IMG/VR virus record: IMGVR_UViG_3300037071_003200
Span: 64,001-100,931 of that record
Source: a virus
Lineage: Duplodnaviria > Heunggongvirae > Uroviricota > Caudoviricetes
Reading direction: 5' to 3' (one strand)
DNA length: 36,931 bases
Shown: positions 1 to 36,931 of the stretch, piece after piece
Position numbering within the stretch: the first letter of the stretch is position 1
Layout of the letters: each line of letters begins with the position of its first letter
Position numbers and translations under genes: made by a program
Notes under the pieces: model-generated
What the model was told of the DNA's origin: nothing
Seen by the model: the letters and a program-made list of their open reading frames with translations, nothing else
The model's database searches: none

Positions 1-468
1 GCGTCCGTGGCCACCCTCTGAGGCTGAGCAGGAGAGGAGCCATCCTTCGGTGCCAGGATAGGCACGTTGGACTTCCTTCACCGCCCGGTGCCAGGCGTGG
101 TTTCCGTCCCTCACCTCGAAGTCATCCAGGGTGAGAGCTTCCATCTTCTTGAGGTGAACGATCGTCTTCTGGCGTTCCGCGTATGAGCGTTTCGCCCAGA
201 CGTTCGCGAGGTACCTGGCGTCGGCACAATTACGAGGCCTGCGCCAGTCGGGGAGTGAGGCCCCCCGCTGGATCGTCCAGTGGACGAAGCGGCCTCGATA
301 GAACGAGAGGCCGAGGTGGGCGTAGGGACAGCCAGACTGGGGAGCCGCACGAACGTCAGGGCGTGCGGCCTGTCTGGCTGGCCTGTCTGGCTTCTGCTCG
401 GCGGACGATGCCGCCGGGACGATCAGGGTAAGAACAATGGCGAATACGATTGTTTGTGCAAAGCGAAT
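1..468 (-). CDS. Secreted protein, partial (runs off the left edge); possibly lysozyme/transglycosylase-like
   Basis: Open frame missed by the ORF track: IRFAQTIVFAIVLTLIVPAASSAEQK (signal-peptide-like) ... WLLSCSASEGGHGR at the edge. SD GGAG lies 8 nt before an ATT codon; in-frame stop just upstream. Confidence 0.55.
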   Translation of the reverse strand, partial: MRFAQTIVFAIVLTLIVPAASSAEQKPDRPARQAARPDVRAAPQSGCPYAHLGLSFYRGRFVHWTIQRGASLPDWRRPRNCADARYLANVWAKRSYAERQKTIVHLKKMEALTLDDFEVRDGNHAWHRAVKEVQRAYPGTEGWLLSCSASEGGHGR

Positions 469-558
469 GACACCTTCTCCCTGTTAGCTGACGAGGCCTC
501 GCGGTCATGAGGGGACCGCGGCTTGCAGGTGGGGTCTTTCGTTGTTCGGTGAATCCTG

Positions 559-993
559 TCAGGTGATGTGGACGGACGGCAATGGTTCGACCGTCCTTTT
601 GTGCCTCTCGATGATCTCTGCGTACGCGGCGTTCGCGCCGGCAGCGCGGCGAGCTCGGGTTCCGTCGACCTTCCACGAGACCTGCTCGACCACGATCTCC
701 CGGATCACTTCCTCCGGACAGCCTGCTTCACGAAGCTCTTCCTCGAGCGCCTGGGGGTCGGGGTAGTCCACGCGGGTCGTCCCCTTGAGCTCCACCTTCC
801 CCACGCCGTCGATGTGGAACGTCTTGGTCGCGAGGATCTCTGAGCGGTAGCGCATCGCTTCACGCAGGACGCGCTCGGCGTCCAGCACCTGGTCCTTCAG
901 CTTCTTCAGATCTCGGTAGGCGATCGCGATCTCGCGCTCGTCCTCGAGGTTGACCAGGACGCCTGACGCAGGCAGAACGAGGGCCGAGCCCAT
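559..993 (-). CDS. Hypothetical phage protein, 144 aa (MGSALVLPASG...)
   Basis: 3' part of ORF 559..1227; ATG at 993 with GAGG upstream; protein-like helical sequence. Confidence 0.7.
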   Translation of the reverse strand: MGSALVLPASGVLVNLEDEREIAIAYRDLKKLKDQVLDAERVLREAMRYRSEILATKTFHIDGVGKVELKGTTRVDYPDPQALEEELREAGCPEEVIREIVVEQVSWKVDGTRARRAAGANAAYAEIIERHKRTVEPLPSVHIT

Positions 994-1012
994 CTCGGCG
1001 ACCTCGGGTCCT

Positions 1013-1573
1013 TCAGCGGCCACGCTTGATCCCGAAGTCACGCCCCTTGATCTTGGCCATGCGTCCGTCGGGGTGATGGAAGACGATGCCCTCCCAATCG
1101 GTCTCCGAGAGGAAGTCTTTGATGCCGTCGAACGACCGATCGAGATTGCCGACGCCCTCCGCGAAGTCGTGGCGGACGAGCTCGTGCTGGTCGAACTTCT
1201 CCGGGTTCCCTTGCACCTTCGGCCCAACGAGCTCGTACGTGCCCTCGTCGAGCGGCTCGGTGCGGCGAGCGATCGCGTCTCGGTACCACTTGTCCTCGGG
1301 CCCGTAGCCGACGGCGACCCAGCCGATCACCTTGCCGGTGTTCATGTCGTCGTCCACCTGCTGGAAGCCCTCCGGCGGCGCCTTGCCACCACGCAGCTCG
1401 AGCCGCTTGAAGAGGTTCCCCTCGACGTCGACGTACACGGCCGTCCCGTCGTACTTGCGGATCGCGTTGCCCTCGCCCACGAAGACCCACTCGCAGCCAG
1501 GAGTCGGGATCGGCAGAACGCGGCTGCGGTCGCCGTCCCAGTCTCTCTCGAAGATGGTCGGAATCTTCTTCAT
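1013..1573 (-). CDS. ATP-dependent RNA ligase-like nucleotidyltransferase (DUF5565/Rlig1-like)
   Basis: Motif I RKYDGT (KxDG), YELVG, EGIVFH and C-terminal MAKIK..DF; N-terminus MKKIPTIF. Confidence 0.8.
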   Translation of the reverse strand: MKKIPTIFERDWDGDRSRVLPIPTPGCEWVFVGEGNAIRKYDGTAVYVDVEGNLFKRLELRGGKAPPEGFQQVDDDMNTGKVIGWVAVGYGPEDKWYRDAIARRTEPLDEGTYELVGPKVQGNPEKFDQHELVRHDFAEGVGNLDRSFDGIKDFLSETDWEGIVFHHPDGRMAKIKGRDFGIKRGR

Positions 1574-1723
1574 GGTGTGGAGAAATGGATTCGCCGAGCC
1601 CGCATCTCCCTTTCGTCCACTTCCCTTACTGACTTTCGGGTCCCCCCTACAGCCAGTCCGAGAAGCATCAACCTACCGGGGCGCGGTTTTCGGCGCTCGG
1701 GGAATCTACCACTTCTCCACCAT
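1572..1723 (-). ncRNA. Putative structured RNA / cis-regulatory long stem between the HNH and ligase genes
   Basis: ~27-bp imperfect inverted repeat (1572-1599 vs 1695-1723) plus inner helices GCTTCTC/GGGAAGT and ACTGGC/GTCAGT; no match to an RNA class I recognise. Confidence 0.5.
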
Positions 1724-1726
1724 CTG

Positions 1727-2041
1727 TCAAGCGGCCTGGAGCCCGCGGTTGAGGCGCTCCTCACACAGCTGCCGGCCCTGCTCGTAGGGGTGGTAGTGCG
1801 AGCACTTCTTCCACACTGGGCGACGCTTGAGGATCGCGCGGCGGATCGACTCCAGCATCGGGTGATGACGGTGGCAGAGCGTGAGCAAGTTGTCGTCCTC
1901 GTCCGTTCCACCCTCGCGGCGAGAGACGATGTGATGCACGTCAAGGACGGCGGAGCACTCTCCGCCGAGGAAGCGACCGCTACAGCGGTGCTGATCGCGC
2001 TCGAGGACGCGATCCCGGATGTCTTCCCAGCGCTCTGGCAT
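1727..2041 (-). CDS. HNH endonuclease
   Basis: RDRVLERDQHRC...C...LDVHHIVSRREGGTDEDDNLLTLCHRHH. Confidence 0.88.
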   Translation of the reverse strand: MPERWEDIRDRVLERDQHRCSGRFLGGECSAVLDVHHIVSRREGGTDEDDNLLTLCHRHHPMLESIRRAILKRRPVWKKCSHYHPYEQGRQLCEERLNRGLQAA

Positions 2042-2087
2042 TGCAACTCACGCTGCAAATGATGCCATAACACATCGGATGTCGGCG

Positions 2088-2312
2088 TCAAATCAGGGAG
2101 TCCTGTCCAGGAGATATCCCACTTTTCAACTTCCGGATGCAGTTGTCACAGGCGTACACCTCGATCGTTTCACGCAGGGAGATGTCGGAGCCGCCGCGGC
2201 GGGTAGAGCTCATGTGCGCTTTGCGCTCCCAGCCCTGGACGCGACGCCAGGTGTAGCGCGACGTCGGATCGACTGGCGTTCCGCAGTAGGTGCAGGGGGC
2301 GGTCATGTCCAT
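2088..2312 (-). CDS. Small Zn-finger protein
   Basis: CTYC...CDNC pairs; overlaps the upstream gene's stop. Confidence 0.65.
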   Translation of the reverse strand: MDMTAPCTYCGTPVDPTSRYTWRRVQGWERKAHMSSTRRGGSDISLRETIEVYACDNCIRKLKSGISPGQDSLI

Positions 2313-2533
2313 CGAAACCCCTTTCGTCGGAAGAGTGGACGGGCAGCGCCGGGCACCTTCTTCATCTCCAGCACGCCCTTCTCGACGAGACGATGGACGT
2401 GGTAGTGAACGCTCCCCTTCGACGAGAGCCCCAGGAAGAGACCGATCTGGTCGTAGCTCGGGCTCGTCCAGTACTCCGTCCAGTACGAGTCGATGAATGC
2501 GAGGAGCTCGGCTTCTGTGCGCGTCCCGATCAC
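2303..2533 (-). CDS. LexA-type winged-helix DNA-binding protein (DNA-binding domain only)
   Basis: ELLAFI...SPSYDQIG..LGLSSKGSVHYHVHRLVEKGVL matches the LexA N-terminal pattern; 76 aa, no peptidase domain. Confidence 0.8.
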   Translation of the reverse strand: MIGTRTEAELLAFIDSYWTEYWTSPSYDQIGLFLGLSSKGSVHYHVHRLVEKGVLEMKKVPGAARPLFRRKGFRWT

Positions 2534-2703
2534 GACTTCGTCGCGAACTCTTCGAGGCTTGGCTGCGCGGCCTTGGTGTCCTGGGTTGTGATCTTATTCG
2601 AGAGGTTCTTCAGGTCCTGCACCAGCTGCGGATCGTCGGCGAAGATACGCGCGACCAGCAGCACGCAGTACACGACGATCTGCTGCCTCCAGGTGACGTT
2701 CAT
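2530..2703 (-). CDS. Hypothetical protein, 57 aa (MNVTWRQQ...)
   Basis: 4-bp ATGA overlaps with both neighbours; GGAG SD. Confidence 0.55.
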   Translation of the reverse strand: MNVTWRQQIVVYCVLLVARIFADDPQLVQDLKNLSNKITTQDTKAAQPSLEEFATKS

Positions 2704-3149
2704 GGGGTCTCCTCCCAGGTGATGATGTGGAACCGGTCGTCGAGGATTCCAGCGATGAAGGGCCCCACGATGTCGTAGGAGAGCTGGCCGTTTCCACAGC
2801 CCGGCCGCGGCACGACGCAGATTTCCCAGTCCTCGCGATCGGCCGCCTCCATCGCCTCCTTGCACGATCGCTCGATCAGAGCGAGGTCGGCGGGCTGGTG
2901 CCAGTGATGCTTCACCGGGAAGGTGATCAGGTCCTTCATCCCGACCCAGTTCTTGAAGCAGAAGACGTGGTTGCCGTTCGCGATGATCGAAGCTCCCACG
3001 GCCAGCGGCAGACCCGGCCAGAGGTCGGCGGCCTCCTTCGCACAGCCCGCGCCCATGACGGCACGCCCGTCCTTGCGCACAAAGCCGTTCGTCGTGATCG
3101 CGATCGCGCTCGCTGAGTACTCGAAGAGATCTCCGTAGACGTCGATCAT
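2700..3149 (-). CDS. Macrodomain protein (ADP-ribose binding/hydrolase, DarG-like subgroup)
   Basis: GDLF, TTN..., VMGAGCA, FPVKHHW, PRPGCGNGQL motifs. Confidence 0.82.
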   Translation of the reverse strand: MIDVYGDLFEYSASAIAITTNGFVRKDGRAVMGAGCAKEAADLWPGLPLAVGASIIANGNHVFCFKNWVGMKDLITFPVKHHWHQPADLALIERSCKEAMEAADREDWEICVVPRPGCGNGQLSYDIVGPFIAGILDDRFHIITWEETP

Positions 3150-3499
3150 GCGGGCCTCCCCTCGCAGTAGAGCTCGATCGGGATGCCATGCTTCTCGGCG
3201 AGGTCGACCATCATCGACGTGCCACTGGATCGCCCATCCCAGAAGGCGATACAGAGATCAGCGCCGATGACCGCCATGCGCTCGTTGCGGATGAAGCCAG
3301 CGCGCTTGCCGTAGTAGTCCCAGTCGGCCGGATGCTCCTCGACCAGGAGACCGAGCTTGGCGGCCTCTTCTCCCGCGATGCGATCGGCCCCCTTCGCCTT
3401 CCCGTGGACGATGACCGTGTCCGTAGGCAGGTCGAAGAGACGGTTCGCGATCGCCTCGCGATCCGTCCAGTCTCGGGATCCGCAGACGATGACTCTCAC
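3146..3499 (-). CDS. SLOG-family protein (YspA/DUF2493-like)
   Basis: RVIVCGSRDW, HGKAKGAD, ADW..YGKRAGFIRNERM, AFWDGRSSGT. Confidence 0.85.
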   Translation of the reverse strand: MRVIVCGSRDWTDREAIANRLFDLPTDTVIVHGKAKGADRIAGEEAAKLGLLVEEHPADWDYYGKRAGFIRNERMAVIGADLCIAFWDGRSSGTSMMVDLAEKHGIPIELYCEGRPA

Positions 3500-3906
3500 T
3501 TCCCCGGCTTCGCGTGGGGAGTCACTTCGGTAGCGATCACGCCTGCCAGCTCTTCGCGTGTGAGCTCGGGCTGATAGAGCAGGCCATAGTGGATGTCCTT
3601 GAGTATCCCTTCCAGGAGCCGCTCCCGATCGTCGCGCTCTACGGTCCTCACCTCGTACCGCTGTATCTCGTGAGCGAGTGCTGCTCGCACTCTCTTCACT
3701 TCGTCCTCAAGATCATGCAGTTGCTTCGCGCGATCGCGGTCGGCCTGGCGGCTGACCTTGTCGGCCTCGTCACGACGAGCTACTTCCTGCGCGCAGCCTT
3801 CGAGCTTCGCGGTCAGGCGCTCGAGCTCCTCGACGAGGATCTTCACCTCGCTCGTCGACAGGACGCTGCCGTGACGGACGCGCTCCACGAGGAAGCTGAG
3901 CGTCAT
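3496..3906 (-). CDS. Coiled-coil hypothetical protein, 136 aa
   Basis: 3' part of ORF 3496..4503 from MTLSFL; ATGA-coupled. Confidence 0.65.
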   Translation of the reverse strand: MTLSFLVERVRHGSVLSTSEVKILVEELERLTAKLEGCAQEVARRDEADKVSRQADRDRAKQLHDLEDEVKRVRAALAHEIQRYEVRTVERDDRERLLEGILKDIHYGLLYQPELTREELAGVIATEVTPHAKPGK

Positions 3907-4385
3907 GACCCCGCCGGCAGCGCGAGCCGCAGGTCGCCGGGCATGACGCCCGTCTCGTACACCTCGTTCAGCTGGGGAGCGATCCACTCGCCGACGGTCT
4001 CTCCGCCAGGGAGCATCGTGTACGCGAGGAACTCGTCCTCGAACGTCGCGATGCCTGCGTCGATGGCCTCGAGCTTCGCCTTGATCACGAGCAGGAGCGC
4101 TCGCCAACGCGATCGCTGTGCCTGCTCCCAGTGCTTGGTGATCTGCTCGGGCGACCGCCAACGTCCGGCGGGCGACTTGTTGAAGTCCTCGCGCGGCGGT
4201 ACGTGTACGCGGAAGCGCACCTGCCGCATCTCGCCGGAGCCCTCGTTGTGGACGACGAACGCGATGACGGCTTCCTCGCGGTCCCAGCCGTACATGAACT
4301 TCGAGGCGCCGTAGCGCTGCAGGGTGCGCTCGATCTCCGCCCGAGAGCGTTCGACCGAAACGGATGTCTGATTCGCGTACGCCAT
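3903..4385 (-). CDS. Conserved phage hypothetical protein
   Basis: TSVSVERSRAEIE..L.RYGA...WRAL.L.IKAKLEAI..GI.TFEDEFLA pattern typical of a widespread phage family. Confidence 0.75.
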   Translation of the reverse strand: MAYANQTSVSVERSRAEIERTLQRYGASKFMYGWDREEAVIAFVVHNEGSGEMRQVRFRVHVPPREDFNKSPAGRWRSPEQITKHWEQAQRSRWRALLLVIKAKLEAIDAGIATFEDEFLAYTMLPGGETVGEWIAPQLNEVYETGVMPGDLRLALPAGS

Positions 4386-4876
4386 CAGAAGGTGCGCCCA
4401 CAGTGCGGGCAGGTGGTCTTGTCCTTGCCGGGCGGAAGCTCACCGATCGGCTCGCCCTGCATGGCTCGACGGGCCTCGCGCATTTCCTCGCGCTTCCAGT
4501 CACCGGCCACAGCTCGAGAGATCAGCTCGTCGCGTTGCGCTGGCGGGAGGTAGGCGACTTCGGAGATCACGGTCATGTGCAAACCTCGTCGTCGAGCTGG
4601 AGGGACGTGCTTCGCCACCGACTTGTAGTTGGCGAGTGTCTGCGGCGAGTGCGGGAACGATGCCTCGATCTGAGCGAACTGCTCGCCGAACACGTCCTCT
4701 CCGGTGTTGAGGAAGTCGCCGACCCACCACGGGTATCCGCGGCCGAGGCCGCCGAGGAAGCGACCGAGGTCCTCGTACTTGTCCCACGTGAGCCCCTCCG
4801 GGTTTGTGATCCGGAGGGACGTGTCGGAAACAACAGCGCCGGCGGCTTCCAGCGCCGAAAGGTCGGTCGAGGGCAA
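4385..4876 (-). CDS. LmbU-like putative DNA-binding protein with C-terminal Zn knuckle
   Basis: WWVGDFL..GE..FGE, TLANYKSVA...RR pattern; CPHC at the C-terminus. Confidence 0.55.
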   Translation of the reverse strand: MPSTDLSALEAAGAVVSDTSLRITNPEGLTWDKYEDLGRFLGGLGRGYPWWVGDFLNTGEDVFGEQFAQIEASFPHSPQTLANYKSVAKHVPPARRRGLHMTVISEVAYLPPAQRDELISRAVAGDWKREEMREARRAMQGEPIGELPPGKDKTTCPHCGRTF

Positions 4877-4880
4877 AGCC

Positions 4881-5180
4881 CTACTGCCAGGTGATCGTCG
4901 TCTGAGTCTCGACCTTCGGGGACAGCGGCTGCCAGTAGCGCTCTGCGACGGCGACGTAACTCGCGGTCGGACTGGCGTCGTCGCCGAGTGAGCTCAGGGC
5001 ACTCTTGACGTCTGAGGCGGTGACGTTCTTGACCTTGCTCCACGGACCGTCCTTGGCCCGCTGCTCGAGGATGACGTACTCGCGCTCTGACGTTCCCTTG
5101 TCCTTGTCCGACTCCGGCTCCTGCTCCTGCGGCTCGGTCGGCTCTGTCGGCGCGAGCTGGTCCTGCTGGATGGTGCTCAT
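4881..5180 (-). CDS. Hypothetical protein, 99 aa
   Basis: From MSTIQQ; AGGAG SD; ATGA-coupled. Confidence 0.6.
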   Translation of the reverse strand: MSTIQQDQLAPTEPTEPQEQEPESDKDKGTSEREYVILEQRAKDGPWSKVKNVTASDVKSALSSLGDDASPTASYVAVAERYWQPLSPKVETQTTITWQ

Positions 5181-5518
5181 GATGGGACACTCCTTGGTCG
5201 TCGGGTCGGCGAGTAGTCGCCGAGGCCGTAGTGGGCAGCGAGGACGCTGATCACGATTCCTCGCACAACTGTGCGCTGGTCGATGGCGGCGGTCATGCGC
5301 AGCTTCAGGTGCAGCGACTCGTCCACCCTGAGCTTGAACTGCGGTGCCATCTTTCGGTAGGGCTTCCCGGACAACTCCCACTGAAGCCCGAAGTACTCGG
5401 CGAGGATCGACCCGGCGACATCGTTCAGAGTCACGTTCTCTTCGGACGCCTCCTGGTCAAGGGCTGCTCGCAGGTCATCTGGGAGAACCTCGTTCAGGAT
5501 TAGAGCTCCTCGCGCCAT
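5177..5518 (-). CDS. Tandem ribbon-helix-helix-like DNA-binding protein
   Basis: Two repeats of beta-strand + helix + helix ending in ..YFG / ..HYG. Confidence 0.55.
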   Translation of the reverse strand: MARGALILNEVLPDDLRAALDQEASEENVTLNDVAGSILAEYFGLQWELSGKPYRKMAPQFKLRVDESLHLKLRMTAAIDQRTVVRGIVISVLAAHYGLGDYSPTRRPRSVPS

Positions 5519-5535
5519 CGGAGTAAATCTACTCC

Positions 5536-5868
5536 TTACACCGGACGACGCCGAAAGCTCACCCCGAAGATGTTGTACGCCATCATCTCGATCTGCCTGC
5601 GACGCACTGGCTCGATGTGCTTGGTGACGAGGCTGTCGACGTGGCGATCGAATGCTGGTCGCATCGTCCGAGACAGTGTTGTCGCCAGGCGCCCGTTCGC
5701 AAGCGGGATCGTTTTCTGCGTGAGTTCGACGAGGAGCGGCTCAGCCTGCAGGCCAAGTCGCTGCACGTAGGGGATGAACGTCTCGTCGCCGAGCGGCTCC
5801 GGCAAGCCCTCGTCCAGGGCCCAGCGCGGTGGCTCGGGACGCAGGCCAAAGTCTTTCAATCTAGGCAT
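5536..5868 (-). CDS. Hypothetical protein, 110 aa
   Basis: ORF fills the gap between real genes; overlaps the MTase stop. Confidence 0.6.
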   Translation of the reverse strand: MPRLKDFGLRPEPPRWALDEGLPEPLGDETFIPYVQRLGLQAEPLLVELTQKTIPLANGRLATTLSRTMRPAFDRHVDSLVTKHIEPVRRRQIEMMAYNIFGVSFRRRPV

Positions 5869-6922
5869 CGGGCTCCAGTGTCAGAAGGGAGAGCTGCTGC
5901 AGACGATCCGCGATCTGATCGCAGTACTCGTCCGAGAGCTCGATGAGCAAGGAGTGCCGTTCGAGCGAGCGAGCGACGAGCGCGGTCGTCCCGGCGCCGG
6001 CGAATGGATCCATGACGATGCCTGCCCGGAAGTCGTCGTGGCCGCAGTCCGTCCAGCCGACCGTCTTCGGCGGATGGGCGTCGCGCCAGTCCTGCATCTT
6101 CTGGCCGCCGAGATCAGACGTCGTCTCATGCCAGTCGTAGGAGTGCGGCTTGTTCTTCTCAGACTCGGGCACGGGCTCCGTCTCGACGATCCGCTCGCGC
6201 GGGGCCCCGCACGTCCGGCATACCCACTCCGGGCACCCCGCGAGGATGCAGCGGCGCGGCAGCTCCTCGGGGAAGGTGGCGAAGTGGGCCTCGGGATACG
6301 GCTGCGTCGGGATCGTCCACACCGAGCGGATGTTCTTACCGCCAGCGGTAGCCAGGAGCTTCTCCCTTGACTGCGGCTTGATCCAGCCGGTCGACGTATT
6401 CGTCCCCTCGTACTTCGGCACGGTCTGCTTGCCCCAGCGTTCCCAGGCTGCGGGCTCAAGGACAGCGTGGCGATCGAAGTAGTAGCGAGATCTCTTCGCG
6501 AGCAGGAAGATGTACTCGTGAGACGTCGTCGGGCGATCGCGCACCGACGAGGGCATGGCGTTCGGCTTGTGCCAGATGATGTCCGAGCGCAACCCCCAGC
6601 CATCATCCTGCAGCGCGAAAGCCACGCGCCAGGGGGTGCCGAGCAGCTGCTTGTCGACGTAGCTGTCACCGAGGTTCAGCCAGACGGTGCCGTGAGGAGC
6701 AAGCACGCGCCTGACTTCCCGAAAAATTTGCACCAACCTGATGACGTATTCAGCAAGAGTGGTCTCGAGCCCCACCTGACCCTCGGTGCCGTAGTCGCGC
6801 AGCCCAAAGTAGGGCGGGCTGGTGACGCAGCAGTCGACGGACTCCGGGGGGAGCTCGCTCAGAACCGCCAGCGCATCACCCGCGTAGAGAGTGAGGTCGG
6901 GGTCGCTGAGTCGAGGCTCCAT
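5861..6922 (-). CDS. DNA amino-methyltransferase (N4-C/N6-A, beta order)
   Basis: Motif IV VTSPPY near the N-terminus, motif I MDPFAGAGTT near the C-terminus, CxxC insertion. Confidence 0.92.
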   Translation of the reverse strand: MEPRLSDPDLTLYAGDALAVLSELPPESVDCCVTSPPYFGLRDYGTEGQVGLETTLAEYVIRLVQIFREVRRVLAPHGTVWLNLGDSYVDKQLLGTPWRVAFALQDDGWGLRSDIIWHKPNAMPSSVRDRPTTSHEYIFLLAKRSRYYFDRHAVLEPAAWERWGKQTVPKYEGTNTSTGWIKPQSREKLLATAGGKNIRSVWTIPTQPYPEAHFATFPEELPRRCILAGCPEWVCRTCGAPRERIVETEPVPESEKNKPHSYDWHETTSDLGGQKMQDWRDAHPPKTVGWTDCGHDDFRAGIVMDPFAGAGTTALVARSLERHSLLIELSDEYCDQIADRLQQLSLLTLEPDA

Positions 6923-6923
6923 T

Positions 6924-6941
6924 CTTCTCAGTCCTGAGAAG
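6924..6941. repeat. Palindrome family A copy (CTTCTCAGTCCTGAGAAG)
   Basis: Contains the rusA-like stop codon; ends 1 bp before the MTase ATG. Confidence 0.85.
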
Positions 6942-7284
6942 CTCTCAGCGTGATCCTCGTCACGTCCTCTTCATGGCCGCCGTAGCTGAGTGAGAGCGTC
7001 TTCACCTGGCGATCGTTCTCGATCATCCCGCCGATCTGCAGGCCGTCCAAGACGGCCTTGGCGTAGTTGTCGAGATCGCCTCGGAGCTTGCGCTTGGCGC
7101 AGAACTCGATCATCACCTGGCAGTCGGCATTGCCTATCACTGCGCTCGATGCACGGCACGCCCACGCGACTCTCTCCTCGTAGTCGCGCGTCCTCTTCGG
7201 CTTGAAGAAGCGGCCCTGATTCGTACGCACGCGCTCCCAGGCGACCGGGCGGCCGGGGACTTCCAGCTGAATGACTTCGCTCAT
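6928..7284 (-). CDS. rusA: RusA-like Holliday junction resolvase
   Basis: GDLDNYAKAVLDGL..GG.IENDRQV catalytic signature. Confidence 0.85.
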   Translation of the reverse strand: MSEVIQLEVPGRPVAWERVRTNQGRFFKPKRTRDYEERVAWACRASSAVIGNADCQVMIEFCAKRKLRGDLDNYAKAVLDGLQIGGMIENDRQVKTLSLSYGGHEEDVTRITLRASQD

Positions 7285-7487
7285 CTCTGCTCCAGAACAC
7301 GAACCCGTGCTTGAAGATCACGTACCTGCTCGTTGAGATCCTTCCAGCAGGCGTCCGTCTTGCGGACTCGCTCATGGCAGCCAACAGTCCGGTCGTGAAC
7401 GAGGAACAAGATCGTGAACGCTACGAGTCCAGACACGAGCAGGAAACAGAATCCACCGAATCCAAAGATCCAGTAGTTCCTCTTCAC
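7281..7487 (-). CDS. Small membrane protein with coiled-coil tail
   Basis: One hydrophobic segment; ATGA-coupled. Confidence 0.65.
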   Translation of the reverse strand: MKRNYWIFGFGGFCFLLVSGLVAFTILFLVHDRTVGCHERVRKTDACWKDLNEQVRDLQARVRVLEQR

Positions 7488-7497
7488 AACTCTTCCA

Positions 7498-7926
7498 TCA
7501 GATGGAGAAGCCCGGCACGTTCACCGGGTGCTCGACCTCGGAGATCATGTCCTCCAGCTCTGGGCGGCGTTTGACCAGAGACCGGCGGAGACGATCGAGG
7601 TGGATGCCCGTCGCCTGCAGATCAAACTGCTTGAGCTCTCGCAGCGCCTCGACGTAGTCGGTGACCACTTCCTGGGTGAAGTCGGACTCGGCCTGCCACT
7701 GCTCGCTTGCATCCTGCGCGAGCTCAAGACTCGAGTGCATGATCATCCGCGTCAACTGCAAGAGCACAACCCAGGTGAATCCGAGAACGGCCAGCAGGAT
7801 GAGCGAGTAGGTGGCGGAGTAGGCCAGGCCTGTGATGAGGAGGATGGCGTTCCCGAGACCGACCATCGCGATCACGAGCCATGCCTGGCGATCGAGGGTG
7901 CGCAGATCCGTCAGAAATATCCTCAC
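7498..7926 (-). CDS. Membrane protein with two TM segments
   Basis: Two hydrophobic helices followed by a charged helical domain. Confidence 0.65.
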   Translation of the reverse strand: MRIFLTDLRTLDRQAWLVIAMVGLGNAILLITGLAYSATYSLILLAVLGFTWVVLLQLTRMIMHSSLELAQDASEQWQAESDFTQEVVTDYVEALRELKQFDLQATGIHLDRLRRSLVKRRPELEDMISEVEHPVNVPGFSI

Positions 7927-8168
7927 TCCTCTTCCTCCGCCAGCTGCCGATCGAAGAGCATGGACATCTTGCTCATAGCCTGGGCCATCTCGGGGCCACT
8001 CTCGATGTTGTTGTTGAGGATGACCATCGGCCGGCAGACGAGCATGAATGCCTGCTGCTCCGAGAAGCCAGCGCCCTGGTACGCCGTGTACCAGGCGAAG
8101 TAATTCTCGGCGCCGGCGATGATCTCTTCATTCTCCTGCTGTTGGCTGGGGATAGGCAGCTCACTCAT
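7923..8168 (-). CDS. Hypothetical protein, 81 aa
   Basis: From MSELPI; GGAGG SD. Confidence 0.6.
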   Translation of the reverse strand: MSELPIPSQQQENEEIIAGAENYFAWYTAYQGAGFSEQQAFMLVCRPMVILNNNIESGPEMAQAMSKMSMLFDRQLAEEEE

Positions 8169-8523
8169 CGCCGACCTCCGAGAACATGAACACCTCACCC
8201 TTCTCGGTCGGCAGCGGCTTCAGCCCGCGCACCATGCCACCCTCGATGATCGCGATGCAGGTGCGGCCGGGGATCTTCTCCCACTGGTCGACACCGAACG
8301 CTCGCAGGCATCCGGTCACCCAACGGTGGACACCGCCCGGCGTGGTCTCGACGTGGCGCTCGGAGTCTCGATCGTTGTAGTCCAGACAGAGCGTTCCAGC
8401 TCCCTGCCCGGAGCCTCCGTAATCGAGATCGAGGATCCCGGTGAAGATGCCGTGGTCCTCGTAGCCGAGGAACGTGCTGCGGACCTTCGCGATCCGCTCG
8501 GTCTGTGTCTCTGTGACGGTCAT
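8161..8523 (-). CDS. Conserved phage hypothetical protein, 120 aa
   Basis: From MTVTETQ; LGYEDHGIFT..L.LDYGGSGQG.G...GVD.WE pattern; GGAGG SD. Confidence 0.72.
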   Translation of the reverse strand: MTVTETQTERIAKVRSTFLGYEDHGIFTGILDLDYGGSGQGAGTLCLDYNDRDSERHVETTPGGVHRWVTGCLRAFGVDQWEKIPGRTCIAIIEGGMVRGLKPLPTEKGEVFMFSEVGDE

Positions 8524-9536
8524 TCCTCCTCCTTCGGTTCGTTCAGGAGAATGCCGAGCTGCTCCTGGAGAATTTCCTGCATGAGCTGGGACGCCGTCTT
8601 CGATGCCCTCTCGGCGAGGATGAAGACCGGCACCCCGTAGTTGTCCTCGAGCTCTTCGCGCACAGCCTCCATCACCCTCGTCGAGCGGTTGTTCTTCGTG
8701 AAGGCCTTGCGCATGAAGAGGGCGGTCGGGTATGCGAACTCGGCCCGGTAGCCCGTGTCGCACACCAGGACCTCTCCCCACATCGCGATCTCCCCCCAGA
8801 GGAAGGAGTTGTCGCGTGTGAGCGACGTGTTGCCGGGATCGTCGTAGGCGTAGATGCCGCACGCGCACGAGGGCTCAGGTACGTCGTGGGACGCGAACGG
8901 GTTGCCGCCGCAGAGCCCCTGCATCTTTCTGCGATGCGGCCAGACTGCGCCGTTGCGCGATTGCAGCGAGTACCCCAACTGACCCTGGACCAGCTTGAAG
9001 TCGCGGTAGCCCACGATGGGCTCCACGCTCTTGCTGCTCTTCAACCCGTACGACGTCGCGCCGGGGAGGCTGGCCACCTTCTGCACCATCGACATGGATG
9101 ACATTGCCGACGAGGACATCGCCGCCGTCACCGCGGTAGTGATCTGTCGGGCCAGCGCTGACGTCGGAGGGACTACCGACGAGCGGGGCATCGTCGCGCC
9201 CGTGGCGCCCATCGTGCCCGCGGCCCCCGTCGCACCAGTAGGCCCTGGCGCGGGAAGCGTCGGCTGCCCCGTGTGCCAGAGCTCGACCATCAGCTCCGTG
9301 TGCGGATGCGTCGTCACGCGGCGTGCGTCCACCGAGCGCAGGATGATGCTCCCGTCCTGCAGGCCCTGGATCAGGTCCGCGATGAATTGATCGTGCGGAT
9401 TGCCGGGTGACGAACGAGGGACGGCGGTGACCGTCGGCCTCTTCGCCTTCAGCTCGGCGTCGGCCGCGGCCTTCTTCTTGAACAAGTCGGCCTTGGCCTG
9501 AGCCTTCGGGTCAGGCTTCCTCTTCTTGTCAGGCAT
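8520..9536 (-). CDS. Hypothetical protein with low-complexity linker and Cys/His-rich C-terminal domain
   Basis: PIVGYR...WP...C...H..P...CACGIYAY...WGEV...GYRAE..YP domain; Lys-rich N-terminus. Confidence 0.75.
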   Translation of the reverse strand: MPDKKRKPDPKAQAKADLFKKKAAADAELKAKRPTVTAVPRSSPGNPHDQFIADLIQGLQDGSIILRSVDARRVTTHPHTELMVELWHTGQPTLPAPGPTGATGAAGTMGATGATMPRSSVVPPTSALARQITTAVTAAMSSSAMSSMSMVQKVASLPGATSYGLKSSKSVEPIVGYRDFKLVQGQLGYSLQSRNGAVWPHRRKMQGLCGGNPFASHDVPEPSCACGIYAYDDPGNTSLTRDNSFLWGEIAMWGEVLVCDTGYRAEFAYPTALFMRKAFTKNNRSTRVMEAVREELEDNYGVPVFILAERASKTASQLMQEILQEQLGILLNEPKEEE

Positions 9537-9550
9537 GAGCTTCCACCACG

Positions 9551-9691
9551 TCACGCGGCGACCGGCTCCTCCACCGGTTGCTCCTGCGGAACCTCAACGG
9601 GCGTCGGTGCGGGGAGCGGCTCGCGCATCGGCACAGGCTCCACCTTCGGAGTGATCGTGATCTTCTCCTTGGGCTTTCCCACTTCGCTCAT
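9551..9691 (-). CDS. Small Pro/Glu-rich peptide, 46 aa
   Basis: MSEVGKPKEKITITPKVEPVPMREPLPAP...; AAAGGA SD; ATGA-coupled. Confidence 0.55.
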   Translation of the reverse strand: MSEVGKPKEKITITPKVEPVPMREPLPAPTPVEVPQEQPVEEPVAA

Positions 9692-10161
9692 CGGGTCATC
9701 CTTTCGGTCTCGAGGGGGCCTCTCTTCGGGCTCCCGCTTGCAGTCCATTCATCACGAAGGATCTCATACTCCTCCGTCGTCATCGCCGTCGTCGTGTCGA
9801 CGAAGTTGGCCTGCTGGGGGAGTGGGCGATCCTCCACAGGGTCCCGGTGAAAACGTATCCATGACCATACCCAAACCCACTCGGGAGTTTCGTATCCCCA
9901 CTTGCCCTCGGTGACGATCTCGGCCCGGCGCTCCTCATCACGCGCCTGCCGCTGCACCATCCGGTACGCCTCGTAGAAGGACGCCCACGGTGGGAAGTGC
10001 TCCCACGTCCTGATTCCGACGAGCACCGCGTTCGTCGCAGCGTGAGCGTCAAGGGTGGTGAGGCCGTCGATCCAGAAGCCGATCGTCTCGTCGTCCAGCG
10101 GGTACTGAGTTGTCGCTGCCTTCATCATCCCGAGCAGGTCTCGAGCTTCGTTCTCCTTCAT
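9688..10161 (-). CDS. Putative helicase loader/inhibitor (G39P-like)
   Basis: EA..LL.M.....YP.....W...L..L..A...W.HFPP pattern; lies downstream of an HTH initiator-like gene. Confidence 0.55.
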   Translation of the reverse strand: MKENEARDLLGMMKAATTQYPLDDETIGFWIDGLTTLDAHAATNAVLVGIRTWEHFPPWASFYEAYRMVQRQARDEERRAEIVTEGKWGYETPEWVWVWSWIRFHRDPVEDRPLPQQANFVDTTTAMTTEEYEILRDEWTASGSPKRGPLETERMTR

Positions 10162-10382
10162 GCCATCACCGAGTCCTCGGGCTGGTGCTCGTGGAGCGAG
10201 TGACCCATGTTCCCGGGCCCCGGATTCCCCACGCTCGCGAAGAGGCGGCCGGGGCCGAAGGGCATCAGCGTCCACGGAGCCTTCGCCTCGTCGTACGGCA
10301 CGTTCGGATAATCGAGCCGCACGGCGTTCTGGCACTCGACGACCTCGGCCCCGCACTCGGGGCATGGGGTTGCGTTGATCAT
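10158..10382 (-). CDS. Small Zn-binding hypothetical protein
   Basis: CPECG...; GGAG SD; coupled. Confidence 0.65.
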   Translation of the reverse strand: MINATPCPECGAEVVECQNAVRLDYPNVPYDEAKAPWTLMPFGPGRLFASVGNPGPGNMGHSLHEHQPEDSVMA

Positions 10383-11101
10383 TCGATCTCCTTCGGTTCG
10401 GCGCGACGACGCATCTCCTCGCGCATGGTCTGCCAGATGGGACTCTCGGCCTTGCTGATCCTGGCCGCCGTCACGGCGAGCACCTGCTGGTACTCAGCAC
10501 GACCGATGCGGCTACCCGCGCCGGCGACGACCATCTCCTGTGCGATCGTCTCGACGGAGCCGAACCACCCGGTCCGGATCGCCACGACCATCGCCGAGGT
10601 CACCACCTGTGGGTCGAAGCCAGCCTCGATCAGCGCCTTCGCGCCCTTCCCGATCCGCGCTTTGACCGACGGCGCCACCGGGAATCCCAGGTCGGTGCAC
10701 ACATCGACCGCGGCACCGACTGCGTCTCCGGCGTTGAAGGGCGTTCTCTCGCCGTTGGCCCGCTCCACGCCCTGTGTCTGGATGACTTCGGGGTGTTGTT
10801 CCATCAGCCTCCTCCTTCTACCTCGCCGCCCGGACGCGCTTGCGCGTCCAGAACTCGTAGCGAAGCGGAGAGTTCTGGGGGTTTCTGCTCTTGGGCTGCT
10901 TCCTTGTGTGACATTGAGGCGCCAGCGCACGGTCTTGCAGCGCGGCCGCCAGACGTGGTAGCCGTCGCGAACGATCGCGCCGGAGCCCTCGAGCTGGCAC
11001 TTCCAGCGCCGTATCGTCTGACGGCACACGCCGAGCTCCCTGGCGTGGTTGCCGTCGGAGCGCGTGGAGACTCCACCGCCGAGCCGTGCATCCTCTTCCA
11101 T
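10379..11101 (-). CDS. Putative replication initiator (N-terminal HTH, basic linker, helical C-terminal domain)
   Basis: HARELGVCRQTIRRWK.QLE.SG.I HTH. An internal start at 10804 (MEQHPE) with a strong SD may define a separate gene. True 5' start uncertain. Confidence 0.5.
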   Translation of the reverse strand: MEEDARLGGGVSTRSDGNHARELGVCRQTIRRWKCQLEGSGAIVRDGYHVWRPRCKTVRWRLNVTQGSSPRAETPRTLRFATSSGRASASGRRGRRRRLMEQHPEVIQTQGVERANGERTPFNAGDAVGAAVDVCTDLGFPVAPSVKARIGKGAKALIEAGFDPQVVTSAMVVAIRTGWFGSVETIAQEMVVAGAGSRIGRAEYQQVLAVTAARISKAESPIWQTMREEMRRRAEPKEIE

Positions 11102-11228
11102 GAGGAGCAGAAGCGCTTGGGGGCCTCGCCGATCCGATGTACTTGCTACGGTTTCACCTCCTGCCTAGGTTCTTCTCCAGCTTCCTAGTCAGGCTTCTGT
11201 TGGCTCTTGTGGAGAGAGCCAGCACAGT

Positions 11229-11271
11229 AACGCCCCCGGACGACGGCCGCAATGTCTTTACCGGGGGCGTT
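11229..11271. repeat. Perfect 11-bp inverted repeat AACGCCCCCGG/CCGGGGGCGTT
   Basis: Read directly from the sequence; intergenic, next to the DnaA-like boxes. Confidence 0.75.
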
Positions 11272-11274
11272 GCC

Positions 11275-11317
11275 ATTTCCACAGAAGGACCCACAAAAGA
11301 TCCACAGCTGTGGATAA
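11275..11317. promoter_or_regulatory. DnaA-box cluster (putative replication origin or DnaA-regulated site)
   Basis: Perfect TTATCCACA on the minus strand (11309-11317) plus three degenerate CCACA boxes at 11275, 11287 and 11298, spaced 11-12 bp. Confidence 0.55.
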
Positions 11318-11324
11318 CGCGGAG

Positions 11325-11576
11325 CTACTCGTCCTTGCCGAACGCCTGGTCGCGTGCTCGACGCAGCCTCTGGATCACGCGGTTGATCCCTGCCCGGTCG
11401 AGCGTGACGAACATCGCCTCCTCTCGTCCGATGGTCTCGTGCGTCTCGGGATGCCTGGCGTACGTGGCTACCTGGACGTGCTCCAGGTCCCGCTGCCAGG
11501 TGATCTCGATGAGCGCCTGCCGGTCGTCGTGCGGTGGGATGTAACCCAGCGCCTCGACCACGATCTCCTTGGGCAT
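11325..11576 (-). CDS. Conserved actinophage-type hypothetical protein, 83 aa
   Basis: LDRAGINRVIQRLRRARDQAFGKDE C-terminus; AAGGAGG SD. Confidence 0.75.
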   Translation of the reverse strand: MPKEIVVEALGYIPPHDDRQALIEITWQRDLEHVQVATYARHPETHETIGREEAMFVTLDRAGINRVIQRLRRARDQAFGKDE

Positions 11577-11665
11577 CTCGCCCTCCTTGCTCGGCCCTTC
11601 GCGGGCAACCCATCACGGGCTGGGAGGAAGGCTAATCACTGGGTCGGTCGTGTAGAGTCCCGCGG

Positions 11666-11776
11666 CCGCCGAGTACCGCCCGGCTGCGACTGTGAAAGAA
11701 CGAGGCGTCAGTCCACGCCTACCCACCTGGGATGCAGTCGGGCCAGCAGTACTCGAACCGGGTATGGGCTCGGCGG
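11666..11776. ncRNA. Putative structured RNA element in the divergent intergenic region
   Basis: Nested helices 11670-76/11749-55, 11678-87/11734-43, 11703-08/11715-20; alternative pairing 11666-73/11769-76. Confidence 0.35.
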
Positions 11777-11806
11777 TGTCCGGCGCTGGCCCTAGCATCA
11801 GCACTC

Positions 11807-11962
11807 ATGTCCGTGGTGACAGTCCAGGCGCTCGACGTAGCGCTGAGCGGTACCGCGATCCTGATCCAGTTCCTGCCGGCGGCCAGTGCCACGGAGGTAC
11901 GGCCGCTCTCGGTCGTCCTTCAGAACGCGCAGCAGAACGTCGTCTTCCAGCCGGTGACCTGA
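11807..11962 (+). CDS. Small hypothetical protein, 51 aa
   Basis: ATG at 11807; its stop TGA directly abuts the GTG of the next gene. Confidence 0.5.
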   Translation: MSVVTVQALDVALSGTAILIQFLPAASATEVRPLSVVLQNAQQNVVFQPVT

Positions 11963-12448
11963 GTGGCGAACTTCGCCTTCGACGTAGCCCTGGGTCGTGA
12001 GGTCGAGTTCTACTCGCGCGTCGACTCGAACGATCCGGCGAACTCGGCGCTCATCATCGTGGTGCTTGCGCACACGGGGATCGAGTCGGACAGCGTCCTC
12101 AAGCAGTACGCCACGCTCTCTGCGCTGCTGGCTGCCTCGAACAACGAGGTCACGAATACCAACTATGCGCGCAAGACGCTGACGGACGCCGACCTCGCTG
12201 CGTACACGGTCGACACCTCGGCGCACTCGATCACGCTGCCGCTGCCGACGCAGACGTACACGGCGATCGCCGTCGGCGACACCTGGTCGAAGGCCCTGGT
12301 CTGTTACGACTCGGACACGACGGGCGGCACGGATGCGAACATCATCCCGGTCGCCTCACAGGACATCCGGCTGAGCGGTGCGCCCCTCGTGCCTAATGGC
12401 GGGAACATCACCTTCACCTGGCTCAGCGGCTTGCTGGTCGCCAGGTAG
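11963..12448 (+). CDS. Virion/tail-associated-type protein of actinophages
   Basis: MANF.F..A.GR..E...RV.SNDPANSAL..V.L...YARK.L...YD.DTT.GTD.NIIP pattern; strong GC3 bias on the plus strand. Confidence 0.65.
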   Translation: MANFAFDVALGREVEFYSRVDSNDPANSALIIVVLAHTGIESDSVLKQYATLSALLAASNNEVTNTNYARKTLTDADLAAYTVDTSAHSITLPLPTQTYTAIAVGDTWSKALVCYDSDTTGGTDANIIPVASQDIRLSGAPLVPNGGNITFTWLSGLLVAR

Positions 12449-12452
12449 TCCC

Positions 12453-12758
12453 TCACGGAGCGGGGTTTGATCCAGGGACTGGTTCGCCTGAGCCCGGGTA
12501 CACGTTCCCTGGCCCCGCTCCGTCAGGGACCGTTCCATCCTCGAGCATGTCCCGATGGATGGTGACCGTCACTGGCGTGTCTGAGATGTAGGGCACCGCT
12601 CCGAGCTCGCCGGCGAGGAGCAACACGATCGACGCCTCGTTCTCCGGAAGCCGAAAAATTTCAGAGCGATCTTCTTCCGGCCATTCCCGGAGCGCCTCCA
12701 TCCCCCGGCGCGATTCGGCCGGGGTGATGGGGCGCTTGTCCTCGACGTGGTACTTCAC
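12453..12758 (-). CDS. Hypothetical protein, 101 aa
   Basis: GTGA-coupled to the upstream gene. Confidence 0.55.
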   Translation of the reverse strand: MKYHVEDKRPITPAESRRGMEALREWPEEDRSEIFRLPENEASIVLLLAGELGAVPYISDTPVTVTIHRDMLEDGTVPDGAGPGNVYPGSGEPVPGSNPAP

Positions 12759-12961
12759 TGGTTTGCTTCCCCGCTAAGAGGCTTCTCGTGCAGCCACTCC
12801 GTCTCGACGGCGCGGACTAGGAGCGTGCAGGCTTCGTCATCCGTCCCTCGATGCGTGACTTCGAGATAGACCAGCCCACCATCGACCCGGACGTCCTCGA
12901 TGCAGGAGCCGATGAGTTCACGGTGACGTTCGCTTTGCAGGTACGAGACTTCGCTACTCAT
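12755..12961 (-). CDS. Hypothetical protein, 68 aa (MSSEVSYLQSE...)
   Basis: 3' part of ORF 12755..13114; GGAG SD. Confidence 0.6.
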   Translation of the reverse strand: MSSEVSYLQSERHRELIGSCIEDVRVDGGLVYLEVTHRGTDDEACTLLVRAVETEWLHEKPLSGEANQ

Positions 12962-13139
12962 CGCTGTCCGCCGCTCCGCACTTGCGGCAGTTGAAGCCGA
13001 GCGCGTAGTCGAAGCCGACATGAGACCAGTGAGCGCCGCAGTTGTGGCACTTGTCAGGCCAGCCCTTCGGCTTCTCGCCACCGACCTTCCGCATGACCAG
13101 AGCGTCCGGTTCACTACGCAGGTACGAGGCTTCGCTCAT
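12954..13139 (-). CDS. Small Zn-ribbon protein, 61 aa (MSEASYLRSE...)
   Basis: CHNC...CRKC; ATGA-coupled. Confidence 0.65.
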   Translation of the reverse strand: MSEASYLRSEPDALVMRKVGGEKPKGWPDKCHNCGAHWSHVGFDYALGFNCRKCGAADSDE

Positions 13140-13528
13140 CGCAGGAGCTTCCGCAGCGCGTCTGCTTGCTTCTCCGCGCAGTCGATGCAGATGCCGATCC
13201 CCTCTCGAGGTGCGGCGGCGTACGTGATCAGGAGCTGCGTCTCCGAGTCGACGACGCGGTAGACGTCTTCCTCGTCGAAGTAGCGATCGCAGCGCGGACA
13301 GGCCATGCGAGCTGTGTGCTCCTCGCTGCATTCGTCGCACACGTACGTGCGGACGACGCCGTCGTACATGGGCCACAGGCCAGACGAGAACGGACAGTCC
13401 TCGGCGTGCCGCCGCTTGCTCTCCGGAACCCGGCAATTGGCCCCGCAGTACAGGCAGTCCTCCTCGTCCGGCGTGAAGACCACCGAGTCGTAGATGACCG
13501 CTTTGTCCAGAACGTCGTCGTGGGTCAT
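13136..13528 (-). CDS. Multi-CxxC Zn-binding protein, 130 aa
   Basis: CLYC, CDEC, CPRC, CIDC. Confidence 0.7.
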   Translation of the reverse strand: MTHDDVLDKAVIYDSVVFTPDEEDCLYCGANCRVPESKRRHAEDCPFSSGLWPMYDGVVRTYVCDECSEEHTARMACPRCDRYFDEEDVYRVVDSETQLLITYAAAPREGIGICIDCAEKQADALRKLLR

Positions 13529-13539
13529 GGGTTCGTACT

Positions 13540-14109
13540 CTAGAACGGAATGTCAGAATCGTGCTGTGAGAGCTCTGGCTCCGGCACCTTCGCCAGATCG
13601 CCAACGATGTCCTCGTAGACCTTCCGCTGGAAGGGCTTCAGCTTCTCGAAGAGCAGGATGGGATCGTCGTCGGCTTTGATCGTGTTCTCGAACGCACCGA
13701 GGGTCTGTCCCCAGGCACGGGAGCGGTAGTCGCGGCGCTCGCGCTCGTCGAAGCGCTCGATCTCCTCGGGCGTGTACTGGTTGCTGCCCCCGCCGCCTCC
13801 TGCGCTCCTGGTGGTCGACCCACTGTCGGAGCCTGGTGTGCCGCCGAGCTCCACGGCCTCGAGGTAGCGGTTCGTGTACGGCTTGTTGTTGCGCGGGTTG
13901 ATCTTGTCGGACACGACCTCGTTGATCGTCCACGTTGCGACGCCGGCTCCCACGGCCTTTGCCGCGGCGATGACGTCCACGTCTCTCGTGTCAATACGGA
14001 GCGGGTAGTTGTTGCCCGGCACCTCGACGAGGAACCGCACCCACTCGCTTCCGGGCTTCTGCTCTACGGCCTGGCACGTTCCGACGACTGTTCTCTGTTC
14101 TCCGCTCAT
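13540..14109 (-). CDS. Putative single-stranded DNA-binding protein
   Basis: Beta-rich N-terminus, Gly-rich linker, acidic tail ending DSDIPF (SSB-Ct signature). Confidence 0.6.
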   Translation of the reverse strand: MSGEQRTVVGTCQAVEQKPGSEWVRFLVEVPGNNYPLRIDTRDVDVIAAAKAVGAGVATWTINEVVSDKINPRNNKPYTNRYLEAVELGGTPGSDSGSTTRSAGGGGGSNQYTPEEIERFDERERRDYRSRAWGQTLGAFENTIKADDDPILLFEKLKPFQRKVYEDIVGDLAKVPEPELSQHDSDIPF

Positions 14110-14342
14110 GGCGTCTCCTCTGTCTCTTCGTTCCATTCCCTGATTTCCACGCGGTAGCCCGGTGGCAGCAGGTCTGTGAGATTCTCTTGCGCCTCTGCAA
14201 GCGCGGCCGCGAACCCACCGACCCAGAAGCCTGTGAACTTCCAGGCGTCTCGGTCGTTGGTCGGGCCGATCAGGCACAGGTTGTAGGTAGCGAGGATCTC
14301 CTCGCTCACGTCTGTGACCACGGTCTTACTCGTCGTCATCAT
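14106..14342 (-). CDS. Hypothetical protein, 78 aa
   Basis: GGAGG SD; coupled. Confidence 0.65.
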   Translation of the reverse strand: MMTTSKTVVTDVSEEILATYNLCLIGPTNDRDAWKFTGFWVGGFAAALAEAQENLTDLLPPGYRVEIREWNEETEETP

Positions 14343-14682
14343 CCTCCACTTCCTCGGGGAGTCCGAACTGGTCGATGTGCTCGCGCACCGCCTTGCTCAT
14401 CTCTTCAAGATGAACGCCTGCACGGACGGCTGTCATCCGTTCGGCGTCCATCTTCAAGCCTGCTGCCTCGGCCATGCCGACAGCGATCGGGCAGGGCCGG
14501 AAGCCGTGGGGAGGTATCCGCCAGGAGAACTCCGCGCAGATCGGACACACGAGCCACTCCTGCGGAAGCTCCATCAGGTCGGCCATGCCTTCGAGCTGCA
14601 GCCAGGGTTCCAGCCACTCGAGATTCGCGGGCTCGCTGAGCAAGTTGGGTAAAGATACCCCAGGCGGCGGATGGAGGACCAA
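14326..14682 (-). CDS. Hypothetical protein with CxxC (start uncertain)
   Basis: CPIC, acidic tail; the listed start lies in the terminator tail, so the true start is probably downstream. Confidence 0.5.
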   Translation of the reverse strand: MVLHPPPGVSLPNLLSEPANLEWLEPWLQLEGMADLMELPQEWLVCPICAEFSWRIPPHGFRPCPIAVGMAEAAGLKMDAERMTAVRAGVHLEEMSKAVREHIDQFGLPEEVEDDDDE

Positions 14683-14706
14683 GAGAAAGGCCGCCTTTCG
14701 GCGGCC
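14681..14706 (-). terminator. Intrinsic terminator
   Basis: Minus strand GGCCGCC-GAAA-GGCGGCC followed by TTTCTCTT. Confidence 0.7.
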
Positions 14707-14755
14707 CTCTCTGCTGATGAATGAACCGGCTGTCTAGCGGCGAGTGTAGATGTCT

Positions 14756-14773
14756 CTTCTCAATATTGAGAAG
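14756..14773. repeat. Palindrome family A copy (CTTCTCAATATTGAGAAG)
   Basis: Supplies the TGA stop of the C5 MTase (TSQY*). Confidence 0.9.
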
Positions 14774-15494
14774 TCACGAGCGCCAGGAGCTGGGCTCCGA
14801 TGCACTCGGTGTACGCCGGCGGTATCGCCTCAACCATCTCCTCCGGCGTCATCCAGTCGATGTCCATTGCGGCGGGCCACTCGTGAGCTTCCTTCGGCGT
14901 GCCGTAAATTTGCACGACCGTTGAGCGGCGGTGCTCCCCACCGTACTTGCGCGTTCCGTCGGGCTGACGCACGGAGCGATCGCCGTTCCAGTACTTGCGC
15001 TCCGTCTGCCATGAGTGATCGCATGGAGGAACCAACAGCGGGACGCTTGACTCGAAGAGCCGATGCCTGCGAAGAGGCAACCCGAACGAGCTTCCGCACA
15101 ACCTCACTGGATTCTCGAGCGGTGCGCCCACGACGTTCTCGATCACATAGGGCAGACCACTCTTCGAGAGTAGCTCGCGTGTATCTGAGATCAGGTCGAC
15201 GTGGTCGTACGCGCGGCCCACGGACTTGTTCATCGCTGCCAGGCCCTTGACGTGTCGCTGGCAAGGAGGGCTCGCGTGGATCGCATCGAACCAGTCCACG
15301 TCAAGGTACTGGGGTGACCCCTCGAAGGGGCCCACCCAGCCATTGCGGAGAACCTCCAGAGCATCCTGCTGGTGAAACTCGAACGGGTAGTTGGGTTGGG
15401 GCGCGAGGTCCACCCCAACCACCTCGAACCCGGCGCGGGAGTAGCCCATGCCCGCTCCTCCCGCGCCGGAGAACAGATCGAGTAGCCGTGGCAT
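14760..15494 (-). CDS. DNA cytosine-5 methyltransferase (short phage type)
   Basis: LLDLFSGAGG (motif I), HASPPCQ (motif IV), IENV (motif VI); start MPRLLD coupled to the upstream stop. Confidence 0.88.
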   Translation of the reverse strand: MPRLLDLFSGAGGAGMGYSRAGFEVVGVDLAPQPNYPFEFHQQDALEVLRNGWVGPFEGSPQYLDVDWFDAIHASPPCQRHVKGLAAMNKSVGRAYDHVDLISDTRELLSKSGLPYVIENVVGAPLENPVRLCGSSFGLPLRRHRLFESSVPLLVPPCDHSWQTERKYWNGDRSVRQPDGTRKYGGEHRRSTVVQIYGTPKEAHEWPAAMDIDWMTPEEMVEAIPPAYTECIGAQLLALVTSQY

Positions 15495-17257
15495 CAGGCC
15501 GCCAGCAGCGACTCGACGACGGCCTGGCCGAGCATCGTTGCGACCGGGCTCGAGACCGCGTTCCCGATCATCTTCACGCGCAGCTCGTTCGACAACTCCA
15601 CGAACTGGCCGCGCTTGTTCTTGCGCTTCGCCTTCAGCTGGTACGGCGAACCGTCCGGCTTGACGTGCATCTGCTGGGCGGCCAGCAGCTCCGGCCACTG
15701 CAGCATCCGGAAGAGGCAGTCGTCGATCTCTTCCTCGGAGATGACCAGCGCCTCGCGGTCCTTGCTCGTGATCGCCCCCATCGGGACGTCGGTCGTCTTC
15801 CCTTTCCCGTTGCCGTAGTAGGGGACGAGGAGCGACTGCTTGTCTCGTCCGGTGATCGTCCCGGCTGCGTCTTCCAGCGACCGGACGAATCCCGGCTCGC
15901 CGTTGTAGACCAGGACACCGTGGTGGTAGCCACCCGCCGTGACCGTGTGCGCGGGGAGCTCGACCGGCGCCATGTCTCCGTGATTGCGGAAGCTGACCAG
16001 CGCCATCTCCCCGTGACCTGCCACCGTGGGCATCGGCTCCTCGAGTTGCTGAGCCCTGCGATCGCCGCCGCGGTTCACCCGCACCAGCATCTGGGTCTCC
16101 TTGCCGTTCTCGTTGCCGTTCCCGTTGGGGGGAGCGAGCAGCGAGAGCTGGCGGTCATGGGCTGTGATCGTGCCCATCGGCTGGCGCGTATCCACCGGGG
16201 CCGCGGACTGCCCCCCGCTACGAAGGATGACGCTCGTGCGTTCCTCCAGCTTCGGGACAACGACTCCCATGTACTGCGAGCCGGTGACAGTTCTGAGCGG
16301 GTCTTCGACCGACCACACGCGGGCGTACCCCGGCCTCTCGAACAGATGCCCGCCCACCTGAACGGTGACGGGGTTGCTGGTCGAGAGCCGCTTCAGCCCG
16401 GTGCGGATCCGCTCGCGGGTCTTCGCCGCCAGCGGCCGAGTTCGCGATCCGATCGTTGCCATCGGCTGCGACCAGTCGATGATCGACTTGGCCCCAACCA
16501 CCGCTGGGGCGACGTTCTGCGAGCAGTGCGGGCAGATGTAGAGGTACTGCTGCCCGTAGCGACCCCACATGAACTTGCCCGGCTCCGTGCGGAGCGAGCC
16601 TGGGGACGCCTTCTTCCACCACTGCAGCCCTCGCACCGTCGTGTCGCAATGCGAGCACCACGAGAGCGGCGCGAAGTCAAGGGCCGGGCGCTGCAGGCCC
16701 TTCCTCCAGAACACGCAGTACATCCGGTCGCGTGACTGAGGAGTCGGCAACGCGAACTGTGAGTTGAAGAAGACGATCTGGCCTTCGTAGCCGAGGCTCT
16801 CGATCTCCTCGAACCAGGCGTCGAAGGGTTCCCACAGTCGCGCCTCGATCACGTTCTCGACGATGACCGCGTCGTAGCGGTGGTGCCTGGTGAAGCGCAC
16901 CACGTCGTTCATCGTCATCCGGGAACGCTCAGCTGACTCGTCCTCGGACTTCTTGCCCCGGCAGTACGCATGGTGCACGCACTCGGGGCTCGCCCACAGG
17001 AGGGGCGTTCGTCGGAACCGGCTCGCCGGAACGATCTCGACGTCGTGCAGATCGTGGTCGGCGTCCGGGAAGTTCTCGTTGTGTGCTTGCACGGCCAGGT
17101 CCCAGTGGTTCAGGGCCTGGGTGACCTTGATCAGCTGCCGCCCACAGAGCGGGCAACAGACGAACTCAAGGCCGAGGCTTGACCCTCCGGCACCGCAGAA
17201 GAGGTCTGTCGCCTCCAGGGTGCCGACGCCCGTGCAGTACGGGCAGGTCGTGTTCAC
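15494..17257 (-). CDS. DNA cytosine-5 methyltransferase (long type)
   Basis: ATDLFCGAGG, WASPEC, IVENV, QSRDRMY, KMIGNAVS; long variable region with repeated P..T.T units. Confidence 0.9.
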   Translation of the reverse strand: MNTTCPYCTGVGTLEATDLFCGAGGSSLGLEFVCCPLCGRQLIKVTQALNHWDLAVQAHNENFPDADHDLHDVEIVPASRFRRTPLLWASPECVHHAYCRGKKSEDESAERSRMTMNDVVRFTRHHRYDAVIVENVIEARLWEPFDAWFEEIESLGYEGQIVFFNSQFALPTPQSRDRMYCVFWRKGLQRPALDFAPLSWCSHCDTTVRGLQWWKKASPGSLRTEPGKFMWGRYGQQYLYICPHCSQNVAPAVVGAKSIIDWSQPMATIGSRTRPLAAKTRERIRTGLKRLSTSNPVTVQVGGHLFERPGYARVWSVEDPLRTVTGSQYMGVVVPKLEERTSVILRSGGQSAAPVDTRQPMGTITAHDRQLSLLAPPNGNGNENGKETQMLVRVNRGGDRRAQQLEEPMPTVAGHGEMALVSFRNHGDMAPVELPAHTVTAGGYHHGVLVYNGEPGFVRSLEDAAGTITGRDKQSLLVPYYGNGKGKTTDVPMGAITSKDREALVISEEEIDDCLFRMLQWPELLAAQQMHVKPDGSPYQLKAKRKNKRGQFVELSNELRVKMIGNAVSSPVATMLGQAVVESLLAA

Positions 17258-17302
17258 AGGTGGTTCTCCTTTCTCGTAATCATGAGCTCGGTGTCGGCCG
17301 GC

Positions 17303-17725
17303 TTATGGGGTGAATACCGCCTTGAGCAGCTCGGCGATCGCCAGCTGCGAGGCCGGTGTGGAATCGAACTTCTGGGCGATCCACTCCCAGTCCTCGTCGT
17401 CGGAGCAGAAGACGACTTCGTTCTTCTGGGCGTACGCGATCATGAAGACCTTGCGATCACGGACGCCGTAGTAGGACTGTTCGACGTCGTCGTACGCGCC
17501 ATCATTGCTGCGGTGTCCTCCGCCGGGAGCGCCGACGACATGCCACACCGGCGCGATCGTGATCGAGTACCAGGTGGCATCACCCGGCATGTAGCAGAGC
17601 TCCACCGCTCGCCCCAGCTCTCGCAGGCAGGACTGCGCCTGGTCGGCCAGCTCGGCGATGTGCTCTCTGTCCAGCCGCCCGAGAACGTACTCCCGGGAGG
17701 CCGGCTCGTGACTGAGCAGACTCAT
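17303..17725 (-). CDS. Hypothetical protein, 140 aa
   Basis: From MSLLSHE; coupled. Confidence 0.65.
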   Translation of the reverse strand: MSLLSHEPASREYVLGRLDREHIAELADQAQSCLRELGRAVELCYMPGDATWYSITIAPVWHVVGAPGGGHRSNDGAYDDVEQSYYGVRDRKVFMIAYAQKNEVVFCSDDEDWEWIAQKFDSTPASQLAIAELLKAVFTP

Positions 17726-18318
17726 AGATCTACTTCCTTTCTCCGCCGTTTTGCCACTCGGCGGCCTCGGATCGTGAGGCGGTGCGCCTCCTTGCAGGCC
17801 TGGCACCGACACTCGTAGTTGATGTAGCCCGAGTAGGTGCCGTGGTGCGGGGGTTCCTTTCCCTTGAGCTCCCTTCCTCTGTCGCGATTTGCCCGCCGAC
17901 ACTCGTCGCAGCGGCACTGGTACCTCCGGCTGCGGTAGCGGGCTACGGTTCCATGCGGAGGCTCCTCGTATCCGACGACGACTCTCAGGTCGAGCTCGTA
18001 CAGGGCCGACCGCAGGGAGCGGGCGTTCTTGTATCCGAGCTTCGAGGCCTCCTCGTTGAGGGTGGACTTCCCGGCGATGATCCTGCTGTACGCATCACGG
18101 AGAAGTTGGACACGTTCGATTGCCGCCTGGCGGCGGTACTGCTGGAGGCCGAGCGGCCCCAGGAGCTGGCCGACTCGCTGCCGAGTGAGGCCGAACTGCT
18201 CCCCGATTTGGGAGTAGCTCTGCCCCTGCTCCACATAGAGCCGGGCCATCTCCAGGGTTCGTTCGGGCACCCGCCGCTGGTAGTCCTCCAGCCAGGTTTC
18301 GGCGAGTGCGAGCGTCAT
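17722..18318 (-). CDS. HTH (sigma70 region-4-like) protein with two HGT..Y...CRC..C Zn motifs
   Basis: GQSYSQIGEQFGLTRQRVGQL; PHGTVARY...CRCDEC and HHGTYSGY...CRCQAC. Confidence 0.72.
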   Translation of the reverse strand: MTLALAETWLEDYQRRVPERTLEMARLYVEQGQSYSQIGEQFGLTRQRVGQLLGPLGLQQYRRQAAIERVQLLRDAYSRIIAGKSTLNEEASKLGYKNARSLRSALYELDLRVVVGYEEPPHGTVARYRSRRYQCRCDECRRANRDRGRELKGKEPPHHGTYSGYINYECRCQACKEAHRLTIRGRRVAKRRRKEVDL

Positions 18319-18563
18319 AGCTTCAGCTCCTCCAGGTCTGCCCTGATCTTGAAGAGGGCGTCATGCACGGCCTTGAGTCGAAACCCCAGGTCGAGCTCCA
18401 TCGGCAGCGTGCGAGAGTTCTCGTTCGCCGCGCGAAGGGCCCGCTCCGTGGCGTCGTAGGCCCCCAAGACGTCCTCCAGGATCAGGTCCCTGGTCATCTT
18501 CTTCAGGACGGAGGACAGCTCTCTGACCGCCTCCGCCGACTTCATCACTTCCTCGTTAGCCAT
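18315..18563 (-). CDS. Helical hypothetical protein, 82 aa
   Basis: From MANEEV. Confidence 0.6.
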   Translation of the reverse strand: MANEEVMKSAEAVRELSSVLKKMTRDLILEDVLGAYDATERALRAANENSRTLPMELDLGFRLKAVHDALFKIRADLEELKL

Positions 18564-18813
18564 GAGCTGGCCCCCTCCACATCCGGATGCGATCGCCCTT
18601 CTTGATGTTGGGCTCGTCGTCCGGAAGCGTGTAGTCGAGGGTGAACGTGTGCTCGATCTCGTCCCGCTCGGCGTAGATTCCATACCCGCTGCCATGCGCC
18701 ATCGGGGGACCTCCGTCCTCCTCGATGAGGTGCGACATGGCGAGGGTCAGGAACATCGTCCAGCGGTGCTCGACCTGCTCCTCGCCGCGTAGGTGTTCGA
18801 CGACGAGAGGCAT
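18556..18813 (-). CDS. Hypothetical protein, 85 aa
   Basis: TGATG coupling at 18813. Confidence 0.55.
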   Translation of the reverse strand: MPLVVEHLRGEEQVEHRWTMFLTLAMSHLIEEDGGPPMAHGSGYGIYAERDEIEHTFTLDYTLPDDEPNIKKGDRIRMWRGPAHG

Positions 18814-18995
18814 CAGAGCTGCTGCCTGTACTTCACGTTCCACGCCTTCTCGGCGAGTTTGGTGATCCGACGGATGAGCCGCTCGAGGGCGGGGTCATCC
18901 ATGTCGCCCTCGGCGAGGTTGTTGAGGCGATCGCTGGCTGCGTTACGCAGGGAAGCGACCTCCTCTTCGTTCAGTTGAACGATGATCGTCTTCAT
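18813..18995 (-). CDS. Hypothetical protein, 60 aa
   Basis: GGAGG SD; coupled. Confidence 0.65.
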   Translation of the reverse strand: MKTIIVQLNEEEVASLRNAASDRLNNLAEGDMDDPALERLIRRITKLAEKAWNVKYRQQL

Positions 18996-19408
18996 TCCTC
19001 CTCCAGTCGTCGCCCGATGGCGAATGGGTGGACGATCCAGTCACCGGGGTCCGGGACGGTGTCCAGGACTCCGGTGACGTCGTCCGTGATGAACTCCCCG
19101 TCCTGGTAGAGCTCGTAGAGAGCCGTCCCGAAGCAGGGCGGGGTCGGTGCGGCCGCGATCAGCTCGAGCACTCCGCCACGCAGGCGGTAGATGCGGAAGC
19201 GGAACGGGCCCTCGCCGCGCGGGTAGTGCTCGTCGTAGCGGCGATCGTGATTGCGCCACTGACGGATGGGGCGGCGGGGGCGGAGGAGTTGAGTCCCCCA
19301 CCCCCTCTCAACCGCTGGCGGGAGGTGCGTCTTCCGATGCCGCTGGAGGTTCGACGCACGGACCCGCATCCCACACCCGTCAGGGCATGGAACCTTCGTG
19401 ACTTTCAT
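18992..19408 (-). CDS. Hypothetical protein with N-terminal C2H2-like finger
   Basis: CPDGC...NLQRHRKTH. Confidence 0.6.
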   Translation of the reverse strand: MKVTKVPCPDGCGMRVRASNLQRHRKTHLPPAVERGWGTQLLRPRRPIRQWRNHDRRYDEHYPRGEGPFRFRIYRLRGGVLELIAAAPTPPCFGTALYELYQDGEFITDDVTGVLDTVPDPGDWIVHPFAIGRRLEEE

Positions 19409-19746
19409 CCAGGGCCCTGCCTCTCTTTCAACATCAGGTCGGTGTGAGCCTGCGTCCCGACGATCGGGATTGCCTCCGGCCTGATTTGGGTGATGACCGC
19501 CCCGGAAGTCTGGGGAGGGATGAACGTGCTCGTCACGGTGCCCACGGTGCGCAGGCCACGCCGGCGAATGTCCGCCGCCGATTTGGGCGTCGCTCCGATC
19601 CAGAACCAGCCAGGCTCCGGTGCGGGGAACGCCTTGCCGTAACAGTCTTCGACGAGATCGAGGGATGCTGGCGTCCCGTACTTCGAGAGAAGCACCTGGG
19701 CCTTCAGCATCTCGACTCCCGTCGGGCCGCGATCCTTCTTGATCAC
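19405..19746 (-). CDS. Hypothetical protein, ~113 aa
   Basis: GTG start overlapping the upstream TGA. Confidence 0.55.
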   Translation of the reverse strand: MIKKDRGPTGVEMLKAQVLLSKYGTPASLDLVEDCYGKAFPAPEPGWFWIGATPKSAADIRRRGLRTVGTVTSTFIPPQTSGAVITQIRPEAIPIVGTQAHTDLMLKERQGPG

Positions 19747-20189
19747 GGGTACCTCGGCGTCATGTTCTCGAACAGGCCTGAGCCGACCGTGTTGCGCATC
19801 TGGCGCAGGACGTAGAACCACTCACGTCCGTCCTGCGTTCGGTAGCCCACGTCGCTCGATCCTGTCTTCTCGTCCATGTACCGGAAGAGGTCCCACGGAT
19901 CGGGGTCCTTGTTCAGAAGCGAGGCAACGTGCGCCCCGTCCTCTTCCGTCCATTGCTTGTCGTCGTCCGCGTACTCCTTCCGCTCCGCGACGTCCGCACA
20001 GTAGTTCTGGATCGCGCGGATGTTCTCGAAGCGGGAGTATGTCGCCGTTGTCACAGGTACGTCTCCTTCCTCGATCCACGGGTACTTACTCGTGTCGGTC
20101 ACGAAGCCCGTGTCCTTGCGCCGCTCGCGTTCGTTCTCCACGAGCTGGCGCTGATGGTCGAAGTACTCAGCGTCCTCCTGGTAGCTCAC
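19743..20189 (-). CDS. Hypothetical acidic protein, 148 aa
   Basis: From VSYQED; GGAG SD; coupled. Confidence 0.65.
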   Translation of the reverse strand: MSYQEDAEYFDHQRQLVENERERRKDTGFVTDTSKYPWIEEGDVPVTTATYSRFENIRAIQNYCADVAERKEYADDDKQWTEEDGAHVASLLNKDPDPWDLFRYMDEKTGSSDVGYRTQDGREWFYVLRQMRNTVGSGLFENMTPRYP

Positions 20190-20425
20190 ATCTCCTCCAG
20201 GCGATCGTTGAGCGACAACATGACGGCGCACGTGGGGCACGTTGCCAGCCCACAGGAGGGACAAATCGCCTCTCCTGTATACGGCTTGCAGGTCGTGCCT
20301 CCGGCCTCGACAAAGCCGCAGTACGCCCTCTCCCCGGAGCTGTCGTTGATGTGACAGAACTCGTCACTCACGTCCAGCTCCGGCTTCTCCCGTACCTCCG
20401 GGAGTACCTCCCCGATCTCCGTCAT
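20186..20425 (-). CDS. Cys-rich Zn-binding protein, 79 aa
   Basis: CPSC...CPTC. Confidence 0.6.
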   Translation of the reverse strand: MTEIGEVLPEVREKPELDVSDEFCHINDSSGERAYCGFVEAGGTTCKPYTGEAICPSCGLATCPTCAVMLSLNDRLEEM

Positions 20426-20589
20426 CGCTTCGACCCGTAGACGGCTGCGACCATGCCGTGGAGCTGGCATCGTCCCTTGCCGTCGGGATGGACGTCGATG
20501 ATTTGCCCACACTCTGGGCAGCGGCCGGGGAGCGGGTCCCAGAAGCCGTCTGGCTCCGGGGGTGGAACAGGCAGCAGAGGTTCGGACAC
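20422..20589 (-). CDS. Small Zn-finger protein, 55 aa (VSEPLLPVPPP...CPECG...C..H)
   Basis: Not in the ORF track (short); AAGGAGG SD; ATGA-coupled. Confidence 0.6.
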   Translation of the reverse strand: MSEPLLPVPPPEPDGFWDPLPGRCPECGQIIDVHPDGKGRCQLHGMVAAVYGSKR

Positions 20590-20624
20590 CCTGCCTCCTT
20601 TCGGGTTACTTACTGGGCAGTTGT

Positions 20625-20654
20625 ATTCTACACGACGAGTATGTATATCGTCCA
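20625..20654 (-). promoter_or_regulatory. Sigma70-type promoter
   Basis: TGGACG-N18-TAGAAT followed by TGCCCAGTA and an SD. Confidence 0.6.
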
Positions 20655-20736
20655 GGCGACGATGTGGCAGACCTCCTTCGTCTCGGAGATTTGAGCCGAA
20701 CCCACGGCCCGACAGGAATAGACGCCGTCGTTCGTG

Positions 20737-20949
20737 TCACTGCTCCTCGGCGTCGATCGTTACGTCCTCGACCAGGACGCGCAGCTCACGACCGTCTACC
20801 TCGAACTGGAACGCAAGCGCCCGCCCGGTGTAGTCGGTCGTGCCTCCAGGAGGCCCGTTGTGGTCCTCTTCGATGAGCCGAGTATCCACCCCGTACGCCC
20901 GAGCAAGATGCCGCGTGACGACGAGAACGGTCTCAGCGTAATCGTCCAT
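20737..20949 (-). CDS. Hypothetical protein, 70 aa
   Basis: ATG immediately follows the upstream TAG. Confidence 0.6.
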   Translation of the reverse strand: MDDYAETVLVVTRHLARAYGVDTRLIEEDHNGPPGGTTDYTGRALAFQFEVDGRELRVLVEDVTIDAEEQ

Positions 20950-21498
20950 CTAGACCACCACGTCTTCCCAGTCGGTGACCTCTCTGTTCGTTCCGTGATG
21001 CAGGAGGACCTTCCTCTTCGCCACGTCGATCGTGATGTGGCCTTGGGAGCCCTCGTTGATCTCCCACCCTGCGTAGTGCTTCTCGAGGATGCTGTGGGCC
21101 TCGTCCTCGAGCTCACGGCGTAGGTCATAGGAGATGTCGAAGTCCTCGACAGATGGGACTGGGCTGACGTCGTCGATGTAGCCTTCGTCTCCTGACCCCG
21201 AGTATGTGATGACGATCTTCTCGAAGGCCTGGAGCTTGGAGTAGGGGATTCCTTCCTCCTCTTCCTCTTCCGGCTCTTCGGTCGAGAAGAGCGCATTCTC
21301 GATACGGTCGATCACCGGAGCGATCTGTTCGTACACCACATCGAGGTTCTCGTAGAGGTAGTTCCAGATGACTTCAGGGCCCGAGACGCCGTACTCTCCC
21401 GAGCGTCTGTCTTCCAGGATCGTCCCGACGTTCCAGATGAGGCTGGCGTACTCCTTCATGTACGCCTCCTTCTCACCTGGGGTCTGTGGGTCGTCCAC
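20950..21498 (-). CDS. DUF6878-like protein (paralog 1)
   Basis: YSGSGDEG.I...GWEINEGSQG.ITID pattern in the C-terminal half. Confidence 0.65.
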   Translation of the reverse strand: MDDPQTPGEKEAYMKEYASLIWNVGTILEDRRSGEYGVSGPEVIWNYLYENLDVVYEQIAPVIDRIENALFSTEEPEEEEEEGIPYSKLQAFEKIVITYSGSGDEGYIDDVSPVPSVEDFDISYDLRRELEDEAHSILEKHYAGWEINEGSQGHITIDVAKRKVLLHHGTNREVTDWEDVVV

Positions 21499-21511
21499 AG
21501 CTCTCCTTCCT

Positions 21512-21529
21512 CTTCTCAGGACTGAGAAG
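21512..21529. repeat. Palindrome family A copy (CTTCTCAGGACTGAGAAG)
   Basis: Immediately upstream of the SD of 20950..21498. Confidence 0.9.
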
Positions 21530-21591
21530 ATTTGAGGAACGGCTGATTCCGCTCCGTAGAGGGCGCCCGCGGGACGCCCTCCATGCAGCGA

Positions 21592-21813
21592 TCAGTCAAG
21601 TGGCGACCCGAGGACGCCGTCGTAGTCCATCTCGTCGACGGACTCCGGGAAGCGAATCTCGTTCGCCTTCGCATTGATCAGGTGGCGGCTGTTGCCGAGA
21701 GCTGCGTCCTCGGCCTCGACCTCGTCCTTCGCGTACACGAGGTACGTGCCGATGCTGTCGGTGTCACCACCGCTTCCGAGGAAGACGTCGACTTCCCACG
21801 CCTTCTTCGTCAT
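21592..21813 (-). CDS. Hypothetical protein, 73 aa
   Basis: From MTKKAW; coupled. Confidence 0.6.
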   Translation of the reverse strand: MTKKAWEVDVFLGSGGDTDSIGTYLVYAKDEVEAEDAALGNSRHLINAKANEIRFPESVDEMDYDGVLGSPLD

Positions 21814-22040
21814 GCTGCGCCTCGCCACCCTGGCCCGAGCGGCCGTACCCAAATGTCACCGCTCTCGGCGTACATGGCGTCGAACTCCTCGCGTGTGCCT
21901 GCGACGAAGCCCCCGAGCGTGCCGCCCTGCCACGCCACCCACTCCGCGTAGGCCGCATCCATCGCGGCCTCCGCGGTCGGGCAGACAGGGCCTAGCTCGG
22001 GGCCGTCATCGGTGGCCCACACGAAAGTCCAGGCGCTCAC
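21810..22040 (-). CDS. Hypothetical protein, 76 aa
   Basis: GTGA-coupled. Confidence 0.55.
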   Translation of the reverse strand: MSAWTFVWATDDGPELGPVCPTAEAAMDAAYAEWVAWQGGTLGGFVAGTREEFDAMYAESGDIWVRPLGPGWRGAA

Positions 22041-22249
22041 TTCCCACGCCAGAGCGGCTCGACACGAACGACGAAGCCGTCCGTGCCGGGCACATCGAGT
22101 CTGAAGTCCACAGTGGAGTTCATCCCTATGTGGCCTGGCGAAATGGCGACCAGCCCCGTGGTGGCATCGTTGAAGATGCCGCCAGCGGGAGCTCGCCGGA
22201 TGAGGTCGACGATCTTCTCGCCGACCACCATCGCGTTCGGGCTTTCCAT
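22037..22249 (-). CDS. Hypothetical protein, 70 aa
   Basis: GGAGG SD. Confidence 0.6.
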   Translation of the reverse strand: MESPNAMVVGEKIVDLIRRAPAGGIFNDATTGLVAISPGHIGMNSTVDFRLDVPGTDGFVVRVEPLWRGK

Positions 22250-22257
22250 ACGTCCTC

Positions 22258-22839
22258 CTATGTCGTGACGTCCACGAGCTTCGGAATCCAGCCCGCCTTC
22301 GTCGGGGTTGACTCGCGCGAGACGATCCAGGTGATCGCCTGGAAGGCCCGCACGGTTTCACCGCACGCAGCCGCCGCAGCCCGGTAGGCCGCATTGAGCT
22401 CCATGCGCAGCGTTCTCGGTACCTCGCTCCGCGGCTTCGGATAGCCCGCGGCGTAGATGGCCCACCGGTCAAGGACGAGCGCGTTCACGTCGCCCATGAT
22501 CGCCCGGTAGAAGGCGTTCACCTTCGGGCCTGTCACCCGACGAACGGGGTAGCGCGTCGAACACGCTGCCTCGATCTTGGGCCCCTGTACGTTCGGGAAG
22601 CGACCACCGAGGCGCTCGCCGGCGAGTATCTCGTCCGTCCAACGAAGGGCGGTCGAGAGCTGCACGGCGGGGCTCACGATGGAGAACACGGCTACGGCGT
22701 GAGAGGGCGGGCACTCGTTGCGTGCCGCGATTTCACGAAGTTGCCGGTTCGCTTCCGGATACCAGGCCCTCCCCCGGCGACGCACACCGGGGGAGGCTGC
22801 CTCGTACAGAGAGAGGAGATTCCTCTCTGCCGAACTCAT
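22258..22839 (-). CDS. Phage protein with a putative HhH-GPD/DNA-glycosylase-like fold (DUF7178-like)
   Basis: G.AWY..A, SP.V, GPKV.AFY, LDRW, Y..AA...G.....QA.TW pattern. Confidence 0.55.
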   Translation of the reverse strand: MSSAERNLLSLYEAASPGVRRRGRAWYPEANRQLREIAARNECPPSHAVAVFSIVSPAVQLSTALRWTDEILAGERLGGRFPNVQGPKIEAACSTRYPVRRVTGPKVNAFYRAIMGDVNALVLDRWAIYAAGYPKPRSEVPRTLRMELNAAYRAAAAACGETVRAFQAITWIVSRESTPTKAGWIPKLVDVTT

Positions 22840-22863
22840 AGGTCTCCTTCCTGGTCGGGAGGG

Positions 22864-23097
22864 CTACCAGCCCCCCTTTGGCTCGAATGACCAACCCTTC
22901 AGAAGCGAGAGGGCGGTCACGATCTGATCGTGGGTGCCTCCATCCAGGATCGCGCAGACCGATGCTGCGAGGTCGTAGCCTCCCAGACGGGGATACGCGC
23001 CCACGAACTTGTCGATGGACTCCGCGAGTTGGGCCAGAGTTTGCTCGGCCCGCTCTTCGCACTCGAGGTGTCCCTCTATGGAAGCGGTATTGGCCGT
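22864..23097 (-). CDS. Hypothetical protein, ~77 aa, apparent ACG start
   Basis: AAGGAGG 5 nt before ACG; no nearby in-frame ATG/GTG/TTG. Confidence 0.5.
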   Translation of the reverse strand, partial: TANTASIEGHLECEERAEQTLAQLAESIDKFVGAYPRLGGYDLAASVCAILDGGTHDQIVTALSLLKGWSFEPKGGW

Positions 23098-23110
23098 GAC
23101 TTCCTCCTTC

Positions 23111-23422
23111 CTATGGGAACAGAACGTACGAGGCTGCTTGCAGCTCCTCGCCCAGCTCCCAGTCGTCGTGCTTGTACTTCGCAGCGTGTGCTGCGTCCTC
23201 CAGCGCTCCCCGCCAGCGCGCCCAGTCGTCCGGCCACACCGTGTGCTCCCAGGCCTTGAGCGTCTTCTCGACCGTAGCGAGCACCTTTCGCGGATCACCG
23301 CTGTTGATGGCACGAGTGAGCGCCGCCTTCTGCTTGCGGAACTCCTCGTTGGAGATGTATTCGCGCTTCGGTAGTGAGGCGCGGATCGCCTCTTGCCGCG
23401 CGAACTGTTCGCGGTAGCTCAT
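23111..23422 (-). CDS. Actinophage-type hypothetical protein, 103 aa
   Basis: KAALTRA.N...WPDDW.RW.GAL.DA pattern; ATGA-coupled. Confidence 0.7.
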   Translation of the reverse strand: MSYREQFARQEAIRASLPKREYISNEEFRKQKAALTRAINSGDPRKVLATVEKTLKAWEHTVWPDDWARWRGALEDAAHAAKYKHDDWELGEELQAASYVLFP

Positions 23423-23700
23423 ACCGCTTCCAGCATTCGGGGCGGCACGTTGTAGCCGACGCCACCGTCGATGAGTCGGACCGAGACCGACTTGGAGTTC
23501 ACCTTCTCGATCACGACTTCCTTGCCGTCGAGCTCGACACTCCTCGTGCCGACCAGGCGGCACCGCTGGTTCTTGCGGAACTTGCTCTTGAGGCGAACCC
23601 GACAGGCGTTCTGGATGGACTCGAGAGCGTCGTCGTGCTTGCCCTCCATGATTTCCAGAGGGACGCCTCCGACCTTCACCCAACTCGGGTGGATGGTCAT
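23419..23700 (-). CDS. Hypothetical protein with SH3/KOW-like C-terminus, 93 aa
   Basis: AAGGAG SD downstream of a promoter; G.EVVIEKVNSKSV.V pattern. Confidence 0.65.
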   Translation of the reverse strand: MTIHPSWVKVGGVPLEIMEGKHDDALESIQNACRVRLKSKFRKNQRCRLVGTRSVELDGKEVVIEKVNSKSVSVRLIDGGVGYNVPPRMLEAV

Positions 23701-23738
23701 GACTCTCCTTTCGTCGTTCTTCGTACTGGGCACTTCGT

Positions 23739-23768
23739 ACTCTACTTGCACGTCAAGGATTTGGTCAA
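23739..23768 (-). promoter_or_regulatory. Sigma70-type promoter
   Basis: TTGACC-N18-TAGAGT followed by TGCCCAGTA; palindrome A ends 3 bp upstream of the -35. Confidence 0.6.
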
Positions 23769-23771
23769 ACG

Positions 23772-23789
23772 CTTCTCAGGACTGAGAAG
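23772..23789. repeat. Palindrome family A copy (CTTCTCAGGACTGAGAAG)
   Basis: Supplies the stop of 23776..23943; abuts the promoter -35. Confidence 0.9.
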
Positions 23790-23943
23790 CCCGCACCACC
23801 TCCTCTCTCGCTTTCGCCTCGACACCGCGCCGATAGCTGGTGAGGTACTCGGGGTTGGTGCTCCTCTTCGGACGGCCAGCACGGCCGTCGTTGTACCCCG
23901 CCTCACGCAGCCTGCTGCGCTCCTGCGCGGTCAGCTCGCTCAT
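23776..23943 (-). CDS. Small hypothetical protein, 55 aa (MSELTAQ...ASQS*)
   Basis: Not in the ORF track; GGAGG SD, ATGA-coupled; G.NDG..G...Y...Y..G pattern. Confidence 0.6.
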   Translation of the reverse strand: MSELTAQERSRLREAGYNDGRAGRPKRSTNPEYLTSYRRGVEAKAREEVVRASQS

Positions 23944-24368
23944 GCCACCTCTTCCTTCTCGAGCTCACGCGAGAGCTTGCGCGAACGGTTCATCCAGGGC
24001 TCGGCACTGATCCGCTCCAGGTACTGAGCGGCGTGAGGAATGAAGCCGAGGTCCTCCTGGACGTGCTGTTCCCCGACCCACCGGGTGGGGATGATCTTGG
24101 GCGTGAACACGTGCAGGTTCTCGTCGCCGAACTCGTAGTGCTCGCCCTTGTCCAGGCCGCACTTGGCGCACGTCGAGAGCTCGATCGTCGGCCCGAAGTG
24201 GGCCTCGCAATCGAAGATGCCCTCGGTGTGGTGATAGAGGGCTCGATGCCGGAAGTCAGCGAAGCTGCGCTTCGAGCGATCGAACCACTGATGAATGGGC
24301 AGGTAGTCCTCGGGTTCTCCTCCCCACTTGCGTGCAGAAGAGACCGAGTGATGCCACGGATTCGCCAC
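23940..24368 (-). CDS. DUF6915-like His-rich protein
   Basis: P.HHS.SS.RKWGG..EDY..IH.WFD.SK...DFRHRAL.HH.EG...EQHV.EDLG. Confidence 0.75.
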   Translation of the reverse strand: MANPWHHSVSSARKWGGEPEDYLPIHQWFDRSKRSFADFRHRALYHHTEGIFDCEAHFGPTIELSTCAKCGLDKGEHYEFGDENLHVFTPKIIPTRWVGEQHVQEDLGFIPHAAQYLERISAEPWMNRSRKLSRELEKEEVA

Positions 24369-24369
24369 C

Positions 24370-24768
24370 TTAGAACACCTCCCTCTCGAAGTCCCTCTCC
24401 ACGTCCTGCGTGTAGGAGAGGGTGGTCTTGCCGCTGAACACGTCCCAGGTCAAGTAGCCGTACGTTGACGACACGCTTCCCCAGGAACCGAACTCCTCGT
24501 TGATCGGGCCTTCGAGCAGGTCGGCCAACTCCTCGTCCTCGTTCGCCGGCGCGTTCATCGGCACGAGCTTCTCCTCCTGGTACGTGTAGCCACCGCAGTA
24601 CCAGGTGTCGAGCTCCACCTCCTCGCCGCTTGAGAGCGTGAGCATGATCGACTCCACTCCACCCTCGTCGTGGCCGCCCTGGAACTCCAGCACGGCCTTG
24701 ATCGCGTCCTTCTTCTTGAGCAGCTCGAAGGTGCGCTCCTTGTTCATCTTGGGATCGAGTAGTCCCAT
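24370..24768 (-). CDS. DUF6878-like protein (paralog 2)
   Basis: FQGGHDEGGVE...EEFGSW...G.L.WD. Confidence 0.6.
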   Translation of the reverse strand: MGLLDPKMNKERTFELLKKKDAIKAVLEFQGGHDEGGVESIMLTLSSGEEVELDTWYCGGYTYQEEKLVPMNAPANEDEELADLLEGPINEEFGSWGSVSSTYGYLTWDVFSGKTTLSYTQDVERDFEREVF

Positions 24769-24809
24769 GTGATCACCTCCTTCTGGAGTGAGTGACACTC
24801 CGGGCCAGA

Positions 24810-24827
24810 CTTCTCAATATTGAGAAG
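24810..24827. repeat. Palindrome family A copy (perfect)
   Basis: Intergenic; dyad extends to 22 bp. Confidence 0.9.
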
Positions 24828-24853
24828 TCGACCCGCAGGGCTCAGTCACCCGG

Positions 24854-25240
24854 CTAGAACCTCCTCTCCCGTATCTGCTCGATCGTGATCTCGCCTGCGT
24901 CGGCATCCGTGTGGACACCGCAGAGAACGCAGATCGGTTCGGCTCCGAAGCCGTTCATCAGGTCGATGAAGTCGTAGTTGTCGTAGTCCGCCTCCTCGTC
25001 ATTGGCGAACGTCGGGTAGCACGACAGCGAGCGGAAGTAGCCGCCCTCGTCGTCGTACTCGTACTGGGTCTCGAACGTCATTCCGGTCAGGCCGGGGATT
25101 TCGTCCGAGAGCTTGAGCAGCGTCAGCCTCGCGTACTCAGCGGCGGCGTTGTTGGCGTTCTCGGCGGCGTACTGGAACGACTTGTACGCCGCGTTCATCC
25201 GCGCTTCTGCCACCTCGAGCTGGGCTTCTTTCTCGGACAC
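24854..25240 (-). CDS. Acidic hypothetical protein, 128 aa
   Basis: From VSEKEA; GGAGG SD; QYEYDDEGG motif. Confidence 0.65.
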   Translation of the reverse strand: MSEKEAQLEVAEARMNAAYKSFQYAAENANNAAAEYARLTLLKLSDEIPGLTGMTFETQYEYDDEGGYFRSLSCYPTFANDEEADYDNYDFIDLMNGFGAEPICVLCGVHTDADAGEITIEQIRERRF

Positions 25241-25353
25241 CGCACCACCTCCCATCGGGTATGGCGGAGCAGAACACGGCCCTTGGCGCGTGCCTCCTCC
25301 TTGCTGTTGAAGATGCCGAGGTCGAACCCCCGGCATCGGATGGTCCACTTCAT
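25195..25353 (-). CDS. Small basic hypothetical protein, 52 aa
   Basis: AAGGAG SD; overlaps the next gene by 46 bp. Confidence 0.4.
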   Translation of the reverse strand: MKWTIRCRGFDLGIFNSKEEARAKGRVLLRHTRWEVVRCPRKKPSSRWQKRG

Positions 25354-25365
25354 CGGGCTCCTTTC

Positions 25366-25566
25366 CTACGAGGGAGTCTCCTCCCCACTGAGGAAGCGCA
25401 CGGCCTGCTCGAGATCGGCCTGTGCGCCAGCCAGGTCGTCAGCCGAGCCGTGCCCGAACCGCTGCATGTCGTCCCACAGCGGAGCGATGACACGGATCGC
25501 CTGCTTGATGTTGACGATCGCCTCGATGACCGCCGCGGCTTCATCGGGATCCTCGTAGCGAGGCAT
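25366..25566 (-). CDS. Helical hypothetical protein, 66 aa
   Basis: TGATG coupling; GGAGG SD. Confidence 0.6.
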   Translation of the reverse strand: MPRYEDPDEAAAVIEAIVNIKQAIRVIAPLWDDMQRFGHGSADDLAGAQADLEQAVRFLSGEETPS

Positions 25567-25898
25567 CACACCGCCTCCTTCTTGACGGTGTGCATGAAGA
25601 CCCACCCACATCCTTCCCCGAGGAGCTCGATCTCCTCCTCGGTGTAGTCGTCACCCCAGCAGGCGAGCATCTGCCTGCCGCAGTTTGGGCACCTCTCGGT
25701 GTCGCAGCCGGAGTGGTGGGGCTTGCCTGCTCCCGCGTTGCAGTCGGGGCAGACCGGTCCTCCCCAGTCCGAGCCTTCGCCGACGAAGACGCGCTTCATC
25801 GGATTCGAGTCGTTCGCCCTGGAGACGTGCGTGAACGTGCATCCCACGCCAGGGTCCATCACTCGCTTGCAGTCACCGCAGGTTGCGTGACCAGCCAC
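25566..25898 (-). CDS. Cys-rich Zn-binding protein, 110 aa
   Basis: CGDC, CPDC...HH.GCD.ERCPNCG.Q...C. Confidence 0.7.
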   Translation of the reverse strand: MAGHATCGDCKRVMDPGVGCTFTHVSRANDSNPMKRVFVGEGSDWGGPVCPDCNAGAGKPHHSGCDTERCPNCGRQMLACWGDDYTEEEIELLGEGCGWVFMHTVKKEAV

Positions 25899-25900
25899 CT

Positions 25901-26320
25901 CTAGTACTCGTGACCGTCGGAGTCGTACCCCGACTGCATCTCGCCGTCACGCCAGACCTTGTTCTGCGTCGTGTCGACGAAGAGCGTGCCGTAGGCCGAG
26001 AACTCGCCAGCCCATGACCCGAACTCGGTCTGGAGCATGCGGTCGGCAGCCTCCCAGAGCGGGTGGTACTCGTGCACCTTCCCGTCCCTGATCCGCCACT
26101 TGTCGTCCCCCGGCTTGGGGTCACGGGTGAAGGTGGAGTCGGGAGCGGGCATCTCCTTGCCCTCGGCGTCGAGGAGGCGAATGTCGGTCACGCCGCCCTC
26201 GTCGTTGCCGCCCGAGTAGTTTGCCTCCAGCCGGGTGGCGCCAGCGGCGCGCACCTCGGTCAGCAGCTTGGACTTGGCCTCCATCTCAGAGGGATAGCCA
26301 AGTGCCTGCATGATGCTCAT
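25901..26320 (-). CDS. DUF6878-like protein (paralog 3)
   Basis: YSGGNDEGGV...EFGSWAGEF...G.L.VD. Confidence 0.62.
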   Translation of the reverse strand: MSIMQALGYPSEMEAKSKLLTEVRAAGATRLEANYSGGNDEGGVTDIRLLDAEGKEMPAPDSTFTRDPKPGDDKWRIRDGKVHEYHPLWEAADRMLQTEFGSWAGEFSAYGTLFVDTTQNKVWRDGEMQSGYDSDGHEY

Positions 26321-26341
26321 GCAAGTCTCCTTCCTGTTCGT

Positions 26342-26359
26342 CTTCTCAATATTGAGAAG
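26342..26359. repeat. Palindrome family A copy (perfect)
   Basis: Dyad extends to 24 bp; upstream of an SD. Confidence 0.9.
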
Positions 26360-26421
26360 ACGGGAGAGCTCTAGCCCTCCGGGAACCCGCTGGAGTTACC
26401 GCCAGCGGGAACCGCAGAGCG

Positions 26422-27282
26422 TTAGCTCTTGCTCGCAGCGGCGAGCTTCTTCTTGCCGTTGGCCACCTCCTTCAGCTCGGCGCTCTTCTGGGTCGCCTTC
26501 GCCGCGGCCACGCTCGCCTTGAGCGCGTCCATCAGATCGGCGGTTGGCTTGGCAGCCACCTCGGCGACCTTCTCGATCGGACGACCCTCGGCCGCTGCCT
26601 CGACAGCAGCTCGGAGCCTTGCGTCGTACTCGTCGGTGACCGACGACCAGTCGAAGTCGCCCGACAAGTTGCCGAACACCTCCGTCGCCATGTCGACGAG
26701 TGCCTGGTCGGGCGCCGGCCGCTCGCCGTGTCCCATCGTGATCAGCTTGTGATCGTCCCAGCGCAGGTTCGTGTCGTAGGTGCAGACGTGGGCCATGAGG
26801 CAGCCCTGCCCGTACCGCAGCACGATGACCTTCGTGGAGTCACGAAGCACAGCCTGGCCCACGAGGTAGCGGCCGCTGTCGGCGAGGACGGCGCAGATCA
26901 GGTCGTATCCGTCCTCGTTCCCCTTCTCCGGCCAGACGAGGTGCGTCTTCTCGAAGTAGAGAGGATCGACCTGGTCGGGTTCGATGAAGGACTTGAGCTC
27001 GAGTCGGCCGTCGCGCTCCGACTTGAGAGCCGCCTTGTCCTCACCGTCGAGAACGACGAAGCCGTCCTCGTACGGATAGCCGGTGACCTTCTCGACAACC
27101 TCGCCCGTGGCCTCGTCGATGTAGACCTGCTTGGCCGGGGTGAGATTTGCCGGGTTGAGGAACCGGCCACTCAGACGGCCACCCTGCGGGTCGACCATCG
27201 GAGCGTATTTGACGCCGACGTTCACGAGCCCGAAGCTGATGGTCAGCTTGTTCCCGCGCGAAGGCGTTGGGTAGGACGCCAT
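26422..27282 (-). CDS. ku: Ku protein (prokaryotic NHEJ DNA end-binding)
   Basis: ISFGLVNV.VK, GY.Y.DG.VV, F...QVDP.YFEK, A.E.V.DEY..RL...V.A, DLMDALKASV. Confidence 0.92.
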   Translation of the reverse strand: MASYPTPSRGNKLTISFGLVNVGVKYAPMVDPQGGRLSGRFLNPANLTPAKQVYIDEATGEVVEKVTGYPYEDGFVVLDGEDKAALKSERDGRLELKSFIEPDQVDPLYFEKTHLVWPEKGNEDGYDLICAVLADSGRYLVGQAVLRDSTKVIVLRYGQGCLMAHVCTYDTNLRWDDHKLITMGHGERPAPDQALVDMATEVFGNLSGDFDWSSVTDEYDARLRAAVEAAAEGRPIEKVAEVAAKPTADLMDALKASVAAAKATQKSAELKEVANGKKKLAAASKS

Positions 27283-27300
27283 AGGTGGCGCTCCCTTCCG

Positions 27301-27318
27301 CTTCTCAATATTGAGAAG
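27301..27318. repeat. Palindrome family A copy (perfect)
   Basis: 18 bp upstream of the Ku ATG. Confidence 0.9.
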
Positions 27319-27322
27319 CTGT

Positions 27323-28006
27323 CTAGGCGACTGCCTCCTCTTCCTCCACGCGCCCGAGGGCGAGGAAGTCGTCGTCGGTGGGTAGTGCGTTGAACGGATA
27401 GCTGGCGATTCGCTCGATCGCCTTGTACTCCGAGACCTCGGGTCGGTATGGCTCACGGCCCTGCTTCTTCGCGTACTCCAGGTGAGCCTTGAAGTTGACC
27501 TTGTCCTCGGCGGCCGTCGGACGGCCCTTCCACAGCCCCTGCTTCGGCCGCTTCTTCTGGAAGCCTGCGTAGACGTCGAACACCTTGTGATCGAAGTCCA
27601 CGATGTAGCCCCACTCGCAGAAGAGCGAGTCGAGCCCGAAGCTGAAGTTGTCGTAGATGTACCCGCACCGCAGCATCGCCTCGATGCTCCCGTGCGTGTC
27701 CTTCGTGAGGCAGTACCAGTCCTGCACGGACTGTTCGCTCACGGTCAGATCAGTCCACCCACGCAGAGCGTGAATGTCCTGGTCGGTGGGCTTGTCGTCG
27801 TCGGTGACGAGTCGACAGGCTGCGGCGAGCTGGCGAAACTTGGGCAAGCCAGTCCAGCGCTCGTCCACTCCCTCTCCCCACGGAACGATCCCGCGGAGCC
27901 AGGTCAGGTTCTCCAACCCCTTGCCGCTCGGGTACGAGTCGTACTGGTTGTACCCGACCTTCGCCTTCTCGCCGACGATGACGCCGAACGCTCCTCGCGT
28001 TCCCAT
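27323..28006 (-). CDS. Conserved phage hypothetical protein, 227 aa
   Basis: MGTRG...YNQYDSYPSG.G...DSLFCEWGYI.D.D pattern. Confidence 0.75.
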   Translation of the reverse strand: MGTRGAFGVIVGEKAKVGYNQYDSYPSGKGLENLTWLRGIVPWGEGVDERWTGLPKFRQLAAACRLVTDDDKPTDQDIHALRGWTDLTVSEQSVQDWYCLTKDTHGSIEAMLRCGYIYDNFSFGLDSLFCEWGYIVDFDHKVFDVYAGFQKKRPKQGLWKGRPTAAEDKVNFKAHLEYAKKQGREPYRPEVSEYKAIERIASYPFNALPTDDDFLALGRVEEEEAVA

Positions 28007-28044
28007 AACGCCTCCTTCGGTTGTGCTTCGTACTGGGCACGTCA

Positions 28045-28074
28045 AGTATCCACCCTGGTGTCAGGGTGCGTCAA
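28045..28074 (-). promoter_or_regulatory. Sigma70-type promoter with an inverted repeat as spacer
   Basis: TTGACG-N18-GATACT then TGCCCAGTA; the spacer is CACCCTG-N4-CAGGGTG. Confidence 0.5.
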
Positions 28075-28139
28075 GTCACCTCCTTTCCTCCAGCAAGCTG
28101 GCGGAGGGGCCGGGTATAAGGGCCCGGCCCTACCGGCAG

Positions 28140-28997
28140 CTAGCTGGTGAGAGCTAGCTGCTGCTCGGAGTCACCACGAGCAACTTGACCGAGGATGAGG
28201 TCGCTGGCCTTCTGGGCCATGCCTGCGGCGCTCACGACGAACTTCTTGTCGTTGCGTAGGGGCTCGAGCCAGTTGGCGATGTAGGCCGCCGACTGGTCGA
28301 GATTTTCAATGCCCACCATGCCGCAAAGCATGGCCGCACCCATCTCGGCCACAAGCTCTTCCTTCGCATACGGGCCCGTGCCGAAGCCGGTGCCCTCCAG
28401 GCGGTCGAGCCTTGACTCGTGCCCGGTCGAATGGACGAGCTCGTGGTACAGCGTGGAGTAGTACGCCTCGGCCGACTCGAACTGATCGAGCATCGGGACG
28501 CGCACCATGTCGGTCGTCGGAGAGTAGAACGCTCTGTCCCCTCCGAAGGTGACCGACGGGCCGATGTACCCGAGGGTGAGCTGCTCTGCCCTCTCGATCG
28601 GCGTGTTGTCGTACACGAGGTCTTCTGCCGGGGGCAGGCCGTCGGCCTGCTCGGCGTTGAAGACGTTGTAGTACTTGAAGAGGAAGTAGGAGCCGCGCTC
28701 CTCGTCCTCTGACGCACCGTCGGACCGGCGCTTGTTGACACGCCCGAGGAACACGATCTTGGTGTGCTCCTCCTTGCGCCGCACCTGCCCGCCTGCTCTC
28801 TTGATCGCGTTGTACGTCCCCCAGCGAGGATCGCCGTAAGGAGCAAGCGTCAGAAGGAACACGTTGATCCCCGAGTAGTGACGGCCGTTCTCGACATTGC
28901 GAGGGCCGCTGCCTACCCACGGCTTGCGCCAGGGAGCAGTTCCTTCCTCAAGAGAGGCGATGATCCGATCCGTCACCGACTGGTAGACGTCGATCAT
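28140..28997 (-). CDS. ardC: ArdC-like antirestriction / ssDNA-binding protein with zincin domain
   Basis: Y..VTD.II..LE.G..PW.KPW, YSGIN, FNAEQ.DG, HEL.HSTGH..RL.R, YA.EELVAE.GAA. Confidence 0.92.
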   Translation of the reverse strand: MIDVYQSVTDRIIASLEEGTAPWRKPWVGSGPRNVENGRHYSGINVFLLTLAPYGDPRWGTYNAIKRAGGQVRRKEEHTKIVFLGRVNKRRSDGASEDEERGSYFLFKYYNVFNAEQADGLPPAEDLVYDNTPIERAEQLTLGYIGPSVTFGGDRAFYSPTTDMVRVPMLDQFESAEAYYSTLYHELVHSTGHESRLDRLEGTGFGTGPYAKEELVAEMGAAMLCGMVGIENLDQSAAYIANWLEPLRNDKKFVVSAAGMAQKASDLILGQVARGDSEQQLALTS

Positions 28998-29016
28998 CGG
29001 GCCTCCTTTCTGGACG

Positions 29017-29034
29017 CTTCTCAATATTGAGAAG
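29017..29034. repeat. Palindrome family A copy (perfect)
   Basis: Upstream of the ArdC SD. Confidence 0.9.
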
Positions 29035-29096
29035 CGGAGACCACACAATCGTGGCTCCCGTCCCCGGCCGCAACGAACACGACCGGGATCGGCAGC

Positions 29097-29423
29097 TCAC
29101 TCTTGCTGCGATTTGGCGAGGCGGTACTCCACCGGGTCATTGAGGGTGGCGTCGTTGAGGTAGACGTAGACCTGCGGGTCACCCTCGTCGTTGTTCACGC
29201 CGTGCTCGGCGTCCTCCGTGTTGATGTTGACGAAGTAGTCGCCGTCGTCATCGGTGCCAACCATGACGTGCATCCCGTCGAAGTGAATGGACTCGTACTG
29301 CAGGGACGCGCGTCTTCGTGCATGGTGGCCCCCGAAGTCGGGAGACCACGGGCCGCCGCAGTTACGACAGCGACCCTCGATGTGCCCACGGTTGCTTCCG
29401 CAGGAACCACACGCGCCGCTCAT
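29097..29423 (-). CDS. Hypothetical protein with N-terminal Zn ribbon
   Basis: CGSC...CRNC; AAGGAG SD. Confidence 0.65.
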   Translation of the reverse strand: MSGACGSCGSNRGHIEGRCRNCGGPWSPDFGGHHARRRASLQYESIHFDGMHVMVGTDDDGDYFVNINTEDAEHGVNNDEGDPQVYVYLNDATLNDPVEYRLAKSQQE

Positions 29424-29437
29424 CGGCGCTCCTTTCT

Positions 29438-29698
29438 TCAGTCGGCGCTGATACGCCGATAGGTGTTGGCGAGGTCGACGAGAGGACGGATCAGGACGGC
29501 TCCACCCTCGAGCCGCTGAATCTCCTTCGCCTTCTCACCCACTTCGTCGCCTGTGAACGGCCCGTACACCAGGCAGCCGAAGATCGGGCTGCCGTTGACG
29601 TGAACGGACAGGCCTCCCAGGCAGACGACGACGTGATCGGGGACGATGCCGGCGACGATCGCCTCCTCGTCCTCGAGTTCGACCGTGATCGTCTTCAC
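29438..29698 (-). CDS. Hypothetical protein, 86 aa
   Basis: GTG start with AAGGAG SD. Confidence 0.6.
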   Translation of the reverse strand: MKTITVELEDEEAIVAGIVPDHVVVCLGGLSVHVNGSPIFGCLVYGPFTGDEVGEKAKEIQRLEGGAVLIRPLVDLANTYRRISAD

Positions 29699-29713
29699 GG
29701 ATGACTCCTTTCT

Positions 29714-29731
29714 CTTCTCAATATTGAGAAG
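29714..29731. repeat. Palindrome family A copy (perfect)
   Basis: Between a stop (29733) and an SD. Confidence 0.9.
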
Positions 29732-29732
29732 A

Positions 29733-30242
29733 TCACCAGGACGACTGGTACTCGAAGTCCCAGTATTCGCCGGGTCGTGCATCGAGAGCGAGGCAGCGAT
29801 CGACAACCTCGATCGTGTGTTCCAGGCTCTCCCAGTACCAGTCGTTGACCTCGGCCTGGCCGAAGAAGAATCCGGACTCTGGCGGCAGAACGTCTACCGC
29901 CGTGCGGATCGCTGCCTTGACGTTGACGCCCACCTTCTGGCGGACGCCGAGGGCGTGTTCGCACAGCCCCTTGAGCACGATGAGCTGGTCGATTCCGACG
30001 CTCGTCTTCTGGCACTCGTCGACGCCGCCCTGGCACTCGCGCACGAACCAGCGGTGGATTGCGTTCGCCTTGCGCCAGTAGCCCACGGTGAAGTCCACGT
30101 CGGCCGAGGGCGAACCCTTGTCGACGAAGTCCTCCATGCCGAAGAGCTCGACCATGCGCTCGTACTCGTTGCGCGCCTCGTCGGGGCTGTGCCTCCAGCC
30201 CCCGACGTACTTGGACGCACGCAAGTACATGTCGAGTCCCAT
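29733..30242 (-). CDS. Conserved phage hypothetical protein (MGLDMYL family)
   Basis: MGLDMYL...YWRKANAIH.WFV...Q.G.D.C...LP...GFFFG. Confidence 0.8.
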   Translation of the reverse strand: MGLDMYLRASKYVGGWRHSPDEARNEYERMVELFGMEDFVDKGSPSADVDFTVGYWRKANAIHRWFVRECQGGVDECQKTSVGIDQLIVLKGLCEHALGVRQKVGVNVKAAIRTAVDVLPPESGFFFGQAEVNDWYWESLEHTIEVVDRCLALDARPGEYWDFEYQSSW

Positions 30243-30273
30243 AGGTCCCTCCTTTCAGAGGTATGTAGGCCAG

Positions 30274-30291
30274 CTTCTCAGGACTGAGAAG
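30274..30291. repeat. Palindrome family A copy (CTTCTCAGGACTGAGAAG)
   Basis: Intergenic. Confidence 0.9.
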
Positions 30292-30343
30292 TTGGGGAGT
30301 CGAAGCTCCGGGCAGGGCCAGTCGGCCCTGCCTGCAACCGCGC

Positions 30344-30910
30344 CTACCGTCCGTACGTCAGGCGGTCAATGAGGTCGGAGTGCAGCTCGTAGGCTGCAGC
30401 GACCACGTCCTGCGGCGAGCACTTGAGGTCTCTCGCCGCCGAGCCGATCGCGTAGGCCACCTCTCGTGCCTCGGCCTCACGACACTTGTGCCCGTACTTC
30501 GGGCCGAACTTGAGCAGCTTGCCCAAGTCATCGAGCCCGTGGAATGTCGAGGCTCCCTCGGCCCCACATTTGGGGCAGGTGATGATGACGTGCAGGGACT
30601 CTGACTGGTAGCTCGTCCCGAACAGGAAGGGCACCTCGTCGATGACCACCTTCCAGCCGTCGGTCTTGCGGTTGACTCCGGTGAAGACACGCACGTCCCG
30701 GACGAACTCGAAGTCCACGCCTTCCGGCCCTACGACCTCGTAGCCCTCCCTGGCGAGTCGACCGAAGCCGCGGTAGTCGTCGTGGTACTTGTCGACGACG
30801 ACTCCCAGGGACTTGTCCATGTCCTTCTGCGCCTGCTTGCGGCGCTCTTCCAGCTTCTCCTGGCGGGACGCCTCAGCGACCTCGCGCAGGCTGTTCTGGC
30901 CCGTTGTCAT
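30344..30910 (-). CDS. Hypothetical protein, 188 aa
   Basis: AAAGGAGG SD; CPKC. Confidence 0.7.
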   Translation of the reverse strand: MTTGQNSLREVAEASRQEKLEERRKQAQKDMDKSLGVVVDKYHDDYRGFGRLAREGYEVVGPEGVDFEFVRDVRVFTGVNRKTDGWKVVIDEVPFLFGTSYQSESLHVIITCPKCGAEGASTFHGLDDLGKLLKFGPKYGHKCREAEAREVAYAIGSAARDLKCSPQDVVAAAYELHSDLIDRLTYGR

Positions 30911-30930
30911 CGGGCCTCCTTTCTTTCGTG

Positions 30931-30940
30931 GATTTTGACC
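30931..30940 (+). repeat. Motif family B copy (GATTTTGACC)
   Basis: Intergenic, just upstream of an SD. Confidence 0.7.
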
Positions 30941-30947
30941 GACCGAG

Positions 30948-31256
30948 CTACCGGACGCAGCTGGGGCAAGTGCAGAGCTGCTCGCCCGTGAGAACGTCGT
31001 CCGCCCGGAAGCGAACCTTGATCTTCGGTCGACTGACGGGCTTGCCCGTGGCGGGATTCCACCAAGACACGCCGCCGCTCATCGTGAGCCGGTTGTAGGT
31101 GAACCCGGCCAACGTGATTGCACCACCGATCGACTCGACGTCGATCAGATCGTCTTGCAGGACCGTTCGCCCTGCGGTAACGGTGAAGCGTGCCTCGGCG
31201 TCGTGCCGAACACGCATCCCGTCCTCGAAGGGGACGGTGTAGGTGCGAAGGGCCAT
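30948..31256 (-). CDS. Hypothetical protein, 102 aa
   Basis: From MALRTY; GGAGG SD. Confidence 0.65.
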   Translation of the reverse strand: MALRTYTVPFEDGMRVRHDAEARFTVTAGRTVLQDDLIDVESIGGAITLAGFTYNRLTMSGGVSWWNPATGKPVSRPKIKVRFRADDVLTGEQLCTCPSCVR

Positions 31257-31272
31257 GTGCCCTCCTCTCCGG

Positions 31273-31290
31273 CTTCTCAATATTGAGAAG
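31273..31290. repeat. Palindrome family A copy (perfect)
   Basis: Abuts the stop at 31291. Confidence 0.9.
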
Positions 31291-31485
31291 CTACTTGACG
31301 TGCTTCCAGCCGAAGTCGACCAGCTTCGGCAGCGGAATCGAGTCGAACTTGTCCTGGCTCGCTGGCTTCAAGGCGTCGTAGATCGCCACCAGCATGGACG
31401 CGGTCGTGTAGTCCATGAGGTAGCCCTCGATCTTCATCGCCTGACCGTGCGCCAGGATTTCCTGGAGCTTGCCGATGCGCTTCAC
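31291..31485 (-). CDS. Hypothetical protein, 64 aa
   Basis: GTGA-coupled; GYLMDYTTASML..IYDAL pattern. Confidence 0.65.
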   Translation of the reverse strand: MKRIGKLQEILAHGQAMKIEGYLMDYTTASMLVAIYDALKPASQDKFDSIPLPKLVDFGWKHVK

Positions 31486-31700
31486 GGCAACCTCTCCGGC
31501 AGCGGTCCGAACTCGTCGCACTCAACTGCCTGTACGCCAAGCTCGCCGGCTCGCTCCTCGGCCCGACGTTCGGCGGATTCGCGAGTGCCTCGGAACTCCT
31601 CGGGGCTCGTGGGCCCGTGCCAACCCCAGCCTGCGATCCAGTAGCGCCAGGGTTGCGCCTCGTCCACGCCCCATGCCATGAACAGCGTCCCCGCGATCAC
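31482..31700 (-). CDS. Hypothetical protein, 72 aa
   Basis: GTGA-coupled. Confidence 0.5.
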   Translation of the reverse strand: MIAGTLFMAWGVDEAQPWRYWIAGWGWHGPTSPEEFRGTRESAERRAEERAGELGVQAVECDEFGPLPERLP

Positions 31701-31954
31701 GGCAGGCCTGCCATGACCCAGGTGTACTCGGCGAGGTTCTCGGCGTGGAGCCAGAGAGCCGCCGCCACGGTCTGCTCGATTTGAGCGGGCGTGTACCCGC
31801 CAGCCTTGGCCGCCTTCTCCCGCACCATCGCTTCGACTTCGTCCGCCGGCGTGGCAACGTGCGTCCAGCCGAGGACGTGCCTCAACGCGAAGGTTGGGAT
31901 CTCGTCGGCCACCTCGAGCGGCTCACGGTCGTACTGCGACGTGAGCGTCTGCAT
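31697..31954 (-). CDS. Hypothetical protein, 85 aa
   Basis: AAAGGAG SD. Confidence 0.65.
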   Translation of the reverse strand: MQTLTSQYDREPLEVADEIPTFALRHVLGWTHVATPADEVEAMVREKAAKAGGYTPAQIEQTVAAALWLHAENLAEYTWVMAGLP

Positions 31955-31978
31955 GGGTGACTCCTTTCCGGAGGTCCT

Positions 31979-31988
31979 GAGTTTGACC
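31979..31988 (+). repeat. Motif family B copy (GAGTTTGACC)
   Basis: Intergenic. Confidence 0.6.
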
Positions 31989-32035
31989 AGGCCTCCGGCC
32001 CAAACCGGGATCGCACCCCGGAAGGGGCCGCAGGG

Positions 32036-32266
32036 CTAGCTGCCGTACCCGCCGAAGCCGATGCCCTCGGCAGCGTCAGCGCAGCGGTTGCACTGATAGC
32101 CGAGAGCACGATCCTTCGGCGTGAGCACGTTCTTCGCGCCGCACGTCGGACAGTCGAGGTTGCGGGGATTTGACGGGCTCGCCGCCCGGAGGGCTGAGTT
32201 GCCCCCCGGCTCGGCAAACTCGTTGACCCGCTCCATCCACTCGTCGTAGTCGTAGTAGTCGTCCAT
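32036..32266 (-). CDS. Small Zn-ribbon protein, 76 aa
   Basis: CPTC...LT..D..LGYQC.RCAD. Confidence 0.7.
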   Translation of the reverse strand: MDDYYDYDEWMERVNEFAEPGGNSALRAASPSNPRNLDCPTCGAKNVLTPKDRALGYQCNRCADAAEGIGFGGYGS

Positions 32267-32269
32267 GAA

Positions 32270-32617
32270 CTACACCCTGCCGACGACGACTGTGATGACC
32301 GAATCGGGCACCTTCTCCTTCGCGATCATCGCTGCACCGATCGCGTCGATCGCCTCCTCCTCGGCGTCGAACGGCCGGGTGATGCTGACGCCGTCCCGGC
32401 AGACCATGAGCCCGAACTTAGGCTCAGGCTTCTCAATATTGAGAAGCCGCATGGCGTCGTCGATCTGGTCGATCGCGTACTCCTTGAGGCCGTGGGGATT
32501 GTTGACGAGATCACCATCGGACTCGTCCTCGGGTAACCCGGACGGATCGTCCAGGGCGGTACGCGCACGACTGAGCGCATCCAGCGCCTTGTCGATGCGT
32601 CCCTCGTCCGCGGTCAC
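32270..32617 (-). CDS. Hypothetical protein, 115 aa, reading through a palindrome A copy
   Basis: GTGA-coupled start; ...AMRLLNIEKPEPK... Confidence 0.6.
   Translation of the reverse strand: MTADEGRIDKALDALSRARTALDDPSGLPEDESDGDLVNNPHGLKEYAIDQIDDAMRLLNIEKPEPKFGLMVCRDGVSITRPFDAEEEAIDAIGAAMIAKEKVPDSVITVVVGRV
32429..32446. repeat. Palindrome family A copy (perfect), intragenic
   Basis: Encodes LLNIEK in frame. Confidence 0.9.
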
Positions 32618-32865
32618 GGCGTCACCGGGACGGGCACGAAGTCGAAGTAGTGGCGCGGCGAGTGCGTGAAGGTCAACGTGCCCTTCATGCCGTCGGAGCG
32701 CCGCCGGACGACGACGTAGGGGGCGGCGAAGCCGATCGCCTCGAAGTCCTCCTGCATCCCGGACGTGTCCCACACAGGACCGTCGTAGGACGCAGGGATA
32801 CCGCCCTCGTTGATGAGCTGAGTGAGCAGCCTTCGCTGCGCCTCGCTCTCGGGAGACTCAGGCAT
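32614..32865 (-). CDS. Conserved phage hypothetical protein, 83 aa
   Basis: WDT.....DFE.IGFAAPYVVVRR.SDG.KG.L.F.HSPR.YF. Confidence 0.75.
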   Translation of the reverse strand: MPESPESEAQRRLLTQLINEGGIPASYDGPVWDTSGMQEDFEAIGFAAPYVVVRRRSDGMKGTLTFTHSPRHYFDFVPVPVTP

Positions 32866-32890
32866 GAGTCCTCCTCTCTATGCCTCGGCC

Positions 32891-32900
32891 AGATTTGACC
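32891..32900 (+). repeat. Motif family B copy (AGATTTGACC)
   Basis: Intergenic. Confidence 0.6.
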
Positions 32901-32958
32901 GGGGGAAGCCTCGGAAGGCTCCAGTCTCCCCCGCCCGAAGGTAGGGGGAGCGGCAGCC

Positions 32959-33159
32959 CTACGGGCGCCGAAGCAGCAGCTTTACCGACTCCTCATCGAG
33001 GAGGCCGAGCCTCTCTGCTTCGGCTCGAACACGTGCGTCTTTCGCCTGGGCAACCCATAGCTCGAGGTTGTCCAGGCACCGCTGGATTTCCTCCACCGTG
33101 GTGCCGCGGCGTTGAGGCCGTGGCTCGGGGTCGGGTTCCAGCACGTCGCAGCCGATCAC
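32959..33159 (-). CDS. Hypothetical protein, 66 aa
   Basis: GTGA-coupled. Confidence 0.5.
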   Translation of the reverse strand: MIGCDVLEPDPEPRPQRRGTTVEEIQRCLDNLELWVAQAKDARVRAEAERLGLLDEESVKLLLRRP

Positions 33160-33374
33160 CGAGCGAGATGCTCGATGAAGAGGGCAAGCGACATGAGCAT
33201 GGCCATGCCGAGGATCAGGCCGACCGCGACGAGCGGCCGGATTTGACCATTGCCGTCCTCGAACGTGTCCTCGGCCTGGTAGTGACGAAACTTGCGGTCA
33301 CCGTCGGCAGCGAGGGCTGCCCGTCTGTGCGCGTCGATCGCGCCCTTGAGGTACTGACGTTGTTCCGAAGTCAT
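33156..33374 (-). CDS. Small protein with C-terminal TM helix, 72 aa
   Basis: From MTSEQR; AAGGAGG SD. Confidence 0.65.
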   Translation of the reverse strand: MTSEQRQYLKGAIDAHRRAALAADGDRKFRHYQAEDTFEDGNGQIRPLVAVGLILGMAMLMSLALFIEHLAR

Positions 33375-33423
33375 CGGAAGCACCTCCTTTCCGGTGCGGT
33401 AGCACCGGGCACGGGGAGGGCCG

Positions 33424-33433
33424 GAACTTGACC
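33424..33433 (+). repeat. Motif family B copy (GAACTTGACC)
   Basis: Intergenic. Confidence 0.7.
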
Positions 33434-33454
33434 GGCCGACTCCCCGACCCGGAC

Positions 33455-33646
33455 CTACGGCACGCTCACACAGTGGTCGTAGAACACCTCGCCACCAGCT
33501 CCCTCGGTCCGGTTGCAATCGAGCGTCTCACCGTGCTTGGTGAAGATCACTCGCTGCTGGGCCTCGTGATCGAGAGCTCGACCGACGAGGACGGAGCCGA
33601 AGAAGAGAGCGAGGGCCACGATCACGCCTGTAAGGAGCAGGCGCAT
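33455..33646 (-). CDS. Small membrane-anchored/secreted protein, 63 aa
   Basis: N-terminal hydrophobic helix, two Cys; GGAGG SD. Confidence 0.7.
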   Translation of the reverse strand: MRLLLTGVIVALALFFGSVLVGRALDHEAQQRVIFTKHGETLDCNRTEGAGGEVFYDHCVSVP

Positions 33647-33655
33647 GTGTCCTCC

Positions 33656-33673
33656 CTTCTCAAGATTGAGAAG
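33656..33673. repeat. Palindrome family A copy (CTTCTCAAGATTGAGAAG)
   Basis: Abuts an SD. Confidence 0.9.
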
Positions 33674-33718
33674 CTGCCCGCCCGAACCGCAGGCCGGGCG
33701 GGCAGCAGGGGCCGGACG

Positions 33719-33946
33719 CTACTCGGAGCGACCGTTGTGTGCGACGAACGCGCGGCGCCGCTGGCGGCCCTTCCGCACGATGAAGTCGGGGCTGGACGCC
33801 TCGACTCCCTCGTCGACTTTGACCGGGATCGGCTTCGGAGCCGACACTCGGTGATCCATCTTTGCAGCGCGGACGCCCTCGCGAGCGTTCACGCGGGCCC
33901 GCAAGCGGACCCAGCCCTCTTCGGACTTGTGCAGGTTCCCACTCAC
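33719..33946 (-). CDS. Basic hypothetical protein, 75 aa
   Basis: GTG with AAGGAG SD. Confidence 0.55.
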   Translation of the reverse strand: MSGNLHKSEEGWVRLRARVNAREGVRAAKMDHRVSAPKPIPVKVDEGVEASSPDFIVRKGRQRRRAFVAHNGRSE

Positions 33947-33968
33947 CGGGAACTCCTTTCGTGACTCG

Positions 33969-33986
33969 CTTCTCAACATTGAGAAG
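33969..33986. repeat. Palindrome family A copy (CTTCTCAACATTGAGAAG)
   Basis: Intergenic. Confidence 0.9.
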
Positions 33987-34131
33987 CTGGGGTGGATGAC
34001 GACACCTCGTCGCCTCCGGCCCCCCGTCCAGAACTTGCCCGGACGAGGGGCCGCACGCGGCCAGGGTTAGGTTGTGGCCCTTGCTAGGGCTAGCGGGTCA
34101 TGCGCTCCTCCTTTCGGGTCACGCACCCGCC

Positions 34132-34141
34132 GGATTTGACC
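34132..34141 (+). repeat. Motif family B copy (GGATTTGACC)
   Basis: Intergenic. Confidence 0.6.
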
Positions 34142-34161
34142 GGCGGGAACGTCGCCCGAAC

Positions 34162-34470
34162 CTAGTCCTCGTCCTCGTGCCCGTACCCGAGGAACGAGTG
34201 CTCCGCCTCTTGCGAGGTGTCGTGGACTTCGTAGGTACAGAAGCCCTGCGGGTCCTCCCACATGACGAAGCGACCGATCAGGCCGATCCACATCCCCTGG
34301 TCGACCGAGCCGATTTGATCGTCGCACTCGCCGTCGAGACTGAGGGCGTAGAGCGCCCTCGCAATGCGCAGATCAGCGTTCCCCTCGAACTTGCCCGGGC
34401 CAGGCACGACGGCATGGTCGGGGTCGTCGAGGAGGGCGAGTATCTGCCCGTAGTCAAGCTCGATGAGCAT
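34162..34470 (-). CDS. Acidic hypothetical protein, 102 aa
   Basis: PGKFEG motif; GGAGG SD. Confidence 0.7.
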   Translation of the reverse strand: MLIELDYGQILALLDDPDHAVVPGPGKFEGNADLRIARALYALSLDGECDDQIGSVDQGMWIGLIGRFVMWEDPQGFCTYEVHDTSQEAEHSFLGYGHEDED

Positions 34471-34487
34471 TGACCCTCCTATGTCGG

Positions 34488-34505
34488 CTTCTCAATATTG
34501 AGAAG
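34488..34505. repeat. Palindrome family A copy (perfect)
   Basis: Supplies the stop of 34492..34740 (ASQY*). Confidence 0.9.
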
Positions 34506-34740
34506 CGGCGTCGTCGTCCGCGTACAGCGGAACGACGTCTTGCACCGAAGCGCCTGCGATGAACGCCTCGTAGGCGCGAGTCGCCTCTTCGCGATCGCGG
34601 TAGAACCCATTGCGCTCACGTCCCTCGTCGAGGTCGGTGAACTTGAGGCGGATCGAGAGCGGATCTTGACCCTCGAACCATCGGACGCGCCGACGCCACT
34701 CAGGCCGGCGGTCCTGCCACGACTTCGTATAGACGCGCAT
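34492..34740 (-). CDS. Hypothetical protein, 82 aa
   Basis: AAGGAGG SD. Confidence 0.65.
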   Translation of the reverse strand: MRVYTKSWQDRRPEWRRRVRWFEGQDPLSIRLKFTDLDEGRERNGFYRDREEATRAYEAFIAGASVQDVVPLYADDDAASQY

Positions 34741-34784
34741 GGCGTCCTCCTTCCGAGGCTACGTTTGCCTCTCGCCCGAGGCCG

Positions 34785-34794
34785 GAACTTGACC
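34785..34794 (+). repeat. Motif family B copy (GAACTTGACC)
   Basis: Intergenic. Confidence 0.7.
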
Positions 34795-34820
34795 GTCCCG
34801 GCGACGGGCGGCAGGCAGAC

Positions 34821-34982
34821 CTAGCGCCTACGTTTGCGGCGAGGGCGATCCGCCTTGAGCCCGTCCACGACTTCCCGCTTCGTCAGCGGGAAGAGGGGGA
34901 GCTGCTCGATCGGCCAGTAGCGCCCCGACTTGATTTGGGCGATACGGGCCTCGGCGATCGCCTCGCGGGCGTCGCGAGCCAC
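34821..34982 (-). CDS. Small basic hypothetical protein, 53 aa
   Basis: Not in the ORF track; GTG right after the upstream TGA. Confidence 0.45.
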   Translation of the reverse strand: MARDAREAIAEARIAQIKSGRYWPIEQLPLFPLTKREVVDGLKADRPRRKRRR

Positions 34983-34983
34983 G

Positions 34984-35226
34984 TCAGACTTTGACCGAAT
35001 ACTGCTCGGCGTGGTCGAGCAGGGGGAGCACGACCGGGTCTTCCAGCGGTCGCATGATGCGGAGAACGAGAGCGTGGTCGCAGCCAGCTTCGATCAGCGG
35101 CTCGACGTCACCAGGGCTTGTGCCCCAACGAACGAGAATGTCCACCTGCTCAGGAGTGAACTCCATCCGCAGGAACCTCCTCGCTCGCCACCCGTCCACG
35201 CGCTCGGCTTCGGAAGCCTTGCTCAT
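34984..35226 (-). CDS. Hypothetical protein, 80 aa
   Basis: From MSKASE; WR...F.......L..GC...L.LRI pattern; GGAG SD. Confidence 0.65.
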   Translation of the reverse strand: MSKASEAERVDGWRARRFLRMEFTPEQVDILVRWGTSPGDVEPLIEAGCDHALVLRIMRPLEDPVVLPLLDHAEQYSVKV

Positions 35227-35257
35227 GGGGGAGATTCTCCTCTCGGAGTCGGCCGGG

Positions 35258-35275
35258 CTTCTCAAGATTGAGAAG
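35258..35275. repeat. Palindrome family A copy (CTTCTCAAGATTGAGAAG)
   Basis: Intergenic; dyad extends to 22 bp. Confidence 0.9.
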
Positions 35276-35288
35276 CCGCGGAGTTTGA

Positions 35289-35456
35289 CTAGAGCTTTTG
35301 GAGCTGGGATGCGGCGTAGACCCACGTTCGGCCATAGCGCCACGTCACGAAGACGCGGCCAGCCTCAATGTGGGACACGACGCCCTCATCCTGGCGCGGG
35401 TCGGTCGCGAGGTAGACGCGATCGCCCACGGCCAGGGACTCAAGCGTGGCCGTCAT
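35289..35456 (-). CDS. Small SH3-like protein, 55 aa (MTATLESLAVGDRVYL...)
   Basis: Not in the ORF track; GGAGG SD; VGDRV...G.V...V.W pattern. Confidence 0.65.
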   Translation of the reverse strand: MTATLESLAVGDRVYLATDPRQDEGVVSHIEAGRVFVTWRYGRTWVYAASQLQKL

Positions 35457-35474
35457 TCGGACCTCCTCGGGTGG

Positions 35475-35678
35475 CTAGAACCAGTCGCCGATGATTTGCC
35501 CGGTCAGGTCGAAGCGGGCATAGGTAGTCAGGCCGTCCTCGACGACTTGGAGCAGCATGGTGCCGTCCTCGTCCATCGAGGCGGTCAGCGTCGCGTCCGA
35601 CGTGCGGAACGCCTGGATCGCGAGGCGGAAAGTCTCGCGCTGACGTGACGTCGGCGAGACTTTGACCTTCGTTGCCAT
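35475..35678 (-). CDS. Hypothetical protein, 67 aa
   Basis: AAGGAGGT SD. Confidence 0.65.
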   Translation of the reverse strand: MATKVKVSPTSRQRETFRLAIQAFRTSDATLTASMDEDGTMLLQVVEDGLTTYARFDLTGQIIGDWF

Positions 35679-35725
35679 AGGGATCACCTCCCTTCCTTGT
35701 TAGAAGCTCGCGGCGGCCGGGCCTG

Positions 35726-35735
35726 GATTTTGACC
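35726..35735 (+). repeat. Motif family B copy (GATTTTGACC)
   Basis: Intergenic. Confidence 0.7.
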
Positions 35736-35755
35736 AGACCCGCCACCGCCAGCGC

Positions 35756-35854
35756 CTACGCCGTGATCAGGTACACGACGGCGAGAATCGCCGGTGACAC
35801 GACGGCCACCATCGCGAGCGTCCGTCCGAGCAGGTCGTATGGGAACGAGATCAT
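35756..35854 (-). CDS. Hydrophobic micro-protein, 32 aa (MISFPYDLLGRTLAMVAVVSPAILAVVYLITA)
   Basis: GGAGG SD; single TM helix; bracketed by motifs A and B. Confidence 0.55.
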   Translation of the reverse strand: MISFPYDLLGRTLAMVAVVSPAILAVVYLITA

Positions 35855-35881
35855 GGGGAACCTCCTCTCCGAGGGGTCGGG

Positions 35882-35899
35882 CTTCTCAATATTGAGAAG
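35882..35899. repeat. Palindrome family A copy (perfect)
   Basis: Intergenic. Confidence 0.9.
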
Positions 35900-35902
35900 C
35901 GG

Positions 35903-36130
35903 CTAGCGGTCGAAGCGGGCGCAGAAGCCGAGCGGCCACTGGCGCTGCGCGAGGACGCGCAGCTCGGCGAGCCGCTGGAGCTTGGACGGCATGACGCCGT
36001 CCGGGCCTGCGATGAATGTCGCGCGTGAGGTCCGGCGGTAGATCATCCAGGCCTCACCCGCGACGACGGTCGAGCCCTTCCGCCGAAGCTGGCGGTAGAG
36101 GTCGCGCGTCACGTCGTCCAGGTCTTTCAC
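35903..36130 (-). CDS. Basic hypothetical protein, 75 aa
   Basis: GTG with GGAG SD; exactly bracketed by two palindromes. Confidence 0.65.
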   Translation of the reverse strand: MKDLDDVTRDLYRQLRRKGSTVVAGEAWMIYRRTSRATFIAGPDGVMPSKLQRLAELRVLAQRQWPLGFCARFDR

Positions 36131-36148
36131 GGGACTCCGTTCGGTCGG

Positions 36149-36166
36149 CTTCTCAATATTGAGAAG
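36149..36166. repeat. Palindrome family A copy (perfect)
   Basis: Intergenic. Confidence 0.9.
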
Positions 36167-36173
36167 CGGTGAG

Positions 36174-36410
36174 CTATATCTCGCGGCGCGAGACTTCGAC
36201 GAAGCTCTCGGGCGTCAGCTCGTCGTGGCGCGTGAGGAAGTACGCGAAGTCGTCGCGTATCTCACTCTCGGTTCCCGTGAGCGTCAGTCCGGGGTAGTCG
36301 TCGTCGTCGAGCTTGCGGAACGCGATCGCGTAGCGCGGCGTGTACGTCTCGGTGACGGTGCGCCACTCTCCGGTGATCACGTTCCGAGCGCGGTAGCTAC
36401 GTGTTGCCAC
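36174..36410 (-). CDS. Hypothetical protein, 78 aa (VATRSYRARN...)
   Basis: AAAGGAG SD; first gene after the right-end promoter. Confidence 0.65.
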   Translation of the reverse strand: MATRSYRARNVITGEWRTVTETYTPRYAIAFRKLDDDDYPGLTLTGTESEIRDDFAYFLTRHDELTPESFVEVSRREI

Positions 36411-36478
36411 GTCGCTCCTTTCACTAGCTAGGACAGGAGCGGGCGGCTCGGCCGAGCCGTCAACCAACTCCTAAACAC

Positions 36479-36507
36479 AGTATATCCGACGAGTCATCCG
36501 TCGTAAA
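36479..36507 (-). promoter_or_regulatory. Sigma70-type promoter driving the right-arm gene array
   Basis: TTTACG-N17-TATACT; palindrome A half-site (TTGAGAAG, 36517-36524) just upstream. Confidence 0.65.
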
Positions 36508-36536
36508 GGAATCCGGTTGAGAAGTCGAGGTAGCTC

Positions 36537-36931
36537 GATTTTGACCAGGCCGCCGGCGGCCTCGATTTTGACCGGCCGTCGGGCCGCCGTTACCGCCAGC
36601 GGTAACCCGAGAACTTGACCGGGCTCGACTCGGGCCGGAACTTGACCGGACGGCGGGCCGCGCCCAGTCCAGGCCTCGATTTTGACCGACGACGGCGCCG
36701 CCGCCCAGCTCGCGCCCGCCCGCGGTTCCTACCTCTCTTTCCGCGCACGCGAGCTCGACCGCCTCCGGGCGAGAACTTGACCCTCCGTCGGGCCGCCCAT
36801 TTTGACCGTCCGCCAGGCCGCGATTTTGACCGGGGCCGCCGCCGGGCATCCCTCGAGGCCGGGCCCGCCCGCCCGCGAGGACCGGCCCGACCAGGCCGCC
36901 GCGGCCCGGCCGCCCGCGGCCGCCCGATTTT
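36537..36931 (+). repeat. Tandem array of motif B in very GC-rich non-coding DNA
   Basis: GATTTTGACC/GAACTTGACC-type copies at 36537, 36564, 36611, 36638, 36678, 36773, 36798, 36822, plus a truncated copy at 36926. Confidence 0.85.

Follow-up and report, generated by a model that had tools for sequence, protein, structure and literature searches.

A short invariant palindrome at early-gene junctions of a soil phage lineage is a candidate operator for a dimeric regulator

We describe a 20-bp dyad, (G)CTTCTCA-N4-TGAGAAG(C), which is a conserved cis-element of an uncultivated lineage of soil phages with genomes of approximately 100 kb. The element recurs at gene junctions of the early region, its 7-bp arms do not vary and its symmetry extends to positions that could not pair in a hairpin. 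From comparisons of sequence, we assign a probability of about 0.5 to the reading that the palindrome serves as an operator for a dimeric DNA-binding regulator of early genes, which we broadly favour over a hairpin acting in RNA.

Results

The window, that is the whole 36,931-nucleotide stretch analysed, comprises bases 64001–100931 of a 100,931-bp virus record, labelled G000 in the genome comparisons. Rescanning the window recovered all 18 copies of CTTCTCA-N4-TGAGAAG listed in a preliminary description, with coordinates and sequences correct, where 0 are expected from 100 dinucleotide-preserving shuffles. Across the whole 100.9-kb genome there are 21 copies, three of them outside the window at genome positions 1378, 16717 and 25232. 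The 14 arm positions are invariant in 21/21 copies, and the whole-genome scan found no variants with one mismatch and only one with two. Eleven window copies are CTTCTCAATATTGAGAAG, the number previously described as perfect, and the remaining centres are GGAC/GTCC (4), AAGATT (2) and AACATT (1). Most G000 centres are palindromic and the asymmetric ones are mixed in orientation. The outer flank pair is complementary in 15/21 copies (permutation p = 0.0008), which would extend the stem of a hairpin. Beyond the 18–20-bp dyad, itself perfect, nothing is conserved, and the exact 18-mer gave only single chance matches in viral, metagenome and genome collections.

Under our own codon-bias gene calls, 17/18 window copies fall between genes or touch no more of a coding sequence than the stop codon of the preceding gene, in agreement with the preliminary description. 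Because the minus strand encodes the right-arm genes, the earlier statement that copies sit just upstream of the next Shine-Dalgarno (SD) sequence holds in minus-strand orientation: the motif follows one stop and mostly precedes the next SD by 2–15 nt. The distance from motif end to SD has a median of about 8 nt and varies from −1 to 62 nt, with the SD of some copies beginning 0–1 nt past the motif. Nearly all copies lie in transcribed junctions with an SD a few nucleotides further on, a position that would also suit an RNA element. The right arm holds 18/21 genome copies and the last 12 kb holds 14/18 window copies, bearing out the described rise in density toward the right end. In the promoter-proximal early operon, which includes the anti-defence genes ardC and ku, the motif occupies most true intergenic gaps.

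The leftmost window copy (6924–6941; GTCC on the plus strand, GGAC on the minus strand) overlaps the stop of a RusA-like gene, and 1 nt separates it from the ATG of the N6/N4 methylase gene that follows. The next (14756–14773, ATAT) also overlaps the upstream stop, with a terminator-like hairpin about 45 nt further on. As had been noted, copies flank the genes for Ku (26425–27282), ArdC (28143–28997) and three DUF6878 proteins. Those at 21512–21529 (GGAC on the plus strand) and 24810–24827 (ATAT) are 13 and 41 nt ahead of DUF6878 gene starts, and that at 26342–26359 (ATAT) separates ku from a DUF6878 gene. Copies at 27301–27318 and 29017–29034 (both ATAT) lie 18 nt ahead of the Ku start and 19 nt ahead of the ArdC start, respectively. 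Two junctions are of 34 nt, those with the copies at 29714–29731 (ATAT) and 31273–31290 (ATAT, immediately past a TAG stop). A GC-rich hairpin precedes the copy at 30274–30291 (GGAC on the plus strand), and another stands immediately before that at 33656–33673 (AAGATT on the plus strand), which is followed directly by GGAGG. The sole intragenic copy (32429–32446) reads LLNIEK; it is conserved, at the same codons, in the relative L127, whose counterpart of this gene carries a second copy. Toward the right end follow copies at 33969–33986 (AACATT on the plus strand), 34488–34505 (ATAT, overlapping the upstream stop codon), 35258–35275 (AAGATT on the plus strand), 35882–35899 (ATAT) and 36149–36166 (ATAT), the last marking the opening junction of the early operon.

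At most copies the junction itself contains no sigma70-like promoter, promoters being separate elements, and several come right after GC-rich or terminator-like hairpins. The right arm has ordinary sigma70-like promoters with a conserved leader. In one such promoter (23768–23739), 3 nt separate the −35 (TTGACC) from the copy at 23772–23789 (GGAC on the plus strand) upstream of it. L125, L127 and L129 keep this arrangement, so that four genomes including G000 have a palindrome 1–3 nt before the −35. At the other genome end, copies in a divergent control region stand upstream of a conserved TTGACG-17-TAGAGT promoter, at genome position 1378 in G000 and at 2690 and 2770 in L129. The terminal early promoter (TTTACG-17-TATACT, 36507–36479) has an isolated minus-strand half-site, CTTCTCA (36518–36524), 10 nt upstream of its −35.

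Four syntenic relatives, whose Ku proteins are 60–87% identical, share the invariant arms (L125, 18 copies; L126, 4; L127, 14; L129, 18), giving 72 copies in the five genomes scanned. The motif is kept at at least 13 orthologous junctions where flanks are about 39% identical. Orthologues of the copy at 26342 are present in L125, L126 and L127, and those of the copies at 27301 and 29017 in 5/5 genomes. No compensatory arm changes were seen across the genomes, down to 60% Ku identity. Arms that stay invariant despite diverged flanks, without compensatory change, point to sequence-specific recognition rather than mere pairing. In every genome, about 60–70% of copies have a complementary outer flank pair.

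The 4-nt centre is genome specific (ATAT, GNNC or NCGN): A-TA-T in G000, x-CG-x in L125 (16/18 copies, with centre positions 8 and 11 free) and G-xx-C in L127 and L129. At four sites compared between G000 and L126, surroundings are 82–95% identical and the centre is only 1/4 identical (ATAT versus GGAC/GTCC); the copy at 29017, with flanks 95% identical, is one example. More distant relatives have the variant palindromes GATTCTCAG-N3-CTGAGAATC and GTCTAGG-AA-CCTAGAC. The latter is found in G001, where the asymmetric centre is only 2 nt long and is co-oriented with transcription (17 versus 4), a bias that a symmetric dimer would not need. In L130, which also has a variant motif, half-site spacing is altered by 1 bp, a change that a hairpin loop would accommodate more easily than a rigid dimer.

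Six-frame profile searches for Phage_integrase, Resolvase, HTH_3, HTH_17 and Peptidase_S24 gave no matches, nor was a CI/LexA-type repressor found; with neither integrase nor immunity repressor families, the phage is apparently lytic. Profile searches of the genome likewise found no tyrosine recombinase, serine recombinase or Y1 transposase, and ParB_N (PF02195), the protein of ParB–parS centromeres, was absent. Integron attC sites are imperfect palindromes of 57–141 bp with R/L boxes and extrahelical bases, located at the 3′ end of cassettes; the present element is a perfect 18–20-bp dyad in a genome from which PF00589, the IntI-type tyrosine recombinase family, is absent, and we rejected this class. 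REP/RAYT palindromes are hairpins recognized by a Y1 (HUH) transposase (PF01797), which is also absent. The T4 PeSL unit combines an early promoter with a stem-loop and flanks novel ORFs, whereas most junctions here have no sigma70-like promoter.

Our guess at the binder is a lineage-restricted protein of 198 aa encoded at 17722–18318 on the minus strand. Its N-terminal helix-turn-helix (HTH) resembles those of sigma-r4, KorA and ArdK only weakly (PDB profile E = 0.004), and it also has two Cys-rich HGT...CxCxxC motifs and an extra, Cys-rich C-terminal half; Foldseek matches were confined to the HTH. All 55 homologues come from contigs of the lineage. The protein is absent from G001–G003, which do not have the CTTCTCA-N4-TGAGAAG motif, a phyletic pattern common to many right-arm genes. 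In L130, with its variant motif, the recognition helix reads TRQRVHFLL instead of TRQRVGQLL, a co-variation of helix and motif seen in this one genome.

Discussion

The preliminary description had proposed an operator or roadblock network for a dimeric phage protein. The observed placement of copies, arm invariance and symmetry fit this proposal, and from them we infer that a protein binds. In the mechanism we suggest, the palindrome would act as duplex DNA and be bound by a phage-encoded protein with two-fold symmetry. As this protein accumulates and binds, it would repress host RNA polymerase or block it throughout the early region. The outcome would be a temporal shut-off comparable to that exerted by stoperators or by plasmid KorA/ArdK networks, operating here in an apparently lytic phage.

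A rival reading, to which we give real but clearly lower credence, places the element in RNA. Each copy would form a 7–8-bp stem with a tetraloop 5′ of each SD in a polycistronic early mRNA, where a sequence-specific RNA-binding protein or endoribonuclease would repress translation or process or stabilize single cistrons. T4 RegA, a translation-repressing protein, offers a parallel. The stop-to-SD position at nearly every copy in five genomes suits this reading, as do the complementary outer flank pair, the loop-like freedom of centre positions 8 and 11 in L125, the one-base difference in centre length in L130 and the orientation bias of the G001 centre. Folding of the 18-mer alone is predicted at −6.9 kcal/mol, and adding one base of flank on either side brings this to −8.0 to −10.3 kcal/mol; the GC-rich hairpins ahead of several copies could protect the upstream 3′ end. 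Yet the arms show no compensatory change even where Ku is 60% identical, no Rfam family matched and no candidate RNA-binding protein or RNase was identified. We favour a DNA-binding regulator because the symmetry reaches unpairable positions (ATAT, the central CG, G-xx-C and the 2-nt centre of G001), because some copies stand upstream of conserved promoters, outside any transcript from the adjacent promoter, and because others occupy divergent, non-transcribed spacers. Should nothing bind the duplex, the RNA alternative would point to a translational or processing signal of a new type.

We think it improbable that the palindrome is itself a start site for each early gene, read by a host RNA polymerase that a phage factor has redirected, or extruded as a hairpin in the manner of N4 early promoters. 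The motif is strongly conserved, as phage-specific promoters typically are, the distance to the SD is short, and a number of copies come straight after terminator-like hairpins without an intervening sigma70-like promoter. A palindrome, however, would fire both ways, the SD of some copies begins 0–1 nt past the motif, one conserved copy is intragenic and the arm already has ordinary promoters. Neither a phage RNA polymerase nor a complete sigma factor came up in Pfam scans of 80 predicted proteins; a fibre protein and, judged by size and position, a probable tape-measure protein are the largest.

Slightly less credible still is the suggestion that copies are crossover points, either site specific (integron or attC like) or homologous (T4 PeSL like), which mainly shuffle single-gene cassettes. 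In its favour, ku lies between copies in 5/5 genomes with its position changed in L129, Family 2 forms a unit of one gene between copies that is missing from L127, and the centre evolves in concert within genomes. Centres only 1/4 identical within closely similar surroundings suggest that copies may exchange sequence. A copy is present in 55% of the intervals that differ between genomes and in 30% of the others, a comparison confounded by interval length, and Cluster O phages have indels between some repeats (PMC4351075). Against this, adjacency was lost at 43% of motif junctions compared with 26% of other gaps and 38% of tight junctions, a difference that is pseudo-replicated and not significant (p = 0.06–0.19). 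The clearest rearrangement, the swap of ku and ardC order in L129, breaks near the SD/ATG rather than within the motif, leaving the upstream hairpin, motif and leader in place; the deletions in L127 are not bounded by motif copies on both sides; and retention of copies at orthologous junctions over long divergence is conservation of a regulatory type. With no recombinase found and synteny breaks not clearly enriched at motif junctions, the integron-like cassette shuffling put forward in the preliminary description is not supported.

Tentatively, the copies may form an evolving specificity system in which the arms are fixed and the 4-nt centre is replaced in concert genome-wide, though we consider this rather unlikely. 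Concerted replacement could arise by short-tract gene conversion between copies or by co-evolution with a reader protein. If the latter is true, closely related lytic phages would possess private regulatory codes that insulate them from co-infecting relatives, a lytic-phage counterpart of heteroimmunity. A global early-gene switch, if confirmed, would explain how large lytic actinophages time anti-defence genes (ArdC, Ku) and would provide a compact orthogonal operator/regulator pair. The lineage is unusually good material for comparison, with many diverged genomes that share the arms, sister lineages bearing variant motifs, fast concerted change of the centre and a candidate HTH binder.

The analogues named in the preliminary description were apt, and elements of this type had already been described. 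The palindrome has its nearest known counterparts in the inverted repeats of Cluster O mycobacteriophages and, above all, of Cluster EG Microbacterium phages, with which it shares a dyad, right-end location, conservation in relatives and a genome without integrase or repressor. The 18-bp repeat of Cluster EG (Hyperion, Squash and OneinaGillian), GATCAACC-NN-GGTTGATC, lies 14–22 bp upstream of leftward-gene starts in short intergenic regions at the right genome end and is conserved among relatives though the surrounding DNA differs (PMC7302621). Ours shares the 18-bp length, the dyad symmetry, the very short centre and the right-end intergenic sites, but the sequence is different and copies number 18–21 rather than 8–10. 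The Cluster EG phages are unrelated to this one, have genomes of about 60 kb and a cultured host, and neither concerted centre turnover nor variant motifs were reported for them (PMC7302621).

The Cluster O repeat (Corndog and others) is a 17-bp TGTTCGG-N3-CCGAACA with invariant 7-bp arms and more than 30 copies, densest in the leftward right-end operon and absent from the host genome; the phages, which seem to be lytic, have genes for Ku and a virion glycosylation locus (PMC4351075). Its authors suggested a site for a dimeric protein and thought a role in transcription unlikely, given the distance of most sites from promoters (PMC4351075). Invariant 7-bp arms, right-end density, Ku and an apparently lytic lifestyle are common to both; the 3-nt centre and the sequence differ, and no relatedness is detectable at the DNA level.

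Stoperators of Clusters A and CA are asymmetric 13–14-bp sites, co-oriented with transcription, for the monomeric immunity repressor of temperate phages, which when bound blocks elongation (PMC9283540, PMC6550527, PMC13313380). They too are short, near-identical sites, dozens per genome, in short intergenic regions or overlapping gene termini; we ruled out a Cluster A stoperator on the dyad and on the integrase and CI/LexA-type repressor not being found. Cluster K SAS is an asymmetric 13-bp word containing the SD at fixed distance, 3–8 nt from the start, and ESAS an imperfect 17-bp inverted-repeat pair with a variable 4–13-bp spacer (PMC3203893). Like the present motif, they occur only in the non-structural arm and in association with translation starts, with a half-site consensus that varies between K subclusters. 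The motif is not an SAS, being symmetric, apart from the SD and at variable distance. KorA and ArdK of plasmids RK2 and R388 are small HTH dimers that act on one repeated operator before many 'establishment' genes, including ardC (PMC3937220, PMC9723621). The candidate phage HTH gives its best, weak, PDB matches there, a marginal likeness limited to the HTH; those are plasmid systems with operators within promoters, and the phage protein has its additional C-terminal half. Invariant short dyads at early-gene junctions are now seen in at least three unrelated phage groups of high-GC hosts, namely Cluster O, Cluster EG and this soil lineage.

Distribution of the palindrome in the phage genome

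The preliminary description located 18 copies of the dyad CTTCTCA-N4-TGAGAAG, which consists of two 7-bp arms around a 4-nt centre, in the window, and all of these were confirmed (6924, 14756, 21512, 23772, 24810, 26342, 27301, 29017, 29714, 30274, 31273, 32429, 33656, 33969, 34488, 35258, 35882 and 36149) against a chance expectation of none. The whole genome of this uncultivated soil phage (G000) contains 21 copies, with three beyond the window at genome positions 1378, 16717 and 25232; variants with one mismatch are absent and only one with two mismatches was found. An Rfam search with the palindrome returned no family.

The window forms the final 36.9 kb of the 100,931-bp record, which has a GC content of about 64%. 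Using our own heuristic codon-bias gene caller, we assigned the terminase, a glycosylation locus and the structural genes to a plus-strand left arm, and found that all right-arm genes are minus-strand, with transcription running inward from the right end. In this orientation, palindrome copies lie 3′ of one gene's stop codon and a few nucleotides 5′ of the next GGAGG, with the TGA inside the palindrome serving as the stop codon of the upstream gene in five window copies (six genome-wide); one copy, at 32429, is intragenic. Right-arm gaps of at least 18 nt hold the palindrome in 17 of 40 cases, and the last 12 kb contains 14 of the 18 copies. By Pfam, genes flanked by copies include ArdC, Ku, three DUF6878, DUF6915 and DUF7178, while most early genes have no assigned family.

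Conservation of the palindrome across an uncultivated lineage

Megablast of the window against cultured phages yielded short methylase matches only and no close cultured phage, and in a terminase tBLASTn search all cultured relatives were at or below about 33% identity. Scanning IMG/VR, JGI metagenomes and GTDB genomes for the exact 18-mer gave single chance matches, mostly in low-GC organisms, and multiple copies in no other record. A Ku-based search for related loci in IMG/VR found none, and a 169-aa gene used as query returned low-GC non-relatives only. A Ku protein search led to a large uncultivated lineage in which Ku is 50–87% identical and several contigs reach about 100 kb. From it we compared four syntenic loci, all partial: L125 (Ku 60% identical; 20.8 kb of a 104.8-kb contig), L126 (87%; 4.8 kb), L127 (69%; 17.7 kb, with the same Ku protein on a second contig, L128) and L129 (60%; 20.8 kb).

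The same palindrome arms are present in all four relatives, with 18 copies in L125, 4 in L126, 14 in L127 and 18 in L129, and as in G000 they closely precede Shine-Dalgarno (SD) sequences. A copy is kept at no fewer than 13 orthologous junctions, upstream of Ku, ArdC, DUF6878 and gene families 6, 7, 9, 13, 21, 25, 34 and 35, where the flanks share only about 39% ungapped identity. The centre is genome-specific, being ATAT in G000, G-NN-C in L126, L127 and L129, and N-CG-N in L125. Between G000 and L126, whose DNA is 82–85% identical, four orthologous copies (window 26342–29731) match at 14/14 arm positions and at only 1/4 centre positions, a difference that persists where 80 nt of flank is 95% identical. 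Thus, the centre changes in concert. At the copy upstream of ArdC, the centre is flipped between L126 and L127 (GGAC versus GTCC). The centre differences and this flip suggest conversion or inversion between copies. A companion idea, that the outer centre pair (positions 8 and 11) covaries as base pairs, holds in G000 (21/21) and fails in L125 (1/18). Taken together, the palindrome is a real, strongly selected, lineage-wide feature.

Related dyads were found in two more distant genomes. L130 carries four copies of GATTCTCAG-N3-CTGAGAATC in 17.9 kb (L130:1122–14040), in which one arm base is altered relative to the main motif and the half-sites are 1 bp farther apart. G001 (IMGVR_UViG_3300005836_000011), a complete 83.5-kb phage from outside the main lineage with structural genes 40–93% identical to those of G000, has 24 copies of (GT)CTAGG-AA-CCTAG(AC), 22 of them intergenic (for example, 63334–79348). 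Most are directly 5′ of early-arm SDs, with the central AA co-oriented with transcription in 17 cases versus 4. In G002 and G003 (44–54-kb terminase relatives), we found just a strong SD word and nothing comparable to the palindrome.

A second repeat, promoters and the record ends

An oriented repeat, motif B (GGTCAA[AG][AT]T[CG]), occurs 15 times on the minus strand at window 28190–36831. Eight copies form an array at 36546–36831, within the terminal non-coding 400 bp and upstream of the first sigma70-like promoter (36507–36479); the remainder are at junctions that lack the palindrome, often inside a GC-rich hairpin loop. The layout in L129 matches: CCAAGTTCT occurs four times at intervals of about 30 nt, upstream of TTGACG-18-TATTAT (L129 4566–4595). 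In the relatives, motif B is often 26–47 nt upstream of the palindrome at variable spacing. We considered motif B as a −35 element and rejected this because the start codon is too near and the spacing to the palindrome varies. Three sigma70-like minus-strand promoters with 18-nt spacers (20654–20625, 23768–23739 and 28074–28045) each have a conserved leader downstream, TGCCCAGTA(C/A)G, and the promoter at 23768 is conserved in L125, L127 and L129.

A small hairpin with a GGAG...CTCC stem (cccGGAGnnn...nnnCTCC) recurs between the upstream stop codon and the palindrome at many copies (for example, window 29035–29060 and 26360–26395; L129 5994–6035). Where the downstream ORF has been replaced, as happened in the Ku/ArdC swap of L129, the hairpin stays in place.

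The L129 contig is continuous across the G000 record end: L129:2300–4700 holds, in this order, a homologue of the left-end 301-aa gene, the motif B array and the early promoter. It is therefore probable that the 'linear' G000 record does not finish at simple unique ends, and terminal redundancy, circular permutation or a cut made at this point during assembly could each account for this.

Possible recombination at the palindrome

Six-frame searches of the whole G000 genome for tyrosine recombinase, serine recombinase, ParB, Y1 transposase, HTH_3, HTH_17 and S24 peptidase found none of these, and integron-like, partition, REP/RAYT and classical immunity systems are therefore not supported. The phage looks lytic. 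We examined cassette shuffling using gene-family strings from five genomes. Adjacency was lost at 43% of motif junctions, 26% of other gaps of at least 18 nt and 38% of tightly packed junctions (P = 0.06 and 0.19 for motif junctions versus the latter two, in pseudo-replicated comparisons). Intervals changed between genomes hold the palindrome more often, yet such intervals are also longer. In the nucleotide sequence of L129, where Ku and ArdC have traded order, the upstream hairpin, motif and leader remain in place and the ORF changes near the ATG; the edges of gene losses in L127 do not both fall in motif copies. The proposal that the copies are crossover sites for integron-like cassette shuffling is thus not supported, given the absent recombinases, the non-significant adjacency loss and the swap break near the ATG.

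Read-contig joints at 23790 and 21530 were rejected as evidence of excision or deletion, as their short sides are the motif itself (21 letters where the side is listed); the contigs come from relatives with a GGAC/GTCC centre at another junction. Occasional recombination may occur at the copies, as reported for Cluster O (PMC4351075), although the conservation pattern does not show it.

Recognition as duplex DNA or as RNA

The other reading in the preliminary description, an operator for a dimeric protein, emerged as the best supported. We place the probability that the palindrome is recognized as duplex DNA by a two-fold symmetric protein at about 0.5. This reading draws on the arms, which show neither change nor compensatory changes across genomes with proteins 60% identical, and on symmetry at positions unable to pair in a hairpin (ATAT, central CG, G-xx-C and the 2-nt centre of G001, as in Cluster EG). 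It also draws on the promoters: some copies lie outside the transcript of the neighbouring promoter, with one abutting the −35 element (TTGACC) of a promoter that is conserved across four genomes and others (one in G000, two in L129) placed in a divergent control region, upstream of its conserved TTGACG-17-TAGAGT promoter; a half-site precedes the terminal early promoter in G000.

We regard recognition as an RNA hairpin element as less likely. Several features nonetheless fit it. Copies are placed within transcripts beside SDs, and the RNA stem is predicted at −6.9 kcal/mol when the 18-mer is folded alone and at −8.0 to −10.3 kcal/mol when it is extended by a single base on either side. The outer flank pair is complementary in 15 of 21 copies (permutation P = 0.0008), with the same preference in relatives. 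Positions 8 and 11 are free and loop-like in L125, the spacing is shifted by one base in L130, and the asymmetric centre of G001 follows the direction of transcription.

For duplex recognition, a candidate binder is the 198-aa product of the minus-strand gene at window 17722–18318, which has a sigma-r4/HTH_28 match, an invariant helix (TRQRVGQLL) and two Cys-rich motifs. The best PDB matches to a profile of three homologues were ArdK/KorA, and were weak (E = 0.004). Foldseek matches to its AlphaFold model (pLDDT 87) were HTH domains only (DeoR, ArdK, KorA and sigma-4), none at E ≤ 0.001. All 55 family members are on contigs of the G000 lineage, and the family is absent from G001–G003. The homologue in L130, the genome with the variant motif, differs by two substitutions in the recognition helix (TRQRVHFLL). 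These helix/motif and phyletic matches are no more than suggestive, as the same phyletic pattern is seen over much of the right arm. The two Cys-rich motifs are repeats of HGT-x3-Y-x5-8-CxC-x2-C-x2-AN, which look like a pair of small zinc-binding modules; in PHROGs, the Cys-rich repeats match parts of HNH endonuclease, integrase and WhiB-like families.

Comparison with known phage repeats

The palindrome differs from stoperators, which are asymmetric and bound by the immunity repressor, from Cluster K SAS, which are asymmetric and include the SD, and from attC and PeSL. Cluster EG Microbacterium phages carry 8–10 copies of an 18-bp dyad, GATCAACC-NN-GGTTGATC, located 14–22 bp ahead of the start codons of leftward genes at the right end and kept despite regional divergence (PMC7302621). 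In Cluster O mycobacteriophages, TGTTCGG-N3-CCGAACA occurs 34 times, most densely in the leftward operon at the right end, and its arms never vary; these phages likewise carry Ku and a glycosylation locus, and they lack lysogeny genes (PMC4351075). The function of both repeats is given as unknown (PMC7302621, PMC4351075). The G000 palindrome agrees with Cluster O/EG-type repeats in every descriptive criterion, and both its lineage and its sequence are new. It joins a class already described yet unexplained, to which it adds arms invariant over deep divergence, centre turnover in concert, sister-lineage variants and a candidate protein open to testing.
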